This document shows, in pieces, positions 1-64,000 of a stretch of 64,000 nt of DNA. The stretch covers positions 124,001 through 188,000 of the IMG/VR virus record IMGVR_UViG_3300031251_000001; one strand, written 5' to 3'. Below the pieces are notes generated by a model, which saw nothing but the letters and a program-made list of their open reading frames with translations, was not told where the DNA came from and did no database searches. How positions within the stretch are numbered: the stretch's first letter is position 1; the number at the start of each line of letters is the position of its first letter. A program made the translations under genes and the position numbers.

Positions 1-1010
1 GGTTTGTCGGTCGGCTGACCACGAAAGTGTTTGCTGCCGGCGTTGTCTACCCGGACGACGTAGGGGTCAACGACGCAGTGTTCCTGCTTAGAGACCACCG
101 TCGTCAGTGGATCATTGATGTCGTTGGTATAGTCGCCATTTCCACCCGTTTGTCCGAGTCGTACGATGAACGGGGTTGGATTGTCGATGACGTACTTAAA
201 GACACCCCGAGCCACTCGGTCAAGGGTCTTCTCCTTGTGCTTAATCTTGCGATCGAAGATAGATGGGCATGGAATGGACCAATCGATGCACTCGGCAGCC
301 GTGCGGTAAGGCAGGAGACCTGGACCGTGTGTTTTGTCGGGCCAAACGATCGCTTGGCCGTCACGTCGCATGATGATAAACAGGCGACGCCGATTGGTGG
401 GTGCACCGTAATCAGCGGCGTTGAGGATGCGATACTCGATGACATACCCGATGTTCTCCAGTCTTTTCTTCCAACGGTTAAAGGTTTGCCCCATCTTCTT
501 TGGGTTCGGGAACCAGCCCCAGACCATCTTGGTGATTTTCTTCCCGCTCTTGGTCTTCACCTTGGCCTTGACCTTCTTCCGAGTGAGCGGCCCCCAGCCG
601 AGGAACTCACGCACGTTCTCCATGAAGATCATGTCGGGCTTAACCTTCTCGGCCCACTCCGGGATGCACCAGGCCAGGCCACGGATCTTCTTTGAGACGG
701 GCTTGCCGCCCTTGGCGCGGGAGAAGTGACGGCAATCGGGCGAGAACCAGGCCAGGCGTACCGGCTTGCCGTGCGTGACGGCCACCGGATCCAGCGAGCC
801 CAGGTCCTCGCAGTAGTGCAACGTCTCCGGATGGTTGGCGGCGTGCATCCACAGCGCTGAGACATCATGGTTGATGGCGATATCAGGCGGACGCCCGATA
901 CCGGCCTCAATCCCCGTGGACGCCCCACCGCCGCCGGCGAAGTTATCGATGACCAGGTAGTCCCGGTCTTTCAGGTGCTTCGCTGACTTGCGGGTGGGGC
1001 GACGAGACAA
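1..1010 (-). CDS. DNA (cytosine-5)-methyltransferase, phage type (3' end runs off the window)
   Basis: Manual minus-strand translation: YLVIDNFAGGGGAS (motif I), WFSPDCRHFS (catalytic PC-equivalent motif IV), IFMENVREF (motif VI), YGAPTNRRRLF (motif VIII). Missing from the ORF track because there is no stop inside the window. TTG start at 1010 is tentative. Confidence 0.92.
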   Translation of the reverse strand, partial: MSRRPTRKSAKHLKDRDYLVIDNFAGGGGASTGIEAGIGRPPDIAINHDVSALWMHAANHPETLHYCEDLGSLDPVAVTHGKPVRLAWFSPDCRHFSRAKGGKPVSKKIRGLAWCIPEWAEKVKPDMIFMENVREFLGWGPLTRKKVKAKVKTKSGKKITKMVWGWFPNPKKMGQTFNRWKKRLENIGYVIEYRILNAADYGAPTNRRRLFIIMRRDGQAIVWPDKTHGPGLLPYRTAAECIDWSIPCPSIFDRKIKHKEKTLDRVARGVFKYVIDNPTPFIVRLGQTGGNGDYTNDINDPLTTVVSKQEHCVVDPYVVRVDNAGSKHFRGQPTDK

Positions 1011-1023
1011 GGCGTAGCTGAAA

Positions 1024-1503
1024 TCAAGAGGGCTTGCGGGCGGCGAGGTAGTCCTCTTCCGTTGGGTTGTTGTGGGTGACTTGGATGCTGGTGGCGTGCG
1101 TGCCGGGGAGGATGACTTGCGCGACGTTGGCATAGAGGAACTCAGATCCTTGTTCGGGGTTGATGATCCAGTCATCGAGCTTGCCGGTGAAGCCGCACAA
1201 GCGGCACAGTTGTTGAAGAGACTTGGGGTCAATCATGTGGCCGAAGGGCTTGTCGGTCAGCCAGGCCTTGAGGAAGCGAACGTACTGGCCGGTCTTGACC
1301 TGCTGCACGATCAAGGAGATCGCCAGACCGCCAATGTTCATGCGGAACTGGGGACGCATCGGGATGGGCGGTGCTCCCTCGACGGCCTTGAGCTCGATGA
1401 ACTTCGGCAGGGAGATCTTCTCCTTGTGCTGCCGATCGGCGAACTCGATCAAACGAATCCGATCCTCTTCGAGGAGGACCGGACGATGGGTCGTGTCACT
1501 CAT
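1024..1503 (-). CDS. hypothetical protein
   Basis: ORF packed between neighbours; start MSDTT chosen just after the upstream stop. Confidence 0.65.
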   Translation of the reverse strand: MSDTTHRPVLLEEDRIRLIEFADRQHKEKISLPKFIELKAVEGAPPIPMRPQFRMNIGGLAISLIVQQVKTGQYVRFLKAWLTDKPFGHMIDPKSLQQLCRLCGFTGKLDDWIINPEQGSEFLYANVAQVILPGTHATSIQVTHNNPTEEDYLAARKPS

Positions 1504-1505
1504 GA

Positions 1506-2090
1506 TTACCAGGACTTCCTTTGGTAGACGGACAGGCCATTGTTGTTGGTAGCTTGGTGGATCAGATCCCACTCACCCCGCACCGCTGGGTCAGTGAATC
1601 CCAGGTGGATACCGGAAAGCAGGCCCGTCTCACCAGGTGTTTCACCGTTAAGGCCGAACGTGGTCGTGTCATGGAACACGATGTACTTGTTGACCTTGTT
1701 GGCGTGGGTGATGATCTCACGTTCGACAACCGGACCGTCGTGCTTGGTGTCAATGAAGAGCATGTCGCATCGTTGCAGATAAGGCAACTCTTTGGTGGTG
1801 TCAGCGATGGTACAGCCAGGTACGAAATCAGGATGGCAATGCTTCACCAAATTACCAATCACCATTGCACAGGCAGAATTGATGTCGTAACCGACGTACT
1901 TAGCCGGCAACCCCAGTTGTTTTCTGGCGTTTTGACCGGCCACCAGGGCAACAGTTGAGACGCCAGCTCTGATACCGAACTCCGCGACCCCTTCACAGCT
2001 GAAGGAGAGGGCATAGAGGAGAGGGAGGTGCTCGTTGATGTCAGATGGCTCGGAGCACTTCACAGCGAAAAGGACAGAGATGGGTATCAT
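1506..2090 (-). CDS. class I SAM-dependent methyltransferase (Methyltransf_24-like)
   Basis: SDINEHLPLL, VAEFGIRAGVST (motif I), DMLFIDTKH, YIVFHDT. Confidence 0.75.
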   Translation of the reverse strand: MIPISVLFAVKCSEPSDINEHLPLLYALSFSCEGVAEFGIRAGVSTVALVAGQNARKQLGLPAKYVGYDINSACAMVIGNLVKHCHPDFVPGCTIADTTKELPYLQRCDMLFIDTKHDGPVVEREIITHANKVNKYIVFHDTTTFGLNGETPGETGLLSGIHLGFTDPAVRGEWDLIHQATNNNGLSVYQRKSW

Positions 2091-2806
2091 AGCTCGCCGT
2101 TCTCCAGTTTGGTTTGTTGGGCTTCAACATAGTTGTCATGGTCTTCTTCGCGGTCAGCAAGATGCCGATCCACGATCGAGCAGATGGAGGCATGAACAGC
2201 CTGCATCGGCATATTGGCGTCGACGCGGGCCACGTCACCGTACATGGCGAAAGCCGAACTAATCGACGCTTCGTAACCGGCCCGCACACGCTTGCGGAAG
2301 TCGGCACCAGCGTCGTCGAAGTGGTTACCTTCTCCCTTACTACGTGTCATCAGTCTCGACTTGATCGTCTCCTCGCTGACGTCCAGATAGATCGTCAGCG
2401 TCGGGTAGAGCCCGTAGCAGGCGACATCAATAGCCTTGCGAACACGCAGGTGATCGATGCCACGTCCCATCTGCTGGTAGGCGAGCGTGGAGTGGATGAA
2501 GCGGTCCGAGATAACAACGGTCTTGGGGTTCTTCTTGATCTCGCTGCGGATATGATCCACCAGGGAAGCACGAGCAGCGGCAAAGAGCAGGAGCTCGGTG
2601 GCCGGCGACATGTGTTCCTTGTTGTCCGGATGGAAGAGGATCTCGCGAACCTTCTTGGCCACGGTCGTCGTACCAGGATCGGCGACGGTGATCACATGCT
2701 TCTTGTCTGTCAGAACCAGATGCTTCTCCAGAGCGGCGACCTGGGTAGACTTGCCCGCCGCGTCGAGACCTTCGAGCGCGATAAATGCTGCAGGATAAAA
2801 TAACAC
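2087..2806 (-). CDS. tmk: thymidylate (dTMP) kinase
   Basis: FIALEGLDAAGKST P-loop, ELLLFAAARA, VISDRFIHSTLAYQ, PTLTIYLDV; GTG start at 2806 follows GGAG. Confidence 0.95.
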   Translation of the reverse strand: MLFYPAAFIALEGLDAAGKSTQVAALEKHLVLTDKKHVITVADPGTTTVAKKVREILFHPDNKEHMSPATELLLFAAARASLVDHIRSEIKKNPKTVVISDRFIHSTLAYQQMGRGIDHLRVRKAIDVACYGLYPTLTIYLDVSEETIKSRLMTRSKGEGNHFDDAGADFRKRVRAGYEASISSAFAMYGDVARVDANMPMQAVHASICSIVDRHLADREEDHDNYVEAQQTKLENGEL

Positions 2807-2816
2807 GATAGCTCCA

Positions 2817-3179
2817 TTAGTCAGGACGTTTGAGAGAGTAGAGGATACCGTCCGCCAGGTCGACGGCACGTTCATCATCCGAGGCATAGAGACGGCGAAG
2901 AAGAGTGGGCAAGCTCTTCTCGCTGATAGTGCAGTGCAGCTTCCCCAGCACCCATTCGTACTTGTCCCCCAGATCAGGACAGAAGCACGCTTCCAGGTGC
3001 GAGTCGATGCCCTGGTTCACGGCGGTGGTGACAGTGAGGGCGTCGGGACGGTTGAGCTGCATGGTGAAGGGTTCACCCTTCATGAGCTCACGGATAGTGG
3101 TGTAAGACACCTCCGACATATCCGAGGTCACGAGGACGACTGGCTCATCCGTCTTAGCTTTCTTTCGTTTCGTTGCCAT
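2817..3179 (-). CDS. hypothetical protein
   Basis: 120-aa ORF with GGAG-like RBS and Lys-rich N-terminus, in operon-like packing. Confidence 0.7.
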   Translation of the reverse strand: MATKRKKAKTDEPVVLVTSDMSEVSYTTIRELMKGEPFTMQLNRPDALTVTTAVNQGIDSHLEACFCPDLGDKYEWVLGKLHCTISEKSLPTLLRRLYASDDERAVDLADGILYSLKRPD

Positions 3180-3681
3180 AGGCGGATCTCCTTTTAGCTA
3201 GAAGTAACTCAGCGTGGTGTTCTAGTATGTGCTCAGCTCTGGTCTGGAGTTCCAGGTTTCGCACACCGTCGCTAAGCGTGTTGCGATTTTTATGGTGGAC
3301 AACAAATCCCTTGGGTATGGGACCGTTCTTTTTCTTCCAGTTAACCACCGCTCTAAGTTCCCATTTATTTGGTTCGGCGACCTTGATCCATGCTCTGGGT
3401 CTGAAGTGATCGTTCTTACGCCGTCTGATCTTCACCGTCCCAATGGCTGCCTTGTTGACTGGAACGCTGCCTTTCTTGAATTGACTGTAAGGTGATAGGT
3501 GAATGCCTTTTTTATCACGGTTCCATGGTTTATGTTTAACCGGAAAACCGCCAGGCGGCATCCTCCCTTTTCTCCACTTCCAGCAACACTGAACGCAACA
3601 GAAGAGGCCACCTGGTACAGCTATGCGCTTACATCCTTTTCTCTTGCATTTTTTAATTGGCCTCGTTCTTGGCGGAGCCAT
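3154..3681 (-). CDS. HNH homing endonuclease (HNH_3-like)
   Basis: GFVVHHKNRNTLSDGVRNLELQTRAEH; basic N-terminal DNA-binding region with Cys cluster. Confidence 0.8.
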   Translation of the reverse strand: MAPPRTRPIKKCKRKGCKRIAVPGGLFCCVQCCWKWRKGRMPPGGFPVKHKPWNRDKKGIHLSPYSQFKKGSVPVNKAAIGTVKIRRRKNDHFRPRAWIKVAEPNKWELRAVVNWKKKNGPIPKGFVVHHKNRNTLSDGVRNLELQTRAEHILEHHAELLLAKRRSAYGNETKES

Positions 3682-4712
3682 ATTTGTCCCTCCTTTACGT
3701 ATCCAGGATTAAGCTCTATGCCGATAGCGTGACAATTTGATCGCAATGCGGCGACCAGAGTAGTACAACTTCCCGCAAACGTGTCCAGTACCGTGGGACG
3801 ATCGATCGCGGTCGTCTTGCAGCTGCACGACTTTGTCCAGCCCGCAGTGTCGTAACACAATACCAGTTGACCATCGATCTGTCTCTTGTTTTTCTCGATG
3901 ATGCGGGTGTACTGGGTTCCGCAGCGCCCGCAACAGCCGTGCTGAGACACGGCGGCAGACAAGATCTTCATCGGCAAGTTAAGCGTAAAGCGGGCGTGGT
4001 GTGTCGTCTTGGGTGGTAGGGCCTTGGGTGATTTGTTGATCGGCACTGTCCACACTGTCCGCAGGCGCCGGCAACTCGTCGCCATGTTCATCGACTCGTG
4101 CAGGCGGGCATTGCCGCGTACCAGCATCTCGCGGTGATCCAGGGCCTTGGGGTTGGACTTCCGCAGCCGGCACTTGAGAGTCGAGGCTTCCGCTGAGCCG
4201 ATAGCATCGTAGAAGTAGTCATCGGTCTTGGTGAGCATGAACAACGTCTGGTGAGCCGTCGTCGGTCGGGCCACGTTACCGGAGGCGACGGCCGTGGGGT
4301 TGTAGACGATGATCTCGGAGCGAATGGTCCAGCCCTGCTTCAGGGCACCCAGGGCGATCCGCCACGGCATCCCCAGGAGGGATTGTCGCGGGAGACCAGT
4401 GATGCGGTTCCCCTGCTGTTGAGTGATGTCCTTGGAGAACTTGGTGTCATCGGTATACGTATCGCCGATGCACAACCATAAGGTGCCATCCGGACGTAAC
4501 ACTCGCCAACAGTCTCCTAGGAACCGCATCATGGCTCCCACATGGGATTCCAAACAATCTTCTTGCCCTATCTCCTTGCTGGCGTGCTTGCCGTGACTGT
4601 AACGGCGGAGCCCCCAGTAGGGCGGCGACGTGATCAAAACGTGAATCGAATTGCTCTTGATCTTCTGGAGTTGATCAAAGACGTTACCCACGAGGAGTTG
4701 GTGAGTCAGCAT
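3621..4712 (-). CDS. DNA N4-cytosine/N6-adenine methyltransferase, beta class
   Basis: LITSPPYWGLR catalytic motif near the N-terminus; VLDTFAGSCTT SAM-binding motif and IGIELNPGY near the C-terminus; internal CxxC insert. Start moved to 4712 because the longer ORF start lies inside a terminator. Confidence 0.92.
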   Translation of the reverse strand: MLTHQLLVGNVFDQLQKIKSNSIHVLITSPPYWGLRRYSHGKHASKEIGQEDCLESHVGAMMRFLGDCWRVLRPDGTLWLCIGDTYTDDTKFSKDITQQQGNRITGLPRQSLLGMPWRIALGALKQGWTIRSEIIVYNPTAVASGNVARPTTAHQTLFMLTKTDDYFYDAIGSAEASTLKCRLRKSNPKALDHREMLVRGNARLHESMNMATSCRRLRTVWTVPINKSPKALPPKTTHHARFTLNLPMKILSAAVSQHGCCGRCGTQYTRIIEKNKRQIDGQLVLCYDTAGWTKSCSCKTTAIDRPTVLDTFAGSCTTLVAALRSNCHAIGIELNPGYVKEGQIWLRQERGQLKNAREKDVSA

Positions 4713-4726
4713 CAATTCCCTCAATG

Positions 4727-4754
4727 AAAAAACCCATGTCATGTGACATGGGTT
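4727..4754 (-). terminator. Rho-independent terminator
   Basis: 10-bp stem AACCCATGTC-acat-GACATGGGTT followed by a T run on the minus strand. Confidence 0.75.
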
Positions 4755-4777
4755 GTGGTGTATGAGTTGCTACCAGG

Positions 4778-5035
4778 TCAGTCTATAGGCCTGTGCCAGT
4801 AGACCGCCCAGATCGCTCGGGACGGAACCGCGACGCGTTGAACCGTCAACACGCCTCGGCGAATCAGTGTGCTGACATGCTCGGCGAAGCGTCGTCGCTT
4901 CGTGTTCGCCGCCAGTTCTTCAAGAGACTTGGTCAACCGTACGGCCCCTCCTGGACCGAGACGAACCATCTCTTTGCCAATCGCCAGCGATACGTTGTAC
5001 CGGCTGCGGTTGGTCAAAAGGTACTCGATGTGCAA
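4778..5035 (-). CDS. hypothetical protein
   Basis: 85-aa ORF adjacent to the upstream gene, ending before the terminator. Confidence 0.55.
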   Translation of the reverse strand: MHIEYLLTNRSRYNVSLAIGKEMVRLGPGGAVRLTKSLEELAANTKRRRFAEHVSTLIRRGVLTVQRVAVPSRAIWAVYWHRPID

Positions 5036-5036
5036 T

Positions 5037-6110
5037 TTAGTGATATCCCTGACCTGTCATGGTAGGTCGATTAGCATAGCGGTCCCAGGTGGCTTGCATC
5101 CACTTGGCCGGAGCCGATTGAGTAGGATGACGCATCCAGTCCGGTGACATGTCAACAGCGATGCGTCCGTCGCTGTTGAGGAGCCCACGGCTCCGCAGTC
5201 CTCCAGTGATGCGATCCACGATACCGGGTCCAGCTTGGGCGACCTGGTTATGGAGGAAGTCGTTGCCCTGTTCTTTGGCCCAGTCAGCCAGCTCGGGCAG
5301 TCGTTGGTTGAGGTGGTCGTCGATCTGACCGCGGATGTTTTGTCCAACGGTGTCAGCGGCGGAGTTCAAGCCTTTCGTGGCCAGGTCGCCGGCAACACCG
5401 TAGGCTCCGGCGGCGAGGGGGACAGCGCCAGCGGCCATACCCAGGTTGTGGGCCATGCGTTGACCGCCGGGAGCCGGCTTGGCACCCAGGGCGTTGGTCA
5501 TCGGGGTGGCGACCTTGTTACCCAGCGGCGAGTAGCCCTGATTCGACTTGCCTGCCAGGCGACGGGCACCCTGGTATATCTTGTCGCCGACCGCCGCAAA
5601 AGGTCGTTGAGCTCCGGTCATAAACTCATTAGCGGCTTGGGGGACGGCCCTGGAGACCTGACGGACGGCATTCGGGGCGATCCGGCGGGCTGCACCCAGG
5701 CCCAGACCACCCGCAGCTGCCATGCCCGACAGATTGGTGTCGTAACCCGCTGCACGGGCCGCTGTGTCGGCCACCTCGCCCGCAGAACCCCCGATCAGGG
5801 CATTTCTGACCATCGGGGCCGCTACGTGGGCAGCGGCGTTACCACGCATCCTGGTGCCCGACAGGCCGTACATGCCGCCCAGAGCTGCTCCGCCTGCCAT
5901 TCCGGCAACAGAGCCACCTTCTGTGCCGGTAGCACGGGCACCCTGATCTGACCCCAGGAAGCCACCAGCCACGGCCCCAGCCGCCCGATCGAGCGTTCCG
6001 GGACGAGTGACCGCTTTACCGATGGCCCGCCCTGCGGTGCCTCCCATCATGCGACCGAGGAAGGTGCCGAAGCCGGCTTGTTTACGAAGGCGTTGTAGTA
6101 TTGTGGTCAT
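5037..6110 (-). CDS. Gly/Ala-rich protein with glycine-zipper-like segments, possibly virion-associated
   Basis: 357-aa ORF; repeated GAVAGGFLG / AGGAALGG / AAGGLGLG segments. Confidence 0.6.
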   Translation of the reverse strand: MTTILQRLRKQAGFGTFLGRMMGGTAGRAIGKAVTRPGTLDRAAGAVAGGFLGSDQGARATGTEGGSVAGMAGGAALGGMYGLSGTRMRGNAAAHVAAPMVRNALIGGSAGEVADTAARAAGYDTNLSGMAAAGGLGLGAARRIAPNAVRQVSRAVPQAANEFMTGAQRPFAAVGDKIYQGARRLAGKSNQGYSPLGNKVATPMTNALGAKPAPGGQRMAHNLGMAAGAVPLAAGAYGVAGDLATKGLNSAADTVGQNIRGQIDDHLNQRLPELADWAKEQGNDFLHNQVAQAGPGIVDRITGGLRSRGLLNSDGRIAVDMSPDWMRHPTQSAPAKWMQATWDRYANRPTMTGQGYH

Positions 6111-6134
6111 GGCCTAATTGTACCTCGTCGCAGA

Positions 6135-6467
6135 TCAGAACGGTACCTGAGCTAGTTCCTTCTTGCGTCGTTCGCGAGCTGCCTTACGTCTGGCCTGCAG
6201 CTGGTAGTATTTCTCGTCTTCGTGGCCCTTGGAGCCGTTACAGACCTTGCAGAGAAGCTGGACGTTCTTCTTGGCGTGCTGGCGATAGTAAAAGGTGATT
6301 CGTTGATCCGATGACATCTTCCGGTGGTGTTTATTACCTCGCGGCTTGATCACATCGATTTCGATCTTCTCCGTCGTCCCACACCGCTTGCACTTACTAC
6401 CCAGGATCGCGACCAGCTCCGCCCGTCTCACCTGCGCCCGTCTGCGGTCCTGCTTCGACATTCGCAC
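6135..6467 (-). CDS. HNH-like endonuclease (first catalytic His apparently replaced)
   Basis: CKRCG..EIDVIKP...NVQLLCKVCNGSKG; the canonical DHI reads DVI (gat gtg atc). Confidence 0.7.
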   Translation of the reverse strand: MRMSKQDRRRAQVRRAELVAILGSKCKRCGTTEKIEIDVIKPRGNKHHRKMSSDQRITFYYRQHAKKNVQLLCKVCNGSKGHEDEKYYQLQARRKAARERRKKELAQVPF

Positions 6468-6588
6468 CCCATTCTGGTAAACCCAACACCGAAAGTGACT
6501 TCGTGTCAGAAACAGATTGCGACGCCACCGGCTCCAAGCCGGCAGCTTCTACCATCAAGTCGAACGTCATGACCGGTCTCCGCTCTGG

Positions 6589-7374
6589 TTAGGGAGGACT
6601 TAGGAAAGTGATGATGATCTTGGGAGGTCCGCCTTGTCCACCGACTGCACCATTGACCGCCGCAGCACCGCCACCGCCGTTGCCCCAGTTAATCCCGTCG
6701 CCGCCGTTACCGCCGTTGGCTGCTGGATTACCTCGCACGCCACCGCTGTCGCTGACTCCATCTGCCGAATCGGTGGCTCCGCCGCCGCCTCGACCACCAA
6801 AACTGGTGAGGCTGACAAACGATCCGGATGCTCCCGTGAACCCAGAATCCGCGTTGGCGAAACCGCCGCCGGAACCAAGTGTTCCTGGTGTTCCCTGCGT
6901 CCCGGCAACTGCCGTTACTGGGTCAAAAGGATCGTTAGGATCGGGGAACGTCGTATCAGTTCCCATTTCGCAGACCACATCGTAATCGGTGTCTTGTGTC
7001 AGCACTAAGGTACGCATAGCGTAACCGCCGCCGCCGCCACCGCCGCCTGGGACACCAGGGAAGTTAACACCATCATAGTCGCCACCCGGCGCACCTGGTC
7101 CCCATAGTTCAATGGTGGCAAATCCATCCTGCGGACTGGTCCATGTTCCCGTCTCGCTAATCGTTGCAGGACGCGAAGTATCAAGCACGGGTGCAATATC
7201 ACCGTCGCCACCTGCTGTGGTGGTCGTGGATGAAGTAGAGGTAGTTGTTGTGGTGGTTGTCGTCGTGGTGGTTGTCGTCGTGGTGGTTGTCGTTGTGGTC
7301 GTGGTGGTCGTAGAACCACTGATCGTCGTAGACACACGATGCCGCCCCATGCCCATTCCCATTCGCGGAGACAT
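6589..7374 (-). CDS. glycine-rich-domain protein with poly-Thr linker, probable virion/tail decoration protein
   Basis: long Thr run followed by ATIELWGPGAPGG...GGGGGGGGY and a C-terminal GGQGG..KIIITF, typical of phage glycine-rich domains. Confidence 0.6.
   Translation of the reverse strand: MSPRMGMGMGRHRVSTTISGSTTTTTTTTTTTTTTTTTTTTTTTTSTSSTTTTAGGDGDIAPVLDTSRPATISETGTWTSPQDGFATIELWGPGAPGGDYDGVNFPGVPGGGGGGGGYAMRTLVLTQDTDYDVVCEMGTDTTFPDPNDPFDPVTAVAGTQGTPGTLGSGGGFANADSGFTGASGSFVSLTSFGGRGGGGATDSADGVSDSGGVRGNPAANGGNGGDGINWGNGGGGAAAVNGAVGGQGGPPKIIITFLSPP
7250..7310. repeat. coding tandem repeat (GTGGTGGTTGTCGTC-type units) encoding poly-Thr
   Basis: about three near-perfect 15-nt units plus degenerate flanks, inside 6589..7374. 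Confidence 0.85.
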
Positions 7375-7640
7375 TACTCAGCTCCGAAAAGGACGTTAGA
7401 AGTGGTGACGATTGTGACGGCGGTGAAGTAACCGTCCAGATAACCCCAGGGGCCGATGGGGATAGCCACTGGTGTATCGTTACCGACCATCTTGACCGTA
7501 GCGGTCACTGAGGAGCCGCTGGCGTTATAAAGTTGTCGACAAAGAAAAGGAAGTGGGTCAGGAGCAGCAACAATGGCATGCCAGGCGCTGGGAATTGTAA
7601 TATCCCCGAGTGTACCCTTTTTGAAGTTTCCGGCTTTCAT
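7374..7640 (-). CDS. hypothetical protein (small beta-rich, probably virion)
   Basis: 88-aa ORF abutting the downstream gene. Confidence 0.65.
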   Translation of the reverse strand: MKAGNFKKGTLGDITIPSAWHAIVAAPDPLPFLCRQLYNASGSSVTATVKMVGNDTPVAIPIGPWGYLDGYFTAVTIVTTSNVLFGAE

Positions 7641-7669
7641 GCTGAGTCCCTTCCAAGCGAGATGACAAG

Positions 7670-7696
7670 AGGGGCCAGCACTGAGTGCTGACCCCT
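7670..7696 (-). terminator. intergenic stem-loop, probable terminator
   Basis: AGGGGTCAGCAC-tca-GTGCTGGCCCCT (minus strand), just after the stop of 7717..8277. Confidence 0.55.
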
Positions 7697-7716
7697 TTCA
7701 TTATTGCCGTAAGAGA

Positions 7717-8277
7717 CTAGCCACCGCAACAACTACCGCCCTTGCACTTACCGCCACCGCCGCCGTGGAGAATGCGACTGATGAAGCCACCACCGCCGCC
7801 GCGTCGTGATTCGCGATAATCACCTTGCGTCTGCATGGCTGCTTGCGAGCAACTTCCGTTGGTACAAGTACCACTGGTTGTTGGAGCATTGGTAGTAATC
7901 GTGGGGTTGGACATCGTCACCGTTTTCGTTGCCGGTGCTACGCTACACGTTCCATTGGCACACGTCCCCGTGGAGCATGTTCCGTTGGCACAGGTACCTC
8001 CTGCTGTGGTAGCGGTAGAGCAAGAACCGTTGGCACAAGTGCCGCCGGATCGATTGCGGTGACTGATCGCGATAGCGTCGCCTTTGAGGTCTTCTGCGTT
8101 GATCGAGTAGGCTTCTTTGAGATTGTCCTTGGCTTCACACTTGCATGTGTCCTTGCACAGTCCCATCACCTGACAGTATTCATCGCAGGGGCAATTCTTC
8201 TTGTCTTCGGCCCTGACTTCACTGGCAACAAAGAGACTGAGTACCAGTCCCAACATCATTCCTAGCATGAGCTTCAT
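7717..8277 (-). CDS. secreted Cys-rich repeat protein
   Basis: signal peptide MKLMLGMMLGLVLSLFVASEVRA; four GTC(A/T)NG(S/T)CS repeats; GKCKGGSCCGG tail. Confidence 0.8.
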   Translation of the reverse strand: MKLMLGMMLGLVLSLFVASEVRAEDKKNCPCDEYCQVMGLCKDTCKCEAKDNLKEAYSINAEDLKGDAIAISHRNRSGGTCANGSCSTATTAGGTCANGTCSTGTCANGTCSVAPATKTVTMSNPTITTNAPTTSGTCTNGSCSQAAMQTQGDYRESRRGGGGGFISRILHGGGGGKCKGGSCCGG

Positions 8278-8338
8278 GGCTCTTCCTCCGTGAGGGGTTT
8301 CGTTTCTTACCTTCTGGTCAGTTCTTCTCCATCATACC

Positions 8339-8848
8339 TTAGAGGGTGACGGGCTGACCAGGAGTAACAGCCGGATTAGCGGGCGTTACGGGGGTGGTTG
8401 GTGTAGTGGGCTTGACCACGGTCAGCAGCTGCTGAATGACCGTGATGACTTCCTGGATGGTGGGCAGGAGCTGCAGGATCGACACCAGGAGACCTGGGAA
8501 GTCGAAGCCCTGGACACCAGCTGCTGTCGCGGCCTTCTGAAGTTCGGCTTCCACGAAAGCACGATCATGCTCAGCAGGCAGGAACCCGAAGACGGGTGCT
8601 CCATTGGCGTGCATGCCGGGGATGTCCATAAAGCGGATCGGCTGACCAGAGACAGCGGGTGACTGTGCTGTCAGGGTCGCCTGGAGCTTGTCGATCGCGT
8701 TCCCGATGATGCCGGGGAACACCTTGTCGTCCCATTCCAGCGGGGTGACCCAGGCGGTGGTAAAGACGCCGACCGTGCCCAATGTGCTGCTCTTCAGCGT
8801 GGGCCAATCGATCTTCTCCACATGGAACTCGCCAACGAGACTCAACAT
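8339..8848 (-). CDS. hypothetical protein with hydrophobic C-terminal helix and Pro/Thr tail
   Basis: 169-aa ORF with GGAGG RBS; FPGLLVSILQLLPTIQEVITVIQQLL. Confidence 0.7.
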   Translation of the reverse strand: MLSLVGEFHVEKIDWPTLKSSTLGTVGVFTTAWVTPLEWDDKVFPGIIGNAIDKLQATLTAQSPAVSGQPIRFMDIPGMHANGAPVFGFLPAEHDRAFVEAELQKAATAAGVQGFDFPGLLVSILQLLPTIQEVITVIQQLLTVVKPTTPTTPVTPANPAVTPGQPVTL

Positions 8849-8886
8849 GACCTATCCTCCCTAATGACTACCTTCCTCATCGCGGG

Positions 8887-9936
8887 TTACACACCCACGA
8901 ACCAATCCATCGTACGGATGCGACCATCAACTGAGTAGACGGAGCACACCTCGCCGGTACGGCACTGATAATCGAACTCCTTCTTCGGAATCCAGTAGGA
9001 CCCGGAAGGGGAATCATCAGCGGACATACCGTGAACGGGAATACACAGACCCGAGCTGGTCTGCTGGAACCAGTTGTTACAGATGTTGAAGATTTCACCC
9101 AAGTCGGGGTGACGCCAGTAACCGGATGACGATTCCTGGTGGCCCCAGGTATCGTAGCGACGAGGGCAGAAGAGCACGCGGGGAGTACCCGAGTAGTCCA
9201 TCTGCATCTTGCCGCCCCAATCACCGGCCCACGTGATGTGACGACCACGACGCAACTCGACGATAGCTTCATCAGCTGAGCGGATGCGGGTGTACTTGAG
9301 CTTGGACTTGGCGGCATCGGCCAACCACTCAGGCTTATGGTTGCGAGCAGCAGAGAACTGCAGCTCCACCTGCTTGGAGTAGACGATGACCTGGTCCTTG
9401 TACTGCGACCCGTCGACGTCGAGGATGGTGGGCTTGGGGAGGCCGGGGAGAGCAGTATCGGCCAGGCCGATCTCCGCCATCTCCATGGCCATCTGGGCAC
9501 CGCTGGAGCCCTCACCGGGGCTGTTGTCGCCCAGTGCAGCACGCGACTGCCCGTACGCCAGCAACGTGAAAGGCATGAAGATGCTCTCAGGGCGAGAGCA
9601 CATCAGCTTCTCGATGGCGATCTGGCCGCTGGAGGCGTTCTGGGCACCAGAGTTGACGCACGAGCCAGTCAGCTGATAGCTGCGTGGCTGCAGGCGGCCA
9701 CCGTTGGCTTGGCGCTCATAACGCCACAACTTCACCTCGTCACCCTGGATCTCCTGGATATCCTCACTGGGATCGAACTCCTGGATGTGGGGTGACATCA
9801 TGAACTTGGCGACAGCCTCTTCCTCAGCCTTCGATCGATCACCGATCGGGTTGTAGCCGAAGTTGATGTAGCTATCCATACCGGTGTAGCGTCGCTTGCC
9901 ACCGATCATTTCCAGTATGTCGTTGGGAATCGTCAT
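8887..9936 (-). CDS. papain-like (C1/CA clan) cysteine peptidase
   Basis: YQLTGSCV (Gln oxyanion and Cys nucleophile), WGHQ (His) and ICNNW (Asn; NSW-like) in canonical order; start follows GGAGGA. Confidence 0.7.
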   Translation of the reverse strand: MTIPNDILEMIGGKRRYTGMDSYINFGYNPIGDRSKAEEEAVAKFMMSPHIQEFDPSEDIQEIQGDEVKLWRYERQANGGRLQPRSYQLTGSCVNSGAQNASSGQIAIEKLMCSRPESIFMPFTLLAYGQSRAALGDNSPGEGSSGAQMAMEMAEIGLADTALPGLPKPTILDVDGSQYKDQVIVYSKQVELQFSAARNHKPEWLADAAKSKLKYTRIRSADEAIVELRRGRHITWAGDWGGKMQMDYSGTPRVLFCPRRYDTWGHQESSSGYWRHPDLGEIFNICNNWFQQTSSGLCIPVHGMSADDSPSGSYWIPKKEFDYQCRTGEVCSVYSVDGRIRTMDWFVGV

Positions 9937-9988
9937 GGCTCTCAGTCCTCCGTGATGGCTTCGTTTAACCTGAACGACCTTGTTCGGG

Positions 9989-10942
9989 TTACTTGACGGC
10001 AGCTGCGGCGGCTTTGAGAGCCGTGTAGATCTGTAGATAGGTGGCGGAGAGGGCTTTCCGCTTGTCATCGGTCAGTGTGACATCAGGATCGGTACCCACC
10101 GCGGTGGCGATCATGCTGGCCAGCTCGGTACGGGTGTTCTTGAGGAACGGAGGCGGCGGCACGCTCTTCTCCAGCCACAAGCCCTTGTGCTTCTGGAAGA
10201 GAGCAGCCGGCGTCTTGATCGCCACTGCCGGATCGTTGAGCGAGAGATTCGTAGACATGGCCTTATAGGTCTCGACCCAGTCGGCTGCCTTGGCCCAGTT
10301 AGCAGCATCATCCTTCTTGTCATCGGTCAGGGTAGCAGTGAACTTGCCGGTGAGCGTGGTGTCAGCTGGAGGCCCCACAGGGGTGACAGGAGTAACGGGG
10401 TTGTCAGGCTTGGGGATCACAGGATCGGGGATGGCACTCTTGACGAGCACCGCCATGCGATTGGTTCGCACCGGCGGTGTCTTAACGTCGTCGGCATTTC
10501 GCCAGGCACTGACCGCGATCGTTCCCGGATTGTTGGCGTAGATCACCGCCCACCAATGCGGACGGGCCGGAAGCGTGTGCCACTTCGTTTCCGTCTCACC
10601 TACCATCACGCCGCGAATACGAGCCGTCTGACCCGGAGCAAACAGCTCCACTGTCAGGACGACATCGTTGGAGCTGTCCCAGTTGGCGATCGGCCAAGGG
10701 TCAGTCTCGTTCTTGGGTGTTGGCGGGTAGATGTAATAAAACTCCCCCACGTTCATGGTCATCGACTTGTCGGAAAGACGGTCGAGGACATCCTTGTTCT
10801 TTTTGATATCCGATTCGGCCTTCTTGATGGCGGTCATCGCCTGTTCAGTGTCGGCCTTCATGGACGTGCCGCCCATGATGATCTGTGCCGAGGCAGTCTG
10901 CGGCAGGATCAGCAAAAGCAACAAGGTGATCTTCTTGAGCAC
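9989..10942 (-). CDS. secreted hypothetical protein with Pro-rich linker
   Basis: signal peptide MLKKITLLLLLILPQTASA; PDPVIPKPDNPVTPVTP linker. Confidence 0.75.
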   Translation of the reverse strand: MLKKITLLLLLILPQTASAQIIMGGTSMKADTEQAMTAIKKAESDIKKNKDVLDRLSDKSMTMNVGEFYYIYPPTPKNETDPWPIANWDSSNDVVLTVELFAPGQTARIRGVMVGETETKWHTLPARPHWWAVIYANNPGTIAVSAWRNADDVKTPPVRTNRMAVLVKSAIPDPVIPKPDNPVTPVTPVGPPADTTLTGKFTATLTDDKKDDAANWAKAADWVETYKAMSTNLSLNDPAVAIKTPAALFQKHKGLWLEKSVPPPPFLKNTRTELASMIATAVGTDPDVTLTDDKRKALSATYLQIYTALKAAAAAVK

Positions 10943-11018
10943 GTGAGAGTCCTTTCTTCAACGTGGGGGTGCGATAGGTAGGGTGATCTTAGTCGATCAG
11001 GGTGGCACTTGGCAATAT

Positions 11019-11303
11019 CTAACGGCCGGGGACGCGCTTGAACACCTGACGCTCGGTCGCCTGCCCCTGTCTGACGATCTCATCCTGGAGGTAGTCATAC
11101 AGGTTGATGATACCATCAGCGACGTTCGGCGGGCTGGGAGCGTTATTCAGCGAAGCGGTCATCGCCTGGGCTTGTTTGAGCAGCCAGGCCTTCTGCTTGT
11201 GAAGATCGCCGAGGCCCAGGGACAGGGTCACTTCGATCGTGACGCTTTGGTTGCGGGGCTTCAAAATACGTATTTTGGAATCAGACTTGGCTCGTTTGGC
11301 CAT
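11019..11303 (-). CDS. hypothetical protein
   Basis: 94-aa ORF with AAGGA RBS; contains palindrome copy 1. Confidence 0.55.
   Translation of the reverse strand: MAKRAKSDSKIRILKPRNQSVTIEVTLSLGLGDLHKQKAWLLKQAQAMTASLNNAPSPPNVADGIINLYDYLQDEIVRQGQATERQVFKRVPGR
11262..11277. promoter_or_regulatory. dispersed 16-bp palindrome CAAAATACGTATTTTG, copy 1
   Basis: exact match; 3 nt after the TGA of 11281..11790. Confidence 0.9.
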
Positions 11304-11790
11304 GGGTAATGTCCTTATACCGCCTGGCAGCCTCCCGGCCGTTCAGGTGGAGTGGGTAAGAGTCGAGATTGTCGAAGCCGTGGTAGAGACCGACGACCCG
11401 CCAGGCTTGTGCCCGTTCAAGAGGGTCATCGGAGCAGAAGGAGGCGATGAGGTCTTCCTCCCGGTTCCCATCGGTGATGCTGTCCAGGTTGGACAGGTAG
11501 GTGGTGTCCTGGGGCCGTTCCGCTCGCCTGGACTCCCGCGTGGCGAACCAGGCGGACTTGTCGGGATGGAACTTGTTGTCGCTCAGGACGTTGTTGATGT
11601 ACGTACACGGTTCCAGGTTAAACCGGTACACGGTGTAGCGTGATCGGCCGCGAGCGTCTTCGTCAACTTCCAGGTACTCGGCCTGGGGCGGATAGACGCC
11701 GGTCTCATCGACGAAGATGAAGTAGCCGCCGTGGTCAAGCGGGTTGGCGTCGCCCAGGTTGGCGACGAACTTCCACTTGGGTTGAGACAT
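11281..11790 (-). CDS. hypothetical phage protein
   Basis: 169-aa ORF with good codon pattern and packing. Confidence 0.75.
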   Translation of the reverse strand: MSQPKWKFVANLGDANPLDHGGYFIFVDETGVYPPQAEYLEVDEDARGRSRYTVYRFNLEPCTYINNVLSDNKFHPDKSAWFATRESRRAERPQDTTYLSNLDSITDGNREEDLIASFCSDDPLERAQAWRVVGLYHGFDNLDSYPLHLNGREAARRYKDITHGQTSQV

Positions 11791-13653
11791 GTTTGACCTT
11801 CTTCTTGAGACCGTGGATGGTCACAAAGAGAACGAACTCGTCACGTGTCGTGATGACGTGGTAGTCACGACGCAGGGTGTTCTCATTCTCCTGTGTCCAC
11901 TCCATGTAGCCCAGACGACGTGTGTGGTGACCGGGCGGCTTCACGTCCACTTTGATCCACTGGGGGTTGTTCATGGTGTGCTTTCTAATAATGCCACTTG
12001 GCGCCGTTTGGCGAGCAGGAAGTGGCGAACTTGCTCTCGAATATGCCCAAGACTGATCAAGGATGTCCGCGAGGCGTCTCAGCACTCGGACGGCACTTGG
12101 GAGCCCTGCACGACAGCGCTGCATGGATAAGACCTACTCGGGATCTACCTTCGCTTTCGGCTCGTCCTTTTCGGTGGTGCGTAGTTGTTCCACCAGTTCT
12201 TCATTCATTTTCTGCAGCTGGGCATTGTGCTTCTTGGTGTTGATGAGCTCGCTGGCGAGAGCTAGGACCAGGTTGTCGCCGGTCAGGTCTCGCCACTCTT
12301 CACCATGTCGCTGCGCCCGGAACTTGCGGTGAGCTGACGGCATGATGACGCGGTACTTACCGTCCGCGATGTCAATCATGTCATCGGTGCAGACGAGTTT
12401 CTTCTCGGCCACGCTTCCTCCTTCAGGCAATACGCTTGCCGTGCTCATCGACTTTGGGATCGATGCTGAAGTCACCCACGGTGTTACCGTTGGTGTCGAT
12501 CAGCTTCTTGTTTTCGAGCTTTTCGCCGGCCAGGATGGCGGCAGAAACACTCTTGACGATCTTGTCGACTTCCTTCTTGGGGTTACCAACGTAGGCGTCG
12601 TTTTCGGTGCTGAAGTAGATTACTACTTTCATAATGGCCCTTCTGGGGGTTTAGCGTTCTTGAGCTCGTTGGCACACTTGATCATGTGATTGGCCATTTT
12701 GATGGCACTCTCAGGCGACAACGAGAGCCAGTCCATAGAGATAGGAAATTGCAACATCACCCTGCCCTTCTCTGGCACAGCGAAAATCGAGACGGTGTGT
12801 TCACCAGCCTCACTACGCATGGCAGGGTTGTTCTTCTTAGCCAATTCCAGGTCGTTCTGCTGGTAGATCAGTTTGACCACGTGGTCGAATGCCTTGTAGT
12901 CGGCCTTGCTGAGCTGGAGGGTGCCGTCGTCCAGGTTCTTGGCGTCATGCACCTCCAGCTTGAGATCCACCACGGGAGATTGCGTGCTGTCATACGTGCC
13001 CCAGGAGATCATGCCGTCGATGATGGCGTGATTGTTGGGATCCTGGAGCTGGCGACGCAAGGCGATACGCGCAGCTGGCAGGCTGGGTCCTTTGATGGAC
13101 ACCAGCCCGACCGCGTAGTCACCGTTACGGAGCTTCTTCTTAACGAAGACAGGGAAGAACATGGCTACTCCTCATTGGCGATACGATTGAGCAGGTCAAG
13201 TAAAGCCTGCTCGACCGCGACTCGTATCTCCAGTTTAACGTCCTCGGTCTGTGGTTCAGGCTGGACCAAGGGCGAACTGGTGATGTGAAGGACGTAACCC
13301 TGCCCCAGCTTCTGGTAGCTGTAGTCGAGACGCGGGACGCCGAGGGGCTTGGGTTCCTTGCGCTCGGGCCGATTGAGGATCTTCATTTCCTCTTTGGTGA
13401 CGCAGCGATGGATCTGCAGCGTCTTCTGTGCCCAGCCAAGCCAGCGGTTGAACTTATCACGGCGTCCCGCCATGAGGAAGTCGTCCATCTGGTCGCACAT
13501 GTAGAGGACGTGTTGGAGGTCGTCAGCGATCCGGGTGGCGTCCTCGTGCTGGTGCGGCACGTCAGGCGCGCCGGCGCAGCGCGACAGCAGATTCGACTTG
13601 GCCACTCGTCGCATGACGTCGACGATCTTGTGGCCGTGCTTATTGGAGATCAA
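11787..13653 (-). other. run of small/medium hypothetical genes (12134..12475, 12423..12632, 12629..13162, 13165..13653 and a small ORF near 11787-11975)
   Basis: consecutive minus-strand ORFs with overlapping or adjacent stop/start codons and GGAG RBSs; no recognisable family. Confidence 0.65.
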
Positions 13654-14417
13654 TACTGGCTTACCTCCGACATGAAGCGTTCGTCAGCGGCGTGAATGAA
13701 CGCTTTGAACAGGTTGATGTCCAGGGCCGAGCTGGTCTCAGAGTGAGGGTGCCACTGGACGCCAATGCAGAACCAGAGGGGATCGACAGGCTCGATCGCC
13801 TCGATCACGCTGTCCAGAGCCATCGCACAGACCTTGAACCCCGGTCCCGTCTTGTGGACGGCCTGCGAGTGATAACTATTGACCCGGATCTCGCCCGGCT
13901 GGTCGTAGATCTTATCGAGCTGGGTCTTGGGGAGGATGTTGATCGCGTGACGGTGCGGGCCGCCAGTGATGTCCTTGTGCGGCAACGCCTTGGGCATATC
14001 TTCAGCGATGTAGGCGTAGTTGGTGCCGCCCGTCACCAGGTTGAGTTCCAGCATCCCGTTGGCAATCGCCAGGATCGGGAGCTTCTTGCTGACCGCGTAC
14101 TGGGCCAGGGCAAAATCAAAATCCTCCTTGATCTTGTTCATTTCCCTGCCGGAGGGATGTGTCAATTGCTTGGTTCGCCTCTGACTGATGCAGTCGGGCG
14201 AGCCGGCCAGGATGATGCCATTCAGGCGATCAAGGAGGCCGTAGTCCATGTACTCGAGCGCAACAGGAGCCAGGAGAATCGGGCTTCCTTCGGCCTGGTT
14301 GACGCAATCGATATAGCCGGCATGCAGACGGGTTTGAGCCCCAGCGATCTTCCCCGCCGGCATATAGTCCAGGTTAATTCCAATCAGTGGTCGCACGTTA
14401 CCAGCCTTTCTCTTCAA
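13650..14417 (-). CDS. gamma-glutamyl-gamma-aminobutyrate hydrolase / peptidase C26 family protein (class I GATase fold), catalytic Cys absent
   Basis: RPLIGIN, LDRLNGIILAG, LPILAIANGM (canonical GICRG), EIRVNSYHSQAV, IEAIE, IGVQWHPH (canonical WHPE). Confidence 0.88.
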   Translation of the reverse strand: MKRKAGNVRPLIGINLDYMPAGKIAGAQTRLHAGYIDCVNQAEGSPILLAPVALEYMDYGLLDRLNGIILAGSPDCISQRRTKQLTHPSGREMNKIKEDFDFALAQYAVSKKLPILAIANGMLELNLVTGGTNYAYIAEDMPKALPHKDITGGPHRHAINILPKTQLDKIYDQPGEIRVNSYHSQAVHKTGPGFKVCAMALDSVIEAIEPVDPLWFCIGVQWHPHSETSSALDINLFKAFIHAADERFMSEVSQY

Positions 14418-14700
14418 CGTGTTTCGTCAGGATGTCATAGAGCTCTTTGTTATAGGGGTTGCTCCAGCGGTCTGGGCCAACGTCGAAGACAACCACCTTG
14501 TCGCGGCACCCGTTCGGTACCGCACTAATGAAATGAGGCTGCAGGAGGACAATGTGATCTGCCCACATGGCGTTCCAGTGGATAGCGTCGGGGCTGGTGT
14601 GAGCACCGGCCGCGATCGCCTGGTAACCCTTGGCGTGCAAGACACGAGTCAAGCACACCGAGCGACTGTGACCATACTGGCAGACGCAGAGGAACCTCAT
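14398..14700 (-). CDS. low-molecular-weight phosphotyrosine-phosphatase-like protein
   Basis: MRFLCVCQYGHSRS: CX5R(S) P-loop right after the N-terminal beta strand; WADHIV; DVGPD. Confidence 0.65.
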   Translation of the reverse strand: MRFLCVCQYGHSRSVCLTRVLHAKGYQAIAAGAHTSPDAIHWNAMWADHIVLLQPHFISAVPNGCRDKVVVFDVGPDRWSNPYNKELYDILTKHVEEKGW

Positions 14701-15125
14701 GCCGCCACCGTGTTCCTTCCTTTGACTGTGGACCCGAGCAGGATGGCGACCTTACCCCAGTTGCAATCGTTGATGGCATCTTGCAGGGTATCGCGGAAGT
14801 GGGCAAGGACCTCCAGCTGATCTTCACCGCGAGCCAGGATTCTCAGCTCGTGACCGTCGAAGGAGATTGCAAAGGGGAGAGGCGTCAACGGGGCCATGAC
14901 CGGCGGTTCCATCCCTAATTCCTTACGGATAGAGATAAATATGTCGGGCATGCGCTGCTCGACGAACTCCAGAAAGTCCTTTTTGTCGACACGGCGATCA
15001 CCTGGTTTGCCATCCACGGTGGGGAGCCGTGTTCCCTTGAGCAAGCCACCATCGATCCACTTGCTCGTGGTTCGCGGGGCCACACCGCACATTTTCGAGA
15101 TGTCACCAGTCGTTAACTGATCCAT
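14697..15125 (-). CDS. excisionase/MerR-like HTH DNA-binding protein
   Basis: LTTGDISKMCGVAPRTTSKWIDGGLLKGTRLP..GDRRV; resembles the N-terminal HTH of planctomycete regulators (TTGQVAKICKVAPRTVSKWFDSG, recalled). Confidence 0.8.
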   Translation of the reverse strand: MDQLTTGDISKMCGVAPRTTSKWIDGGLLKGTRLPTVDGKPGDRRVDKKDFLEFVEQRMPDIFISIRKELGMEPPVMAPLTPLPFAISFDGHELRILARGEDQLEVLAHFRDTLQDAINDCNWGKVAILLGSTVKGRNTVAA

Positions 15126-15136
15126 GGAATAATCCC

Positions 15137-15532
15137 TTATTGCAGGTTGACGCCGTACTTCAGCGGCTTGGCTCGATCAACAAGATGGTTGATGAATCCT
15201 TCCGCCTCCTCGACTGACCGAGGTTGTGGGTCGCAGTTTACCAAGACGGCACTCCAGTTGTCAGTACCAGCTTCACAGCAGAAGGCGTAAAACCTGACTT
15301 TGTGCTCTAGGGTACGGTTGGAGTGTTCCAGGTCGGAAGAGACGATCACGCAGCCCCGATGCACGTCCAGCGTTTCATTCTGACCGTGCGTTTTAACGGA
15401 GCCATCACTGTTATTAAAGAACAAAGGCACGCGTTCACGTGCCTGGTCCAGATCCATGTCCGTGTCAATCAGCGAGGTCGACCCGTCAGAGCGGACGACC
15501 TCAGTGATGTGATCACTGTCACGCAGGTTCAT
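15137..15532 (-). CDS. hypothetical protein
   Basis: start MNLRDSD overlaps the upstream TGA (ATGA). Confidence 0.65.
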   Translation of the reverse strand: MNLRDSDHITEVVRSDGSTSLIDTDMDLDQARERVPLFFNNSDGSVKTHGQNETLDVHRGCVIVSSDLEHSNRTLEHKVRFYAFCCEAGTDNWSAVLVNCDPQPRSVEEAEGFINHLVDRAKPLKYGVNLQ

Positions 15533-16011
15533 GCTGCTTCTTTCGCGAAGTAGTTCTTGAGCAGCATCTCGACGTAGGCCTTCACCCACCTGCCGGCGGT
15601 CGTACGGTAGTTGAAGTCGTACTTCTTGAAGGCCGTCGTCCGGATCCACTCGCGGAGGTCCTTGCCGAACTCCTGCGACCGGGCGTACCAGTCACAGACC
15701 ATCTCGGCGACGGCGATCTCCGGCATGTGTTCGATGCCGCCCCAGAACTCGGGGTGATGATCATTGGTGGAAACGTGCTGCTGAATGGCAGCACGCAGCT
15801 TGTCGGTATTGACGTCATCGCCTACGTGGAGATATTCCCACTCCACGCCGAAGAACTTGGAAGTATCGTGACTGAAGCCGCGGGCGATGAGTAACCGCCC
15901 GAACTCGACACGACCCTGGGCGACTAAGCGTTTGCCCAGCAGGGAGCAACCGCCTCTGACCAGGTGAATATGCCGGGTCAGATTTTCCAAGTGTTCATCG
16001 AAGGACAACAT
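15529..16011 (-). CDS. HD-like phage protein (DUF5662-like)
   Basis: HDTSKF, HVSTNDHHPEF, AEMVCDWYARS. Confidence 0.7.
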   Translation of the reverse strand: MLSFDEHLENLTRHIHLVRGGCSLLGKRLVAQGRVEFGRLLIARGFSHDTSKFFGVEWEYLHVGDDVNTDKLRAAIQQHVSTNDHHPEFWGGIEHMPEIAVAEMVCDWYARSQEFGKDLREWIRTTAFKKYDFNYRTTAGRWVKAYVEMLLKNYFAKEAA

Positions 16012-17946
16012 CAGGCCTCCTTATGTTAAGGGATCTCAGCTCAGCGATGACTTGCCGGAACGCTTCCTGGCCGGTTTGCTGGCGACCGATGGCGATGCAG
16101 CGAAGTCCCGTCTTGTTCTGAGTGAATCGCTTCGAGGACTCCTTGTCAGCGAAGCGGCAATAGACGCGAAGTACGCAGTCCGTTGTATAGAGTTTGTGCA
16201 TCGAGAGGGTCATCGGCCCGTAGGCCGTGTTCAACTCGATATTGACATCCCCCAGGTAGATGGATTCATGGTCCAGATGTGATCGGTGGTCGCCAATCAT
16301 CGTGTAGATGTGACTGACCAGCATCTTGCGGCACCGTCTGATCTGGGGCTTTCTCATTTGGGATTATTCTCCACGTAGTCGATAAGTTGGTCCGCCAGCT
16401 TAGCAATGGGGATGCAGAACTGGCGGGAGTTGACATTAGCGATGATACCGTGGTTGGTGATGTGGACGACGATCTTGTATCCGCGATGCACGGCCTGGGC
16501 CGCGTGCGCGACGAAGTAGAGGTTGACAGGCTGGTGTTCCAGGAGCTCCACCCTGATCGGCGGGCGCTTCACGGCGTTCACACTCCTGCCTTCCTCAACC
16601 GTGCGTTTCTTGGGTGCGGTCATGGGTTCCTTTAATCGTGTTGACGGATGAGACGGCCCACGTCGCGGCCGAGGTTGTAGACCCTTTCATCGGGACCACC
16701 GTGGTTACCGGCGAAGATCCCCGATTGAGAGAACGGACACTCAGGGTCATCGACTCCGCTGGTGAAGTAACATACCGTGTCGGTCGGGCACTCAAACAAA
16801 TAGGCCAGGTAGACAACAATGGCCTTGTAGATGTAGTCAGCAGCTGCCAGCCGTTCGCTGGAGAGGGTGCTCTGACTATTAACCACGCAGCGCTGGATGG
16901 CTGGTTTATCGAGCAGGAGTGCAGTAGCAGGGCAGCAATAACCGTCACCGATGAAAATGCCCCAGGAGAGTTTGAGACCGGCTTTGTCGGCAGCGGCCTT
17001 GGCTTGGTCGTAAAGTTCTTGTGCGGTGATCATGGCATCCTTAAACGAAGATGTACTCAATGGCACTCCAGCACATGAAGTAGCAGGGTTTACCTCGGTA
17101 CCGGGATTTATGGTAAGAGACGTGGTAGTCGTCTTTGAGGTGCAAGCCCTTCTCTGGTCCGATACTGTAGCCCATGCCTTTGATGACATCCTGGGCGTCG
17201 CAGTGCTTGAGGAAGGTAGCACGGCTGATATCGCGAGCTTCGTCACACATCTTCTGGATCGACGGGCCGTGTCCATTGACGCAGTTGGTCAGGAAGTGGA
17301 ACTTACCCCGCTTTACGGGTAGTCTTCTTCCGAGTTGAAGTGGAGGGCTTGGTGGGCTCCGGAGCAGCCACGACGAAGGTAATGGTGACCTCATCGTCGT
17401 CGTTGTCGGTGTTGACAGAGTGAACTCGTTCATAACACAGGTCCAAAGGGTACAAGTCGTGAATCATGGCTTCGAGGTCCATGTCGTCGACATTCTGGAG
17501 GGAGTTGCAGATGTGATCGATGACCGCTTGACGATCGAAGGTTTCAGTCCGGAGAGGAGAATCGACCAACAACCGTCTGAGTTTGCCGGCGTTCTCCTCG
17601 TTGACGGAGATGTCGTAGCGGTCCTTGCCAAGTGGCAAGAACTCAAACCAGCAACCGTCGGCCGCGATCTTCTCCATGATGCGGATGGCCTTGCGGACAC
17701 CGTTGACCTGAATATGGAAAGTCATTTGGGTTTCTCCAGGTGGACGATGCAGATCCCCAGGGCGTCCACGACTTTGGGGACGCTCTTGGGGTTGTCGTGA
17801 ATCATGCACATGCGTTTGGGGTTGCTGGGGTGGGAGGAGTACGAGCGGGCACAATCGGCACAGCTGGGTTGATCAATGAGACTTGGAGACTGCACGCGAT
17901 ACGTGCGGTCGCGCTTTGGCTGCAGCTTTGGCTTGGACAGCGGCAT
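15995..17946 (-). other. run of hypothetical genes (15995..16357, 16354..16623, 16632..17033, 17041..~17310, 17303..17725, 17722..17946)
   Basis: consecutive overlapping minus-strand ORFs with RBSs; no assignable function. Confidence 0.65.
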
Positions 17947-18409
17947 AGAGCTCCTTGTGTTTCATCAGGTACCGGATTGCTGCACGAAGAACAGAGATGT
18001 TGTCCTTCAGGAGTCCCAGCCCTCGATTACACGAGTCGCATAGCACGCCTCTTACTTTTCCAGTGACGTGATCGTGGTCGACTGGAAATGTTTTGTGCGC
18101 ACCATAGTGGCCATCCTGTACACGATCTTTAGTTCGGCAGATCGCGCACTTGCCACCTTGAGAGACGAGAATGTTATCGTAGTCATCCAATGTAATTCCA
18201 TATTTCTTAGCGAATCGCAGTTTACGCGCATACCTTCTCTCTCGCTCGCGATACCCAGGTTCGTTCTGTCGTCTCCAACGTGAGCGAGCTATACCACCTT
18301 CTGAGTGGCACTTCTTGCACCAAGATTGACCCGATGTTTTGCTGTACCTCGGAAAGAACTCGTCGGGGTGTTTAGACAGTTTGCACTTAGTGCAGGTTAT
18401 CTTTTTCAT
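17873..18409 (-). CDS. endonuclease VII-family (His-Me finger) homing endonuclease
   Basis: N-terminal CTKC..CKKC; YGITLDDY..GGKCAIC..PVDHDHVTGKVRGVLCDSCNRGLG. Confidence 0.9.
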   Translation of the reverse strand: MKKITCTKCKLSKHPDEFFPRYSKTSGQSWCKKCHSEGGIARSRWRRQNEPGYRERERRYARKLRFAKKYGITLDDYDNILVSQGGKCAICRTKDRVQDGHYGAHKTFPVDHDHVTGKVRGVLCDSCNRGLGLLKDNISVLRAAIRYLMKHKELYAAVQAKAAAKARPHVSRAVSKSH

Positions 18410-18479
18410 ACTGACAGTTTACAATAAAACCTGTCAGTGTGAATACCAACAGCCAGGGGTAGCGAGGTGCGGGCCATGT

Positions 18480-18488
18480 TGCTATACT
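18480..18488 (+). promoter_or_regulatory. extended -10 promoter element TGcTATACT
   Basis: matches TGnTATAnT, about 55 nt upstream of the plus-strand gene at 18542. Confidence 0.45.
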
Positions 18489-18541
18489 CCCTCTGTTGAC
18501 AACCCGTTGTGGGTCGTCGGTTATGTTGTGAAAGGATTCAG

Positions 18542-18946
18542 ATGTTCAACGCTACGAATACCAAAGCCCAGGCGATTGCCCAGACGCTGGATAAGAGTGT
18601 GCAGGGGTTCCTGCCCATCCTGATCATCGTGCAGATCATCGCTGCGGTACTGCCCGAGCTGATCAAGTGCTTCATCCCCAAGGACCCCGCCCAGGCCAAG
18701 GATTACGTCAACAAGCGTTATACCGCTGCCAACCATGGTGATCAGTATGGTGGCTACAACCCGGTCACAGTCAAGCGGGTCATGAAGCTGGTACGTAGCC
18801 AAGCCGCGACTCACGGGCACCACGACATGAGTGATCCCGCTGCTCGCGATGCCGCGATCAAGATGCTGGAAGACATCCGCACCAGCGACCCCCAGAGCAT
18901 GCAGGACGTCATGACAGAGACATACCAGTCACTGAAGCGCAACTAG
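18542..18946 (+). CDS. hypothetical membrane protein (one of two plus-strand genes)
   Basis: AAGGA RBS before ATG 18542; hydrophobic FLPILIIVQIIAAVLPELIKCF; fills a gap with no minus-strand gene. Confidence 0.75.
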   Translation: MFNATNTKAQAIAQTLDKSVQGFLPILIIVQIIAAVLPELIKCFIPKDPAQAKDYVNKRYTAANHGDQYGGYNPVTVKRVMKLVRSQAATHGHHDMSDPAARDAAIKMLEDIRTSDPQSMQDVMTETYQSLKRN

Positions 18947-19415
18947 CCGGCGTGACGGGTGCAACAGGCAACAGGGTCATTGGTCCATCGACCAGTGACC
19001 CTGTTAGTTTTTGTATCACCTGCAGCATGGGTTTCTGGGGCTGCTGACGATGCAGCTCTTTGAGACGTGTTTGCGTGCGACCCATGTTGTAGGCAATAGT
19101 CCTGATCTGACGTCGCGAGGTCATCCCGCCCCGAATCTCCTTCATTGCCGTCGCCAGGATACAGCCATAGGTGTGGCGGTGGGAGTGGAAGTAGAACAGG
19201 CTGAGTGACGGTGGTAGCCACCACTCACCGATCGTGGCCCCAGCCAGACCACCGACGTTCTTGTCTTTGGAGAGATAGGCAATCACCCGGTCGGTATAAG
19301 CGATGATGACTGCCTTTTCCGGGAGATCCATCGTTGCCTCGACGTACTTGGCGAAGAGGCTCAGGCAAGTGCTACGCATGTCGAACGCCACATCACAATT
19401 ATCTTCAGCAAACAT
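18909..19415 (-). CDS. hypothetical protein
   Basis: long ORF; start uncertain (track ORF 18909..19595 overlaps the upstream gene). Confidence 0.55.
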   Translation of the reverse strand: MFAEDNCDVAFDMRSTCLSLFAKYVEATMDLPEKAVIIAYTDRVIAYLSKDKNVGGLAGATIGEWWLPPSLSLFYFHSHRHTYGCILATAMKEIRGGMTSRRQIRTIAYNMGRTQTRLKELHRQQPQKPMLQVIQKLTGSLVDGPMTLLPVAPVTPASCASVTGMSLS

Positions 19416-19454
19416 GATCAGATCGTTGATGTTGAGCGTTATCAATTCGACCCC

Positions 19455-19470
19455 CAAAATACGTATTTTG
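19455..19470. promoter_or_regulatory. dispersed 16-bp palindrome, copy 2
   Basis: exact match; 3 nt after the TAA at 19474. Confidence 0.9.
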
Positions 19471-19473
19471 CGG

Positions 19474-19959
19474 TTAGGCCGCTTCTTCCCGCCTGACGCG
19501 GATGTTGACATCCTCCATCCAGGTGACCAGGTTCGCCACCAGCTTCTCGTCAGCGGGTGTCTTAGTGTCTTCGACGTTATCGATGCTGCGGGCAATGGCC
19601 CTGACCTGCTCGATCGTGACGGTCGTCTTGCGGTAGACCGACTTGGGCTTCTTCTCGCCCCGTGGCTTCCGCTCCTTAGCGACCTTAGCTGGCTTCTCGG
19701 GCTTAACGATCAGCTCCTTGACGCCGCCCATCTGGCCGAGCGTGTGGATACAGTTGCCACAGGCCGCACGGCGGAACTTGGTGTCCTTGAAGTCGTAGAC
19801 GATGGTGCCAGTAGAGTCGAGACGACCGTGGCAGAGACCGTCGTCGCCGTTGACCTCCAGAATGATGCCGTTAGGCGCGGTGAGATCGTGTTTGCATTCT
19901 GGGCAGGTAGCGAGCGGTTTGTCAGCGAAGAGATAACGAACAGGCAGTTGTGCGGCCAT
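19474..19959 (-). CDS. zinc-ribbon hypothetical protein
   Basis: CPEC and CGNC pairs; Lys-rich C-terminal half. Confidence 0.7.
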   Translation of the reverse strand: MAAQLPVRYLFADKPLATCPECKHDLTAPNGIILEVNGDDGLCHGRLDSTGTIVYDFKDTKFRRAACGNCIHTLGQMGGVKELIVKPEKPAKVAKERKPRGEKKPKSVYRKTTVTIEQVRAIARSIDNVEDTKTPADEKLVANLVTWMEDVNIRVRREEAA

Positions 19960-19991
19960 CCTTGGCTCCCCTGTGGTGTGATCCACAGACT

Positions 19992-20327
19992 TTACTGAAC
20001 CTGGCATGGCTGTGCAAGGCGACCTTGGTAGGCCAGAGTCATCAGCCGGCTGCACAGGCCCATCTGGCGGAGCAGGGAAGGCATGGGCTGCTTGTGGTTG
20101 ATGTTGAAGGTGAACTTACCGGTCTCCGAGTCGAAGATCACGAGTTTGGGGATGCTGTCGGGCAGCGGGCGACCACGGTAAGGTGCGAAATCGACGGCAT
20201 GCCAGACGGTGCCGTGGAGACAAGGATCCGGCTCGACAGGAGTCAACCCGATCGACTTGCAGTCTTGGTGGAAATCGAAGTAGGTGATGAAATGGTGTTC
20301 CAGCATCATGCGCTCCATGAAAGACAC
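19992..20327 (-). CDS. hypothetical protein
   Basis: 111-aa ORF. Confidence 0.55.
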   Translation of the reverse strand: MSFMERMMLEHHFITYFDFHQDCKSIGLTPVEPDPCLHGTVWHAVDFAPYRGRPLPDSIPKLVIFDSETGKFTFNINHKQPMPSLLRQMGLCSRLMTLAYQGRLAQPCQVQ

Positions 20328-20328
20328 A

Positions 20329-20358
20329 AGCCCAGGATGACGGGGGTCATCCTGGGCT
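20329..20358. terminator. 13-bp perfect stem-loop, probable terminator
   Basis: AGCCCAGGATGAC-gggg-GTCATCCTGGGCT; T-rich tail on the minus strand. Confidence 0.6.
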
Positions 20359-20389
20359 CGCAGGTAGGGGAGACGGTCCGATAAAGTAG

Positions 20390-20830
20390 TTAATGCACTT
20401 GCGACATTTTTTCAAGTTCTTTGATAGTGACCATGCCGAGTGAACCATCGGGTTTACGGTATTGTACCACAGGCTCGCCGTTCCTGGCTGATAGTGCCAG
20501 ATCGAAGCCTTGCGGTTGGCCACCTGTCAGTGTTTTGTTGCGGTGAATGCCGACTACCGGGCCTTCATTCTTGGTCACGTACATGGAGACCATGCCCTGA
20601 GTCTTATTGTCGGTGATCCAGACGCCCGTGCAGTCGCCCTGCGACGTGATGACGATACCGCCTACCTTGATCTGCTTGGCCTCGATCGTGTCAGCGACGA
20701 GGCAGGCAGCTCTTACTCGTTCTTCCTGGCTGGCGGTGGCCGTAATATGGGCCATGATCAGGCCGATGAATAAAGTAGAGAGCAAAATAACGATCAACTG
20801 GCCTCGCGGGCTGTTTTTGGAAAAAGGCAT
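20390..20830 (-). CDS. membrane-anchored/secreted hypothetical protein
   Basis: N-terminal hydrophobic helix; AAGGAGG RBS. Confidence 0.75.
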   Translation of the reverse strand: MPFSKNSPRGQLIVILLSTLFIGLIMAHITATASQEERVRAACLVADTIEAKQIKVGGIVITSQGDCTGVWITDNKTQGMVSMYVTKNEGPVVGIHRNKTLTGGQPQGFDLALSARNGEPVVQYRKPDGSLGMVTIKELEKMSQVH

Positions 20831-20877
20831 GTCGACCTCCTTGTTAGGTTAAGTTCTCTCATCTTCATCTAATACAG

Positions 20878-20906
20878 ATTGTAACGCGATCGCCTGATCG
20901 TGTCAC
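20878..20906 (-). promoter_or_regulatory. sigma70-like promoter GTGACA-N17-TACAAT
   Basis: correct 17-nt spacer, in the intergenic gap upstream of 20830. Confidence 0.55.
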
Positions 20907-20920
20907 CAAGGTGAGCCTTG

Positions 20921-21430
20921 TCAAGGCTTGGGCGGATTGGCGAACACGGCGGTGCTGTAGTAGTCCCCGTCATCGCCTTTGGTGGTGGCAATTCCGACGA
21001 ACTTATAGTCGCCGAGCATGTTCCTGTTGTGCCCTGGACTGGCTGCCCAGGCTGCTACCGTCTTCTCCGGTTTGGTCATTTGAGCGATGTTTTCCGCTAC
21101 TGCTGACCACGCAAACCCAGCTGCCTCGACTCGCTGCTCGGGCCGGGAACCATCGGTGCCGATGTGATCCAGGCGAGCGTGTTTAGCACAGTCATCAGAC
21201 TGCCGCTGGGCTGCTTTGTCCAATTGTGAGTTCTCGATCAGAGCTGCCCACCCGTTCGCCTGGCGATACGCATTGATCTCCTTCAGCAGAGTAGGCGGCT
21301 CGGAGACAGCGCTGTTCACCATGGGCATCGGTGAGAATGATAAAAGATCCTGGGTTGGCCGAACGGTCGGCAGGCTGGACAAGGATACCAGCGTCAGACA
21401 GATCAGATAGAGCTCTTTCATCAACAACAT
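20921..21430 (-). CDS. secreted CAP (SCP/Tpx-1/Ag5/PR-1) domain protein
   Basis: signal-like N-terminus; INAYRQANG, LDKAAQRQS, DHIG, AENIA, WAASPGHNRNML. Confidence 0.88.
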   Translation of the reverse strand: MLLMKELYLICLTLVSLSSLPTVRPTQDLLSFSPMPMVNSAVSEPPTLLKEINAYRQANGWAALIENSQLDKAAQRQSDDCAKHARLDHIGTDGSRPEQRVEAAGFAWSAVAENIAQMTKPEKTVAAWAASPGHNRNMLGDYKFVGIATTKGDDGDYYSTAVFANPPKP

Positions 21431-21683
21431 GGGTTTCCTCCTTGACGGGTTCAATGGGCTTGTTCAGATGGCAGTTCTTGAACTTCTTCCCGCTGCCACA
21501 CAAACAAGGATCATTGCGACCGATCCGTGGTCGCTTCTCTTTCAGGATCGCCTGGTACTCTTGGCGAGCCAGGTGTTCCTTACGCTCCTGGGGAGTCAAC
21601 GGGCGACGCTGCTTGCGTGACCTGCCGCCTGAGAGGGCGAGCAGAGAGATGGCGGCAGCGACCCCGTTATCGAGTCCAAACAT
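21195..21683 (-). CDS. SEC-C motif protein
   Basis: RIGRNDPCLCGSGKKFKNCH. Confidence 0.75.
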   Translation of the reverse strand: MFGLDNGVAAAISLLALSGGRSRKQRRPLTPQERKEHLARQEYQAILKEKRPRIGRNDPCLCGSGKKFKNCHLNKPIEPVKEETHVVDERALSDLSDAGILVQPADRSANPGSFIILTDAHGEQRCLRAAYSAEGDQCVSPGERVGSSDRELTIGQSSPAAV

Positions 21684-21686
21684 AGT

Positions 21687-22178
21687 CTACTCCACTACGT
21701 ATTGCATGTGATAGGCGTCTTCCTTGGTGTCCTCGTAGTATTCAGGGATGACCTCGGTCGCGAGGAACTTCAGACGCTGGAAGAAAAGCTGGGCCGTGAG
21801 GTTCGTTTCACGCACGTGCAGCTCGCATTTGTTTCGCTTGTTGGGGGTCAGTCGTGAGGTGAGGCAGCCGATGAGAGCTCGACCGTAGCCGCGAAGCCGA
21901 TAGCGTGGGTGGACGGTCAGGCAGTGCAGCCAGAAGGATTTGCCGCGTCGCTCGTAAAAGAGAGAACCGACCACCTTCTTACCCTGAAGCTCCAGCACCA
22001 GGGCGGCACAGGATTCATTCTCCAGGAAACCAGCCATGACCTCTTCGGACCAGGGATCTGGATAGACCATCTGTTCCAACTTGGCGACGACTGGCCTATC
22101 TTGCGGGATCATCTCACGGATGATCGGCTTGAGCTTTTCACGAGCCACGGTGATCTCCATACCACCAGGTTCAGACAA
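21687..22178 (-). CDS. rimI: ribosomal-protein-alanine N-acetyltransferase-like GNAT
   Basis: YPDPWSEE, LTVHPRYRLRGYGRALI (acetyl-CoA loop), LHVRETNLTAQLFF, YYEDTKEDAYHMQY. Confidence 0.8.
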   Translation of the reverse strand: MSEPGGMEITVAREKLKPIIREMIPQDRPVVAKLEQMVYPDPWSEEVMAGFLENESCAALVLELQGKKVVGSLFYERRGKSFWLHCLTVHPRYRLRGYGRALIGCLTSRLTPNKRNKCELHVRETNLTAQLFFQRLKFLATEVIPEYYEDTKEDAYHMQYVVE

Positions 22179-22235
22179 ACGGCCACGATCACTCGTGGCC
22201 GCTCCAGTCTAACGCATCTGCGTCTGGTGAACTAC

Positions 22236-22808
22236 TTAATCAGAGGGCCGACGTTGCGTCAATGCCAGTGCCCGAAGCAGTGAAGACCGCCTGACCGCCG
22301 GTTCTGTTGTCGTTACGGTGGTCACAGTGACATCAGGTTTACTCTCGGTATTGGAAGCCGCCGGCGTCACAGCCTTCTTAGGGACTGGTGCTTGCTGCTT
22401 CTTAATCTCAGGAGCGGGCATCGTTTGCTTCTGTACGCTGGGTGCCGGAGCGGGAGCTGCGGTCGACCCGGAACATGAAGATCCTGTGCAGGACGATCCA
22501 CTGCAACCTGTGCCGCGATGTGCGAAGAGCTTCGAGATGCAGCTGGTGTGAGCTGCCTTGGCGTGGCCCGTGCAGCTGGATCCAGTGCAGGCTGCGCTAG
22601 TGACGGTGGTGGTCACGGTCTTCGTGATCGTGGCACCTGTGCAAGAACTACCCGTGCAATGACTGGCGTGAACACGACGAGCGTGCCCGGTGCAAGCAGA
22701 ACCGGTACAAGCGGAGCCTGTGCAGCCGGCGGCCTGGACCGTGGCTGGCTTGGCGGCAGGAGCGTCCGAGACGCCTGCCAAAAGACCGACTAACAAAATC
22801 GAATACAT
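22236..22808 (-). CDS. secreted Cys-rich repeat protein
   Basis: signal peptide; about nine C(T/S)GS(S/A)C(T/S)G-type units; Pro/Ala/Thr-rich tail. Confidence 0.8.
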   Translation of the reverse strand: MYSILLVGLLAGVSDAPAAKPATVQAAGCTGSACTGSACTGHARRVHASHCTGSSCTGATITKTVTTTVTSAACTGSSCTGHAKAAHTSCISKLFAHRGTGCSGSSCTGSSCSGSTAAPAPAPSVQKQTMPAPEIKKQQAPVPKKAVTPAASNTESKPDVTVTTVTTTEPAVRRSSLLRALALTQRRPSD

Positions 22809-23023
22809 GCTGACCTCCTCTGGGCGAAAACACGATCAACCTAGACCGCATCACTAACCCTATTGTTCCTAGATAGTATCGTCCGCCTGGTAGCACGAAT
22901 CAAGGCTACCAGACTTCTCCTGTCACCCGCACCTTGTCTTTGCTTTCTCCGCACGGGACAAGACAGCCATCCCGCTTTGGCGCGAGCCCGCTCGTACGAC
23001 AGACATACTTGAGCCCGCTCGTT

Positions 23024-23086
23024 CGTTGTGCTGCCGAGTGCCCACCAGGAGCACCCTAAGCTGCTGTAGGCGTTGCGGTCGCCCCG
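23024..23086 (-). ncRNA. candidate novel structured RNA element, copy 1 of 4
   Basis: CGG GGCG ACCGCAA CGCC UAC A GCAGCU UA GGGUGCUC CUGGU GGGCACUC GGCAGC ACAACG; covarying stems. Confidence 0.75.
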
Positions 23087-23178
23087 AAGCAATTGCGAGG
23101 TCGGGTGTTGAAAGGACCCTTCCGTGCACACCCTTAGAAAGCATGACGAGAATAGGTACTAACCGACCCCGCTCTCAC

Positions 23179-24303
23179 TTATCTACTGACCCGTCCTGAT
23201 TTCAGGATGTTCGGGTCAAGGCTGGTGGAAGCACTCGACAGCTCCGGCACCCTCGCGAAAGGATTCCAGCTGATGATGCCGTCATCACCGCGAAGCATGC
23301 CGTACCAGGGCCTGGGGTTCTGAATGTCGTAAGCGTGCCGCTGGGTGTCCCGGTGGCAATCCACACAAGAAGCCTTCGAGGCGGAGAAGAAGGCCCCATT
23401 GTACCTGGGTGGCACGATCGAGTCCCGTTCGGTCGTTGTCGCCATACCGCACTCTATGCCGTCCTGGACCAGCCAGGGCTCTCCCAGGGCAGGACGGAAG
23501 GGCATGGTCTTGAGTGTCTGCTTGGAGACCTCCTTCTCGATCTTAGGCATCTCCACGACTAACGCAGTGCGTGGCTTAAAGAGTCGAGGGTGAAGTGACG
23601 GGAAGATCATCTTGAGCGGGGAGGACGAGGGCTTACGATACTCGCCCAGCACATAGGTGAGCTCCGTCTCGTTGCGAACGGGTCGATAGACGTTGACGGC
23701 CCAGTGCTCAGCACCTGTTTCGTTGTCGGATTTGGTGCGAGTACGGATCTCGAAAGGGAGCTGGTCGCCGTCCGTGAACTTCTGGTAGAGGATCTCCACC
23801 AGGGTCGTTCCCTGGGGGAAGTCCCAGCTGACGGCGTCAGCGTACCGCTTCGATTCAGGCCGTCGCTCGGGACCGACGCTAATCTTGATGTTTCCAGTCT
23901 GAGGTAAAAGAAGGGCCTTCACGCTGGGGTAACCAGGTGGCAGTCCCGCTGTCCGAACCCACGGTTCTTCGTTGTTCGGTGTCCCGGCTGATTCGACTTG
24001 TTTCTCCATCGAGATATTACGGCCGGTGTAAACGAGGACCACGTGATCGGTGTTGTAGCGACTGGCGTAGACAGGATTGGATTGCGTAATGGTGCCTTCC
24101 TGGAACACCGTCGGCAGCGTGGTTTCGTCGTAGAACATCAAGTCGGGTGAGTTGAGGATCTTCTGCAGCTTCTCGTCATCGGTCTTGGGTAAGGTGCTGC
24201 GAACCTTGGCTTCTTGTTCCTTGGACATGTACCGCCACGGTGGCTCAGCCACGGCGGCGGGGACCAGGAACAGACACAGAGCTAAAGTGATGAGACGCAT
24301 CAT
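23179..24303 (-). CDS. secreted hypothetical protein with one CxxCH motif
   Basis: signal peptide MRLITLALCLFLVPAAVA; SCVDCHRD near the C-terminus. Confidence 0.75.
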   Translation of the reverse strand: MMRLITLALCLFLVPAAVAEPPWRYMSKEQEAKVRSTLPKTDDEKLQKILNSPDLMFYDETTLPTVFQEGTITQSNPVYASRYNTDHVVLVYTGRNISMEKQVESAGTPNNEEPWVRTAGLPPGYPSVKALLLPQTGNIKISVGPERRPESKRYADAVSWDFPQGTTLVEILYQKFTDGDQLPFEIRTRTKSDNETGAEHWAVNVYRPVRNETELTYVLGEYRKPSSSPLKMIFPSLHPRLFKPRTALVVEMPKIEKEVSKQTLKTMPFRPALGEPWLVQDGIECGMATTTERDSIVPPRYNGAFFSASKASCVDCHRDTQRHAYDIQNPRPWYGMLRGDDGIISWNPFARVPELSSASTSLDPNILKSGRVSR

Positions 24304-24328
24304 GCGCTCCTAATAGTGAGGGGTAGGG

Positions 24329-24344
24329 CAAAATACGTATTTTG
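24329..24344. promoter_or_regulatory. dispersed 16-bp palindrome, copy 3 (extends to 20 bp, GG...CC)
   Basis: exact match; 4 nt after the TAG at 24349. Confidence 0.9.
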
Positions 24345-24348
24345 CCGT

Positions 24349-25912
24349 CTAACAATGGAAGTCAGCCGCCTTGGCGTCCTTCAGGATGGACTTGCGAACG
24401 ATGTCATAGCGGGCCAGCAGCCAGCGTGCCTGGATGCGACGGCCTTCCTTGACGGTATCGTTGCAGTCGTCCCATTCGGTGAACTTGGTGGGCATCTTGC
24501 CTACTGATGTGGCCACGGTGTTGCCTTTCTCGACAGCTTCACGACCTGCCTCATGCAGATCGCGAGCCAGGGCCTCGACCGGGTCGTGTTTATCGACCGC
24601 AGTCTTGCACTTGTTGCCGCCGCAGCAGGGCTTGGGGTCAAGGATGTCCTTGACCGGGGTGGTGGCGGGAACACAGACTCGAACATCTTGCGACATGGGA
24701 TCCTTCCTTTGCGCAAAGTAGAGTTACGACAAAACAGGTATCAAGCGGGAGAGTGTTCGCGCGAACGCTTCAATGCCTCCCTCCTTATCCAGTGTATCCA
24801 GAGGATACCACTGATTTGGTCCACCCTCGTCATCCTTTATGCTTTTACGGGTGCGATAACGAATGCCCAGGGTGAGGGCCTGCTCAGCATTGAAGTTGAC
24901 CTCAAACCAGGCAGTCCGGAACGTACCGTCGCCGCTGACAGCCGGGCCACCGGGATTGAAATCGATGCGGAACGTACCGGGGGCCAGACGCATGCTGGTA
25001 CAGACCAGAGAGAGCGTTGCCAGGCAAGCCTGCTTCCAGTTCTCCTTGGCCTGGGGCGACTGGTTCCAGCGTTCAGCGTACTTCTTCAGGCTGCCGGCGG
25101 AAGAGGAAATGCGGTGTTTGGCACTGACGACCTTCGGCGGCTTAGCTCCACCAAAGTAAGCCAGCAACTCCTTGAGGTCTTTGATCAGTTCAGCGTGGAT
25201 ATCGGGAGCCTCAGCAGTGAGGGCGTCCAGGCGGTACTGAAGCGAAGCGGTGATGACCTCGCGATTGTGTTTAGTCAGATACATGACACCTCACGGTGAG
25301 ACAGGCGGCTGGGCGGGCGCCGTCTGAGTAGAAACGGGAAGGCGGCTGTGGATGGTGGATTGAACCCCCAACTTAAACAGCCACATTCCCATGACGCCAA
25401 TGATAAAAATCAAGGCAACAATCAGTTGACGATTCGGGGTATCCGCCGGCATTGAGAAGCCTCCGTTAGGATGTTACCGTTGTACCAATGCTTCCCACGC
25501 CGATCAATACAGATCATTCTTCAGGGTCTTGCTCAGCAGCGAGTTCCTGCAGACAAGGTTCGATGACCAGTTTGACATCGACAGGCAGCTCACGATAGGT
25601 GAGCGACTTCTCGGCCAGGTGAACAGCGGCATGACGGGCCAGGCGATCACGGAAGAAGTCATCCAGCCAATCAGAGAAGTCGTGATCGAAGTGCGTGGTG
25701 TTGAGGTAGCCCTGAGCCAGTTCCAGCCACCAGCACAAGTGGCCATTGAAATAGTCAATATCGTGGCAGTGCTCGGCCAGCACCGTGTCCAACTTGTCGG
25801 CTCGGTTGAGGTGGTCCTTCACGGCGTTACAGAAGGTCACCGCTACGAGCAGCTGATCATTAACCGGGAATCTCTCGATGTACTCCCGCTTGTTCTGCTC
25901 TTTTCCAGGCAT
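24349..25912 (-). other. hypothetical genes 24349..24696, 24724..25284, 25291..25452 (53-aa membrane peptide MPADTPNRQLIVALIFIIGVMGMWLF, below the ORF-track cutoff), 25514..25912
   Basis: consecutive minus-strand ORFs with RBSs. Confidence 0.65.
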
Positions 25913-26057
25913 CGGGTAAAAACCCTCCTTTAGTAAGCCACCCGTCCAAGGAGAGCAAGAGCAGCACCAATCGATTGGTGTCAGCCAGATCGAGTGGTGC
26001 TTCTTCGTTCCGCTTGGTGAGGCGACGGATCTCGGCGAGTGTTGCGTTGGGGTCCAT
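25860..26057 (-). CDS. small phage protein (MDPNA-type N-terminus)
   Basis: MDPNATLAEIR...LDGWLTKGGFLP, a motif familiar from small phage proteins. Confidence 0.65.
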   Translation of the reverse strand: MDPNATLAEIRRLTKRNEEAPLDLADTNRLVLLLLSLDGWLTKGGFLPDAWKRAEQAGVHREIPG

Positions 26058-26059
26058 GG

Positions 26060-26644
26060 CTATCTCACGAAAGGGAGAACGATGCCAGCTTGGTTTTGAT
26101 ACTTGCCGCGTCGATCGGCGTAGCTGGTCGTGCAAGTCATACCGTGAGCGTGATCCGATTGCGTAAGTAATCTTGCACAGTCGGCTCGCAGGAAGATGAT
26201 TTGAGCGATCCCTTCGTGGGCGTAGATCTTCGCTGGCAGCGGCGTGGTGTTGCTGATCTCGATGGTGATCTTGCCTTCCCACTCCGGCTCGAGCGGGGTG
26301 ACATTGACGATCAGGCCGCAGCGAGCATAGGTACTCTTGCCGACACAGATCGCCAGGATGTCGCGAGGAATCTTGAACACCTCGAACGTCTCCCCCAGCA
26401 CGAAGCTGTTGGGCGGGATGACGCAGGTGTCACCCTCCATGCTCACGAACGACTTGGGGCTGAAGTTCTTCGGATCTACGATCTCGCCGTGGACGTTGGT
26501 GAAGACCTTGAACTTGTTACCCAACCTGGCGTCGTAGCCATAGCTGGTTACACCGTACGAGATGACACCTTTTGACATCTGCTCTTTGATGAACGGTGTA
26601 ATGCTGATCTCTTTCTCAATTTGCCAATCTGCTAAGACGCCGAT
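26060..26644 (-). CDS. dcd: dCTP deaminase
   Basis: [59 protein letters not shown]. The conserved N-terminus GVLADWQI lies upstream of the first ATG (26578) and begins at ATC 26644. Confidence 0.95.
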
Positions 26645-26811
26645 GGGGCACCTCCTTGGTGTTAAATTGTGGTACTCAAACTACGGACCGTGAAAATCGT
26701 TCTGGGTCATGCTATGAAACCAGGAAGCCAGCCAGATGCTGAACAGGTAAAAAGCAATCCCAATCACGGTGAAAAGAATATCCAGTTTGCGTGAGATCAT
26801 AAAGCCCTCTG

Positions 26812-27132
26812 TTAGACATTGATTCCGCAGCCCACGTCCTTCCGGCAGACAGCACACTTCTTCACGTGCTTGCGGACACACTTCTTACAGAACGATCCGC
26901 AGTAGGTGGACTGCACGTCCTTGGTGCTGCTGCACTCTGAACAGGTCGGCTCCTCTTTCACGATATAGCACAGTGCTCCACACGCGGGGCACTCCCCCGC
27001 CGGTACCTCGCCGCCGACATCAACCCGTTGTGACAAGTCCTGGATGTCTTTGAGCTTGGCACCGGTATGGATCTTGCCGCAGTTGTCGCACTGGTACTTC
27101 TTGCCTGGTTCGACATCTTTTGGTGTTGTCAT
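26812..27132 (-). CDS. multi-CxxC zinc-ribbon protein
   Basis: CDNC, CPAC, CSEC, CKKC and further Cys pairs. Confidence 0.7.
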   Translation of the reverse strand: MTTPKDVEPGKKYQCDNCGKIHTGAKLKDIQDLSQRVDVGGEVPAGECPACGALCYIVKEEPTCSECSSTKDVQSTYCGSFCKKCVRKHVKKCAVCRKDVGCGINV

Positions 27133-27140
27133 GATGCTCC

Positions 27141-29170
27141 CTAGATGTAGTGGTTACCACGCAGGTGGTCACAGAGTTTCTCGACCACAGCGTCATACCA
27201 CTCCTCGCGGGTGTCGTAGTCGGCTTCGTCGGTGTTGAGACCGCTGAGGTCATCGCCATAGCGGTAGTAGAGGTGCTTGGCCTCCAGGATCTCCTGACGG
27301 GCGTCGACTGATCGCACGTGCTGGTAGACCACTGAATCTGCATCCGTGGTTCCCTCGTACTCCTGGAAGAGCCTGTCCTGCTGCTCAGGGTCAAGGTCAT
27401 GGCCCTGTTCAGTGAGGAAGAGCGTGGTGTAGAGGTAGTTGAGTTCGTACGAGGGAGTGACCTCAGCGCAGTTCACGTGGCGGTTGTAGTCATAGACATA
27501 CACCGCCACGACCTTCTCGATGAAGGGCTTATCCACGCTGGGGAAACTGTAGTATTCGGTTTGATCCAGCCCGATCACGCGGAAGTCGGGACGGACTTCG
27601 ACCGTTGGTCGCGTCGCGTCGTTCATAGCCTCTCTCCGTGATGATGTGAGTTTTCGAGATGTGAGCGTAGTAAGAAGGCCAGTCGACGAAGATGCCGACG
27701 CTGGCCAGCTTGTCTGCCGGCATCATGAGCATGTCGCCGGTGTTGGTGTGATAGCCAGGGAAGATGTGCTCTCGGTGCAGCTCGCCGACTTGTTCCCATT
27801 CGGCCCGCTCACCGCGGATGCGGGTGATGCGGATCACCTGGAAGATGTGCGATTTGGCCGTGCTGGGTGTCGGGTCGTGGTTCATGCTGACGTTGTCAAC
27901 AAAGAGGATCTGGCCGACGACCAGGTCAGGCTTCGTTGGTGTAGGAGGCAGCGTCAATACGCTGCCCGTAGGCCTCCTCGAACTTTTCTCGTTGGTTGAT
28001 ATCGAAAAGTTTTTCATCGAAGTCCCAGTCCTCGCAAGGGGCGGAGAAGGTGTCAACGCTCAGGTTGTGTATGTCCGCTTTCCGTAGCAGCTCTCTAAAA
28101 TCGTGACCGACCTGCATCCCGCATTCGGCTAAGTTGCCGAGGTCGCCGAGGTTGAATTGCTCATTGGATTCCATGTAGCAATCGTAGCCCTCTTCCGTGA
28201 GAAACCACTCGTTGAAGATCTCGATCAGCGTAACCTTGAGAACGTCACCTGCGGTGATCTTATCGGAATCCCAAGTGACGGTAGCGTACGCCATGTCACC
28301 AGCTTCCGAGTTCTTGCTGGTGACGTTGATGGTGTGTCGTTTCATGGTTTAGCCTTTTGCTGGAGATAGCCACATTTACAGTGGCCATTGAACAGATCGA
28401 TGCTAGGGCAAGTACACGTCGTCTTGGGTAGCGACTTGATTGTGATGCCCGGCAACGGTATTGGCTGCAGTGGGGTAGGTGTCAGATTGATAGACACGTT
28501 GAGTTGCGGTGCGGCGGGCGGGTTGGCCGGTGGTGCTTTTGTTGAGTTGGGGTTCTTCTTCACCAGGGTGCAATTCTTGACTGGTGCACAGCGAGAAATC
28601 ACAACCGTTTTAGCTCCGCCCCCGAATGTGGATTGGCTGGTCGAAGCGTCGTACCAGATGACATCATCGCAGCTGATACTTCCTTGGTTGAGAAATCCCT
28701 TAAAATCCTTAGTCATCCCGGTGACGATGATCGAGTGACCGACCGCAGGAGTAGCTACCTCATCACCAATCTCGACATCTTCTAAAAGCATTTCAGTCTC
28801 CTTAAACGAAAGCAGGGAGTGGTATATCCACTCCCTGGGCAAGACACAAGAGTCGATGCTAGGCCATCAAGCTGGGCAAAATCTTCAGAGTGCGAATGAG
28901 GCCACGTCGCATGACTGCTCCACCGCCGTCCCGGATCTCCAGTTGGATCTTGTAGTCTCCCGGAGTCGGGAAGGGGTTGTAGATGGTGAGGAAGTCAGCG
29001 GAACTGACCGAACCGGACACCTGGAGGCCATTGATCACCACGATATCGACGTTAACGTCCGGTGACACAACGACCAGCTTGGCTGAGTAACCAGGCGTCA
29101 CCCAGTCCAGCTTGATCCTGACGAAGCGGATTCGACGACCACGTTCACCAGCGTAAATCGGTTGTGCCAT
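27141..29170 (-). other. hypothetical genes 27141..27626, ~27623..28056, 27926..28345, 28342..28842, 28859..29170
   Basis: consecutive minus-strand ORFs; the last one is beta-rich and may be a virion/baseplate protein. Confidence 0.6.
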
Positions 29171-29180
29171 CGCTCACTCC

Positions 29181-30374
29181 TTACTCGTCCACCAGGGTGT
29201 AAAGCTCATCCATGCCGGCGTCGAGTATGGTGATCTCTTTGTCTTGATCGCTACCCATCCCGGCGTCCATTTCGTACATCTCGTCCATGTAATAATTACT
29301 GATGTAGTACCCCCATTCGATGGGTTCTTCTATCTCCACTGTATCATCGTCCACCCGCACGGTGACCCAGTTAACACTGGTGCCGGCAAGCTGAACGTGC
29401 GAAGTACCCAAGAAGAGCACCTTCGTGTGCAGGAGCCCGATGGCCTCTCCCTGCAGCTGTACCGCGCCGACGGCTGCTACCAGGTGACGATGGAACAGAA
29501 GGCTAGCCGGCTGTCCAGCAGCCAAAGTTGATGACACGCCGGCATAGAGTTGCCGTTGAAACAGTAACGTCGCCGCGTGTCCTGTGGCCGATACCGAGGA
29601 CGCACTCAGTGAGAAGACGCGTACCTTACCCAGCCACACTGGTAGGCCAGCAGCGATGACCTGAGAAGCACCCATGTGCAACTGGCGCGAGATGCGCATC
29701 CCCAGCGTGCCGCCGTGCAGCACAACGGAAGAGGCACCCAAACGTAGGACCTTGAGATCGACAAAGGCGAGGTCCTCACCTGCCAGAACCGTATTCTCTC
29801 CAGCCAGGTGGAAATAGCGGGTGTAGGGCATGCGCAGCCCTTGCCCCTGAGCTGTCAGCGACGAGACACCACAATGCAGCACGCGACTATGGAAGAGGTT
29901 AGCACCCTGCCCGGTGAGTGACACAGCGCCAATACCGGCGTACAGTCGACGGCGATGGAAGAGGCCGGCACTGACGCCACTGACGGTCGCTTGACCGGTG
30001 GCCACCTTCAGTAATCGATTGTGCTTGAGGAATGCTCCTATGCCGGCCAGCGTAGTGGCGGAGACCCCCAGGGTGAGGCGTCGGTCATGGAAGAGTGAGA
30101 CAGACTGGCCTGTCAGGCTGACGCTGCCAGCGGCCATCTGTAGCCGCCTGGTCAACGTGAGCGTGGTGCCGAGGCCTGCGAGCGTGACTGCGCCGGTACC
30201 GGCTAGGATCTTACGTGTGACGCTGGCGGTGACACCCTGTCCAGCGAGCTGGACGGCTCCTGTTCCGGCATAGAGATGTGACTGTTTGAGCAGATTCACG
30301 CCGTTGCCGGCAGTGACCACGCTGCCGCCTTGCAGCGGCGTGGTCTCACCAGCTAAAGCTAAAAGAAGGCCCAT
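29181..30374 (-). CDS. repetitive beta-strand virion/tail-fibre-like protein
   Basis: about 26-aa degenerate repeats (H/R-x-L-x-AGxGAVxLxGQxxxL); start MGLLLAL follows AAGGAG. Confidence 0.6.
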   Translation of the reverse strand: MGLLLALAGETTPLQGGSVVTAGNGVNLLKQSHLYAGTGAVQLAGQGVTASVTRKILAGTGAVTLAGLGTTLTLTRRLQMAAGSVSLTGQSVSLFHDRRLTLGVSATTLAGIGAFLKHNRLLKVATGQATVSGVSAGLFHRRRLYAGIGAVSLTGQGANLFHSRVLHCGVSSLTAQGQGLRMPYTRYFHLAGENTVLAGEDLAFVDLKVLRLGASSVVLHGGTLGMRISRQLHMGASQVIAAGLPVWLGKVRVFSLSASSVSATGHAATLLFQRQLYAGVSSTLAAGQPASLLFHRHLVAAVGAVQLQGEAIGLLHTKVLFLGTSHVQLAGTSVNWVTVRVDDDTVEIEEPIEWGYYISNYYMDEMYEMDAGMGSDQDKEITILDAGMDELYTLVDE

Positions 30375-30384
30375 GCCGGCTCCT

Positions 30385-31884
30385 TTACATGAAGAAGCCG
30401 CGAACCGCCACTGAACCTTGGATGACCTGTGAGGCAGTAGCGGTGCCAACCGGCATACGCAGGATGACCGCGAAGTTCTTACCGGCGAAGGTGGGTATGG
30501 GGGTCTCGAAGGAGACGTTGATGTCAGGAGCATTGGCACCGATAGCGGCACCGACAGGAAGCTGGTGCGTGCCGAATGCAGTACGCAGGTGAGCACCCGT
30601 CGACAAATTGGCCGAGGCACCGTTATGGCCCAGGCCCCAGAACAGAAGGCTGGGTGTGGTGGCCACGATGGCACCGGTATTCCAGCAGGTGGCATAAACG
30701 CCGGTACACATGAAGGTGTAGGGCGAGGGCACGGTGAAGCCAAAGAGCACGTAATCGGTGGCGGCACCGGCAACCGCAGCGAAGGAGTAGAGACCGTCCT
30801 TGGTGGTGTAACCGGCGACGGTGTTGGACAGGGTCGCATTGGCGGGAGCGGCGGAATTGGCGAAGGTCGACGTCTGGGTGTAAGCGGTCGGGCTCATGTG
30901 CCCACCCTGACCCAGGAGCGGCATGTGGTAGGCCAACGGCATGTTGATGGCCCAGTCCTTGCAGCTGACGACCACGTCACCGATGACTGTCTGCTGTGCT
31001 GTCAGGGTTGCTGAGGCATTGCAGTTGCGGAAGAAGACCGGGATGTGGGTGACGGCGTTGAACTTGGCGGCAGTGTAAGGTACACGATAAGTAGCGTAGG
31101 CAATGATTGCCCCGGTGGTGGCATCCTGAATCTGGAAGTCAGCCCGGTCGTCGCTCATGATGATGTCAAAGACATAGAAGCGACCGTTCACCAGCAAGTT
31201 GCCGGCGGCACCTGAGCTGTTATCCGCTGGACCATTGAGAGTAAGAGCGATTTCTGTTTCACCGACTGAATTGAAATTAACGACGGCGACCACTGTCTGA
31301 TTGCTCTTCTCGCGGAAGTAAGCACCGTTGGGAATGGCACCCGTGCTGATGGCCGTCGCCGGGATACCAAAGCCAAAGTCGGTCTGACCGTTGGCGTAAC
31401 TGGTGATCTGCAGACGAGCACGGAAATGCAGTGGCCCGAAAGCGATCTTGGAAAACATCTGCTGACTGACGATCATGGCACCCGTGGCGGTGGTCAGCGT
31501 CGAGTTGGCGTTCAGCGTGATGCCGGTAGCAGCCTGCGTGACAGTCTGCGTTGTAACCGTGTTGGTCCAGATCTGGGAGTTCTGGGTAGCGCCTTCGATG
31601 TTGTCACGGAAGACGATGTTCTCCAGGGCCTGCCTGGAATTACCCAGGCGATCGACGCGGAGCGAAGCCAACCATGACTCGTCGGCATAACCGCCGATGG
31701 GAATCGCGATCGGCCCGCTGGCTCCGACCGGGGAGCGACTGACACGGGGAATAGGCCGACCCAGGTGGTCTACCAGGATGGAGTCGAGCAGGCCGTACGT
31801 GCTGCTCTGCTGGAAGTCAGCCCCGGCGTTGTTGGGGCGTCCTGCCATCTGCAGATTACCGGCACCGACTTGTACTCCGAACAT
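30385..31884 (-). CDS. probable tail/virion structural protein
   Basis: 499-aa Thr/Ala/Gly-rich beta protein with a lectin/concanavalin-like middle region, in a structural-type cluster. Confidence 0.6.
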   Translation of the reverse strand: MFGVQVGAGNLQMAGRPNNAGADFQQSSTYGLLDSILVDHLGRPIPRVSRSPVGASGPIAIPIGGYADESWLASLRVDRLGNSRQALENIVFRDNIEGATQNSQIWTNTVTTQTVTQAATGITLNANSTLTTATGAMIVSQQMFSKIAFGPLHFRARLQITSYANGQTDFGFGIPATAISTGAIPNGAYFREKSNQTVVAVVNFNSVGETEIALTLNGPADNSSGAAGNLLVNGRFYVFDIIMSDDRADFQIQDATTGAIIAYATYRVPYTAAKFNAVTHIPVFFRNCNASATLTAQQTVIGDVVVSCKDWAINMPLAYHMPLLGQGGHMSPTAYTQTSTFANSAAPANATLSNTVAGYTTKDGLYSFAAVAGAATDYVLFGFTVPSPYTFMCTGVYATCWNTGAIVATTPSLLFWGLGHNGASANLSTGAHLRTAFGTHQLPVGAAIGANAPDINVSFETPIPTFAGKNFAVILRMPVGTATASQVIQGSVAVRGFFM

Positions 31885-31893
31885 GCGTGACTC

Positions 31894-32184
31894 CTATGCC
31901 CAGGCCCAGGCGACGTTCCACACTCCCGTCAGAGGAATCGTCGAAATTGCTTGAATGGTGAAGCCGTTGTTGGCGATCACCGAGGATCGGGGTACCCAGA
32001 CGGTCAGGGCACCTTCCGATTTGAGGACAGCATGCCCGTCCTCGGTATTGTTGCTTGTTGCCTTGGGGGCGATCCAGCAGTCCACACGGCTGTCAGCCGC
32101 GATGTTCTGACCGGTGATGGCCAGGCTCGCGGCCTGCGTGGGGGATGACCCAAAATCGATAAGTGCTTCACCGCTGGCGGCCAT
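31894..32184 (-). CDS. probable virion protein
   Basis: MAASGEALIDFGS...GVWNVAWAWA; typical small tail-associated protein. Confidence 0.6.
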   Translation of the reverse strand: MAASGEALIDFGSSPTQAASLAITGQNIAADSRVDCWIAPKATSNNTEDGHAVLKSEGALTVWVPRSSVIANNGFTIQAISTIPLTGVWNVAWAWA

Positions 32185-32192
32185 AAGGTCCC

Positions 32193-32630
32193 TTAGCTGG
32201 CGGTGACAGTGAGAACGCCATTGGTATCGTCAAAATCGAGGGAGAGGTTTTCCCCGTCGTTGAGGGTCTGTGACGATCCATAATCCCAGAAGCCGCACAA
32301 GATCTTGTTGGTCGAGGTGTCGTCGTAGAGGACAGCGTACCGAAACGGTCCGATAGCTCCGCCCGACGCGGTCAGCAGGTAATCGGCCAGCTTGGTGGTC
32401 CAGACGTTGGACGCCAGAGCTGCAGCCGAAATGGTCATCGCCGGCCCACCAGCGGAGTAACCAAACCCGGCCGAGATGTCGGTGAGATCCGATTTCTGGG
32501 TATGCGTAGCAGGGTTGGGTGCTGAGTTCGTCAGCATTACCTTGAAGGTATCAGCGCTCAGATCGAGCTGCTTGGTTGCCAGAGCCTGGGCGTAGTAGTT
32601 GAACTTCTGGAACGACTTGGGGGTGGGCAT
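32193..32630 (-). CDS. probable tail structural protein
   Basis: FQKFNYY..A..DLSADTFKVMLTNSAP..ISAGFGYSAGG..GPFRYAVLYDDT..WDYGSS..L.DGE, a widespread phage tail protein pattern. Confidence 0.7.
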   Translation of the reverse strand: MPTPKSFQKFNYYAQALATKQLDLSADTFKVMLTNSAPNPATHTQKSDLTDISAGFGYSAGGPAMTISAAALASNVWTTKLADYLLTASGGAIGPFRYAVLYDDTSTNKILCGFWDYGSSQTLNDGENLSLDFDDTNGVLTVTAS

Positions 32631-32859
32631 GCTGGCTTCCTGCCGTATTAGGTGGTCTTGTCAGCAGGGACAAACTCACCCGCGTACACAGCCTGGTGAC
32701 CAGACCTGATGTAGCGGCTTCCTGGATGATCCTTATCCAGGATTGCACCTTCGGGGGACACGATGATGTCAGCGGTATCCGCAGGCCATTCGACCTGAAG
32801 ACCGCCATGTGTTCCACCTGACAGCACAATAGTCATAACCTGCCTCCAGTTCTGATAGT

Positions 32860-32893
32860 AACACAAACGGCAGGCTAGTTGTCTAGCCTGCCG
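32860..32893 (-). terminator. Rho-independent terminator closing the structural cluster's upstream unit
   Basis: 11-bp stem CGGCAGGCTAG-acaa-CTAGCCTGCCG followed by TTTGTGTT. Confidence 0.65.
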
Positions 32894-33189
32894 CACTTAC
32901 CTGACCCTGCTCTTTATTTTGTGACGATCTGCTTATCGCCATCGAGCTTCTTTTTGATGGCGTCGGTGAGACTGGCCACCTTGCCGTTGGCCCACAACGC
33001 GATCGACTTGAGGGTGCTCTCAGCATCTTCCAGGGACATGCCGACAATGTGATTCTCGGTCGAGGTGACCACAGAATCAACGGCCCGATGCGATAACTCT
33101 TTGTTGGCTTCCGACACGTTCGCGAGCGGAGCCTTGTGCGATGGTTCCATTACTGGGACCTCCTTGGTTAGGTGATGGCGATTGTAGCG

Positions 33190-33519
33190 TTAGACGAGAG
33201 CGGAGTCGAGATGCTTGTCACGGTAACCGGCTGGGTCTTTGACGAACGCCATGGCCCAGTGATAAGTAAAGTTCACCAGCCAATCGCGGCCGGCGAACCT
33301 CGTAGTCTCGAACTTGATCCGCATCTCAGGTTGATTGGCGTGGACCCATCTGGCCCGCTTGTCACAGTGGGCCTGGAACCAACGGATGTCACGCATGCAG
33401 AGCGTAGCTTGGTCATTTGGCCCGAGCGCTTTTCTGACGCGAGCCAGGGCGCCGACGGCGATCACCTTGGGGAGGAGATTGGTCTTTTCCCGGAACTCCC
33501 GACTTGGTGTTGGTTTCAT
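33190..33519 (-). CDS. hypothetical protein
   Basis: 109-aa ORF with GGAGG RBS. Confidence 0.6.
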   Translation of the reverse strand: MKPTPSREFREKTNLLPKVIAVGALARVRKALGPNDQATLCMRDIRWFQAHCDKRARWVHANQPEMRIKFETTRFAGRDWLVNFTYHWAMAFVKDPAGYRDKHLDSALV

Positions 33520-33608
33520 GAAGTTCCTCCAGTTCGTACAATGGCGAAAGCCAAGGCGGTTCTAGTCGCCCTGGCTTTCTAACTCAGCACCCTTTAGGAG
33601 AGGATGCC

Positions 33609-34139
33609 ATGTCTGCTAGACGTTATCCGTCTGCTCGTTATCTTCGTCAATGCTTCAAATACAAAAATGGAAAACTCTTCTGGCGGGAACGTCCGTTAGC
33701 CCACTTCACTAAGCAGAATCTGCACCGAAGATGGAACAGTAGATACGCTGGTAAAGAAGCCGGATCCTTGAGCACGATAGGCAGATACGTGATCGGCTTA
33801 GACGGTCGACGCTACTATCGTTACCGTTTGGTATGGGCTTTGTTTCGAGATGAATGGCCACCTAGACTTGATCACAAAAACAGAAACTCTTACAGCGACA
33901 GTCTCAGCAATTTAAGAGTAGCCACCCACAAGCAAAACCTTTGCAACCGAGGAAAAAGTAAAAACAACACCTCCGGATACAAAGGCGTCTGCTGGGACAA
34001 AGAAAACGATAAGTGGATAGCTCAGATCAGAAGCGACGGTCGAAACTTCAATCTGGGAAGATTCTCCACGATCACTGCTGCGCGCGATGCCTACGTGAAA
34101 GCAGCAAAACACATGCACGGTAAGTTTGCGTGTGTCTAG
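33609..34139 (+). CDS. HNH homing endonuclease with C-terminal AP2 domain (antisense insertion)
   Basis: LDHKNRNSYSDSLSNLRVATHKQN, NNTSGYKGVCW..KWIAQI..NLGRF..AARDAY; AGGAGAGG RBS. Confidence 0.92.
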   Translation: MSARRYPSARYLRQCFKYKNGKLFWRERPLAHFTKQNLHRRWNSRYAGKEAGSLSTIGRYVIGLDGRRYYRYRLVWALFRDEWPPRLDHKNRNSYSDSLSNLRVATHKQNLCNRGKSKNNTSGYKGVCWDKENDKWIAQIRSDGRNFNLGRFSTITAARDAYVKAAKHMHGKFACV

Positions 34140-34144
34140 GTCGG

Positions 34145-34459
34145 CTACAGACTATAAAAGGCCATCCATCGCCTGGTGACGTCGGATGGTCGATCGCGGT
34201 GCATCTCCTGGACGTAGGTGGCACCGTGGGTGGTCAGCGGGTTCTCGAAGAACTTGCCGACCCACCAGGGCTTCTTGGTCTCACTCCAGTTCTCGCGGTC
34301 CTTGCAGCTGTCACCGCAACCGCAGTGGCTGGGACTATCAGATTCCTGGTCAGAGTAGGGGCCGGCTGGAGCGATCAGTTTGTTACGTTTGGCCATGGCG
34401 TTTGCACACTTGGTGCAGTAGACATCACCGTCGATGATCCACGTGTCCGGACTGTTCAT
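34145..34459 (-). CDS. hypothetical phage protein
   Basis: GGAGG RBS directly after palindrome copy 4; YCTKC and HCGC motifs. Confidence 0.7.
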   Translation of the reverse strand: MNSPDTWIIDGDVYCTKCANAMAKRNKLIAPAGPYSDQESDSPSHCGCGDSCKDRENWSETKKPWWVGKFFENPLTTHGATYVQEMHRDRPSDVTRRWMAFYSL

Positions 34460-34472
34460 GTTGCCTCCAACC

Positions 34473-34488
34473 CAAAATACGTATTTTG
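34473..34488. promoter_or_regulatory. dispersed 16-bp palindrome, copy 4
   Basis: exact match; 2 nt after the TAA at 34491, just before the next RBS. Confidence 0.9.
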
Positions 34489-34490
34489 GA

Positions 34491-35012
34491 TTACTTGGTT
34501 TTCTTGGGACGGCCCCGCTTGGGTGACTCGACGAGCGACTTACGGACACCGTTGAGATAATTGGTGTTGAGTAGCTCATAGAGATCATGAGCAAGGCGGT
34601 CACTGGCAGCCACGCAGATCTTCTGCAGGACACGACCGCCGTCATAGACGACTTCACCGGTCAGGGTGAGTTTATTGTCATTACCGTCGATCTTGAAGTC
34701 GTGCAGGTCGGCAAGACCGGGATTGAGCTGGTTCTCTTTCTCTGCGGCGAGAAGTACCACTCTGGATGCCGTGGCACAGCCGTCATGCCGAAAAGATTCG
34801 ACGATGATCGCGGCAGCGTGCTCCTGCAGAGAGTTGAAATTGAAGTAGCGGTTCTTCTCTCGCTGTACCTTCCACTGAGCGATCAGCTCGACAGCCACTT
34901 CATCGACCACCGCAGAGATCAGATCAATCTTGTCGATGACCTCGGAGAATGTGGGAGCATTGGCCACCAACATACCGAGGCGAGCCGCGAGAGCAGAATG
35001 GGTAACTCGCAT
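34491..35012 (-). CDS. hypothetical protein
   Basis: ORF following the ligase, with AAGGA RBS. Confidence 0.65.
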   Translation of the reverse strand: MRVTHSALAARLGMLVANAPTFSEVIDKIDLISAVVDEVAVELIAQWKVQREKNRYFNFNSLQEHAAAIIVESFRHDGCATASRVVLLAAEKENQLNPGLADLHDFKIDGNDNKLTLTGEVVYDGGRVLQKICVAASDRLAHDLYELLNTNYLNGVRKSLVESPKRGRPKKTK

Positions 35013-35020
35013 AGTAGTCC

Positions 35021-36220
35021 TTATTCGTGAGCCAGGCGGAAGGCCTTGGCTTGGGGCATCTTGGGAACACCCTTGCGGGTGAGGCAGAAGTATTTCACGG
35101 TCAGCATCTGACCGATCCACTTCTTGCCTTCCTTGAGGTAGCGACGCTTGTCTTCGTTGTCACCAGGTGCAGTGACCGTGAAAGTTTTCTTTGGGTCGCC
35201 GGGCATCATGCACATGAAGATCGCTTTATCAGCAAAGGTCGACTTACCGGGGCTGACGCCGATAACCTCGAACTCCTTCTCGATCCAGACCTTGCACTTG
35301 TAGAGACCTTTCGATCTCTTGCTGGGATGGTAAGGCAGATCGAGACGGAGCATACAGCCTTCCTGGTGGTCGGCGATACACTCGTCACGGAACTTGATCA
35401 GATCCTCGTGACTATTACACACGAAGGTCGGCGTGAACTTGATGGCTTCATTCGGGAACAGGTCCGTCAATCGGGCCAACTCGCTGAGACGCTTCTCAAG
35501 CGGCAGTTGCGGCAGACTGGGCGTATACAAGTCGTAGACGTGGTAGACCATTTTGGCCTGGAGGTCGGCCCGTTCCTGATTCTTGGCCTCGCCGCGAATG
35601 GTGCCCGAGAGTTCCTCGAAATCGGCATCGGGATCGAACAGCTCACCATCGACGAGGATGAGCTCCTCAAACCGCACGTTGCTCGACTTGCGGTAGGGCT
35701 GGAGGGCCTCGACGATGTGTGGCATGGTAGGAATAGGTTTACTACCGCGACTGAACAGCTTCACGCCATCCTTGGTGATGTGAGCCACACAGCGGTGACC
35801 GTCCCACTTGGGCTGCGTCCACTTCTTACCGGGAGTGGCAAAGATCACCTCGGGTTTGAAGTCCTCATAGGTCTCAGCCAGCATGGGTTGCAGATCACGC
35901 TTCTCGGCGGACTCCTTCCCGGTAGCGTCCTGGCTGTAGCCCTTGCTGTCGAGCTTCTTCTGCCACTTGGACTGGGCCTCCGCCAGGGCCTGCTCGACTG
36001 CCGTCGTAGCGTTGGCCTTGCCCAGGTTCTTGCCTTCCTTGATGACGTTGCGCTCTTCACGCATCTTCCCGCCCTCACGCCCATACCGGGTCGTGATGAC
36101 GCCGTAGTCACCCTCCTGGGTGACCGTCAGGGTCCAGATTACCGGGTCCCCCACCGAGGCCGCTTTGGTCAGCGGGGGCAGCTGGTGTGGGAGCTTGATC
36201 TTGGGAGCCGTCGTCGCCAT
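35021..36220 (-). CDS. ATP-dependent DNA ligase with N-terminal WGR-like domain
   Basis: QPMLA, QPKWDGHRC (KxDG), LVDGELF, YHVYDL, EGCMLR, YKCK, KMPQA. Confidence 0.93.
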   Translation of the reverse strand: MATTAPKIKLPHQLPPLTKAASVGDPVIWTLTVTQEGDYGVITTRYGREGGKMREERNVIKEGKNLGKANATTAVEQALAEAQSKWQKKLDSKGYSQDATGKESAEKRDLQPMLAETYEDFKPEVIFATPGKKWTQPKWDGHRCVAHITKDGVKLFSRGSKPIPTMPHIVEALQPYRKSSNVRFEELILVDGELFDPDADFEELSGTIRGEAKNQERADLQAKMVYHVYDLYTPSLPQLPLEKRLSELARLTDLFPNEAIKFTPTFVCNSHEDLIKFRDECIADHQEGCMLRLDLPYHPSKRSKGLYKCKVWIEKEFEVIGVSPGKSTFADKAIFMCMMPGDPKKTFTVTAPGDNEDKRRYLKEGKKWIGQMLTVKYFCLTRKGVPKMPQAKAFRLAHE

Positions 36221-38282
36221 GTGCCATGCCTCTGAAATCGAACAACTGGCCCAGGATAGGATGACTCATCATCATGGGGGCCAGCTTGCCCTTACGTGGT
36301 TTAACGTCCTGGAACCGGAGCTCGGCCAGGCGTGAGAGTTCGTTGACGACACTCAGGATGAGCGTCGACATCATGTCGGGATCACTCGCAATGGAGGGAT
36401 CAATGGTTAAGTCGAGAAGGCTGAACGGGGCGACCGCCGCCTTACCACTGACAAGCCCGGTGGGGTGTTTGTATTCCACCGGGCCGATGACGGACGACAT
36501 AGGGTCTACTTTCCTTCGAGCGCTGCCGCCAGCTTGGCCAGCTCGGCGGGAACGTCCTCGAACTTTTCGGGGGCGGGGCAGAGAGCGAAACACTTAATGT
36601 TCTCGACGGAATAGAGACGGAAGTTGACATCGGCCAGTTCACCCGTCTTCTTCTTGCTGCTGAGGATGAGCTCGGCCTCGGCGGTAGGGATCTCGGTTCC
36701 CTCGCTGTCGTAGTAGGTGGCCTTCTCCGGCCCCTTCATCTGATCGAGGCAGATGTAGAGCTTTTCGGGTGTCTTGATGTTCTGGTGGATGGGGGTAGGG
36801 CCACCGTCTGAAGCATTCTTGACCATCTGGTGGTAAGGAGCCCGCGCAGGCTTGAGGGGTGCTACCGTGTCGGCCGCGATGGCAGCGTTGACCTTTTCTT
36901 TAGCCTCACGCTCGCGGGCGATCGACTTATCGAAGATGAGCTGACCCACGACGACGGATCGCTTGAACACCTCAGCAGCGGTAACCGTATCCTCGGGCTT
37001 GAGGACGACCATGGCGATCAGAGTTGGCTTGTTGGGCAGGTTGGTGCAGATGGCAGCAATTGGTTGATTCTCGACGAACAGATCCATAATCAATTCCTAG
37101 ATAAAGAAGAGGGAAGCCAGGCCGCTTTCGCGGCCCGCTCCGCCTTCGGGTTAGATGATGCCCAGGAGCTTCAGCCCCTGGACGATATAGGGTAGGGCCA
37201 GAGTGAGAGCAGCCGTGGTCAGGAAATAACCACAGCAGTAGCCGGCTGTGTAGATCAGCAGGCGACGCCATTTGGCTTTGATCAGAGCAGCTTGTTGTTC
37301 CTTGCGGACAACGCTGACTTCGTGCAGGATGCGGGTAACATTCAGAGTGAACTCAGCAGACATGGTCAACCCCTTGTAGGTAAGTGTGCGTTAGGTGCCG
37401 TTCATCAGTTATGACGCATAACGCCTCCCAGTTTAGTTGGGGTTTTCGTCCTCCACCCGTTCCGATTCTCTGGCTCCCTCCAGGGTGAAGGCTCGTACGT
37501 TCTCGGCGTTGATGTCCATCGCCAAGCGGATCCAGAGGCTACCCTCATAGAACTCAAAGTAGGCAGGGGAGCCGTAACCCTCAACCGCGGTCTTCTCACC
37601 GTAACCGTTGAAATAGAGTTCCAGGAATTGATCGTTGTTGAGAACGGCCTTACCGGTCACGTGCCCATCACAGTCGGGCGAGTGGTCGATGAGCTTGAAG
37701 AAGAAGGTCCGCTTCAGCCGGCGGAACTCGCGATCGCGGACGTAGATGTCCACGATGATGGCAATCAGGATGGCAAAGAGCAGGATGCCGATAACAATGA
37801 CCATGTGGGCCTCATGGAGTTAAGTGAAGTTTCAGAACAGGGGTACCAGGGATGCAGTAACCGGTGTCGGGGTCTTCGGTGATGTGCGAGACCACGGCCA
37901 GCGGCGTCTTGTCTTCGTACTCCTGGTTGTAGAGCTCCTGGGACATCCCAGGATGCCACTCGGCGATTTGGTAGTGCATCTCGCGCATCTTCTGGGCGAG
38001 CTGCATGGCGTTGACGACGGCACAGGTGTTGGTAGCGATGAAACCGCTGTGCAGCATCTTGTGCCAGTTCTGCTTGTTACGAACCTGGAAGTAGATGAAG
38101 TAGCGGGTGTGTGGCTTCCACACCCCGACGAGGGGCTCGTAGACCCAGCGGGTTTCCCCTTCCAGGTGGATCGCCTTCTTGCGGTCCCATTCGATCTTGC
38201 CGCCGTAGAACTCCACCCGAACCGGGCACTCCAGGGCGTGTTCCAGGGGAGGAACGATCCGCTGACAATTACATTGAGACAT
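36108..38282 (-). other. hypothetical genes 36108..36500, 36506..37093, 37151..37369 (membrane), 37433..37804 (membrane-anchored), 37812..38282
   Basis: consecutive minus-strand ORFs with RBSs. Confidence 0.6.
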
Positions 38283-38847
38283 GGTGTCCTTCGGTTCGTA
38301 GTTGATTGACGATTTCGATCAGCTCTCGATTGGTGACCTCGGCTTCCGGATCCACCTCGACTCTCTGCCTGAGCGTGAGGATGAAGTCCGCCATCATCTC
38401 CAGCTCCCAACGATGGCTGTACTGGGGACCGAGCTTCTTGAGCCTTTGGATCGCCCGCAAGTAAAGCAGGATGGACATGCGCGGCGTAACACCCTTGCGT
38501 CGACTGAGCAGGTACTCACGGGTCGAAGCCATGATCTCGCGGACCTTCTCGACTGGCACCGTAGTCACCAGTTCCAGTCGAACAGGGTGGACGATCCAGC
38601 GTTCGCCGGTGATGATGGCGTCCCAGGTGCCCTTGGGTTTGACAGCCCGGCACGGCTGGGCGGTACGGTAGCAGTAGGTGTGGTGCCAGAAGAACCTGGC
38701 GGCGAAGCAGGCAGCGACGGATGGGCCGACGCACAGGCGGGGCGTGGTCGGCTCGATGTGGCCTTTGTTGGGTGGCGTGAGCAGCTTCGAGGTGAACGAT
38801 GGTCCGTGGTTCACCTCGGTGCAGTGCCACCAGTGTCTGGGTTTCAT
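38269..38847 (-). CDS. hypothetical protein, possible ADP-ribosyltransferase-like fold
   Basis: WWHCT...EPTTPRLCVGPSVAACFAA...WDAIITGERW resembles H-x-T/S...E patterns of phage ART-like proteins (weak). Confidence 0.4.
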   Translation of the reverse strand: MKPRHWWHCTEVNHGPSFTSKLLTPPNKGHIEPTTPRLCVGPSVAACFAARFFWHHTYCYRTAQPCRAVKPKGTWDAIITGERWIVHPVRLELVTTVPVEKVREIMASTREYLLSRRKGVTPRMSILLYLRAIQRLKKLGPQYSHRWELEMMADFILTLRQRVEVDPEAEVTNRELIEIVNQLRTEGHHVSM

Positions 38848-40256
38848 GGCTTGCCCATCTGATCCATCACGGTTTCGACTGTCTCACGCAAGGCGGAGAT
38901 GATGAAGCTGGCGTTACCGTGAGCAAACAGCTTCCGCTTGTGGGCGGCACGAGCGAAGGCCAGGAGAGTGGCCTCGAAGATGTCCAGGCCGGCGTTGAAC
39001 TGATCGACCTCCGCCTGGTTTTGCCGATGCTCATGAAGAGCGATCGGGTCAGCTGTCGTCCGCTGGAAGTTGGTCTGGATCTCCCCCGTGCTGTCCTCAT
39101 TCAGGTTGAAGATCACCTTGTGCGTGCCCGTCTCCAGCACGATTGTCCTGATCAGTTGCTTCAGTTGTTCCGTCTTCATCGGTGTCCTCGCAGGTACGGT
39201 AGTCCAGGGCGGTGATATTTTCCAGGCCACACTCGCCACACTCAGAATCGCAAGCCGACTCGTAGATCTCCTGCCACTCGTACCCACAGCGTGGGCAGCA
39301 GTAGTCGATCTCGTAGAGCGGCTCGCGACTGGCCTGGCGTGCCCGCATGACGCTAAGCTCCGCCATCTTCTTCCTCCTCCTCTTCTTCCTCTTCTTCCTC
39401 GATAGGTTCGTAATGATCGGGCTCATTGAGTGTCTCGACGGAGATGGTCTCGACCCACTGATCGTTCTCGGTCTCCTCCTTCTCGTCATAGGAGACCTCG
39501 CCGGCCCGGCACAGCCGTTCCGCTTCTTCAGCGGTCTCGGCCTGAACCGTGTAAGACGTCTTGTAACCGAAGAGCTCGTAAGCCTCGACGATGAACGTCT
39601 TCTTATTGTCGGGCTTCACCTTCACTTTGCTTGGCATGGTTGTTCTCCGGTAGTTTCTTTGGCTCGCGATTAGCGAGGATGGTTTCAAGGACTTCGAGAC
39701 GTTGTTTGACAAGGACTAGCTCGGCGAGCAACAGCTTGATCGTTGCGGCTGATAATTCCTTATGCTCAAAAAGAGTTACCGGGTCTTTAAGCAGATTCTC
39801 CAGGTGCTCGTTGGGAAGGATGGCAGCATAGTCAGGATCAGCTTTGAGCTTCTCTGCCGCCTCCTGTGCACCCTGGAGGATACTAGTGGCCAGCTGATCA
39901 GCGGTAGATGGCCGCTTATAAGGAGTGAACCCAGCATTGATCTGATCGATATGACTTGAGTGTTCCTTGTACAGATCAAGAAAGCGTTGCAGCGTCATCA
40001 TGGCTCCAAAACGAAAACACCCCTCCACGAGGAGGGGTGAGGGACTCGGGGTGAGGGTAGATTACTTGGCAGTCGTGGTGGCCGCAACGGTGGGTTTGCC
40101 GTGCACCGGGTCACCGACCGCCATCTTCTTGATCGCGATCACGCCGACCACGACCATCAGACAGATGAGACCGCCACCCACGAAGAACTTGTTCATTGAG
40201 CTCTTCGTCGCCGGATCCATCGGGATACTGTTATCCTGCTGCATGTCACTCTCCAC
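38844..40256 (-). other. small hypothetical genes 38844..39179, 39097..39366 (CxxC zinc ribbon), 39353..39637 (poly-Glu tail), 39603..40001, 40062..40256 (membrane)
   Basis: consecutive overlapping minus-strand ORFs. Confidence 0.6.
40008..40039 (-). terminator. Rho-independent terminator
   Basis: CACCCCTCC-tcgt-GGAGGGGTG followed by TTTTCGTTTT. Confidence 0.75.
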
Positions 40257-40283
40257 TGGGTTAGATAACTCCAGTGTAGCACT

Positions 40284-41162
40284 TCAGTCGAGCAAGTTGA
40301 CCTGAGTCAGCATGGTACGCAGGACTTCTTCACTGAGGTCACCAAACCCGGTCATGCGACTTAATGCTCGCAGGCCAGCCGCCCTGGCCAGCAGCGTCTC
40401 AGCGTGTTTCTCGCAGCCCTCAGCTGCAGAAATGATCAACTGGCCCAACGGAATCCGTTTGGCTTCGGCCGGGAGGGAAGCGTTCATCTTCTCCTGGGCG
40501 TTCGCCTGCAGCTTACTGATCTCCTCGGCTTCCTCAGCCATTGACTGTTGCTGCTCTTCCCAGGTCATCGGCGTCGACGGCTCGCTCAGCACGACAGGTC
40601 GCGTACCACACCAGTCGACTTCCTTGCTGCTGCCGTCGGTTTCAGGACGAGGGTTGTTGCCGTAGATGTGTGCCAGCACTGGAGTGAGTTGGCAGTCACT
40701 GGCAATGTCGACAATATACCAGTGCTTGTCGGCCAGATCAAACTCCGTGAACTTGCCTTGAGTGATGGGCCGATTGGTAGTCCAACGAACCATCTGTACA
40801 GCGAGTGGTCGATGGATGTCGATCCTGTGGTAGGGCAGGTACTGAAGAGCCTTGTTCAGCATCTCGCGGGTGAGGATGATCTCCAACTCAGCTTTGGTGG
40901 GATCAGGTGCAATCTCGTGCAACGAATACTTGGCCTTGGGGCAGTATTCGCAGTGCTCTGGAACATCAGTCACGTAGATCGACTTCTTGAGGAACTCAAA
41001 CCGAGGCGGTGTGGCAGAGATATCGATTTCTCTACCGATCCACAGCATGTTGTAAAGCACCCTGGCTATGGGAGGACACACCATGACGGCGGGGCCAGAA
41101 AAACTATTGATGATGAGCTTGGCTTCTCTGGTCGTGATGGATGGTAGATCAGTGCCTGGCAT
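40284..41162 (-). CDS. hypothetical protein
   Basis: 292-aa ORF; CEYC motif; coiled-coil C-terminus. Confidence 0.7.
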   Translation of the reverse strand: MPGTDLPSITTREAKLIINSFSGPAVMVCPPIARVLYNMLWIGREIDISATPPRFEFLKKSIYVTDVPEHCEYCPKAKYSLHEIAPDPTKAELEIILTREMLNKALQYLPYHRIDIHRPLAVQMVRWTTNRPITQGKFTEFDLADKHWYIVDIASDCQLTPVLAHIYGNNPRPETDGSSKEVDWCGTRPVVLSEPSTPMTWEEQQQSMAEEAEEISKLQANAQEKMNASLPAEAKRIPLGQLIISAAEGCEKHAETLLARAAGLRALSRMTGFGDLSEEVLRTMLTQVNLLD

Positions 41163-41184
41163 GTTGGATTCCTTGAAAGAGGGG

Positions 41185-41218
41185 AAAACGAAAGACCCCA
41201 CGATGCAGGCCGTGGGGT
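41185..41218 (-). terminator. Rho-independent terminator abutting palindrome copy 5
   Basis: GACCCCACG-loop-CGTGGGGTC followed by TTTCGTTTT. Confidence 0.7.
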
Positions 41219-41234
41219 CAAAATACGTATTTTG
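41219..41234. promoter_or_regulatory. dispersed 16-bp palindrome, copy 5
   Basis: exact match; intergenic, 11 nt after the stop at 41246. Confidence 0.9.
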
Positions 41235-41524
41235 GATTCAGCGTGTCACTTAGGCTTGCCTGTTTGCGTACGAAAGAGGAAGCCGTCGTCCATTGAGACA
41301 GCGTCCGGGTATTCGTAGTCAAGGTTGGGCCAGTAGGTGACCGCCCAGCAGCGAAGCGACTTGTCACGGTAGATGCAATACTGCGGGAAGTCCTCATCGG
41401 CCATCTGGATAGAAAAGCCGATGTGGTCCGGACTGTCCTTGAACCATGTCAGGCGAAGCTGCGGTCGGGACAGCAAGAAGAGCAGCAAGGCAAAGACCAA
41501 GGCTTGGCGGATGATGATCATTGG

Positions 41525-42025
41525 TTACCTGCAGAACAGGTGCATGTACCGGCGACCGTCCGATCCCATCACCCACGCAGCTCCGCAGTAGGTGTAGTTA
41601 TCGTACGTGCAGCACGCACCCCAACCCCAATCTGGTGTCCAGGCAGCACAACCACCGGTGGTGGCGTGAGCATCAGGAGGGAGATAAGCGAAGTCACCAT
41701 GCTGACCGCCACAATGTCCAGCGTTGTGGGACTGTGCCCGTACTCGAGCGCACGCCAAGGCACCCTGGGCGAGAAGCGGATCGTTGATATATGGCTTCAG
41801 CCCACGCTGTGCTCGGGTGGCGTTCACCTCGGCCAGGGCATCGGCACATTCGGCTGCTGATCCGTTGTAGGGAACCGGGGCTGACGGGATACCGCCACCA
41901 CTGCTTCCACCACTGACTGGCTGCCAACCACCGGAGTTACGGACACGACGACCGCTGGCGTCCAGGCCACCAACCAGCACCAACGCGACCAACAGACTTA
42001 AAGCGATTCTCATCACTGACTCCAA
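41525..42025 (-). CDS. secreted CAP-domain-like protein
   Basis: signal peptide; ALAEVNATRAQRGLKPY..DPLLAQGA; Cys/Trp-rich C-terminus. Confidence 0.7.
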   Translation of the reverse strand: MESVMRIALSLLVALVLVGGLDASGRRVRNSGGWQPVSGGSSGGGIPSAPVPYNGSAAECADALAEVNATRAQRGLKPYINDPLLAQGALACARVRAQSHNAGHCGGQHGDFAYLPPDAHATTGGCAAWTPDWGWGACCTYDNYTYCGAAWVMGSDGRRYMHLFCR

Positions 42026-42060
42026 CAGGACACGGGACGGGTTTTAAGCGAGGCGGGATG

Positions 42061-43960
42061 TTACTTGCCCTGATCTACGGCGTCAACCGAGATCGGGCTG
42101 TCCGGGGCCAAGGCGGCAGCCGCTTGGCCATCCGCGATGCCTTTCTTTCTGACGTTATCGACCATGTGGGCGAAAGGGCTGCTACTTTCAGCTCTGGGCT
42201 TAATCTTAGCTTCATCAGCCCATTTTGACATTTCAGCCGCGAACGTACTTTTCATGCCCCACCCTGCATCAAACATCCGCATATCTTCCATCATCCGACA
42301 GAAGCTCCGACGCGAGTCGTAGGCAATGGCTTCCGGCATTTTGAGAAGAGACTTGCACTGGCAGCACTGATAGATCTCACAGAGGAACATCGTCGGTACG
42401 GCGACCAGGGTCTCGATCTTCTCGCACTTACTGCAGGCGTAAGTGAAGAGCAACGTATAGGCTGGATGCGACTTCAGCTTTGACAGCTGGTAGGCAATGC
42501 TGATCGGCTTATGAAGCTCCCAGTCGAGCAGCTGAGCCAGCTTGCCATTCACCAGGAACTTCGCCCTGGGATCGAGCGATCCTTTTGTCATGGCAGCGTG
42601 CGCGGCTTCCCAGTCACGGTAGCCACTGTTGCCGTACCCAGCGTAACGTGCAGCGTCCTCTGCCCGATGAAAGACTTCCATGTTGGGTTTATGCTCTTTC
42701 TTGATCGCTGCCTCGGCGACACTTTCTGTACCTTGCATTGCCCACGACCAGGTACCGAACGGGTCATGGAACTTGTACCTGGGGGATTCCAACTTCCGTG
42801 TCGCGAGACCATGAGCGACTGGATGGTAGCTCTTGAGCCTCTTCATCGCGTCGATACGTTCCGACACGCTGAGACAAAGAACGAGGTTGGTGATGGCGTC
42901 AACCCACCTATCGAACTCTGCGGGGTTGGAAGGGACAGCACCAAAGTAAGCGGCATCCGGGTCGACCGCTTTGAAGAACTCTGATTCACGGATCTTCGAT
43001 CGGATGAGCTCCGTCTTGCCACACTGCCTGGCCTGGTGACGGATTGTTTGCTCGATGCACTTGTTAGCAGCGAACGGTACCGAGGGAGGTTCGAGGAACT
43101 CTTTCTCTATCTTCTTCGCGAGTTTGTCGCTTGCTTCGTCAATGACAGCACGCAACTCCTGAGAGTCCTTGATCTCTTCGTCGACGATCACCACGTCGGC
43201 TTTGAGCCCGCTCTCCGGCATCTTAATAGGCCAGAAGGCAATCTTCTTTGGCCTATCGAACATGATCATCGTCTGCACGCCAACGATCTTGTCGGGTGCG
43301 CTGGGCATGATGTCATCGTTGCTGGCGAGGATGACTGGCTCAGGCATATCATCCGCCTGGCTGATGATTGGGTCGTTGTTCGACATCGTCTTCCTTTCTT
43401 ACGCCGGCAACACAGCCGTGCGTGTCTTTGGTATAAAGCGCGGCCATGAAGCCAGAACCATCCACTGCGGCCATCGGGCCTTCAAAGCCCGATGCGATGC
43501 TGTATGTATTAGTCACGTGTCTTGCCTTCAGGCATCGACCCACGCTGAGATCGACAGGATCCCATGCGTCAGTGCCCGCTTGAGCGTTGCCGGCAGTCTC
43601 GGCGTACTCTTTCACCGGTGACTGGTCCCAGAACTTGCACTCAACACAGTGAACGATATCGAGTGGTGGCAACCGACCTGTGCGACCAGGTAGCCTGCCC
43701 TGAGTAATCTGCGTCTGCCAGCCCAACGACTGTAACTTACTATGGACAAACGTCAGGATGTCGACGTTCGTGACCTCGATGGCCTTCTTCCACTCGTTGG
43801 CCACGTCCAGCATATCGCGGGTGAGCTGCCGATCGGAGTCAGCACGCTGGGCCTTGATGTGATAGTTGGGCGTACGATCCTGGATTTGTTCCAGCTTACT
43901 ACCCAGGAAGAACTCTACGTGCTGAATAGTCATGCGTCTCTCCTGGGCTGAGGATAGCAC
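42061..43960 (-). other. hypothetical genes 42061..43386 (441 aa, Cys cluster) and 43349..43960
   Basis: long minus-strand ORFs without a recognisable family. Confidence 0.65.
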
Positions 43961-43969
43961 CCCAGAATG

Positions 43970-43997
43970 AAAAAGGCCACCCCGAAGGATGGCTTGG
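43970..43997 (-). terminator. Rho-independent terminator
   Basis: GCCATCC-TTCG-GGTGGC followed by TTTTT, just after the stop of 44002..46224. Confidence 0.7.
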
Positions 43998-44001
43998 TGA
44001 G

Positions 44002-46224
44002 TTAGGGTGTCGCCCCTGGCGGGTTACTCCACCAGTCGGGACGCAGGACGTTTTGCCTGCCCGTCATTGAATTGAAGATGATGTTCTTACCAGGCAGCTT
44101 CACCGACTGGCCCGGCACCGTAATCACCTGGGCCGGCACGGTCACTGTCACCGGCGTGGTGGGGAGGGTTGAAGACCCGGCCGGGATAGCAGTAGCGGTC
44201 GGCACGTTCACCACGATCGACTGAGCCGGGATCGTCACCTTGGTGTCGAGCACCGGGGCGTTATAGGTGGAGACGACCAGCTTGTAACCGGGAAAGGGCT
44301 GGTTCCAGAACGACGGGTCCATCGGCCAGTGGTACAAGGTAAGCCACTGCGTCTTGGACTGGGCCAGGGTCGGCTCATAGAGAGCGACCTGTTCCGAGAG
44401 CGGTGTATCATCGAAGCGAAGATCGACACAGTTATACTGCGGACTGACGACCAGGATATTGCCAGCCGGCTGACCCTGGGTGTTAGTGCCGTGGAACTGC
44501 ATCTTGTGCGTCAGCTGCGATTCCATGATGCGGGCCAAGTTGGGAGCAGTGCCCCAGCAATTGAGCTTACCCTTGTAGAGTGCAACCTGCACCCGACTGT
44601 CCGAGGAAGCGTCAACGAAGTGCTTGAAGCCTTGATCACACCAGATCCCGGTGACGTCGATGTTCATGTCGCTGATCGTCCGGAAGATCACCCCGGAGAC
44701 CGAGTCGACGTAGAAGCCATTGGACCAAGTCACGATGTTGCCGGTGTTGACGTAGACCGCTGAGCTGCGACGATCATTGGTGGCTGAGCCGAATGCCCAG
44801 CAGCGGTCGAACTGGATGTCAGCGGTCTGGTTACCTTCGAGCCAGATGCCGATGTCACCAAAGAAAGAGCAGTTGGTGTAGCGCTGCTCGGAAGCGGTGT
44901 GTCCGCCCGAGGAGGTGGAACACTTATCCCAGATCACCATACCAGCGGTACGGCCGACCGGAGTAGCCACACACGAGAAGCTGCAGTTGTTGAACTGGTT
45001 ACTGAAGCCCTGCCCGCCGCTGAAGTCCGAGTAGGCTAGGCCGGCACTGGCGCCGTGGACACCCTGGACCTGGACACCCTCCCACAGTGACGCCTGGTTC
45101 TGCACCACGATCATCGGCCAGTAGGTCTCGCCGGACAGGCTCATCTGTTGAACGAGATACCAGTGACCGTTGTCGGCGGCGGCGATGCGACGACCACTCT
45201 TGCTGTTGCCGCCGCCGTACTCATCGATCACCGGGCAGTAGCAATAGTAAGTAGAACCTGCCGGGACGATGATGCTGCCGTTAGCGTTCATGAGCTGCAT
45301 CTGCAGATCATTCAACCGACTCGAAGGAGTAGCCACAGGATTCGGTTGAACCACCGTTGAAGCCAGGTGACTGAGCATCGGTTGTTCATCGTGCCACTGG
45401 AAGAGCCAATCATCAGCGATCTTCGGATCGCCAAGACAGTGCGGGGCCGGCACGCGTTGCCACGGATCAGTGGGTTGAAACCTAACATAGACGTGGTATC
45501 CGAGAGTTCCTTGGGGGTGTTGTTCGGCCATACCAAGCAAGACGCGCATGACATCAACGGGCGTGCCGAAGTTAGGAGCAGTAAGACTGGTCGGCGGTGA
45601 TAAAGCCGTCTCACCCGACTCAGTAACACGACACCAGCATACATCGAAATTGGCACAGGGGAAGGCGTCAGGGGAGACCACAGGAGGTGGAGCAACAGCA
45701 GTATTGCGACCACCAAACCGGAGACCCTTCACGTCCAGCGACCAGAGAACGATGAGAGGTTGAATGGTTGCCGAGTCACCGGAGTACGGCGAGATCGACA
45801 CCACTGGCTGATGGTTGGTCGAATAATAATGCTCACTACCATTGGTGAAGTCGAGCGTCTCGGTGACGTTGATGCACTTCACCTTCCAGAGCAAACCACA
45901 ATCATCGGTGGTGGTAGGCTGGTTGGAGCTGTCGACCCAGAACCTGCCGCCGAGCTTGGTGGTGACAGTGGCCGGCTGCGAGAACGTCCCGACTTTGCGG
46001 GAACGATCTACGATGGCATTGCTGATCTCGTAGGTGCCGGCGGGTTGACCCGATGCGGGGTTATTCCAGCCGGCGTAGCTGGAATAACTTTGGATGAAGA
46101 GAGCGTTGGTGGGAGCCGTCACCGGCGACCAGGTAAACCCTGGGGTGACGGGGAGAACAATGGGGTCCTGACTGGGAGCCAGGAAACACAATAACCCCAG
46201 CAGCAGAATACCGGACGTGCGCAT
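44002..46224 (-). CDS. large secreted/virion protein with probable parallel beta-helix (pectate-lyase-like) region
   Basis: signal-like N-terminus; repeating short beta motifs (FNNCSF, YTNCSFFG, FDRCW); GGAGG RBS. Confidence 0.6.
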   Translation of the reverse strand: MRTSGILLLGLLCFLAPSQDPIVLPVTPGFTWSPVTAPTNALFIQSYSSYAGWNNPASGQPAGTYEISNAIVDRSRKVGTFSQPATVTTKLGGRFWVDSSNQPTTTDDCGLLWKVKCINVTETLDFTNGSEHYYSTNHQPVVSISPYSGDSATIQPLIVLWSLDVKGLRFGGRNTAVAPPPVVSPDAFPCANFDVCWCRVTESGETALSPPTSLTAPNFGTPVDVMRVLLGMAEQHPQGTLGYHVYVRFQPTDPWQRVPAPHCLGDPKIADDWLFQWHDEQPMLSHLASTVVQPNPVATPSSRLNDLQMQLMNANGSIIVPAGSTYYCYCPVIDEYGGGNSKSGRRIAAADNGHWYLVQQMSLSGETYWPMIVVQNQASLWEGVQVQGVHGASAGLAYSDFSGGQGFSNQFNNCSFSCVATPVGRTAGMVIWDKCSTSSGGHTASEQRYTNCSFFGDIGIWLEGNQTADIQFDRCWAFGSATNDRRSSAVYVNTGNIVTWSNGFYVDSVSGVIFRTISDMNIDVTGIWCDQGFKHFVDASSDSRVQVALYKGKLNCWGTAPNLARIMESQLTHKMQFHGTNTQGQPAGNILVVSPQYNCVDLRFDDTPLSEQVALYEPTLAQSKTQWLTLYHWPMDPSFWNQPFPGYKLVVSTYNAPVLDTKVTIPAQSIVVNVPTATAIPAGSSTLPTTPVTVTVPAQVITVPGQSVKLPGKNIIFNSMTGRQNVLRPDWWSNPPGATP

Positions 46225-46272
46225 AAACAGACCTCCATGTTTTGGGAACACAGAGGTCATTCTAGCATGGGA

Positions 46273-47328
46273 TTAGGTAGTGGGGTTGGAGTCGAGATAC
46301 TTGAGCCAGATCCTCACCCCTTCAGCACAATACTCTTCCAGGGCTTCGCGGCCCTCGATGCCGGCGTTGAAATCATTGAGGACGTAGCAGCCTTTGCGGG
46401 CCGCTTCCTCAGCGTCGTCAATCGGGCACTGCCACGACTTCGGAGCCCAATCGATGCAATCGCCCACGACACAGGGGACCTGGGCCGCGGCGGCATCAGC
46501 CGTGGTGATGTTGAAGGTTTCGGTGGCGCTGAGCTGGATACAGAGATCCATCTCCTGCACCGTCTTGCGGAATGAGCCCCAGCGCTCCCAGGGGTTCTCG
46601 ACCAGGGCGGCATACTTGGAGCCACGGAACATGTTCCGCAGGCTGTGCAGCACTGCCTTGCCGTGTTCCTCGCGGTTGACTGAGACATAGAAGTTCACAT
46701 GACAGCCCAGGTTGCGGGCGATGAGCATCGCTGCAGCTGCGGCTGTCGTGTGGTTCTTCAGGAGTCGCAGAGCACCGAAGGAGGCGATGTCGATGCAGTC
46801 CCGATGATTAGGATGCTTGAACTTCTTGTGGGTGGCCCGGCAAGCGTCATAGAGATTGGGCAGGTACTTGCAGTGGCCGTCGTAGGCTGTCTGCAAGAAG
46901 TCATTGGCCCGCCGGCTGTTGGCGGACATCGTGAAGTTGAGTTCGTGATCCTGCATCTCCATGCCTTCGCGAATCAGGTTGATCGCTCCGGGTTCGACTT
47001 GGAGGAAGCCGATCTGCGAGTGGCAACGGACGACGAAGTGAACGTCCGGGTAGGCACGCACGATCATTTCCAGATCGTGCGTCTTGACCCAGGGTGCTTC
47101 GATGATGCAGTGCGTGCAGCCGGGGTTCTGAGCCAGTACGACGTTGATGTCCTGGTGCTTACGGACGCCATGAGCTGAAGCCTTGACGCCATTCTTACGC
47201 AGCACCTTAACGGAGTGAAGGCTGTTGACCCCCAGACCGATGTGGCAGTAGTTCGGCCCGATGGCCATGAAATTGCGGTAGATGAAAATGACGTCGGCTC
47301 GTCGGTGGTGCGGACGATGGTAGTGCAT
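46273..47328 (-). CDS. glycosyltransferase, GT-B (GT4-like)
   Basis: MDLCIQLSATETFNITTADAAAAQVPCVV matches the GT4 D..v.pS..E.F....EA.a.g.PvV signature (second Glu is Asp here). Confidence 0.65.
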   Translation of the reverse strand: MHYHRPHHRRADVIFIYRNFMAIGPNYCHIGLGVNSLHSVKVLRKNGVKASAHGVRKHQDINVVLAQNPGCTHCIIEAPWVKTHDLEMIVRAYPDVHFVVRCHSQIGFLQVEPGAINLIREGMEMQDHELNFTMSANSRRANDFLQTAYDGHCKYLPNLYDACRATHKKFKHPNHRDCIDIASFGALRLLKNHTTAAAAAMLIARNLGCHVNFYVSVNREEHGKAVLHSLRNMFRGSKYAALVENPWERWGSFRKTVQEMDLCIQLSATETFNITTADAAAAQVPCVVGDCIDWAPKSWQCPIDDAEEAARKGCYVLNDFNAGIEGREALEEYCAEGVRIWLKYLDSNPTT

Positions 47329-47358
47329 GACCCATCCTTGGGACTACGAGTGAGGCGG

Positions 47359-48399
47359 TTAGATGCTCTGTAGCATAGCGTCGGTCTCAGGTGTCGTACA
47401 GAGCAAGTGACGTGAAGGTTGGATGACAAGCTGCGTCACCGCTCGGGTGTGCTCCACCTGTAATTCTGGGCCGATCTGGGCATCCCGCCACTCATCGCCG
47501 ATTCTCACAACTGGCACTAGATAAATGAAACGATCATTAGCCTTGCGACAGCGGTAGGCGACGAGGCCCACCGCGTGGCTTTGATCATGGCCGAGCAGCA
47601 CGATTTCATTCTGCCGCAAACGGCAGGCGATAGAGTTCACGCTTTAAGTACCTCCATGACGACAACATCCCCTTTGCGGAGATACCCACGGTCAGGTAGG
47701 CCCTTGAGGTGCAGAATGCCGTTCAGCATGTAAGTGCGGTTGATCACCGATTCAACGGACATCTCCCGGAGCGACGGAGAGAACATGAACGACCGCATCA
47801 AGAAGGTATGCCGCTCCTGGTTATAGTCGAGGATCTCGGCCGAGATGTAGTAGCTCATGAGTTCCACTGGTCTCCGTTTTCGGCCGCTGCCTTCAGCAAG
47901 CGGTCAACCGCATCGGGATAATCCTCGCAATGCTGGCTGAAACCGACACCGTTCTCGCAGGTAGAATAGTGCCAGCGCTTGTCACCCTCATAGGAGATGG
48001 CCCGGTACTCCTTGACGCTAATGTTAACTTGAGCCTTGGTGAACTCTATCTGAACGAGTCTGGTTTTCATGGCGATCAAGCACGCTCTTCTGTCTGCCTC
48101 GACCACTCTGACTTCCAGACCACCAACATCAATCGTCAGCGTTCGCATGTGTTCTCCTGGTGTGCAAAATACGTATTTTGGAATCAGACAGCGACAGGCT
48201 TGGCGTCAACGAGCTTGCCGTCGATCCAGGCGTAGTTGACAGGGTCAGCACTCTCAGTGACGCGACGATCAGTGACCAGCACCCAACGGCACTCCAGGTC
48301 CTTGCCGTAGGCCTCAGCCTCCTCACGAGTGGCTAACCGCACAGCGTTGCTGTTCCACTCTTTACTGCGATCAGCGATGACTTCGACTTTGAAACTCAT
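47359..48399 (-). other. small hypothetical genes 47359..47640, 47637..47867, 47855..48148, 48184..48399
   Basis: consecutive minus-strand ORFs with RBSs. Confidence 0.65.
48165..48180. promoter_or_regulatory. dispersed 16-bp palindrome, copy 6
   Basis: exact match; 3 nt after the TGA at 48184, before an AGGAG RBS. Confidence 0.9.
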
Positions 48400-48408
48400 G
48401 GGTGTTCC

Positions 48409-49137
48409 TTAAACTTGCCACCAGATACCGGTCCAGTCGATCTGGTGGATGGGGTTGCGGATGTTGCGGACCTCACGGAAGTTATCAACGGCTTGTCGGC
48501 AACCCGGCACGCAGCCGTAGTCATCGACGATCACGTAGCCGCCGGGGCTGACCTTCTCGTAGAGGGCCTTGAGGCACTGCCAGGTCGACTCGTAGAGATC
48601 ACCATCGAGACGAAGCACGGCCAGCTTCTCGATCGGACCTGGTAGCGTGTCCTTAAACCAGCCTGGCAGGAACTTGACGTTAGGATGCAGGAGGCCATAA
48701 CGGTTGAAGTTGGACATGACCTCTTCCCGCGAGACGGCCAGGAACTGCAGACTATGGTGGTTGTCGTTGAGATCGGCAGGGTAGAGCTCAGGGTTAGGCT
48801 TAGGGCAGCCCTGGAATGAGTCGACGACCCAGACATTGCGGACAGGCTGATACGGATGATCGCCGCTGTCCATTCGCTCCTCGACAACCGCTGCCATCAT
48901 GATGGCACAGCCGCCTTTCCAGACGCCGCATTCAGCAAAATCACCAGGAATGCTGCGAGCGTAGACATCCTGGCACAGACGAGTCAGGCTGCAAAGCCGT
49001 TCCGTGCCGACCATGGTCTCGGCATCCATCGGCCAGTCCCTACCGTGCCTGCGGTCCTGTAGCTTCCTGGGGTCGGTCAGGAACAACTCCCGCGTCAACA
49101 CTTTCTGCAGGAGATTCAAATAGCGGTTGTTGACCAT
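48409..49137 (-). CDS. TylF/MycF (macrocin O-methyltransferase) family protein
   Basis: IPGDFAECGVWKGG, VWVVDSFQGCP, GWFKDTLP, LAVLRLDGDLYEST, LYEKVSPGGYVIVDDYG, IDWTGIWW. Confidence 0.92.
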   Translation of the reverse strand: MVNNRYLNLLQKVLTRELFLTDPRKLQDRRHGRDWPMDAETMVGTERLCSLTRLCQDVYARSIPGDFAECGVWKGGCAIMMAAVVEERMDSGDHPYQPVRNVWVVDSFQGCPKPNPELYPADLNDNHHSLQFLAVSREEVMSNFNRYGLLHPNVKFLPGWFKDTLPGPIEKLAVLRLDGDLYESTWQCLKALYEKVSPGGYVIVDDYGCVPGCRQAVDNFREVRNIRNPIHQIDWTGIWWQV

Positions 49138-49138
49138 A

Positions 49139-50643
49139 TCACTCTCCAGCGTAGTGGCTATCGTTGCGTTTCACGACTTCCTGGGCCGCATCGAACAACT
49201 TGCCCTTGATGGACTCGAAGTAGCGACAGGCTGCCATGACCAAGTCGATGTTGTCGGCGGAGAAGTCAGTCATCTTGTCGTGGGCCTGCAGCGGTCCCCA
49301 GGTCAGGTTCTTCTCGTAGAGCGACATCGACCAACCCTTGTTGGTGTAGTCATAGCGGGCGGTGATACTGCGCTTGCATGCCCCGGTGCCATCACGGTCG
49401 ATGAAGCGGACGATGCGTGATTGCACCGTCTCTTCAAAGACCATTTCCGGCCCAGGTTCGACAATTGCAGCAGGTGCGTGACCACACCTGCCACAGGTGG
49501 TGCGCTTGGTGTTGGGTGAGCCGCACGACGGGCACTTCCACTTGTAGGCTGCTGTCACAGGGTCTCCTTGTTAAGCTCAGTCACCAGCAACTGGACGAGA
49601 TCGTTACGATCGGTGACTGCTTTGTAGGCCTCGTCAAGGCGTGCGTTAGCGGTGGCCAGCTCCTGGCCGGCGTCAGCGAGCTCCTGGTTCCAGAACTCCT
49701 CAGCGGTCACGGGCTGCCAATCGTTGGGATCGGTCTTCAGGGCTTGATCGATACCCTGGCAATCCCAGGCGATAGCCACGTTGATCTCGTTGAGCAGGCG
49801 ACCACGGAAGTTCCGGAACGCCTCGCTGTCGATTGCGGGCTTCCAGTTGTTAATCTTGTCGATCATGCCGTCGTAGCGGGCTCGCAGCTCCTTCTTGTAT
49901 TGAAGCCGCTTCTCTGGTTCTTTCCGCCACTCCAAGAGCTTCTTATTGTGGGCCTCCGCTGCCGCTTCCTTGTCAGCCTGGGTCATGGTCGAGATCTTCG
50001 TGAACTTGGCCTTAGCCAACTCCACGTTGACCCCGTAGTGCCCCGGCTCCCAACCGGTGAACTCGCCGGCGATCACACCGCGAGGGACAGCCAGGTCGGT
50101 GCGAAGCATGTTCTCGCTCTTAGCGACCCTGACCGCGAACTCCTTGAGGGTGAGTTCTCGACCTGCCATAAGTTCATTAGTGAGACCGTTAGCCATGTGA
50201 GTCTTTCGTTAATTGCCAGTCTGCGATCAGCAGCCAGGCGGGCCAGATGAGCAAGATAAGCAACGGGAGGATGGTGAACACCATCCACCAGGGGTAACAC
50301 ATGTGGTGACGACTGAGCTTGTGTCGTTTCTCCATCGTCATGATGGCGACGGAATAGACGACAACGTAAGAACCGAGGTGCAAGTACCACCACCAAAAGT
50401 CATGATCGCTCATGCTTGATTTCCTCTCAGAAACGCCTGGGCGATCTGCACGGCCGCTTGGTGCGTATAGCCATCCGGGTTGTCGTCAGGCTGAGGCTGC
50501 AGTTCTTTGTTGACATAACAGAACACCTGCCACTGAGCGTGACAGGTATCATAGCGGAGGATCTCCACCTTCTTGTCGCCCAGCTTGGCAACCGTCCCGT
50601 GCATGTAGCCACGGGACGTCGGTTTGAACTCGGCCGCGATCAT
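49139..50643 (-). other. hypothetical genes 49139..49558, 49555..50196, 50189..50413 (membrane), 50410..50643
   Basis: consecutive overlapping minus-strand ORFs. Confidence 0.65.
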
Positions 50644-50645
50644 GG

Positions 50646-51836
50646 TTACTTCCCTTTGTTGAGGATGACCATCACCGTCTTAATCGTCGTCCCCGACTCT
50701 TTGAACGCCGCGACAGGGAGTTCCTTAATCTTGCCGTTCTTCTTGATCAGTTCGACCAGCTCGTTGTGCAGCGCTGTGCCACGGAACTGAACAGAGCCAG
50801 AGGCGATCGACACCAGCCTGCCGCCCGGTTTAAGCATCTTCCAGGCGTGCAGGATGTGCTTGATGTCCTGCATCTTAGTGAACGGCGGATTCATGACGAT
50901 ACGGTCGTACTGGGTGACCAGCGAGGGACTGTTGAAGGTGAGGAAGTCTTGCTGCCAGACCGCGTAACTCTTCTCCACCAGGGCGTCGGCATCGTGCTTA
51001 TCCAGCTCCACACAATGCACATCGCAACCCAGGTCTTTCAGCCTCTTGGCGATGCGACCATCGCCGGCTGACGGTTCCAGGCACAAGTGATACTTGCGTA
51101 CCTGGGCCTCCTTCATCATCAAGTCGACGATCTCGGGCGGTGTGTAGAACGATTGCTTGGTCTGCTGGATATTGATCGCCTTGCCGGTCTTAATCCCTTC
51201 CCGGAGCAAGTCGATGGCTTGGCGGTTGGGGAAGACGTGGGTGCCGAGGTTGGACTTCCATTTACCGTCATAACCCAGCAGGACCTTCTTGAAAGCAGCG
51301 TAGACCTTGGGGGCGAGTTGACCTTCCGGAAGCGTGACGGTCAGAGCGTCATCGTCGATAGTGCAATTGTTCAAGATCTCTTTGATCTCGTCGGGAATCG
51401 TGCCGCGTGCTGCTATGGCCATTGCTTCCTTTCTCTTTTGTTCTTTGACCTTGTCTATTGCTTCTGGAAGATACTCCTCCAACCGACAGCCCTCGTTGTG
51501 CTTGGTGCGGTAGTGCCGAAGGATGTCTATCCAGTAGAGGTAAGACTTGTAATAACGAGTCTTGGTGTCGAGCAGTTTCTGCAACCTCGACTTCATGTAC
51601 ATCTCGGTGTTGTCGTCACCATATCGCTTGGCGGCAAACGTCGGACCCCGGTAGTCGCTGTAGATGTGTGAACGCAGCCTGACTGCGGCTTCCTTCTCGA
51701 ACAGCTCCAACGTCCCGCGTACGTGCTGCAGGACGTTAGCCAGGCTGTGTGGGTTGTTGTCGATATAAAGCAACAACATATCAGTGTCGTGGCTCGGTCG
51801 CCACTCAGTGTTAATATCCAGTAGCTCAGGAAGCAT
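50646..51836 (-). CDS. N6-adenine (amino) DNA methyltransferase-like protein, gamma-type motif order
   Basis: QSFYTPPEIV, CLEPSAGDGRIA (motif I), DFL, IVMNPPF (motif IV), AWKMLKPGGRLVSI, FKESGT. Confidence 0.85.
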   Translation of the reverse strand: MLPELLDINTEWRPSHDTDMLLLYIDNNPHSLANVLQHVRGTLELFEKEAAVRLRSHIYSDYRGPTFAAKRYGDDNTEMYMKSRLQKLLDTKTRYYKSYLYWIDILRHYRTKHNEGCRLEEYLPEAIDKVKEQKRKEAMAIAARGTIPDEIKEILNNCTIDDDALTVTLPEGQLAPKVYAAFKKVLLGYDGKWKSNLGTHVFPNRQAIDLLREGIKTGKAINIQQTKQSFYTPPEIVDLMMKEAQVRKYHLCLEPSAGDGRIAKRLKDLGCDVHCVELDKHDADALVEKSYAVWQQDFLTFNSPSLVTQYDRIVMNPPFTKMQDIKHILHAWKMLKPGGRLVSIASGSVQFRGTALHNELVELIKKNGKIKELPVAAFKESGTTIKTVMVILNKGK

Positions 51837-51843
51837 GTGTCTC

Positions 51844-53705
51844 CTATCGGCGGTTGCTGTTGCGGCCGCTATAGCCGTTGGTTGGTACGGGGTGACCCTC
51901 CAGTGCACGAATCCTCGCTCTGCAATGAGTGATACTCCACATGAACTTATCCATGCGACGGCGGGCGCTGGCGGTGTAAATCTGAAACGTGCCGGGAGGG
52001 TTACGGTTCTTGGGGTCGTCCTCAATCTTCTTGACCTTGATCAGCAGCTGTCGCATCTCCTCACGCAACTGCGGTATGGTCTCTTCCGTGTCGGCGCTCA
52101 TAGCTCGTCCTCGGTTAACACACCCTGGAACATGAAGTAGATAACGCCCTTGCAGGTAGTCGAAGCAATGAACGTGGCGTCGGCTGGCAGGCAATCTGTC
52201 TCACCCGCCACGATGATGATCTTGAATCGCTTCTCGTTCAGGGCTTCCTTGGTGGGTTGAGCGTAGCGCCAGAAGAGAGTAGGGACATAACGATAGTGCT
52301 TGGTGCCACTGTCGTAGTATTTCTCCTTTCGCATCGTGAACCCCAGCAGCTGAGAGTCAGGAGGAATGCGAATGAAGCTCGTAGTGACCCATTGCCGTTC
52401 GATGGAGTGCAGCTCCGCAGAGCCGATTCGATGCGTGTCCATGGTCACTTGCCTTTCCGTTTCTTTTTGTTCTCGCTGAGGATGTCGTTCAACATGCACA
52501 CCAGATCCATGTTGTCGGGGAATCGCTGAGTCATCTTGGTGTACTCGACGATTCGCCCACCCATCGTCGTCTCGATGAAGTCGTAATAGTAGGCCCCGTC
52601 CGTGACGTCAGGCTCCACGAACTTGTTGGTACGCATCCAGTTGTCGATCACCAGGGCCATGTCATGGATTTTCTCCACGATGTCGGCGTGCGACTGATTC
52701 CGGTAGACCTCGTTCCATACCTTCAATCGAGACAGAGGGTGAATAACACCCTCGGTCAGATAGTAGGTAGTGAGAGCGACGTCGCGCAGCTTGTTGGCGT
52801 CGTACAGCCGAGGTATGCCGTTTGGGTGCGTAGGTGGGCGGGAGGGGACGTTTGAGTTTGCGGACATATTTGGGCTTCTCTCGGTTACAGAGGATGGAAA
52901 TGGCGAGCTTGAGAGTATGGTACTCCTCACGATCAATGTAGAGCGTGAGCAGGTGTTGATTGCCGAAACCGATGTCATGCGTGCGTTCGTGCTTGATGAC
53001 TCGCACCAGCTTGAGACCGGGTTCCTTGTTAAGCACATCCATCGTGTCGTCCAGGAACTTGTCGGGTACGGTGAGTCTCACCTCGACCAGGCCCTCACGC
53101 TGCAGGCCTATCAGGATGTTTGGTTGGCGTGCCTTGATCAGGCCGAGACGAAACTTGAACTGCTGAAAGGCAGCGCCGGCTGTATTGGCCTGATGGGCGG
53201 CCTCCATGTGCATGTTCCACTTGCCGCTGTGCGGATTGACGTCTGGAAGTTGAGCAGTGACAGCCCGCTCGGGTTCCTCGAACTTGAAGAACACTGTGTA
53301 GATAGTGTCTTCGGAGAACCACAAGCCACCTGAGACATTGACCAGGCCGCAGTCGGAATACAGGGTGACCTGGAACCGATCGAGCCAGGGTTCCTTCGTG
53401 TTGTTGCCGTCCAACGCCACCATGCCCAGCGTGAGCAGGTGCTCGTAGACCAGCTTGTCGAAGCGTTTGATGCGTTCTTGAATCTCTTTGGGGACGCGAC
53501 GTGCCATGAGTTATCCAATCTGAAGTTGACCACGCTTGTTGGTGGTGATGCCTTTGGAGCAAGGGAAAGAGCGACGACCATCTGGCCATGTCACAGATAC
53601 ACGTACTCCGTTACAACCCTCCAGGCTGCAAGGACGTATATTTCCAGAACACACGCCCTTCTGCTTGCCGTCGCGATCCAAGATGATGGTGCCTTTCTTG
53701 AACAT
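51844..53705 (-). other. hypothetical genes ~51844..52101, 52098..52442, 52445..52866, 52662..53507, 53511..53705
   Basis: consecutive minus-strand ORFs. Confidence 0.6.
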
Positions 53706-53719
53706 AGTGTCTCCTGATT

Positions 53720-53752
53720 AAACGAAAACACCCAGGCGGGATGCCTGGGTGT
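53720..53752 (-). terminator. Rho-independent terminator
   Basis: ACACCCAGGC-atccc-GCCTGGGTGT followed by TTTCGTTT. Confidence 0.8.
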
Positions 53753-53778
53753 CGTGGTATTTCTCAGCTGTCTGTCCG

Positions 53779-54015
53779 TTATGGGAAAATCGGGCTGGTC
53801 AAGACGATCCAAAGCCGCAGTAATACATCCCAAGCTACGGTTCCTCCGCCTGGTGGCATGGTAGGAGGAGGTGTGGGATCGCCCGGAAAGGCAGGATCCC
53901 AGACCATCACCACATAACCATCGCTGTTGACATAATATACCCAGTCGGCTTTGACTGTCTGCGTTGTGCAGAGCAGCACCAAGCAGGCCACCAGGGCCAA
54001 AACAGATCGCTTCAT
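53779..54015 (-). CDS. small secreted protein
   Basis: signal peptide ending in VKA; Pro-rich segment; hydrophobic C-terminus; AGGAG RBS. Confidence 0.7.
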   Translation of the reverse strand: MKRSVLALVACLVLLCTTQTVKADWVYYVNSDGYVVMVWDPAFPGDPTPPPTMPPGGGTVAWDVLLRLWIVLTSPIFP

Positions 54016-54079
54016 TGCGGACTCCTAACGCACGTCCATCGTAGGCGTCATGCCGGTGACTGGCGTGCGATATAGTCCA

Positions 54080-54088
54080 ATTATAACA
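54080..54088 (-). promoter_or_regulatory. extended -10 promoter element TGtTATAAT
   Basis: perfect extended -10 in the intergenic gap upstream of 54015. Confidence 0.55.
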
Positions 54089-54160
54089 CGACTGGAAGGA
54101 GGCCCGACGTGGTAGAGGCTTGGCTAGTACTCCTCGACTCACCCACGTCAGGCCATGGAT

Positions 54161-54639
54161 CTATTTAGCGGTGGCATCCGCCAGGGCTTGGAGGACTTGA
54201 TTGACGAAGTCAGGGGAGCTGGTATTGAAGTCGAGAGCCAAGAGCTGACAGCGTGGATCACGCAGCAGCGAGGCCAGGGCAACGAGGTCAGACAGGTCTA
54301 TAGTGACGTTGGCTTTCATGGGATAACAACGTCCTCGGGGCAACTGCCGGCACCGCAGCTATCCTCACCACTTGCCGGGTTGGGAACCACGGCGGCGTGA
54401 ACGTAAGGCTCGGAGAACGACTGCGTCTCCAGAGCCTTGGTGAGCATGTCACGAATGGCTACAAGACCCTCACGGGTGGTAGCCAAGCGGAACCTGTGCT
54501 GAAGGTTGCCGAAAGAGCTGGTCTCGATCTCTAGCGTTGGGCCGTAGGCATCGAAGACGCGAATGGTGGCACCACTATTACCCACGTGCAGGTAGATCTC
54601 GGTGGCGGGCGTTTCGACTTTTTTACTGTCTTGGGACAT
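54161..54639 (-). other. hypothetical genes 54161..54319 and 54316..54639
   Basis: ORFs downstream of the tRNA. Confidence 0.6.
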
Positions 54640-54652
54640 GGTGACCTCTAAG

Positions 54653-54724
54653 AGCCGGGGGCAAGATTTGAACTTACGACCTCGTGGTTATGAGCCACGC
54701 GAGCTACCACTGCTCCACCCCGGT
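54653..54724 (-). tRNA. tRNA-Met(CAT), initiator-like; CCA not encoded
   Basis: ACCGGGG TG GAGC AGTGGTA GCTC G CGTGG CTCATAA CCACG AGGTC GTAAG TTCAAAT CTTGC CCCCGGC T; full cloverleaf. Confidence 0.95.
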
Positions 54725-54816
54725 ATGGCGGGAAGACGCCAGACAGACGGGTACCAGACCGACCTGCCTAACGCCCTCCCATGTCTGCATGTTGTACATG
54801 ACCCACCGTGCCGTGT

Positions 54817-55347
54817 CTAGTTCACCTTGGCCCTCGTTCCAAATAGCCAGTCACACCCCAGGAAGATGATGTTGTAGTTGGTGCCCGGCTGCACGTGATG
54901 CAGCTCATGGTGATCGTGCAGGGCCTTCCAGAATGGCAGGTAGGGTACCCACCAGTGGGAACCGGGGATGTGCATCTCACTGTGGATGTAACCCCAGAGG
55001 GCGTGGTGGACGTACACCAACACGAAGAAGGCGATGGATCCGGCAGGGCTCACTAACCACATCAACCCGCAGACGAGGATCATGGGGATCCACTGCAAGT
55101 CGAGGGTCAGGTTGAAGAGGTTGCACGGGAGCTTGTCATCGTGATGGAAGTCCTCACGGAAGCACTGACCGTGGTGGAAGTGCCGGTGGGCTTCCAGGGT
55201 GTAGTTGAGCGTGGGGAACCAGCGATACATGAACGCTGGAAAGGATTTGCGGTGCATGAGGTAGCGGTGAATCGTCCACTCGAACACGCTCATGAACGGG
55301 TAGAACAGAGCCAGGACGGCGATCAAGACTGCGATGTTGGTCGTCAT
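54817..55347 (-). CDS. fatty-acid hydroxylase / sterol desaturase family membrane enzyme
   Basis: four His boxes (EWTIHRYLMH, HRHFHH, YIHSEMH, HDHHELHH), TM helices, C-terminal NYNIIFLGCDWLFGT. Confidence 0.88.
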   Translation of the reverse strand: MTTNIAVLIAVLALFYPFMSVFEWTIHRYLMHRKSFPAFMYRWFPTLNYTLEAHRHFHHGQCFREDFHHDDKLPCNLFNLTLDLQWIPMILVCGLMWLVSPAGSIAFFVLVYVHHALWGYIHSEMHIPGSHWWVPYLPFWKALHDHHELHHVQPGTNYNIIFLGCDWLFGTRAKVN

Positions 55348-55353
55348 GTCCTG

Positions 55354-55362
55354 ATTGTAACA
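55354..55362 (-). promoter_or_regulatory. extended -10 TGtTACAAT, 6 nt before the ATG (possible leaderless promoter)
   Basis: minus strand reads catgttacaatcaggacATG. Confidence 0.5.
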
Positions 55363-55364
55363 TG

Positions 55365-55703
55365 CTAGGGTGTGCGACCGATAATCACGACGTAGAGGCG
55401 ACCAGGCGAGTTCTCGTGGACCACCTGGACCTTATCCCCGACGTGCAGGTTGGTGTAGAACTCATCACCGACGCCGACAGCCAGCCAGACATAGCCCAGA
55501 TCGTCTTCGACCTCCAGGTTGTACTCAGTTGGGCCACTGGGATCCTCGCTATCACCTGTGGTGCGGATGAGGGGTTGCTGACTGATGCTCAGCACGGTGC
55601 AGGGGTAACCAGGCATCGGCTGGGGCTGAGGCTGGTTTTCGTTGATGGCGATGATGGCGGCACAGAGGACCAGGAGTACAGAGTAGAACGAGAGACGACG
55701 CAT
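55365..55703 (-). CDS. membrane-anchored hypothetical protein
   Basis: N-terminal TM helix; OB-like C-terminus; GAGG RBS. Confidence 0.65.
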   Translation of the reverse strand: MRRLSFYSVLLVLCAAIIAINENQPQPQPMPGYPCTVLSISQQPLIRTTGDSEDPSGPTEYNLEVEDDLGYVWLAVGVGDEFYTNLHVGDKVQVVHENSPGRLYVVIIGRTP

Positions 55704-55717
55704 GGTGTACCTCAAGT

Positions 55718-55743
55718 GAAAAACCCAGGCGGTAGGCCTGGGT
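55718..55743 (-). terminator. Rho-independent terminator
   Basis: ACCCAGGC-ctacc-GCCTGGGT followed by TTTT; same stem as the 53720 terminator. Confidence 0.75.
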
Positions 55744-55749
55744 ATTGGT

Positions 55750-57365
55750 TTAGAGATCGTCCTGCTGAGGGTCAGCATCGTTGACGTGGCGGATGAAGCC
55801 ACGATGCAGCCAACCGTGAAAGCCGGGACGAGACGGAGCAATGAAGATAGAGGGTTTGACGGTAACTCGTGGCACGGTGCCCTTGCGTGACCAGGCCGGG
55901 TTGCTGCCTGAGCTGATCGATGGCCCGTCGATAAACCAGTCTGAAATGTCGGGGCCTTCGCCACTGGGGTCAGACGGGCAGCGAACATAGAGACAGATGC
56001 CATCAGCACCCGTGAACTTATCCTTCTTACCGTCCGAGCCGCGCCACCAGGAAGCATCCCACATGGCTCCTGCTGGTGCTCTGACCGGCCCACCAGGCAG
56101 CTCGCTCAGGTGCAAGTGATACTCACCGCCCTTATCGTCCTGGTAGATCACCTCCCAGAACAGCTCACGATCCTTCTTCTCGAACGCCAAACCACAGCTG
56201 CACTGAGCCGGCCAGCGTGTGTCTTCGGCAAAGGGCGTCATGTCGCCATGCCCGCCCAGGATGCCGCGTGCCTTATCCTCGGCACTGATGACACCATCCT
56301 CGACTCGATTCAAAGCAGAGTGATAACTGTAGTCACCGCCCATCGAAGGACACGGCCCGCTACGGCTGCACCGCAGCCACTGATAGCTGCGGTCACTCGG
56401 TTTGATGAAGAAGCAAAGGATAGGTTTCATCATGGGTGATTCACCTTCAGGTTGTTGAACCAGGTCACGATGAGGACGAGCAGCCCCCACACGCCGATGA
56501 CAAACAAGGTGATCCAGAGTGGACTCATGACCCAGAGCCAAGACCAGTCGATGGCCTTGAACAGCTTGAGAGCGATGAACACCAGCTGTACGATGCCGAT
56601 GATGATGGCAATGACCATGATCACGAGCGATTCAAAGATTGCTTCACCGAAGGAGTTGAAGTCCATTCCATCCTCCAAAATACGTATTTTGAAACCTACT
56701 TGGCCATCACCAGCAGCATGAACGGCCAGGAGACCATCCACAGAGTGAACCAGTAGGGCAACGTGAACCCAGGAGCACCTTTAGCGACCAGGATGATCAA
56801 GGCCAGGACGAATCCGATAGTCAGATAGCCCAGCACGATGCCGGCCAGCAACCTGCCGGCGCCTTTACAGATCTTCCAAAGTGTTCGCATGCGGTACTCC
56901 GGAGTTCCTTACTCCAGTGTACCCTGTCGGCGTCTCCGCACACTGCGGAGCGAACCCCGTGGCGGGAAGTACCCGATGTCCTTGACTTGACCGTTATGGA
57001 ACACCACGCGGATGTTCTCAGGGCTGATGTGAGTGATGATCCCTTCGCGGCCGAGGAGTGACTTACCGCCGGCCAGGGTCTCACCAGTGACTTTAACTTT
57101 GGTTTGAGGTCGCATCGTGCTCTCGCTGTTTGTCCAATACTGTTGAGATATCGAGCAGGTACAGGCCGAACCAGATGGGCAGGCACACCGCCACTGCTAT
57201 CGACAGGACAACAATAACACCTGCGAGAACGGACATCAACCATTTACCGGCTGCTGACCAGGCAACGAGCCCAGCAGGGCTGCACAGCCAGAAGATCAAG
57301 ATGGCGACCGGGGCGATGATGAAGCCGTAAGCGGTTGCCCGCGTAAGGTGAACGAGGAAGCGCAT
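55750..57365 (-). other. hypothetical genes 55750..56433 (Cys/His-rich), 56430..56666 (membrane, IDWSWLWVMSPLW), 56696..56890 (membrane), 56909..57115, 57093..57365 (membrane)
   Basis: consecutive minus-strand ORFs with RBSs. Confidence 0.65.
56676..56691. promoter_or_regulatory. dispersed 16-bp palindrome, copy 7
   Basis: exact match; 4 nt after the TAG at 56696; its last G overlaps the GGAGG RBS of the next gene. Confidence 0.9.
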
Positions 57366-57568
57366 CACGAGGCCATCCTTTCCCGGAGAGCAGCCTCCTT
57401 GGAGCGAGGCCGCGGCCAACCATGACGGTAGAAATAATTGCAACACTTCCGGCAGTAGTAGCCCTGATGCTTACCTTTGTCATTGACGACAACCAGGACC
57501 CTGCTGTAGGGAGTCTCGCAGTCCTTATTTTGACACTTTTGCTTTGGTACTCGGCGGTGACGAGGCAT
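57365..57568 (-). CDS. small zinc-finger protein (GATA-like)
   Basis: CQNKDC-x21-CRKCCNYFYRHGWPRP; GGAG RBS. Confidence 0.6.
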   Translation of the reverse strand: MPRHRRVPKQKCQNKDCETPYSRVLVVVNDKGKHQGYYCRKCCNYFYRHGWPRPRSKEAALRERMAS

Positions 57569-58232
57569 TGACATCTCCAATGACGAGCCAGTTGATGGAC
57601 AGGGCGGAGCAGAAGAAGCCCAGGAGCCAACCACCGATGCAGTCGGTCGGGTAGTGGACGCCGAGCATGACGCGACTGGTGCAGACCAAGGCGATACCAA
57701 AGAAGGTAAGGCTGACGATGGTCCTGAACACGGCGTAGTTGATGTCGTACTCACTCCGACCTCGGGCCTTGAGCACCCTGTCGGCACGGATGTAGGCGAC
57801 ACGCAGAACGGTCCACCAGAAGGCAACAGCAGCGGAAGCATGGCTACTGGGGAAGGAGTAACCGCCCTCCTCGGTCAGGTGTGAGACGATGCTAGGTCGA
57901 TCGCGTTGAACGATGAGCTTCCAGGCCAAGTCGAAGATGAACGCCAGTGCGACAGCGATGAAGGCAGGTCTGGGGTCAGGCCGATCGTTGCTATTGGTGG
58001 GATCGACTGCGCAATAGAGCATGTAGATCAGCATGGCAAAACAGACCGTGGCGGCCGAGGCCCAGGAGGTGATATCCCGAGCCACGCTGGCCAGCGTGCT
58101 GTTGGTAATAGGGTGCAGCCAGGTGAGGATGGCGTCATCGAATCCCTGCGTCCAGCCACTCTTGACAGCGATGGCCAAGAAACCGAAGAGGAAGGCAAGT
58201 ACCCAGAGCTGCGTCGTGTGTTTGTTGTTCAT
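57525..58232 (-). CDS. PAP2-family membrane phosphatase
   Basis: KLIVQRDRP (C1), YSFPSSHA (C2), SRVMLGVHYPTDCIGG (C3); several TM helices. Confidence 0.92.
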   Translation of the reverse strand: MNNKHTTQLWVLAFLFGFLAIAVKSGWTQGFDDAILTWLHPITNSTLASVARDITSWASAATVCFAMLIYMLYCAVDPTNSNDRPDPRPAFIAVALAFIFDLAWKLIVQRDRPSIVSHLTEEGGYSFPSSHASAAVAFWWTVLRVAYIRADRVLKARGRSEYDINYAVFRTIVSLTFFGIALVCTSRVMLGVHYPTDCIGGWLLGFFCSALSINWLVIGDVNASSPPSTKAKVSK

Positions 58233-58313
58233 GTTTGTCCTTGGGATGATCCCGTTTGACTTGGCCAGGAGTAACCCCGGCCGTCGACCACATACCAGTA
58301 CCCGGTCGTGGTG

Positions 58314-58376
58314 CGTTGTGCCGCCGAGTACCCACCAGGAGCACCCTAAGCAGCGGTAGGCCTACCGGTGGCCCCG
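58314..58376 (-). ncRNA. candidate novel structured RNA element, copy 2 of 4
   Basis: CGG GGCC ACCGGUA GGCC UAC C GCUGCU UA GGGUGCUC CUGGU GGGUACUC GGCGGC ACAACG. Confidence 0.75.
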
Positions 58377-58384
58377 TGAACTGA

Positions 58385-59103
58385 CTACTTGCTCTGGATG
58401 TTACAGCGGGCATCCCAGAACAGCAAGATGACGATGGTGACGACCAGGCCAATGATGCCGGCCGTGCCCCAGTAATAGTCGAAGCTGGAGTCAAACCAGA
58501 TCGCTGTCATGCAGAGCATGCAGGCTAGCATGGAGAGCGTGAACGCTGCGTATTTGGCTGGTGGATCTGAAGGAATTGGCTTGTTAAAAGCATCGCCCAG
58601 CAACCTGCGTAGCTGGGCGTCCTTGTCGAAGTGAGGCATCGATAGCTCCGTCATGCGGTATTATTTTCGGGTGCGAGCCCCAGCGGAACGAAAGAGTGAT
58701 CGTCAGGCGGCGGTGCAGCAACAGGGGCTGGTGCCGGCGGCTTGACGGGGGCTGCGGGTTGATTACTGAGTTTGAGTGGTGGGGTAGTCGATTGGCCTGA
58801 TCGTCGGCTACCCAGGATGCCGATGCCGACAGCTCCACCCATCGCTGCGGCCGGGCCAAAGAGCTTGAGCCCCCGCGAGAGAAGACCAGCCGTCTTGCCC
58901 AGTCCCATGCCGGTGTTGAGCAAGGCCCTGCGAAGCTGCCAGCCGGTGTAGAGTTGCTCCACGACGTCGGTGGCTTCCTTCTTCTCTTCGCCTACCTTGT
59001 CGGGCAGGGTGATGTCCTTGGGTGTGTGTTCCTGCCATCGCTTAGCCATCTCGGGCTTCTGAGAATACATCCATCTGCGCTGGGCCTTCGACTTAAACGG
59101 CAT
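58385..59103 (-). other. hypothetical genes 58385..~58621 (membrane) and 58651..59103 (MPFKSKAQRRWMY N-terminus)
   Basis: ORFs with RBSs lying between RNA element copies 2 and 3. Confidence 0.65.
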
Positions 59104-59225
59104 GACATATCTCCATTTGACCCGGTACGCTTATCCTAACCCCGGCTCGTGTTGCTTAGCCATATCTAGGTCCCCCGGTGCGGCAATTCCTTCCTTCCGG
59201 ATCCAATGCAAGCCCGGCGGCGATG

Positions 59226-59288
59226 CGTTGTGCCGGCGAGCGTCCACCAGGGACGCCCTAACCAGCTGTGGGCCTACCGGTGGCCCCG
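59226..59288 (-). ncRNA. candidate novel structured RNA element, copy 3 of 4
   Basis: CGG GGCC ACCGGUA GGCC CAC A GCUGGU UA GGGCGUCC CUGGU GGACGCUC GCCGGC ACAACG. Confidence 0.75.
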
Positions 59289-59298
59289 TGACTTCAGT

Positions 59299-62118
59299 CT
59301 AACAAACGGGCGGCTGCCCATGCGGTGCTGAATGAAGAATCATGTCCTCCAGTCGGAGGTTGACGTCGTCGAGGTAGACCGGGCTAAAGCGGATGCGAGC
59401 TTCCTCTTTGGTGCCGTAGCTCGACTGGACAGGCGGGTGCTGAGAGAGTTGCTGCTCCTGAACTCGCACCCAAGGCAAACCTCGCAGCTCATCGGGGAGC
59501 TTCTCGTAGTAAAGCCGGGAAGACCACTTCACCGGCGTCAACCACACTAGCTTGCCGTTCTCCTTCGACTCAAAGGTGGCGCCCTCGTAGACCATAAAGG
59601 TGCCACTTCGGAAGGCCATGATGGCGGTCACCGGTCCCACGCCACATCTGATCTCGGTGGCCAACCGCATGGTGGCCACCGTACGACGGTGCGGGTTAAG
59701 CGAGATCGCCTTGGTCCTGGTCGGAAGGAACAGGCCCGTGATCATTGCTACCAGGCTCCCCAGCAGGCTTCGGCGGTTCGACATGAGTTGCTCTCTTTTC
59801 CAAGTCAGCCAGCACGGGAGTGGCGACAGGGTTATGGGTCTTGTTCAATCTTAACTTAGACAAGGCAGCGCTGAGGTTGGAGGTGCCCTTCTCCTGGAGG
59901 CGACGAGCCATCACCTCTTCGCTGCCGGCATTGGGGGTGACGGTGGTTTTCTCCTGGCGAATGACTTTCACCCGTGCTCGACTCTGATCATTATCGGCTT
60001 CTTTCAGGATCTCGCCAAACGCTTCATGCGTTGCTTGCTCCTCAAAGACACTCTGTTCCTTGGCGTCCTTACGACGCTGCACACTGACAGGTCCATTCAG
60101 GGTGTAGTCGAGAAGCTCGTGACTGTGGCATCCCTGGGTGTACTCCCCTTTAGGGAGTGGGTGATCTTTACCTGTGATCTTCAGGGTGCGGAACTGGTTC
60201 TCCATCCGCGTCATCGCTGCCCTGACGTGCTCCTTAAACTCGGCAAAGGTGCCGACAAAGGCGTTGATGTGCACATCCGTCTCATTGGTCACGATGGCCA
60301 CCGGTTCCTCGCCGGCAGGCACTGCAGGAAGATCAGCGACCGGTGTGATAGACGGCACCTTCACGGTAGGCAGATAAAGCGGAATGCCGGGACCGTCACC
60401 CACCCCGCAGGTAATCCCGAAGTAGAAGATGTGCTTGATTGGACCCTTGGGTGGCTTCACCTCGCTGAATATCTCTGGATGCTCGAAGTGATTGCTCATA
60501 CTTACTCCCCTGGTTACTGGTATCTCTCGGCCCGCTCCCGACTCATCACGTAAAGCGACTCGCTCTGCTCGGTGGCACTGACTACCACCGTAAAGCTGCA
60601 GTCCTTGACGAAGCCCGAGCTGTTGAGCAGCCCTGGCCCTTTTGTATCCACTGCGTCATGGTCTGTATAGTCGATTATCTCGACGCCGTTACAGACCATG
60701 TGCGGAGAGCAGGGGGCAGCTGAGCCGTGGTGATTCCAGGTGCTGGCGTTCTGGAAGCGGATCAGGGTGCGGTTATGATCCGACAGCACCAGCATTTCTT
60801 TAGCTACGATGCTGTACGACTGACGATTGGGCAGGTTGAGCCAGGCGCGTGGGTTCGACATCGTGAGAGCGATGTTGAGATAGTTATGCCTCTTGCCGTC
60901 CTTGCTCACGTTAGCCTTGAAGGCCCCGATGATGACCAAGAAGATCGCTACGAAGCACATGGCGAAGAACCAGAGGATGCTGACAGCGTCCATGCTTACC
61001 CCTTGAGATGGAAGACCTTGATCAACTCCTGTCGCAGTTCTGGGTTGGCCTCCAGCACCTGGAGAGTAGTCTCCTGATCGGCAACAAGCAACTCCAACAA
61101 GGTGGTAGCCCACTTGACGACATACTCCTGCTTTGACATCAGCAGGTTGTCGAACTCGGTCGCACAGATGCCACACTGGCTGCGGTGGTCGCAGGTGGCC
61201 TTTCCACCCCCGACGAACTTGAGACCGACGTCGGAGGGGGCCGGAGTTGACCAACTGACCGGTTGCTTAAACTGTTCAACCACCTGAACCGCCTCATTCT
61301 TGCGAGCACGACAAGGCGACTTCATCTCCGCCGGGACAATGAAATCACCACAGCGCTTGCACCTGACGCACTGACCCTGGCCTGGCGGGTGCGACACAGT
61401 ACACCGCTCCATGCCCGGTTCGTGCGGTAAATTGAAAGGATGTGGTTCGCTGACGCCGAGTTCAGATTTGATTTCTTTACACTCCCATGTTTTCTTGTTC
61501 GAGTTGTAGTTGTACCAGTGCTCATGCACCGATGCCGGCTCGTCGAAGGTGAAGAGGAGCGACACCTCTTTGGGATCCTCGATGTCGAGGTGGAAAGTAG
61601 CGGAATGAGCATGGATGCCGTGGGAGACGGCAGCGTCCACGTTAATAAATGATGACGTGGAGGAATGGTCCGTAACCCTAGACAGGGTACGCACGGTGAC
61701 TCGTACCTTCTTGGTGTCGGGCCAGATCGGAAAATGGAAGAAGTAACGGCTGAGTGGCATGGTGGCTCCTGTGGAGGTGTTACTTATGATCTTTGACCAG
61801 CTGTTCACACTGCTGGGCATAGGTCTTGCCAATGAACTGCTGCTGGCGTAGAAATCCGAGCTTGGCTCTCGATGTCATCTTCTCCCAGAGCCGGGCTATC
61901 ATGGGCCTGATCTTATCCAGGCCGACGCCAGATCGGAAGCGGAAACGACCCTCGGACAGGTCCCCCGTCTCCTCCATGACTCCACCAAGCTCTTCGGGCA
62001 GCTGATCACCACCGTCACAATCGATGTCAGAGTACATATTGACGATGCGTTCAGCGGTGAACTTGCTAGGTACGTTATTAACCCCTTGTGAGGGGTAAGG
62101 CGAGGCGTAGATAGGCAT
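59299..62118 (-). other. hypothetical genes 59299..59784, 59696..60499, 60514..60993 (membrane), 60996..61760 (Cys-rich), 61780..62118
   Basis: consecutive minus-strand ORFs. Confidence 0.65.
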
Positions 62119-62132
62119 GCTTGCTCCTGGTT

Positions 62133-62148
62133 CAAAATACGTATTTTG
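62133..62148. promoter_or_regulatory. dispersed 16-bp palindrome, copy 8
   Basis: exact match; at the 3' end of the long leader containing RNA copy 4, before an AGGAG RBS. Confidence 0.9.
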
Positions 62149-62308
62149 GGTTCGTGTCTCCGCCCCTGCTTCGTGCTGGTGGACTCCACCTGCTGTGACA
62201 AGCCCGACTTGACTCCCTGCTACGAGGTAGCCAGATCGGCTCACCTGTTGCGAGCATTGGCATCTCCGCCCCTGCCCGTGCGGGAAGAGCATCAACACCC
62301 TGCTCGCT

Positions 62309-62371
62309 CGTTGTGCCAGCGACCCGCCACCAGGGCGAACCTAACCAGCTGTAGGCCTAGCAGAGGCCCCG
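62309..62371 (-). ncRNA. candidate novel structured RNA element, copy 4 of 4
   Basis: CGG GGCC UCUGCUA GGCC UAC A GCUGGU UA GGUUCGCC CUGGU GGCGGGUC GCUGGC ACAACG. Confidence 0.72.
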
Positions 62372-62379
62372 TGAATCGA

Positions 62380-62856
62380 TCAATGACTCGGTGTACGATG
62401 CTTCAGCTCAGCCCAGACGTTAGCCGGGGTCCAGTGGCTCTGTTCCCCTGTCTGATCGAGCGTAGCAATCAACTCGTCCAAGTCGTACCAGGCCCAGCCG
62501 TCGCACTTGTCCGGCTCCTTGTTGACCGGCTCTCCGCCGATGTACTCGGCATACACCCAGTAGGTGATGTGGTTGACTCGCGGTCGATGATCGCTGACGC
62601 CCAGGATAGCAGGACAAAACTCAATGTCCAGATCAGTGCAGACCTGGAGGCCTGTCTCTTCGAGGACCTCACGGTGAACAGCATCCATGATGGTCTCACC
62701 ATTCTCGACATGCCCACCCGGCAGAGCGATGCAGCCTGGTCCGCGTTTGCACGTCATGGAGCGACGGCCGGCCAGGAACTTGCCCTCTTTGTGAATCAAG
62801 ATGCCCACCCCGGAAGTGGGTGGGCGACCAAGCAGAACGGTCTTCTCGTCGGTCAT
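62380..62856 (-). CDS. Nudix hydrolase (MutT/NUDT15-like)
   Basis: Nudix box GGHVENGETIMDAVHREVLEETGL; NKEPDKCDGWAWY. Confidence 0.92.
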   Translation of the reverse strand: MTDEKTVLLGRPPTSGVGILIHKEGKFLAGRRSMTCKRGPGCIALPGGHVENGETIMDAVHREVLEETGLQVCTDLDIEFCPAILGVSDHRPRVNHITYWVYAEYIGGEPVNKEPDKCDGWAWYDLDELIATLDQTGEQSHWTPANVWAELKHRTPSH

Positions 62857-63925
62857 TTTGGCTCCGGTCGGTGTAGCAGCGTGCCTTTCGGCAGCTTGGC
62901 TTTGGCGTACCACCAGCAGTTAGCGCAGGTGTTGCTGGCACGCTGAGGTTCTTTGGTAATGGGTTCGTCGATTCGCTTGGCCCCGCAGTAGGCTTTGGTG
63001 GTGTTGCCAGCGGGGAGCACATGGTAGAGGTGAGTGCGGAAGAAGCTGATGTCGGGGTTGTCGTATTCGACGGTGAAGCGACTGCGACGCTTGCACCGGC
63101 TGCATCGCCGGGGCTCACCACGAGGGCGGTTCATCGTGGCACCGCAGCTCTGACACTTCCATCGGGTCATGCTACCGCCCTCAAGTGTTTCTCGATTTGA
63201 GGCTGGAACACCTTGAAGTCGGTGTACTTGCCATCTGCGGTGAGTTGGCTGGCGGTCTCCCAGGCAGCCACCATGTCCACCTCACCGATGGTCGGGTATC
63301 GTGGCAGGCGATCACGGCCATGCCACGGCGTCCACGAACCAGAGAGCCGATGATGAACGATCTCCGGGATCGTGTAGATGAACAAGGCGGCGGGGTTACC
63401 AGTGCATTCGAGTTGATGGTTGAATGCACCCGGTGCACCGCGATCTCGACCGCAAGCAGGATAGTAACCCTGCCAGAAGCCCTTGATCAGCAAGTAGAAC
63501 GGCAGGTCACCCTTGGGTACGTCCAGCTGGGCGATGCGGAACTTCCTGGCTCGTATCTGCTTGTCGATCTCGGCACGCAGGCTTTCTGACGCCTGATAGA
63601 GCTGAAGCATGACCACTCCTTAGTCGCAGTTATTGTAAGTCAGCACGGCATCCCGATTCTTCCCGTTGACCTTCACATTGAGTTTGATCCAGGCCTCAGA
63701 ATGATAGCCATCAGTGACCTTGATAGGCAGCTTATTGCGATCGAACACCTCTTGCATCGCTTCTTTGTCCAGTCGCGTGTCACACAGGCAAGGAGTCAAA
63801 GTATCCTGGTCGCGGGAGGAAAGGAAGTCCAGGCTGAAGGCGTAACCCTTCATGTACTCCTGGCTGCAGCTGATGCCGTTGGTCTGGTTGTGGTGCTCTG
63901 GGCCGTCGTCGTCTTCAATGATCAC
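62853..63925 (-). other. hypothetical genes 62853..63170 (three CxxC pairs), 63167..63616, 63620..63925
   Basis: consecutive overlapping minus-strand ORFs. Confidence 0.65.
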
Positions 63926-64000
63926 CGTAGGTCCCTTGGCGAAGTTGACCTTCCAGCTGGGTGTGGCACTGAAGTCGATGGGTGAGTCGTCTTTGACCTG

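What the first reader, a model, noticed from the sequence alone, without database searches (positions are those of the whole stretch)
11262..62148. Eight perfect copies of the AT-rich palindrome CAAAATACGTATTTTG spaced every 5-10 kb, mostly right after stop codons
Seen: exact copies start at 11262, 19455, 24329, 34473, 41219, 48165, 56676 and 62133 (gaps 8193, 4874, 10144, 6746, 6946, 8511 and 5457 nt). A given 16-mer is not expected even once by chance in 64 kb, and this one is strongly AT-rich in a GC-rich genome. Six copies lie 2-4 nt after a stop codon, and most sit directly before the next RBS. The palindrome has no spacer and no variation, which fits a dimeric DNA-binding protein better than an RNA hairpin. 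Established analogies: parS (a 16-bp palindrome with an ACGT centre), matS/SlmA/Noc sites that organise chromosomes, and the many intergenic stoperator repressor sites of mycobacteriophage L5. Inference: either a genome-wide phage chromosome-organisation/segregation/ejection landmark, or a repressor roadblock network that silences this long co-directional gene array. The HTH protein at 14697..15125 and the zinc finger at 57365..57568 are in-window candidates for the binding protein.
Basis: partly seen in the sequence, partly recalled or inferred. Interest (0 to 1): 0.85.

Follow-up and report, generated by a model that had tools for sequence, protein, structure and literature searches.

The report
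Evenly spaced palindromic protein-binding sites, jumbo phage
An uncultivated 214-kb bacteriophage keeps 22 identical copies of a 16-base AT-rich palindrome, evenly spaced in the tiny gaps between its genes and preserved letter for letter in diverged relatives, which most likely marks binding sites for a two-part DNA-binding protein that controls transcription along its one-directional genome.

Summary
The window holds 8 exact copies of CAAAATACGTATTTTG, none with 1-3 mismatches, against 0.1 expected. The window is bases 124001-188000 of a 214,229-bp phage contig with 22 exact copies. They are spaced more evenly than chance (CV 0.53 vs 0.96, P<0.001), and 18 of 22 lie in the 11% of DNA that is non-coding. 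Relatives at about 50-60% protein identity carry the same 16-mer at orthologous junctions (63/64 bases identical), while the flanks are scrambled (32%). Other sites have been gained or lost, and relatives at about 50% polymerase identity lack the motif.

Both flanks show the same independent preference (TC...GA) without covariation. The RNA hairpin is nearly unstable (-0.6 kcal/mol). Ribosome-binding sites abut the element, and one copy sits between the stops of two convergent genes. These points favour a symmetric duplex-DNA site for a dimeric protein acting as an orientation-independent transcription barrier or regulator. They fit a promoter, an RNA hairpin or a parS site less well; no ParB was found.

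The binding protein is unknown. The closest analogues are dispersed phage operators such as L5 stoperators. I rate it a new variant of a known kind; its function is unproven.

The parts
11262..11277 (.). Palindrome copy P (CAAAATACGTATTTTG). Minus-strand layout: TGA-ttc-P. The start of the downstream gene is uncertain.
   Evidence: The orthologous site in relatives L129 and L314 carries a 1-mismatch copy with a change at the centre.
19455..19470 (.). Palindrome copy P. Minus-strand layout: TAA-ccg-P-GGGGtcgaa-TTG, the start of gene 18909-19445.
   Evidence: An exact copy sits at the orthologous junction in L129 (10309) and L314 (831), with unrelated flanks.
24329..24344 (.). Palindrome copy P. 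Layout: TAG-acgg-P-17 nt-AGGAG-ATG, the start of gene 23179-24303.
34473..34488 (.). Palindrome copy P. Layout: TAA-tc-P-ggtt-GGAGG-caac-ATG, the start of gene 34145-34459.
41219..41234 (.). Palindrome copy P, 11 nt after the stop of gene 41246-41521. On the minus strand it is followed immediately by a terminator-like hairpin.
41194..41219 (-). Intrinsic-terminator-like hairpin (10 pairs, 7 G-C, then TTTCGTTTT) that abuts the palindrome.
   Evidence: The reverse order, terminator then P, occurs at contig positions 15539 and 84133 and in relatives L126 and L123.
48165..48180 (.). Palindrome copy P. Layout: TGA-ttc-P-cacacc-AGGAGA-acac-ATG, the start of gene 47855-48148.
56676..56691 (.). Palindrome copy P. 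Layout: TAG-gttt-P-GAGGA-tgga-ATG. The ribosome-binding site abuts the palindrome.
62133..62148 (.). Palindrome copy P at the downstream end of a 261-nt intergenic region. Layout: P-aacc-AGGAG-caagc-ATG, the start of gene 61780-62118.
14697..15125 (-). Candidate binding protein, and a weak one: a 142-aa protein with an N-terminal HTH_17 (excisionase/MerR-like) domain.
   Evidence: Pfam E=2.3e-7. It is the only DNA-binding domain found among 150 small proteins. The syntenic homolog in L129 is only 41% identical over 37 aa. It has no PDB relative, and the AF2 model is unusable (pLDDT 38).

Best explanation
The palindrome is a high-affinity recognition site on double-stranded DNA for a symmetric (dimeric) sequence-specific protein. 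Each half of the protein reads one half-site. The effective site is about 20 bp: tc-CAAAATACGTATTTTG-ga.

The phage keeps one site roughly every 10 kb, almost always in the tiny non-coding gap between two co-directional genes, over its whole 214-kb genome. Nearly all genes point one way, and messenger RNAs must read through the sites, because ribosome-binding sites abut them. The most likely action is therefore on transcription elongation at gene boundaries. When occupied, each site would act as an orientation-independent barrier or insulator that cuts the roughly 200-kb one-directional gene array into separately controlled blocks. Occupancy by a phage-made protein would then set the timing of expression.

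Shown here: the sites, their symmetry, their spacing, their intergenic bias and their conservation. Inferred: that a protein binds them, that it is a dimer, and that the effect is a conditional block to RNA polymerase. The protein itself is not identified.
For: - **Copy number:** there are 22 identical copies plus one 1-mismatch copy on the contig, and nothing with 2-3 mismatches.
- **Rank among repeats:** it is by far the most repeated 10-14-mer in the portion of the genome then held, about 165 kb.
- **Intergenic bias:** 18 of 22 copies lie outside genes although 89% of the genome is coding (binomial 3e-14).
- **Spacing:** it is more even than random (CV 0.53 vs 0.96, P=0.0007; restricted to gene junctions P=0.0002).
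- **Conservation:** at four orthologous junctions in relatives with about 40-60% protein identity, the element is 63/64 identical while the ±30-nt flanks are 76/240 identical.
- **Symmetric flanks:** across 28 sites, position -2 is T in 16, -1 is C in 19, +1 is G in 16 and +2 is A in 19. A never occurs at -1 and T never at +1. The two sides do not covary (P=0.71 and 0.065). This is expected for two independent half-site contacts, not for a longer stem.
- **No flanking promoter signal:** nothing like a -35 element, nor any other conserved position, lies within ±45 nt.
- **Weak RNA fold:** the RNA hairpin of the 16-mer is only -0.6 kcal/mol.
- **Read-through:** the Shine-Dalgarno sequence abuts or overlaps the 3' end of the element at several sites (w56676 P-GAGGA; L129 P-GTGAGCC-ATG), so functional mRNAs must be transcribed through it.
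- **Independence from start codons:** contig site 210557 lies between the stop codons of two convergent genes, 2 and 6 nt away. Four copies are inside genes.
- **Link to unit boundaries:** a terminator-like hairpin directly adjoins the element at three sites in this phage and two in relatives.
- **Precedent:** dispersed repressor sites in short intergenic spaces that stop elongation are known in phage L5 (PMC9283540).
Against: - No binding protein is identified.
- The only recognisable candidate (HTH_17) is poorly conserved in a relative that has the identical site.
- If the sites block polymerase, the genes downstream need either relief of the block or their own promoters, and neither was shown.
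- Many terminator-like hairpins in this genome are followed directly by a start codon with no promoter, so the read-through logic of this phage is not understood.
- Perfect identity of all copies is unusual for a transcription-factor regulon.
- Even, genome-wide spacing irrespective of gene class fits a structural or loading-site role just as well.
- A palindrome reads the same on both strands, so orientation tests cannot be made.
Confidence: 0.4

Rival explanations
1. The element is, or contains, a phage-specific promoter. It would be a -10-like TATTTT read by the phage's own RNA polymerase and sigma factor, repeated along the genome as T7 promoters are, restarting transcription every ~10 kb.
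For: - The phage encodes a bacterial-type RNA polymerase (a beta + beta'-N fusion and a beta'-C protein) and a 208-aa sigma factor with regions 2 and 4.
- The element lies just upstream of genes.
- It directly follows a terminator-like hairpin at contig 15539, at 84133, and in L126 and L123.
- At w41219 a start about 6 nt downstream would fall inside the 5' arm of the terminator and so bypass it.
- TATTTT keeps the three key -10 positions. One scan hit pairs it with GTGACA at 18 nt.
Against: - Nothing like a -35 element is conserved upstream, although the sigma has a strong region 4.
- The perfect two-fold symmetry and the symmetric flanks are unexplained, and a palindromic promoter would fire antisense as well.
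- Start codons lie 7-25 nt after the element, so transcripts started from it would lose the Shine-Dalgarno sequence at several sites.
- One copy is between convergent stop codons and four are inside genes.
- A relative (L162) has terminator-SD-ATG for the UvsX/RecA-like gene with no element at all.
- Other intergenic regions carry ordinary G(G/C)TAnnAT -10-like motifs.
Confidence: 0.15
2. The sites are landmarks for genome organisation rather than gene control. They would be loading or anchoring sites for a spreading, sliding or bridging protein (ParB/KorB-like, SMC-like, or a condensing or topology factor) that must cover the whole 214-kb DNA. They sit between genes only because a fixed 16-mer is hard to encode.
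For: - Spacing is even over the entire genome regardless of gene class.
- Sites turn over between relatives while the spacing stays similar: 8.7 and 6.2 kb in L314 against 8.2 and 12.7 kb here.
- The 16-bp palindrome with a CG centre has the same format as parS or KorB operators (from general knowledge).
- Four copies are tolerated inside genes, and the position relative to start or stop is inconsistent where the gaps are long.
Against: - No ParB, KorB or partition ATPase domain appeared in the families listed by the Pfam censuses of about 260 proteins. The lists for two sets were cut at 25 families.
- No GERR motif was found in a plausible context.
- The sequence differs from parS outside ACGT.
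- There is no clustering near one locus as with chromosomal parS.
Confidence: 0.17
3. The element works in the messenger RNA. It would be an AU-rich hairpin or single-stranded platform just 5' of the ribosome-binding site, recognised by a phage translational repressor or a hairpin-specific endoribonuclease (like T4 RegA/RegB or Cas6-type enzymes), or acting as an S1-binding translation enhancer.
For: - The element is transcribed within polycistronic RNA.
- It lies 0-17 nt 5' of the Shine-Dalgarno sequence at about 20 of 28 sites.
- Both known 1-mismatch variants change positions 8 or 10, which would be loop bases.
- It is an AU-rich island in GC-rich RNA.
Against: - The hairpin is worth -0.6 kcal/mol alone.
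- No compensatory or G-U variation is seen in 28 copies.
- The flanking bases do not covary as a stem would.
- The 'loop' is itself palindromic, which an RNA hairpin does not need.
- One copy is between convergent stops, four are inside genes, and one is 47-100 nt from the next start.
- An enhancer would not need an invariant 16-mer.
Confidence: 0.1
4. The element is a small selfish or recombination cassette, a mini-palindrome spread by a nuclease, transposase or recombination, with little function of its own.
For: - Presence differs between close relatives as a clean ~16-24-nt insertion or deletion. It is upstream of the DNA polymerase gene here but not in L166, and upstream of the methylase gene in L123 and L314 but not here.
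- All copies are identical.
Against: - The sequence is conserved exactly at orthologous junctions across about 50% protein divergence while the flanks are randomised.
- The spacing is regular.
- Only 22 copies exist.
- No target duplications were seen, and no RAYT/IS200-type transposase appeared among the Pfam families listed.
Confidence: 0.05

Closest known systems
Stoperators of cluster A mycobacteriophages (L5, Bxb1): repressor sites in short intergenic spaces that halt elongation
   Same: Many near-identical copies are scattered through the genome in the short spaces between co-directional genes, next to stop and start codons. The proposed action is on elongating RNA polymerase (PMC9283540).
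   Different: Stoperators are 13-bp asymmetric sites, bound by a monomer, that work in only one orientation and belong to the immunity system of temperate phages. Here the site is a perfect 16-20-bp palindrome, spaced about 10 kb apart rather than about 2 kb. The phage is a 214-kb jumbo phage with no sign of lysogeny in the domains seen, and no homologous repressor is known.
Conserved inverted repeats (CIRs) of Streptomyces phage phiC31 and other dispersed phage operators (P1 C1 sites, SPbeta repeated element). From my own knowledge; these were not re-read here.
   Same: Highly conserved inverted-repeat operators are found in many intergenic regions of a phage genome and are bound by one phage regulator.
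   Different: Those belong to temperate phages with identified repressors, and their copies vary somewhat. Here all copies are identical, the binder is unknown, and the spacing is regular across a jumbo genome that encodes its own RNA polymerase.
KorB operators (OB) of IncP plasmids and ParB-parS. From my own knowledge.
   Same: Short perfect palindromes with a central CG, present in a dozen identical copies around a replicon, some far from promoters. They are read by a dimer that can act at a distance.
   Different: No ParB/KorB-like protein was detected. The sequence matches parS only at ACGT.
Start-associated sequences (SAS/ESAS) of cluster K mycobacteriophages
   Same: These are well conserved short repeats, 11-19 copies per genome, tightly linked to translation start sites of a subset of genes. 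They are conserved at orthologous genes and their function is still unknown. Some have inverted repeats just upstream (PMC3203893).
   Different: The SAS is a 13-bp asymmetric sequence that includes the ribosome-binding site and lies in one orientation. ESAS inverted repeats are imperfect with variable spacers. Here the element excludes the ribosome-binding site, is perfectly symmetric, and also occurs where there is no start codon.
T7-type phage promoters
   Same: Near-identical short sequences are repeated between co-directional genes along the genome of a phage that brings its own polymerase.
   Different: T7 promoters are asymmetric and are read by a single-subunit polymerase. Here the element is palindromic and too close to start codons, and the phage polymerase is multisubunit with a sigma factor that should need a -35 element.

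Membership tests
ParB-parS / KorB-OB partition or silencing sites | A ParB-family protein (ParB N-terminal domain with the GERR CTP-binding motif) encoded by the replicon | tested here: not met
   The Pfam censuses of 101+103+55 proteins and of 150 small proteins list no ParB domain. Two of those lists were cut at 25 families. The GERR regex hits nothing in a plausible context. About 4.3 kb of the contig was not examined.
ParB-parS / KorB-OB partition or silencing sites | Site matches the parS consensus (TGTTNCACGTGAAACA) or the OB consensus | tested here: not met
   Only the central ACGT is shared (direct comparison; the consensus is from general knowledge).
L5-type stoperators | Many copies in short intergenic spaces across the genome | tested here: met
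   22 copies, 18 of them intergenic, typically 2-4 nt after a stop codon.
L5-type stoperators | Asymmetric 13-mer whose orientation follows the direction of transcription, bound by a monomeric immunity repressor | tested here: not met
   The site is a perfect palindrome with symmetric flanks. The defining features are taken from PMC9283540.
L5-type stoperators | Binding halts transcription elongation | not testable with these tools
   This needs in vitro transcription or reporter assays.
Intrinsic (Rho-independent) terminator | Stable G+C-rich hairpin followed by a U tract | tested here: not met
   The hairpin is -0.6 kcal/mol with A-U pairs, and the U run lies inside the stem. The terminator scan reports the adjacent hairpin at 41219-41194, not the element itself.
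Sigma-70-type promoter | -35 and -10 hexamers 16-18 bp apart, conserved among copies | tested here: not met
   A -10-like TATTTT is present, but no position upstream of -4 is conserved in 28 aligned sites. Only 1 of 8 window copies passes the promoter scan.
Structured RNA element (hairpin operator or processing site) | Base pairs supported by covariation or stable folding | tested here: not met
   No variation occurs within the element. The flanks show no covariation. The fold is worth -0.6 kcal/mol. No Rfam match was found in the window.
Cluster K start-associated sequences | Asymmetric 13-bp repeat that contains the ribosome-binding site, 3-8 bp before the start codon, in one orientation | tested here: not met
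   The element lacks a Shine-Dalgarno sequence, is symmetric, lies 7 to more than 47 nt from starts, and also occurs between convergent stops. The defining features are taken from PMC3203893.

The most novel reading that the evidence does not exclude
The palindromes are the DNA part of a previously undescribed 'punctuation' system for a jumbo phage that brings its own bacterial-type RNA polymerase. A dimeric protein bound at evenly spaced, orientation-independent sites would stop, hand over or restart polymerase, or load a factor that travels with it. In this way a ~200-kb one-directional genome would be expressed as about 22 timed blocks. This would be protein-mediated termination or insulation of the kind known for eukaryotic Pol I and mitochondrial genomes, here used genome-wide by a phage.
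Probability: 0.15. Interest if true: 0.8.

Novelty: new variant of a known kind. Interest (0 to 1): 0.55.

Why it matters
How jumbo phages schedule the expression of hundreds of genes is largely unknown outside the phiKZ and AR9 groups. This phage belongs to a large uncultivated clade, with hundreds of homologs of its UDG-PolA polymerase and many contigs of 200-240 kb. It encodes a bacterial-type polymerase and a sigma factor.

The 16-20-bp site is invariant, conserved in position and evenly spaced. That gives a precise, synthesisable handle for three things:
- finding the protein that reads it,
- testing roadblock against promoter against loading-site models in vitro,
- reading the block structure of such genomes from sequence alone.

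If the site is an orientation-independent barrier, it could also serve as a compact insulator part for synthetic operons.

Tried and rejected
**Searches for relatives and outside occurrences**
- GenBank phages: megablast and tblastn with two large window proteins found no relatives.
- Literature search for the sequence: only an unrelated plastid paper.
- Bacterial and archaeal genomes scanned for the 16-mer: only scattered single copies in unrelated taxa, so no host regulon could be inferred.
- Relatives at 35-55% identity (L162-L165, L312): no copy and no substitute repeated palindrome within 12-23 kb.

**Functional models tested and set aside**
- ParB: not found.
- ECF-type promoter reading (AAC-N16/17-CGT using the central CGT): no AAC at the required distance.
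- MerR-type operator inside a promoter spacer: no -35 or -10 hexamers flank the element.
- Class I/II activator site: the start codons are too close.
- H-NS, NrdR, LacI-family and other recalled consensus sites: no convincing match. These comparisons were from memory only.

**Candidate binding proteins**
- HTH_17 protein: the homolog search returned only the protein itself.
- HTH_17 protein: no PDB relative.
- HTH_17 protein: the single-sequence AlphaFold model was unusable, with pLDDT 38.
- Zinc-ribbon ORF 57365-57568: no family.

**Other**
- L124, an unrelated contig with 5-6 tandem copies of a similar repeat, shares no protein with the phage.
- A first look-up of a relative's protein failed on the start codon; the second start worked.
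Full report
The pattern search finds exactly eight copies of CAAAATACGTATTTTG in the window, at the reported coordinates. Allowing up to three mismatches adds nothing. Shuffles give 0.10 expected matches. The window is 55-61% G+C, whereas the motif is 14/16 A+T.

A codon-usage gene call puts 103 of 107 window genes on the minus strand, so the context has to be read on that strand. Six copies begin 2-4 nt after a stop codon. Six are followed within 9-25 nt by a Shine-Dalgarno sequence and a start codon.

**2. Where the window comes from.** An exact-match scan of viral contigs shows that one contig holds 22 copies: IMGVR_UViG_3300031251_000001 (= Ga0265327_10000075, 214,229 bp). All other viral contigs hold one. 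The inter-copy distances place the window at contig positions 124001-188000.

I fetched nearly all the rest of the contig in pieces; only about 4.3 kb is missing. This was used only for coordinates and gene calls of this bacteriophage. The full set stays at 22 exact copies plus one single-mismatch copy at 33745.

The genome is a phage. It has a large terminase, baseplate J, a UvsX/RecA-like recombinase, a UDG-PolA DNA polymerase, DnaB, ThyX and one tRNA. Of 261 called genes, 251 are on one strand.

It also encodes a bacterial-type RNA polymerase and a sigma factor:
- a 1674-aa fusion of beta and the N-terminal half of beta';
- a 1233-aa protein whose first 500 residues are the C-terminal half of beta';
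- a 208-aa sigma factor with regions 2 and 4.

It has no close relative among GenBank phages. Its polymerase, however, has hundreds of metagenomic homologs, many on contigs of 200-240 kb.

**3. Distribution.** The element is the most repeated 10-14-mer in the roughly 165 kb of the genome held when k-mers were counted. Eighteen of 22 copies lie outside called genes although 89% of the DNA is coding (P=3e-14).

The four intragenic copies are:
- one in the last ten codons of the gene before the DNA polymerase;
- three deep inside genes.

Three of the four are read as K-I-R-I-L and one as Q-N-T-Y-F.

The gaps between copies range from 2.3 to 23.1 kb, with a coefficient of variation of 0.53. Random placement gives 0.96 (P=0.0007), and random placement on gene junctions gives 1.03 (P=0.0002).

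The copies precede genes of all kinds: UvsX-like, DNA polymerase, an SbcD-like phosphoesterase, ThyX, a 1466-aa protein with no family match, the operon holding the polymerase genes, and many ORFans.

**4. Anatomy.** I aligned 28 copies, 22 from this phage and 6 from relatives, in the direction of the genes. Nothing is conserved beyond four bases on either side. At -4 and -3 there are A's that belong to TAA stop codons. Then comes T/C at -2 and -1, mirrored by G/A at +1 and +2. A never occurs at -1 and T never at +1.

The two sides do not covary (offset 1 P=0.71; offset 2 P=0.065). The preference is therefore that of two equal half-sites, not of a longer stem.

As RNA, the 16-mer folds with only -0.6 kcal/mol. 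No Rfam family matches anything but the tRNA.

Terminator-like hairpins touch the element at five places:
- directly before it at contig 15539 and 84133;
- directly after it at window 41219;
- before it in relatives L126 and L123.

At contig 210557 the element lies between the stop codons of two convergent genes, 2 and 6 nt away.

At several sites the Shine-Dalgarno sequence starts at or overlaps the last base of the element: window 56676 has P-GAGGA, and L129 has P-GTGAGCC-ATG. The translated mRNAs must therefore include the element.

**5. Relatives.** Even so, it returned fragments of a related phage or phages from other samples (Ga0075158, Ga0075160, Ga0209174), with 40-80% protein identity to this one. 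A 20-kb ENA contig of the same relative was found through a shared protein.

Four junctions are orthologous and keep the element. Three copies are exact and one has a central C-to-G change. Across the four, 63/64 bases are identical, while the ±30-nt flanks are 76/240 identical.

Two junctions differ:
- The relative has a copy before the N6/N4 methylase gene, where this phage has only a terminator.
- This phage has a copy in a ~24-nt extension before the DNA polymerase gene that the relative lacks.

The spacing in the relative (8.7 and 6.2 kb) resembles that here.

Phages at 35-55% identity in the polymerase or a conserved ORFan in the structural region (L162-L165, L312) have neither the element nor a substitute repeated palindrome in 12-23 kb. 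They show ordinary -10-like motifs instead (GCTACAATA, CGTAAAATGA). In L162 a terminator is followed directly by the ribosome-binding site of the RecA/UvsX-like gene, where this phage has terminator-element-ribosome-binding site.

The element is thus an innovation of a narrow subclade. Within that subclade it is under strong purifying selection.

**6. What it most likely is.** The features below are best explained by a duplex-DNA site read by a symmetric dimer:
- invariance of all 16 positions, including a self-complementary centre;
- symmetric but independent flank preferences;
- negligible RNA stability;
- independence from start codons at the convergent junction and inside genes;
- strong avoidance of coding sequence.

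Because transcripts must run through the sites, and because several sites coincide with the boundaries of transcription units, I favour action on elongating polymerase. The element would be a conditional, orientation-independent barrier or insulator that divides the one-directional genome into blocks. This is an inference; no binding was shown.

The known analogues are dispersed phage operators. L5 stoperators sit in short intergenic spaces and stop elongation, but they are asymmetric, orientation-dependent and monomer-bound (PMC9283540). Cluster K start-associated sequences are conserved repeats at a subset of start sites whose function is still unknown (PMC3203893).

**7. Rivals.**
- *Promoter for the phage polymerase.* This is attractive because of the phage's own polymerase and sigma, the position after terminators and the TATTTT hexamer. 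It fails on the absence of any -35-like conservation, the symmetry, the short distance to start codons and the convergent site.
- *Genome-organising or loading site.* This fits the even spacing and the turnover of sites with preserved spacing. However, no ParB-like protein was found.
- *RNA-level operator or processing site.* This fits the position next to ribosome-binding sites and the fact that both variants change would-be loop bases. It is weakened by the stability, covariation and position data.
- *Selfish mini-cassette.* This fits the gain and loss of sites but not the conservation or the spacing.

**8. Candidate binders.** A syntenic homolog exists in the relative, but the HTH is only 41% identical. 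The gene lies next to no copy. The sequence search, the PDB search and the structure prediction gave nothing more.

The zinc-ribbon ORF (57365-57568) matches no family. A 124-aa protein just downstream of contig site 34418 has weak HhH/alpha-CTD hits. Most small proteins are ORFans, so the binder may well be among them.

**9. Verdict.** The feature is real, highly non-random, conserved and evidently functional. It is most like the dispersed operators of other phages but differs in four ways: it is perfectly symmetric, its copies are all identical, its spacing is regular, and its host genome is a jumbo phage with its own bacterial-type polymerase. I rate it a new variant of a known kind. The mechanism is unproven and the interest is moderate to good.

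Noticed in passing
window 62265-62385 and 58270-58390 (minus strand); also L039:4790-4910, L039:10730-10850, L001:3900-4020, L191:6548-6668: A second repeated intergenic element with a ~60-nt core, in six copies. RNAalifold predicts two hairpins of 20 pairs, 9 of them with compensatory changes. The loop CCUGGUGG and the tail GGCACAACG are invariant. There is no Rfam match at gathering threshold. Two copies lie 130-220 nt upstream of a palindrome copy. It is probably a structured RNA of unknown function.
   Followed up: partly
outside the window: contig 102635-107659 (L169:11464-16485:+), 96994-100695 (L168:2906-6604:+), 26732-27358 (L041:3526-4149:+): The phage encodes a bacterial-type multisubunit RNA polymerase in an unusual split: beta fused to the N-terminal half of beta' (1674 aa), and the C-terminal half of beta' as the first 500 residues of a 1233-aa protein. 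It also encodes a 208-aa sigma factor with regions 2 and 4. A separate protein gave a Sigma70_r3 hit that I did not locate.
   Followed up: partly
L124:200-340 (JAEEGL014491787.1, an unrelated metagenome contig): Five or six tandem copies of a very similar repeat (core AAATACGTATTT), spaced 21-31 nt apart, lie between an 843-aa gene and a small gene whose N-terminus looks like a winged helix. It looks like an operator or iteron cluster of an unrelated element. No protein is shared with the phage.
   Followed up: partly
window 4754-4731, 28837-28813, 40039-40018, 55743-55723 (minus strand) and others: Strong terminator-like hairpins with U tracts are followed within about 10-20 nt by a ribosome-binding site and start codon, with no room for a promoter. 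Either read-through or antitermination is the rule in this phage, or these hairpins serve as RNA-stabilising ends.
   Followed up: no
window-wide (e.g. 13650-14417 Peptidase_C26-like, 46273-47328 glycosyltransferase, 50646-52025 methyltransferase) and contig 121555-122499 (ThyX): There is a dense set of nucleotide and DNA-modification-type genes: dCTP deaminase-like, thymidylate kinase, ThyX, dUTPase-like, NUDIX, Peptidase_C26/GATase, several methyltransferases and glycosyltransferases, and PAPS reductase in the relative. This suggests the DNA may carry modified bases, which could matter for recognition of a T-rich site.
   Followed up: no
window 18542-18946 (+), with a 16-pair plus-strand terminator at 18970-19005: A lone plus-strand gene (134 aa, no family) sits in the minus-strand array. 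It is conserved on the same strand in relatives L129 and L314 and converges on the gene that follows palindrome copy 19455.
   Followed up: partly
outside the window: contig 32798-34023: A 1.2-kb stretch without convincing coding potential holds the only 1-mismatch copy (33745). It lies between the two closest exact copies (32138 and 34418). It may be a control or origin region.
   Followed up: partly
window 57365-57568 (minus strand): A 67-aa four-cysteine zinc-ribbon ORF was missed by my gene call and matches no Pfam family (best E=0.015).
   Followed up: partly
window 54652-54724 (minus strand); L034:1759-1977 (outside the window): There is a tRNA-Met gene whose only GenBank phage match is the tRNA-Met of Sinorhizobium phage phiLM21 (87% identity over 58 nt). 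A Tad2-like (anti-Thoeris) protein is encoded near the contig start.
   Followed up: no

What the first reader, a model, noticed from the sequence alone, without database searches (positions are those of the whole stretch)
13650..24303. Evidence that this is a large phage of Planctomycetota
Seen: the architecture is phage-like (unidirectional dense genes, homing endonucleases, tail-like proteins, tRNA, nucleotide enzymes) with no bacterial core genes. From recalled family knowledge, the C26-like protein, the RimI-like GNAT (ETNLxAQLFF...YEDTxEDAY), the TTG..K.C.VAPRT.SKW HTH and the signal-peptide Cys-rich and CxxCH proteins look like planctomycete, possibly Gemmataceae, versions. Phages of this phylum are poorly described, so much of the gene content is likely uncharacterised.
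Basis: inference. Interest (0 to 1): 0.6.

Follow-up and report, generated by a model that had tools for sequence, protein, structure and literature searches.

The report
Jumbo phage of soil Gemmatales planctomycetes
The window is part of a complete, about 214-kb genome of a previously undescribed tailed jumbo phage from rhizosphere soil, and five of its borrowed genes point to one uncultured family of Gemmatales (Planctomycetota), a phylum whose phages are almost unknown, as the host.

Summary

**It is a phage.**
- The window is bases 124001-188000 of a single 214,229-bp IMG/VR virus record. CheckV rates it 100% complete, and its ends overlap by 126 bp.
- 260 of my 278 gene calls lie on one strand.
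- It has a large terminase, an HK97-fold major capsid protein (found here by fold search) and a baseplate wedge protein.
- It also has its own DNA polymerase, primase, DnaB-like helicase, ligase and a bacterial-type RNA polymerase beta/beta'.

**What the flagged stretch is.** Window 13650-24303 is an accessory-gene block: a C26-like protein, an HTH protein, DUF5662, an endonuclease VII homing nuclease, a CAP-domain protein, a SEC-C protein, a RimI-like GNAT, and secreted Cys-rich and CxxCH proteins.

**Host evidence.**
- The 80 best C26 relatives among 185,579 species genomes are all Planctomycetota.
- The phage copy nests inside one Gemmatales subclade (support 100/99; AU test p 0.008).
- dCTP deaminase, tRNA-Met, a secreted Cys-rich protein and the GNAT each point to the same 15-genome GTDB family.

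**Limits.**
- No CRISPR spacer match was found.
- "Gemmataceae" is probably one family off.
- "Tail-like proteins" in the window were not confirmed.
- Host assignment remains indirect.

The parts
2087..2878 (-). thymidylate kinase
   Evidence: Pfam PF02223, E 6e-31
3154..3561 (-). HNH_3 homing-endonuclease-like gene
   Evidence: PF13392 match at window 3229-3345, E 8e-12
3621..4712 (-). DNA methyltransferase
   Evidence: phrog_67, E 4e-35
6135..6461 (-). HNH endonuclease-like gene
   Evidence: PF01844 match at window 6219-6392, E 1.4e-4, at the cut-off
13650..14417 (-). C26 / class-I glutamine-amidotransferase-like protein, host-derived. The nucleophile Cys is replaced by Ala119 and the triad Glu by His.
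   Evidence: PF07722, E 4e-41. The 80 best genome loci are all Planctomycetota. It nests in a Gemmatales subclade with support 100/99 and AU p 0.008. Active-site alignment to 3FIJ and 7D4R.
14398..14700 (-). 100-aa protein with a CX5R(S) P-loop motif (low-molecular-weight phosphatase / ArsC-like signature)
   Evidence: Motif CQYGHSRS read in the translation. No Pfam hit, so the assignment is inference only.
14697..15125 (-).
   Evidence: PF12728, E 2e-7; sequence
15529..16011 (-). DUF5662 protein
   Evidence: PF18907, E 3e-23
17873..18409 (-). endonuclease VII / HNH-type homing endonuclease. Its codon usage is atypical, and my gene caller missed it.
   Evidence: PF02945, E 9e-24; sequence
18542..18946 (+). 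the only well-supported + strand gene of the flagged stretch, function unknown
   Evidence: Codon score; no Pfam or NCBIfam hit
20921..21430 (-). secreted CAP/SCP (YkwD-like) domain protein with a signal peptide
   Evidence: PF00188, E 3e-17; NCBIfam YkwD and DalA-like, both below cut-off
21195..21683 (-). SEC-C motif protein. Its 3' part overlaps the CAP gene in another frame.
   Evidence: PF02810, E 6e-10; tblastx shows conservation of the motif with G004
21687..22160 (-). RimI-like GNAT acetyltransferase
   Evidence: PF00583, E 1e-10. TIGR01575 scores 77.7 bits, below the 86.4 cut-off. 8 of the 13 best hits in Gemmatales come from G001's 15-genome family.
22236..22808 (-). secreted Cys-rich repeat protein (CTGSxCTG repeats) with a signal peptide
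   Evidence: Translation; no Pfam hit
23179..24303 (-). secreted 374-aa protein with one invariant CxxCH (putative haem c site); function unknown
   Evidence: Sequence. Only 3 homologs in 5.8 billion proteins. CxxCH is invariant among them. The fold prediction failed.
26060..26578 (-). dCTP deaminase, host-derived
   Evidence: PF22769, E 2e-32. 72-75% nucleotide identity to G001, G002, G003 and G005. All 6 organism-named hits among the global top 120 are Gemmatales or Gemmataceae. 14 of 15 genomes of G001's family score 247-266 bits, against 240 bits or less in 300 other Planctomycetota.
33609..34139 (+). HNH_3 + AP2 homing endonuclease
   Evidence: PF13392 and PF00847
35021..36220 (-). ATP-dependent DNA ligase
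   Evidence: phrog_114, E 9e-63
41525..42025 (-). secreted Cys-rich protein whose C-terminal 105 aa match chromosomal genes of Gemmatales
   Evidence: 76-78% nucleotide identity to G001 and G564; 66-70% amino-acid identity
46273..47328 (-). GT4-type glycosyltransferase
   Evidence: PF20706, E 5e-6
48409..49137 (-). TylF-family O-methyltransferase
   Evidence: PF05711, E 2e-86; 67-74% nucleotide identity to several other Gemmatales genomes
50646..51836 (-). DNA methyltransferase domain protein
   Evidence: phrog_9133 and phrog_6263
54652..54724 (-). tRNA-Met (CAT), the only tRNA of the genome
   Evidence: ARAGORN; Rfam, 61 bits. 91% identity over 69 nt to G001, G003, G564 and G565, against 86% to G328.

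Best explanation
The window is the central part of the complete genome (about 214.1 kb of unique sequence) of a tailed double-stranded-DNA jumbo phage from rhizosphere soil.

**Shown**
- The genome encodes a large terminase, an HK97-fold major capsid protein and a contractile-tail-type baseplate wedge protein.
- It encodes its own DNA polymerase, primase, DnaB-like helicase, RecA-like and SbcC-like proteins and a ligase.
- It encodes a bacterial-type RNA polymerase beta/beta' plus a sigma-like protein.
- No integrase was found.
- The flagged stretch 13650-24303 is an accessory-gene block lying on the - strand like the rest of the genome. It mixes orphan genes, a homing endonuclease and genes captured from cells.
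- Five loci have their closest cellular relatives in one uncultured family of the order Gemmatales: the C26-like protein, dCTP deaminase, tRNA-Met, a secreted Cys-rich protein and, more distantly, the RimI-like GNAT.

**Inferred**
- A member of that family, or a close relative, is the host, and the phage picked up these genes during infections.
- The captured genes serve takeover. dCTP deaminase plus thymidylate kinase feed dTTP synthesis. The tRNA and the RimI-like acetyltransferase act on translation.
- The signal-peptide proteins (CAP domain, Cys-rich repeats, CxxCH) are exported to the host envelope or periplasm, for example for superinfection exclusion or wall remodelling.
- The C26-like protein cannot work as a cysteine-dependent amidotransferase, because it and all its planctomycete relatives lack the nucleophile.
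For: **Phage**
- Virus record, CheckV 100% complete, with a 126-bp end overlap.
- TerL: Pfam GpA_ATPase, and tblastn E 3e-44 to phage terminases.
- Capsid protein g085: 520 homolog clusters, AF2 pLDDT 83, Foldseek probability 1.00 to HK97-fold capsids.
- Baseplate wedge, phrog_6.
- DNA polymerase and primase; DnaB, RecA-like, SbcC and RNAP.
- No integrase.

**Host**
- C26: a scan of 185,579 species genomes returned 80 of 80 best loci in Planctomycetota. The two with other labels lie in genomes that GTDB places in Gemmatales.
- C26 tree: the phage sits inside clade G001/G002/G003/G565 with support 100/99, and the AU test rejects exclusion at p 0.008.
- dcd: 72-75% nucleotide identity to the same genomes. 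All named global top hits are Gemmatales or Gemmataceae. The family scores 247-266 bits, against 240 or less elsewhere in the phylum sample.
- tRNA-Met is 91% identical to that clade's tRNA.
- The secreted protein at 41525-42025 is 76-78% identical at nucleotide level to G001 and G564.
- GNAT: 8 of the 13 best Gemmatales hits come from the same family.
- GC content fits: 57.6% in the phage against 52.6-56.7% in that clade.
- A 79-kb relative with 32 genes in the same order sits in another Gemmatales MAG and matches that MAG's 39-44% GC.
- The same phage occurs in runs from three further rhizosphere studies.
Against: - No CRISPR spacer match among about 575 repeats from 40 cas1-adjacent regions of Gemmatales genomes.
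- No prophage or integration site was found.
- Host inference rests on horizontally acquired genes, which record past rather than present hosts.
- dcd is conserved. Two solved non-planctomycete enzymes still score 212-221 bits, so its margin is modest.
- The GNAT signal is only 43-46% identity and favours a different sub-branch of the family than C26 does.
- Tetranucleotide similarity is not discriminating. An unrelated Salmonella phage gives r 0.76.
- The relative contig in MAG G533 could be there through composition-based binning.
- No out-of-phylum genome set could be searched with the genome search.
- Portal and sheath proteins were not identified.
Confidence: 0.8

Rival explanations
1. 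It is a jumbo phage, but of a different soil phylum. On this reading it picked up a handful of Gemmatales genes by occasional transfer in a shared habitat, or the transfers ran from phage to bacteria.
For: - No spacer or prophage link was found.
- Most genes carry no taxonomic signal.
- TylF-like and GNAT genes match other branches of Gemmatales best, which shows mixed histories.
Against: - Five independent loci converge on one 15-genome family.
- The C26 family is chromosomal in more than 570 planctomycete genome stretches, and the phage copy is nested with a long derived branch, so the transfer ran from cell to phage.
- GC content fits that clade.
- A syntenic relative is binned with another Gemmatales genome.
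Confidence: 0.15
2. It is not a virus but a large plasmid or another mobile element that carries some phage-like genes.
For: - The assembly path is circular.
- Many genes are methyltransferases and accessory genes.
- Pfam models for capsid, sheath and portal found nothing.
Against: - Terminase.
- HK97-fold capsid protein with 520 homolog clusters of uniform length.
- Baseplate wedge protein.
- A structural module of 32 genes in the same order shared with a relative.
- CheckV completeness of 100% as a virus.
- No plasmid replication or conjugation family appeared in any scan.
Confidence: 0.03

Closest known systems
Uncultured relative G533:C47 (79,124-bp contig in a Gemmatales MAG) and Logan contig L149
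   Same: C47 shares 32 genes in the same order with phage genes g056-g107 (baseplate, capsid, RNAP, sigma-like) at 24-48% amino-acid identity. L149 shares 5 scattered genes, including the CxxCH protein at 51%.
   Different: GC is 43.9% against 57.6%. There is no nucleotide similarity, and the accessory genes of the window are not shared. Both are fragments without names or descriptions.
Jumbo phages with their own multisubunit RNA polymerase (phiKZ-like Chimalliviridae, Bacillus phage AR9/PBS2) - comparison from established knowledge
   Same: Genome over 200 kb, own beta/beta'-like RNA polymerase and own replisome.
   Different: Here beta and beta' are bacterial-type and are found directly by Pfam and PDB sequence searches (E 1e-48 to 1e-52). 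They are arranged as a beta + beta'-N-half fusion plus a separate beta'-C-half. The Chimalliviridae marker (chimallin) was not tested. TerL is not close to theirs: the best hits are Arash and Vibrio phages.
Salmonella phage Arash (OQ632216) and Vibrio phages D69/D181/D148
   Same: Best terminase matches among 50,697 deposited phage genomes, at 26-30% identity over 58-65% of the protein. A sigma-like protein is also shared with Arash at 27%.
   Different: Nothing else in Arash's first 50 kb matches. Hosts, genome organisation and size differ.
Phage-ZRK32, a chronic 21.9-kb phage of a Phycisphaerae planctomycete (PMC10945688)
   Same: One of the few sequenced phages tied to Planctomycetota. It also carries a glutamine-amidotransferase auxiliary gene.
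   Different: Ten times smaller, about 30-nm particles, chronic release, and a host in a different class.
Huge phages from metagenomes (Al-Shayeb et al. 2020, PMC7162821)
   Same: A genome over 200 kb recovered from metagenomes, circular assembly, tRNA and many accessory genes.
   Different: I did not test membership in any of their named clades. The one soil huge-phage paper I searched (PMC11748809) does not mention Planctomycetota or Gemmata.

Membership tests
Caudoviricetes (tailed dsDNA phages) | Large terminase subunit | tested here: met
   PF05876, E 4e-10; tblastn E 3e-44 to annotated phage terminases; genome 36378-38351, + strand
Caudoviricetes (tailed dsDNA phages) | HK97-fold major capsid protein | tested here: met
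   g085, genome 85303-86256: AF2 pLDDT 83 / pTM 0.77; Foldseek E 1e-10, probability 1.00, TM 0.53-0.62 to HK97, D3 and phiXacJX1 capsids. Pfam capsid models alone found nothing.
Caudoviricetes (tailed dsDNA phages) | Portal protein | tested here: inconclusive
   PF07230 found nothing and there was no PHROG hit. The candidate, g094 (815 aa), is conserved in the relative but unassigned.
Caudoviricetes (tailed dsDNA phages) | Tail or baseplate proteins | tested here: met
   phrog_6 baseplate wedge, E 2e-17, genome 62007-63659. Sheath model PF04984 was negative.
Jumbo phage (genome over 200 kb) | Complete genome longer than 200 kb | tested here: met
   214,229 bases with a 126-bp end overlap; CheckV 100%
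Phage of Planctomycetota (Gemmatales) | Captured genes whose nearest cellular relatives are in that lineage | tested here: met
   C26, dcd, the 41525-42025 protein, GNAT
Phage of Planctomycetota (Gemmatales) | CRISPR spacer of the host matching the phage | tested here: inconclusive
   About 575 repeats from 40 cas1 regions gave no match of 22 nt or more. Most arrays were not sampled, and the order-wide DNA search scores only 2 candidates per genome.
Phage of Planctomycetota (Gemmatales) | tRNA similar to the host's tRNA | tested here: met
   91% over 69 nt to G001, G003, G564 and G565, against 86% to another Gemmatales genome. No out-of-phylum control, so the weight is low.
Phage of Planctomycetota (Gemmatales) | Demonstrated infection | not testable with these tools
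   Needs culture, proximity ligation or single-cell data.
Peptidase C26 / class-I glutamine amidotransferase | Family HMM and fold-level similarity | tested here: met
   PF07722, 141.6 bits; PDB 3FIJ, E 3e-23
Peptidase C26 / class-I glutamine amidotransferase | Catalytic Cys-His-Glu triad | tested here: not met
   The Cys position holds Ala119, and A/G/S/D in 22 relatives. His is kept. Glu is His in the phage's closest relatives.
RimI (ribosomal protein S18 alanine N-acetyltransferase) | Score above the curated equivalog cut-off | tested here: not met
   TIGR01575 scores 77.7 bits against a cut-off of 86.4. GNAT fold is met, so 'RimI-like' only.
dCTP deaminase | Family HMM and close similarity to solved enzymes | tested here: met
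   PF22769, 113 bits; PDB 4dhk, E 8e-65
Chimalliviridae (nucleus-forming jumbo phages) | Chimallin shell protein and PhuZ tubulin | not tested
   No search was run for them.

The most novel reading that the evidence does not exclude
This genome and the syntenic contig G533:C47 may represent an undescribed family-level clade of jumbo phages specific to Gemmatales planctomycetes. On this reading they transcribe their genes with a complete bacterial-type RNA polymerase of their own (a beta + beta'-N-half fusion, a separate beta'-C-half and a sigma-like factor). They would also export a set of cysteine-rich and haem-motif proteins into the unusual planctomycete envelope.
Probability: 0.35. Interest if true: 0.75.

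Novelty: new member of a known kind. Interest (0 to 1): 0.55.

Why it matters
Planctomycetota are abundant in soil and water and have an unusual cell plan, yet a 2025 review of the phylum mentions phages only once. The only sequenced planctomycete phage I found in these searches is a 21.9-kb chronic phage.

A complete 214-kb genome with a well-supported link to one Gemmatales family gives:
- a concrete target for isolating hosts and phages;
- a source of genetic tools for a hard-to-manipulate phylum;
- a case of a phage carrying a bacterial-type RNA polymerase.

It is also a worked example of host assignment from several converging captured genes when spacers fail.

Tried and rejected
1. **CRISPR spacers.** Cas1 was found in 154 of 267 Gemmatales genomes. 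I fetched 40 cas1 regions holding about 575 repeats, and none matched the phage. This is not evidence against the host.
2. **24-nt exact match.** The match to G002:C40 lies in coding DNA with no repeats, so it is chance.
3. **Short matches at window 39357-39402.** These 86-94% matches in five genomes are a poly-Glu GAA/GAG tract.
4. **Tetranucleotide usage.** r is 0.76-0.84 to the G001 clade, but 0.76 to Salmonella phage Arash and 0.82 to a Planctomycetaceae locus, so it does not discriminate.
5. **Standard models for structural proteins.** Pfam models for capsid, T4 Gp23, sheath and T4 portal found nothing, and PHROGs gave no structural assignment beyond the baseplate wedge and a head-decoration-repeat protein among the roughly 40 non-window proteins scanned. 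The capsid protein was found only by profile search plus fold.
6. **ESM Atlas search of g094.** Its model has pLDDT 0.31, so the result is unusable.
7. **AF2 of the CxxCH protein.** With 4 sequences it reached pLDDT 37, which is unusable.
8. **TerL peptide scan of IMG/VR.** It found no close relatives.
9. **The listing of cluster members for organism names.** It returned none.
10. **Out-of-phylum controls.** I planned to use the 'Bacteroidales' and 'Alcaligenaceae' MAGs, but both turned out to be Gemmatales in GTDB, so no out-of-phylum control was available in the genome search.
11. **Window 1-12000.** No nucleotide match to the five closest genomes.

No alternative genetic code was used.

Full report
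**Context**

The window is bases 124001-188000 of a single 214,229-bp contig. The tools class it as an IMG/VR virus record with a CheckV completeness of 100%.

- The first 126 bases recur exactly at the end, and only the very last base differs. This looks like the k-1 overlap of a circular assembly path, which probably explains why IMG/VR lists the record as linear. Unique length is about 214.1 kb.
- GC content is 57.6%.
- A simple codon-usage gene caller gives 278 genes covering 93% of the genome, 260 of them on the - strand.
- ARAGORN finds one tRNA in the whole genome. Rfam, run on the window only, finds the same tRNA and nothing else.
- The DNA comes from a rhizosphere metagenome. Runs from three other rhizosphere studies hold short contigs that are 99-100% identical.

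**Is it a phage?** Yes.

- *Packaging and structure.* A + strand gene at genome 36378-38351 is a gpA-type large terminase. Pfam gives E 4e-10, and tblastn gives E 3e-44 to Salmonella phage Arash, with 24 further phage terminase matches at 21-30% identity. A baseplate wedge (gp6/J-like) protein lies at 62007-63659.
- *Capsid.* Standard capsid, sheath and portal HMMs and PHROGs failed. I therefore took the best-adapted mid-size gene upstream of the putative tail genes, g085 at 85303-86256. It has 520 homolog clusters of uniform length, about 310 aa. It folds with pLDDT 83 and pTM 0.77. It matches HK97-fold capsids with Foldseek probability 1.00, E 1e-10 and TM 0.53-0.62.
- *Replication.* The genome encodes a DNA polymerase (phrog_17, E 8e-77), a primase, a DnaB-like helicase, RecA-like and SbcC-like proteins and an ATP-dependent ligase.
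- No tyrosine integrase was found.
- Among 50,697 deposited phage genomes nothing is close. In Arash's first 50 kb only the terminase and a sigma-like protein match.

**The flagged stretch, window 13650-24303**

All genes are on the - strand except one. In order:

| Window coordinates | Gene | Evidence |
|---|---|---|
| 13650-14417 | C26-like protein | PF07722, E 4e-41 |
| 14398-14700 | 100-aa protein with a CX5R(S) phosphatase-type motif | no HMM hit |
| (between) | orphan | none |
| 15529-16011 | DUF5662 | Pfam |
| (between) | six small orphans | none |
| 17873-18409 | endonuclease VII homing nuclease with atypical codon usage | PF02945, E 9e-24 |
| 18542-18946 | + strand orphan | none |
| (between) | three orphans | none |
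| 20921-21430 | signal-peptide CAP/YkwD-like protein | Pfam |
| 21195-21683 | SEC-C motif ORF, overlapping the CAP gene in another frame | Pfam |
| 22236-22808 | signal-peptide protein made of CTGSxCTG repeats | no HMM hit |
| 23179-24303 | signal-peptide protein with one CxxCH | no HMM hit |

These assignments rest.

The CxxCH protein has only three homologs in 5.8 billion proteins. The one whose contig I examined (P0244) lies on a phage-like contig, and the CxxCH is invariant in all three. It therefore looks phage-specific rather than planctomycete-derived. Its fold could not be predicted.

Elsewhere the window carries thymidylate kinase, dCTP deaminase, several DNA methyltransferases, three more HNH genes, a GT4 glycosyltransferase and a TylF-type O-methyltransferase. 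I found no tail proteins in the window.

**Host: C26-like protein**

- A word search of 5.8 billion proteins found 201 relatives besides the phage's own copy; the best 119 listed are 46-59% identical, and the only one with an organism name is from Gemmataceae.
- I scanned one genome for each of 185,579 species with a profile of these. 576 stretches were confirmed and the best 80 kept. 78 are labelled Planctomycetota.
- The two exceptions, labelled 'Bacteroidales' and 'Alcaligenaceae', lie in genomes G565 and G328. Both belong to the GTDB order of G001, that is Gemmatales. So all 80 are Planctomycetota.
- In a careful maximum-likelihood tree the phage protein sits inside the clade G565/G001/G002/G003, with ultrafast bootstrap 100 and SH-aLRT 99.
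- An AU test rejects a tree that keeps the seven nearest bacterial sequences together without it (p 0.008).
- The phage branch is long (0.98), as expected for a captured gene.

**Host: dCTP deaminase**

- It is 72-75% identical at nucleotide level, and about 70% at protein level, to the dcd genes of G001, G002, G003 and G005.
- In the global word search, the six hits among the top 120 that carry an organism name are all Gemmataceae or Gemmatales.
- G001's GTDB family has 15 genomes held. 14 of them score 247-266 bits, while none of 300 other sampled Planctomycetota exceeds 240.
- The margin is modest. Two solved non-planctomycete enzymes score 212-221 bits.

**Host: further loci**

- tRNA-Met is 91% identical over 69 nt to a tRNA of G001, G003, G564 and G565, against 86% in another Gemmatales genome.
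- The secreted Cys-rich protein at 41525-42025 matches chromosomal genes of G001 and G564 at 76-78% nucleotide and 66-70% protein identity.
- The GNAT has homologs in 249 of 267 Gemmatales genomes. 8 of the 13 best are from the same 15-genome family, but at only 43-46% identity and from its other sub-branch.
- The TylF gene matches other Gemmatales best.
- Phage GC (57.6%) is near that of the G001 clade (52.6-56.7%) and below the 60-69% seen in most of the Gemmataceae and Isosphaeraceae loci examined.

**A relative**

The capsid profile hit one of the 267 Gemmatales genomes.

- Contig G533:C47 is 79 kb and shares 32 genes in the same order, from baseplate through capsid to RNAP, at 24-48% identity.
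- Its GC (43.9%) matches the 39-44% of that MAG's other contigs.
- This suggests a wider phage clade on Gemmatales, but binning by composition could produce the same picture.

**Negative or weak evidence**

- No spacer matched.
- Tetranucleotide correlation does not discriminate.
- No genome set from another phylum could be searched as a control.
- No direct physical link to a host exists.

I put the phage call at about 0.97, Planctomycetota at about 0.85, and Gemmatales at about 0.8, the figure I give for the explanation as a whole. The particular family is about 0.6.

**Comparison and novelty**

This is a jumbo tailed phage, a known kind. It has no close described relative, and its host lineage has essentially no described phages. 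I therefore file it as a new member of a known kind.

The most unusual feature lies outside the window, in the RNA polymerase genes:
- g100 (102635-107659) joins a bacterial-type beta (E 1e-52 to solved RpoB) to the N-terminal half of beta'.
- g096 (96994-100695) carries the C-terminal half of beta' plus a roughly 700-aa extension.
- These are the best-conserved genes shared with the relative, at 45-48% identity.

Noticed in passing
L006:2635-7659 (genome 102635-107659, -) and L185:494-4195 (genome 96994-100695, -): The phage carries a bacterial-type RNA polymerase. One 1674-aa protein joins beta (residues 80-925) to the N-terminal half of beta' (residues 1283-1672), with a roughly 350-aa insert that gives a weak, sub-threshold intein hit. 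A second protein carries the C-terminal half of beta' plus a roughly 700-aa extension. A sigma-like protein lies at genome 64530-65240.
   Followed up: partly
window 13650-14417 and alignment A1: The C26-like protein and all 22 aligned planctomycete relatives lack the nucleophile cysteine of class-I amidotransferases: they hold A/G/S/D where 3FIJ and 7D4R have Cys. This widespread planctomycete subfamily is probably not a cysteine hydrolase.
   Followed up: partly
L010 (CAYPJB010000307.1) and L023 (CAZESP010000022.1): Two binchicken MAGs labelled 'uncultured Bacteroidales' and 'uncultured Alcaligenaceae' in their record titles map to genomes G565 and G328. Both appear in the GTDB order of the Gemmatales genome G001, so the NCBI labels look wrong.
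   Followed up: partly
L189-L192 (G533:C47, 79,124 bp): A relative of the phage with 32 genes in the same order sits in a Gemmatales MAG of unusually low GC, 39-44% in the sampled contigs.
   Followed up: partly
L186:474-6344 (genome 114974-120844, +): A 1956-aa protein on the minority strand is built of repeated head-decoration / Ig-like domains (phrog_2647, E 2e-88, several stretches).
   Followed up: no
window 21195-21430: The SEC-C motif ORF and the CAP-domain gene are both open over about 236 nt in different frames. This is either a real overlap or a mis-set start or stop.
   Followed up: no
window 22236-22808: A signal-peptide protein consists largely of CTGS(S/A)CTG repeats, with no family match. 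My codon-based gene caller rejected it.
   Followed up: no
genome 1-126 and 214103-214228: The ends overlap by 126 exact bases but the last base differs, which probably explains why IMG/VR classes this complete genome as linear.
   Followed up: yes
window 14398-14700: A 100-aa protein carries a CX5R(S) phosphatase / ArsC-type P-loop motif but matches no Pfam model.
   Followed up: no
L149 (Logan contig SRR28981356_7694, 67.8 kb): Another one-directional phage-like contig shares five scattered genes with this phage at 31-51% identity. They include the CxxCH protein and the 740-aa orphan at window 44002-46224.
   Followed up: partly
window 44002-46224: A 740-aa orphan has no Pfam, PHROG or PDB sequence match, yet is conserved at 31% over 788 aa in the distant relative L149.
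   Followed up: no

What the first reader, a model, noticed from the sequence alone, without database searches (positions are those of the whole stretch)
23024..62371. Four dispersed copies of an exactly 63-nt intergenic element with covarying stems: candidate new structured RNA class
Seen: copies at 23024-23086, 58314-58376, 59226-59288 and 62309-62371 have identical length and layout on the gene (minus) strand. The order is CGG, P1 (4 bp, 7-nt loop), YAC-N, P2 (6 bp), a UA bulge, P3 (8 bp) with an invariant CUGGU loop, P2', then an invariant ACAACG. Stems change in compensating pairs: P1 GGCC/GGCC vs GGCG/CGCC; P3 GGGUGCUC/GGGCACUC, GGGCGUCC/GGACGCUC and GGUUCGCC/GGCGGGUC; P2 GCUGCU/GGCGGC vs GCUGGU/GCCGGC. 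Many pairs are G-U on the minus strand and would be A-C on the plus strand, which fixes the functional strand. Three copies start about 6-9 nt after a stop codon. All four are followed by a variable region (roughly 80-215 nt) and then an RBS. Inference: the P1 loop ACCG (3 of 4 copies) could kiss the UGGU of the P3 loop, or a downstream CRGG could pair with CCUG. The downstream genes (secreted Cys-rich protein, PAP2 phosphatase, two hypotheticals) share no metabolic theme. That favours a self-cleaving/processing element, a protein-binding mRNA signal or a small mobile RNA over a ligand riboswitch. I could not match it to any riboswitch or ribozyme consensus I know.
Basis: partly seen in the sequence, partly recalled or inferred. 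Interest (0 to 1): 0.9.

Follow-up and report, generated by a model that had tools for sequence, protein, structure and literature searches.

The report
Phage intergenic two-hairpin RNA repeat
An uncultivated 214-kb bacteriophage carries nine copies of an exactly 63-base element between its genes; it folds into two hairpins kept intact by matching mutations, matches no known RNA family, and probably marks a set of genes for shared control, though its function has not been shown.

Summary
The four window copies belong to a family of nine, all 63 nt, gapless and on the same strand, in one roughly 214-kb circular jumbo-phage genome. The two-hairpin fold is strongly supported: 98% of cells pair against 35-48% in slid controls, 10 of 19 pairs change on both sides, and about 40 G.U cells fix the sense strand. 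No Rfam family matches, even at E<=10. Pattern scans of viral, metagenome and genome collections, sorted by CM or pairing filter, found no copy outside this genome.

New findings:
- Each core except c9 is followed by a strand-specific array of C(A)GGG motifs about 27 nt apart.
- Copy c9 is followed directly by an intrinsic terminator.
- Copy c8 lies in a divergent promoter region with no co-oriented upstream gene.
- A second intergenic signal, a 16-bp palindrome, also abuts stop codons, so stop-codon proximity is not special to the element.

Best reading, at low confidence: a leader or intercistronic RNA module read by a trans-acting factor that co-regulates nine unrelated downstream genes. 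Processing or ribozyme, put-like antitermination and single-stranded-DNA roles remain open. It is new as an RNA family, but the kind (dispersed structured intergenic repeats) is known.

The parts
23024..23086 (-). Core copy w1 (63 nt; P1 5 bp with 7-nt loop, ACA, P2 6 bp with one A.A mismatch, UA bulge, P3 8 bp with CUGGU loop, ACAACG tail)
   Evidence: (88.9 bits). It lies 92 nt after the stop codon of gene 23179-24303.
22809..23023 (-). Spacer after w1 (215 nt), G-rich, with six CRGG motifs (first at +7), ending in an SD and the ATG of the secreted Cys-rich protein gene 22236-22808
58314..58376 (-). Core copy w2
   Evidence: (89 bits). It starts 8 nt after the TAG of gene 58385-58654.
58233..58313 (-). 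Spacer after w2 (81 nt) with CRGG at +10, +35 and +60 (25-nt period), then an SD and the ATG of the PAP2 gene 57525-58232. Spacer positions 15-34 (window 58280-58299) resemble core positions 38-57.
59226..59288 (-). Core copy w3
   Evidence: (93 bits). It starts 10 nt after the TAG of gene 59299-59784.
59104..59225 (-). Spacer after w3 (122 nt) with four CRGG motifs, then an SD and the ATG of gene 58651-59103
62309..62371 (-). Core copy w4
   Evidence: (84.4 bits). It starts 8 nt after the TGA of the NUDIX gene 62380-62913.
62119..62308 (-). Spacer after w4 (190 nt) with nine CRGG motifs. It ends with the 16-bp palindrome (62133-62148), an SD and the ATG of gene 61780-62118.

Best explanation
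The 63-nt two-hairpin core is followed on the same strand by a G-rich spacer. That spacer carries 2-9 C(A)GGG motifs about 27 nt apart and runs up to the Shine-Dalgarno sequence of the next gene.

I propose that the core is the specific recognition site for a trans-acting factor. A phage-encoded RNA-binding protein is the most likely candidate; the transcribing host RNA polymerase is the alternative. I propose that the C(A)GGG array provides secondary contacts, or alternative pairing partners for the invariant CCUGG of the P3 loop. Together they would put nine otherwise unrelated downstream genes under one post-initiation control, meaning transcript continuation, stability or translation of the downstream cistron.

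Shown: the copies, the fold, the folding strand, the array and its periodicity, the gene contexts, and the absence from known families.

Inferred: that the module acts as RNA, that it serves the downstream gene, and that a factor reads it.
For: Structure and strand:
- The fold has heavy covariation, and conserved G.U pairs sit at fixed positions: U28.G52 in 9/9 copies, G3.U19 in 8/9 and G32.U50 in 7/9.
- The unpaired nucleotides are invariant: C9, A20-C21, A30, CUGGU and ACAACG. That is typical of a specific recognition surface.

The downstream array:
- CRGG density is 3.07 per 100 nt in the nine spacers, 0.9 genome-wide and 1.2 in six other intergenic gaps of the same phage.
- 17 of 27 gaps between successive motifs are 24-33 nt, which 0/20000 random placements reach.
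- The motif is strand-specific, 35 CRGG against 6 CCYG. That favours a single-strand-level role.
- The array always lies between the core and the downstream gene, and in some copies its last motif merges with the SD.

Gene context:
- Copy c8 lies 15 nt from the ATG of a real plus-strand gene (pro-kumamolisin domain, E 3e-13). It has no co-oriented upstream gene, so it cannot be a 3' UTR element.
- The sampled genome shows no phage RNAP but does encode a sigma-70-family protein, and it uses canonical intrinsic terminators. Host RNAP therefore transcribes the region.
- The downstream genes share no theme. That fits a temporal or conditional regulon better than a metabolite sensor.
Against: - No transcript data exist, so RNA is inferred, not shown.
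- No conserved promoter is visible upstream of the cores. Whether the cores are leaders or internal parts of polycistronic RNAs is open.
- Copy c9 has an intrinsic terminator 2 nt after the core and no CRGG array. There the core is cut off from the downstream gene unless it modulates that terminator.
- The core-to-ATG distance varies from 68 to 215 nt, which is unusual for translational operators.
- No candidate binding protein was identified.
- All nine copies come from one genome, so the compensatory changes reflect paralogue divergence.
- The CRGG pattern was defined after looking at the data.
Confidence: 0.3

Rival explanations
1. It is an intercistronic processing and stability punctuation site. 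The core is cut, or protects an end, so that neighbouring cistrons of a polycistronic phage mRNA get separate fates. The agent is either a host or phage endoribonuclease (the analogy is the T7 RNase III sites) or the RNA itself, as a new self-cleaving ribozyme.
For: - There are nine dispersed same-sense copies between genes, some only 912-970 nt apart.
- Seven of nine begin -1 to 12 nt after the upstream stop codon.
- The conservation boundaries are sharp, the length is exact with no indels, and about half the positions are invariant. This is as expected for a catalytic or precisely recognised fold.
- A possible loop-loop or loop-downstream pseudoknot exists.
- c9 sits at a transcript 3' end, next to a terminator.
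Against: - P2 plus P3 is only 14 bp, short of the roughly two helical turns that RNase III needs.
- No known ribozyme model matches, even at E<=10.
- The idea does not explain the CRGG array that follows the core.
- c8 has no upstream cistron to separate from.
- No RNase gene was seen among 111 ORFs.
Confidence: 0.22
2. It is a put-like processive antitermination RNA. The nascent two-hairpin RNA binds the host RNA polymerase that made it and makes it resistant to intrinsic and Rho-dependent termination across the long untranslated spacer and beyond.
For: - The anatomy resembles HK022 put, which is about 70 nt with two stem-loops and acts in cis without a protein (PMC9378689). Here the element is 63 nt with two stem-loops.
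- The phage depends on host RNAP and contains real intrinsic terminators.
- In c9 a terminator sits 2 nt after the core and upstream of a 431-aa gene.
- The G-rich spacers are poor Rho loading sites.
Against: - put elements occur twice per genome, just downstream of early promoters, and act over at least 10 kb (PMC9378689). Here there are nine copies, some under 1 kb apart with no terminator between them, and no recognisable promoter upstream.
- Only one of the nine is followed by a terminator.
- No sequence comparison with put was possible.
Confidence: 0.12
3. It is a single-stranded-DNA element. The hairpins form in one DNA strand during replication, recombination or transposition and are recognised by a structure-specific enzyme of the REP/RAYT, IS200/IS605-end or attC type. 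Alternatively, it is a selfish repeat that also mediates PeSL-like shuffling of gene cassettes.
For: - All copies are in one orientation in a genome coded almost entirely on one strand, so the replication strand and the sense strand cannot be separated.
- The location just after ORFs resembles attC and REP.
- c8 sits where sense transcription is not assured.
- The copies lie among small accessory genes in one 92-kb arc, and none was found in about 65 kb sampled from the arc that holds DNA polymerase A, terminase and baseplate genes.
Against: - 23% of paired cells are G.U, including invariant wobble positions. These are well tolerated in RNA but destabilising as G.T in DNA.
- No Y1/HUH transposase, RAYT or integrase was found among 111 ORFs from about 164 kb.
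- There is no fixed target tetranucleotide and no target-site duplication.
- The two ends are not complementary, as attC R''/R' would be.
- The strand-specific CRGG array is not expected for a mobile element.
Confidence: 0.12
4. It is a ligand-sensing riboswitch aptamer.
For: It has a compact conserved fold with invariant junction and loop nucleotides. One copy (c9) is followed by a terminator in the classical arrangement.
Against: - The nine downstream genes have no common pathway.
- Eight copies lack any adjacent expression platform.
- The distance to the SD is 68-215 nt.
- No Rfam riboswitch model matches.
Confidence: 0.03

Closest known systems
HK022 put RNAs (putL/putR), cis-acting antiterminator RNAs (PMC9378689)
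   Same: Phage-encoded, about 65-73 nt, two stem-loops joined by a short linker, active as nascent sense RNA in a phage that uses host RNA polymerase. The structure is maintained by pairing, not by sequence.
   Different: put occurs twice per genome, directly downstream of early promoters, and acts over at least 10 kb. Here there are nine copies, some under 1 kb apart, no visible promoters, a short first hairpin, invariant hairpin loops and a downstream C(A)GGG array.
T7 intercistronic RNase III processing sites (own knowledge)
   Same: About ten dispersed, related, same-sense hairpin elements lie between cistrons just after stop codons. They share a consensus and keep their pairing through compensatory changes.
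   Different: T7 sites are single irregular hairpins of about two helical turns whose loops are not conserved. Here the long hairpin is 14 bp, a second hairpin and a 6-nt tail are invariant, and one copy has no upstream cistron.
PeSL/PmSL composite promoter-stem-loop cassettes of T4-like phages (PMC2839356, PMC4122927)
   Same: Repeated intergenic modules (a stem-loop right after the upstream ORF, then signals, SD and ATG) flank small accessory ORFs in plastic genome regions.
   Different: PeSLs are defined by a sigma-70-like -35/-10 promoter at a fixed distance from the SD, and their stem-loops are loosely conserved terminators. Here no such promoter was found, the structured part is the conserved part, and the distance to the ATG varies from 68 to 215 nt.
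REP elements / integron attC sites (own knowledge)
   Same: Short structured extragenic repeats directly downstream of ORFs, with structure conserved more than stem sequence.
   Different: The element has no GTAG head, no inverted pairs and no complementary R''/R' ends. No RAYT or IntI gene was found. The high G.U content points to RNA.

Membership tests
Any Rfam 15 family (including hammerhead, twister, twister-sister, pistol, hatchet, HDV-like, all riboswitches) | Covariance-model score at or above the family's gathering threshold | tested here: not met
   At gathering level only a tRNA was found in the window. At E<=10 no hit overlaps any of the nine copies.
HK022 put RNA | Nascent RNA of about 70 nt with two stem-loops | tested here: met
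   63 nt, two hairpins with 19 supported pairs. This is a resemblance in outline only.
HK022 put RNA | One element just downstream of each early promoter (two per genome), acting over many kb | tested here: not met
   Nine copies, some 912-970 nt apart. No sigma-70-like promoter upstream in the scans.
HK022 put RNA | Sequence and structure homology to putL/putR; binding to the RNAP beta' zinc-binding domain | not tested
   No put sequence or model was available in the tools. Binding requires biochemistry.
T7-type RNase III processing site | Irregular hairpin of about two helical turns (at least 20 bp) with an internal loop at the cleavage site | tested here: not met
   The longest coaxial helix, P2 plus P3, is 14 bp with a 2-nt bulge.
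T7-type RNase III processing site | Intercistronic position in co-oriented polycistronic units | tested here: inconclusive
   Eight of nine copies lie between co-oriented genes. c8 lies in a divergent region.
REP / RAYT | Conserved GTAG head, frequent inverted pairs (BIMEs), associated RAYT (Y1) gene | tested here: not met
   The element starts C/A-GGGGC. All nine copies are in one orientation. No Y1 transposase was found among 111 ORFs, though about 50 kb of the genome was not sampled.
Integron attC | Complementary R''(RYYYAAC)/R'(GTTRRRY) ends that pair, extrahelical bases, an IntI integrase | tested here: not met
   The ends CGGGG and ACAACG are unpaired and not complementary. No integrase was found.
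PeSL | Stem-loop followed by a sigma-70-like -35/-10 promoter, SD and ATG in fixed register | tested here: not met
   The promoter scan finds none in the spacers. The core-to-ATG distance is 68-215 nt.
IS200/IS605-derived MITE (PATE) | Fixed tetra- or pentanucleotide target at the left end; similar left and right hairpins; TnpA | tested here: not met
   The 5' flanks are TTCA (four copies), GTCA, CACA, GCTA, ACTA and GCTT. The two hairpins are unlike each other. No TnpA was found.
N4-type hairpin promoter | Hairpin forms on the template strand; virion RNAP gene present | tested here: not met
   The template (plus) strand would carry about 40 A.C mismatches and folds no better than shuffles. 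No single-subunit RNAP was detected.
Riboswitch (generic) | Downstream genes share a pathway; expression platform adjacent to the aptamer | tested here: not met
   The downstream genes are a Cys-rich secreted protein, PAP2, ThyX and six unknowns. Only c9 has a terminator.
TIGR guide-RNA array | 36-nt units of two alternating 8-12-nt repeats with 9-nt spacers; adjacent Nop-domain Tas gene (PMC12045711) | tested here: not met
   Only a 4-5-nt motif recurs, at 24-33 nt. TRF finds no array. No Nop domain was found among the ORFs.

The most novel reading that the evidence does not exclude
The 63-nt core is the founding example of a new functional RNA class, acting either as a self-cleaving ribozyme or as a protein-independent polymerase-modifying (put-like) RNA. 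Its invariant CCUGG loop would toggle between the first hairpin's loop and a downstream series of C(A)GGG partners. This phage would use it nine times to punctuate or license expression of accessory genes.
Probability: 0.15. Interest if true: 0.85.

Novelty: new variant of a known kind. Interest (0 to 1): 0.55.

Why it matters
If the module is a factor-read or self-acting RNA signal, it would be a compact, portable 63-nt tag that a jumbo phage uses to co-regulate unrelated accessory genes. It would come with an unusual, apparently undescribed partner feature: a periodic strand-specific C(A)GGG array. It would add a well-supported structured RNA family from a phage lineage with almost no annotated proteins, and it offers a clean system for testing how phages that rely on host RNA polymerase organise expression of long same-strand gene arrays. 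Its reach is limited for now because it is known from one genome only.

Tried and rejected
Homologue searches that found nothing outside this genome:
- Four usable pattern scans of viral contigs (strict, relaxed, invariant-core, loop-plus-tail), one scan of metagenome contigs and two of GTDB genomes were run. Hits were sorted by CM or by a pairing filter.
- Only this contig reaches 18-19 of 19 pairs or more than 60 bits. Everything else is at most 15 pairs or at most 31 bits, and is coding sequence.
- The best outsider, in Singulisphaera, lies inside a 1113-aa ORF.
- One viral scan was wasted because my pattern was mis-registered by one base.
- Distant relatives (26-37% identity) of the 431-aa protein downstream of c9 carry no element.

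Ideas tested and dropped:
- Decayed copies upstream of w1 and c8, or inside the spacers. I thought I saw these by eye, but nhmmer and the CM do not support them.
- Spacers as homologous sequence. Apart from the shared palindrome and a few short words, they are unrelated.
- Spacers as a tandem repeat. TRF finds none.
- A Chi-like role for CCTGGTGG. The octamer is enriched 15:3 on the sense strand, but the other sites lie in coding sequence in mixed phases, and a Chi site would not need the stems.
- Coding, readthrough or translational bypass. The in-frame extensions differ between copies and the last sense codons differ.
- Sigma-54 or ECF promoter look-alikes in the ACAACG tail. The register does not fit (read directly from the sequences).
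- TIGR arrays, attC, REP, PATE and N4 hairpin promoters. See the membership tests.


Full report
**1. Observation**

A pattern built from the invariant positions hits exactly these four sites in 64 kb, with none in 100 shuffles. P1 is 5 bp with a 7-nt loop. A 3-nt joiner follows, then P2 (6 bp), a 2-nt bulge, P3 (8 bp) with a CUGGU loop, and a 6-nt ACAACG tail. Only the minus strand folds this way; the plus strand folds no better than shuffled sequence.

**2. The family has nine copies in one genome**

The window is positions ~124001-188000 of IMGVR_UViG_3300031251_000001, a 214,229-nt contig. The same genome was assembled independently as an ENA contig of 214,228 nt with a different start point, and it also appears in a Logan run. 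This suggests a complete circular or permuted genome.

Relaxed patterns and a covariance model built from the four copies found five more copies in the same contig, all 63 nt and all on the same strand:
- L056:3263-3325
- L104:10984-11046
- L004:4830-4892
- L004:5800-5862
- L004:10785-10847

With a nine-copy model and filters off, over the window plus about 100 kb of other contig pieces, the scores are bimodal. The nine copies score 77-89 bits and everything else scores 16 or less. The nine lie in one 92-kb arc (contig ~122.6-213.9 kb). None was found in about 65 kb sampled from the rest of the genome.

**3. Structure statistics on nine copies (alignment A3)**

- 98.2% of cells form standard pairs, against 35-48% when partners are slid by 1-3 columns.
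- 10 of 19 pairs show changes on both sides (27 cells).
- 0/500 shuffles reach the observed covariation score.
- All nine P3 helices differ from one another in sequence, most by compensated changes, so several independent compensations occurred.
- About 40 of 171 paired cells are G.U. Wobbles are fixed at U28.G52 (9/9), G3.U19 (8/9) and G32.U50 (7/9). This fixes the folding strand and favours RNA over DNA.
- Invariant unpaired positions are C9, A20-C21, A30, C39-U43 and A58-G63.
- Loop 1 positions 9-11 can pair with loop 3 positions 40-42 in all nine copies, but only one-sided changes occur (C to U opposite G, G to A opposite U). The contact is compatible but not proven.

**4. Not a known family, and not found elsewhere**

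Rfam 15 gives only a tRNA-Met in the window at gathering level. No hit overlaps any copy at E<=10.

Exact-pattern scans with the invariant core retrieved only this contig's copies as real matches from the viral, metagenome and GTDB-genome collections. All other loci scored 31 bits or less, despite being preselected on 18 model positions, or paired at 15 of 19 positions or fewer, and they were coding sequence. Relatives of a neighbouring protein (26-37% identity) lack the element.

'New class' therefore rests on paralogues within one genome.

**5. Context**

The genome is coded almost entirely on the minus strand.

Family scans of 111 ORFs found the following:
- Nucleotide metabolism and DNA enzymes: dCTP deaminase, thymidylate kinase, ThyX, ligase, Endo VII, DNA polymerase A, UDG, a RecA-like protein and methylases.
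- Virion genes: terminase and baseplate J.
- A sigma-70-family protein.
- No phage RNA polymerase, RNase, transposase or integrase.

Canonical intrinsic terminators and at least one sigma-70-like -10 element are present. Host RNA polymerase therefore transcribes these genes.

Genes flanking the nine copies share no theme. Upstream are NUDIX, HNH and secreted or membrane proteins. Downstream are a Cys-rich secreted protein, PAP2, ThyX and six unknowns.

Seven cores start -1 to 12 nt after the upstream stop codon. The phage's other repeated intergenic signal, the palindrome CAAAATACGTATTTTG, also starts 3-7 nt after stop codons. Stop proximity is therefore a property of this compact genome's intergenic signals in general.

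**6. New features that constrain function**

(a) The downstream array.
- Eight of nine cores are followed within 3-10 nt by CRGG, against an 8.7% background (p about 3e-8, though the pattern was chosen after looking).
- The motif recurs through the whole spacer: 35 in 1139 nt, or 3.1 per 100 nt, against 0.9 genome-wide and 1.2 in six other intergenic gaps. 0/5000 random samples match this.
- The spacing is preferred: 17 of 27 gaps are 24-33 nt, which 0/20000 random placements reach.
- It is strand-specific: 35 CRGG against 6 CCYG.
- Apart from this motif the spacers are unrelated.
- CRGG is complementary to the invariant C38-C39-U40-G41 of P3 and its loop, with R opposite U40.

(b) Copy c9. 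Its first base completes the upstream TAA stop. It lacks the array and is followed 2 nt later by a bona fide intrinsic terminator of the phage's usual type.

(c) Copy c8. It lies 15 nt from the ATG of a real plus-strand gene (pro-kumamolisin activation domain, E 3e-13). It is therefore in a divergent region with no co-oriented upstream gene.

**7. Interpretation**

- Features (a) and (c) tie the core to what lies downstream and argue against a pure 3'-UTR element.
- Feature (b) shows that the core can sit at a transcript's end or in front of a terminator.
- The unrelated downstream genes, and the absence of expression platforms in eight copies, argue against a riboswitch.
- The G.U load, the absence of mobile-element enzymes, the lack of a fixed target site and the non-complementary ends argue against REP, PATE and attC-type DNA elements. 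A single-stranded-DNA role is still not excluded, because the sense strand and the replication strand coincide.
- The template strand cannot form the hairpins, which argues against N4-type promoters.

My best reading, at 0.3 confidence, is a composite leader or intercistronic RNA module read by a trans-acting factor. The core would be the recognition site, and the C(A)GGG array would give auxiliary contacts or alternative partners for the P3 loop. The result would be co-regulation of nine accessory genes after initiation.

The rivals are a processing or ribozyme role (0.22), put-like antitermination (0.12; the anatomy is similar to HK022 put per PMC9378689, but copy number and placement differ), a single-stranded-DNA or selfish repeat role (0.12) and a riboswitch (0.03).

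**8. Comparison and novelty**

The closest described things are HK022 put RNAs, T7 RNase III sites, PeSL cassettes (PMC2839356, PMC4122927) and REP/attC repeats. The element fails at least one defining feature of each, as the membership table shows.

It is new as a sequence and structure family. Dispersed, structured, same-strand intergenic repeats in phage genomes are a known kind of thing, so I rate it a new variant of a known kind. I give about a 15% chance that it is a genuinely new functional RNA class.

**9. Limits**

- There are no transcript data and no homologues outside one genome.
- About 50 kb of the contig was not sampled for proteins or by the CM. The invariant-core pattern scan of the whole contig did cover that part.

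Noticed in passing
window 11262-11277, 19455-19470, 24329-24344, 34473-34488, 41219-41234, 48165-48180, 56676-56691, 62133-62148: A perfect 16-bp palindrome, CAAAATACGTATTTTG, often preceded by CC. The exact 14-mer core occurs 8 times in the window against 0.03 expected. More copies are spread across the whole contig, and only two hits lie in other IMG/VR contigs. It starts 3-7 nt after stop codons and sits 10-60 nt before the next start codon. It is probably an operator or a phage-sigma promoter element. Two copies (w4, c5) lie between a 63-nt core and the downstream SD.
   Followed up: partly
window, whole; e.g. 56097, 56051, 53995, 50982, 34269, 29196, 23803: The octamer CCTGGTGG (P3 loop plus stem, one base from the E. 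coli Chi site) occurs 15 times on the sense strand and 3 times on the other. Eleven of the sense-strand sites lie outside the elements, in coding sequence in mixed codon phases. This is probably codon usage, but the bias is large.
   Followed up: partly
window 55723-55743(-), 53706-53778(-), about 41170-41215(-), 20325-20362(-); L004:1483-1510(-), L004:10763-10780(-): Canonical intrinsic terminators (GC-rich stem followed by a UUUCGUUU-type tail) lie between co-oriented genes. One sits directly after a palindrome copy (41219-41234) and one directly after element copy c9.
   Followed up: partly
L004:5878-7512 (+): A lone plus-strand gene in an otherwise minus-coded genome encodes a protein with a pro-kumamolisin (S53 peptidase) activation domain. 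Its 5' UTR would contain the antisense of element copy c8.
   Followed up: partly
window 22236-22808 (-): A secreted 190-aa protein made largely of CTGS(S/A)CTG-type cysteine repeats, immediately downstream of copy w1. It had no Pfam hit in the batch scan.
   Followed up: no
window 58280-58299 (-): The spacer after w2 contains a 19-nt stretch that is 16/19 identical to core positions 38-57 of copies c5 and c6. It looks like a partial internal duplication. No other decayed copies were detectable.
   Followed up: partly
window 54652-54724 (-) and about 54080-54085 (-): A tRNA-Met (CAT) gene sits in a 177-nt gap. The next gap downstream in the direction of transcription holds a near-consensus extended -10 element (TGTTATAAT), the clearest host-type promoter seen.
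   Followed up: no
contig pieces outside the window (one of 63 ORFs in alignment A5): A phage-encoded sigma-70-family protein (region 3 match, E 6e-7) was found. Which ORF it is was not resolved. DNA polymerase A, a RecA-like protein, UDG, terminase gpA and baseplate J are also present, so this is a tailed jumbo phage that relies on host core RNAP.
   Followed up: no
whole contig: Two independent assemblies of 214,229 and 214,228 nt with different start coordinates imply a complete circular or circularly permuted genome.
   Followed up: no
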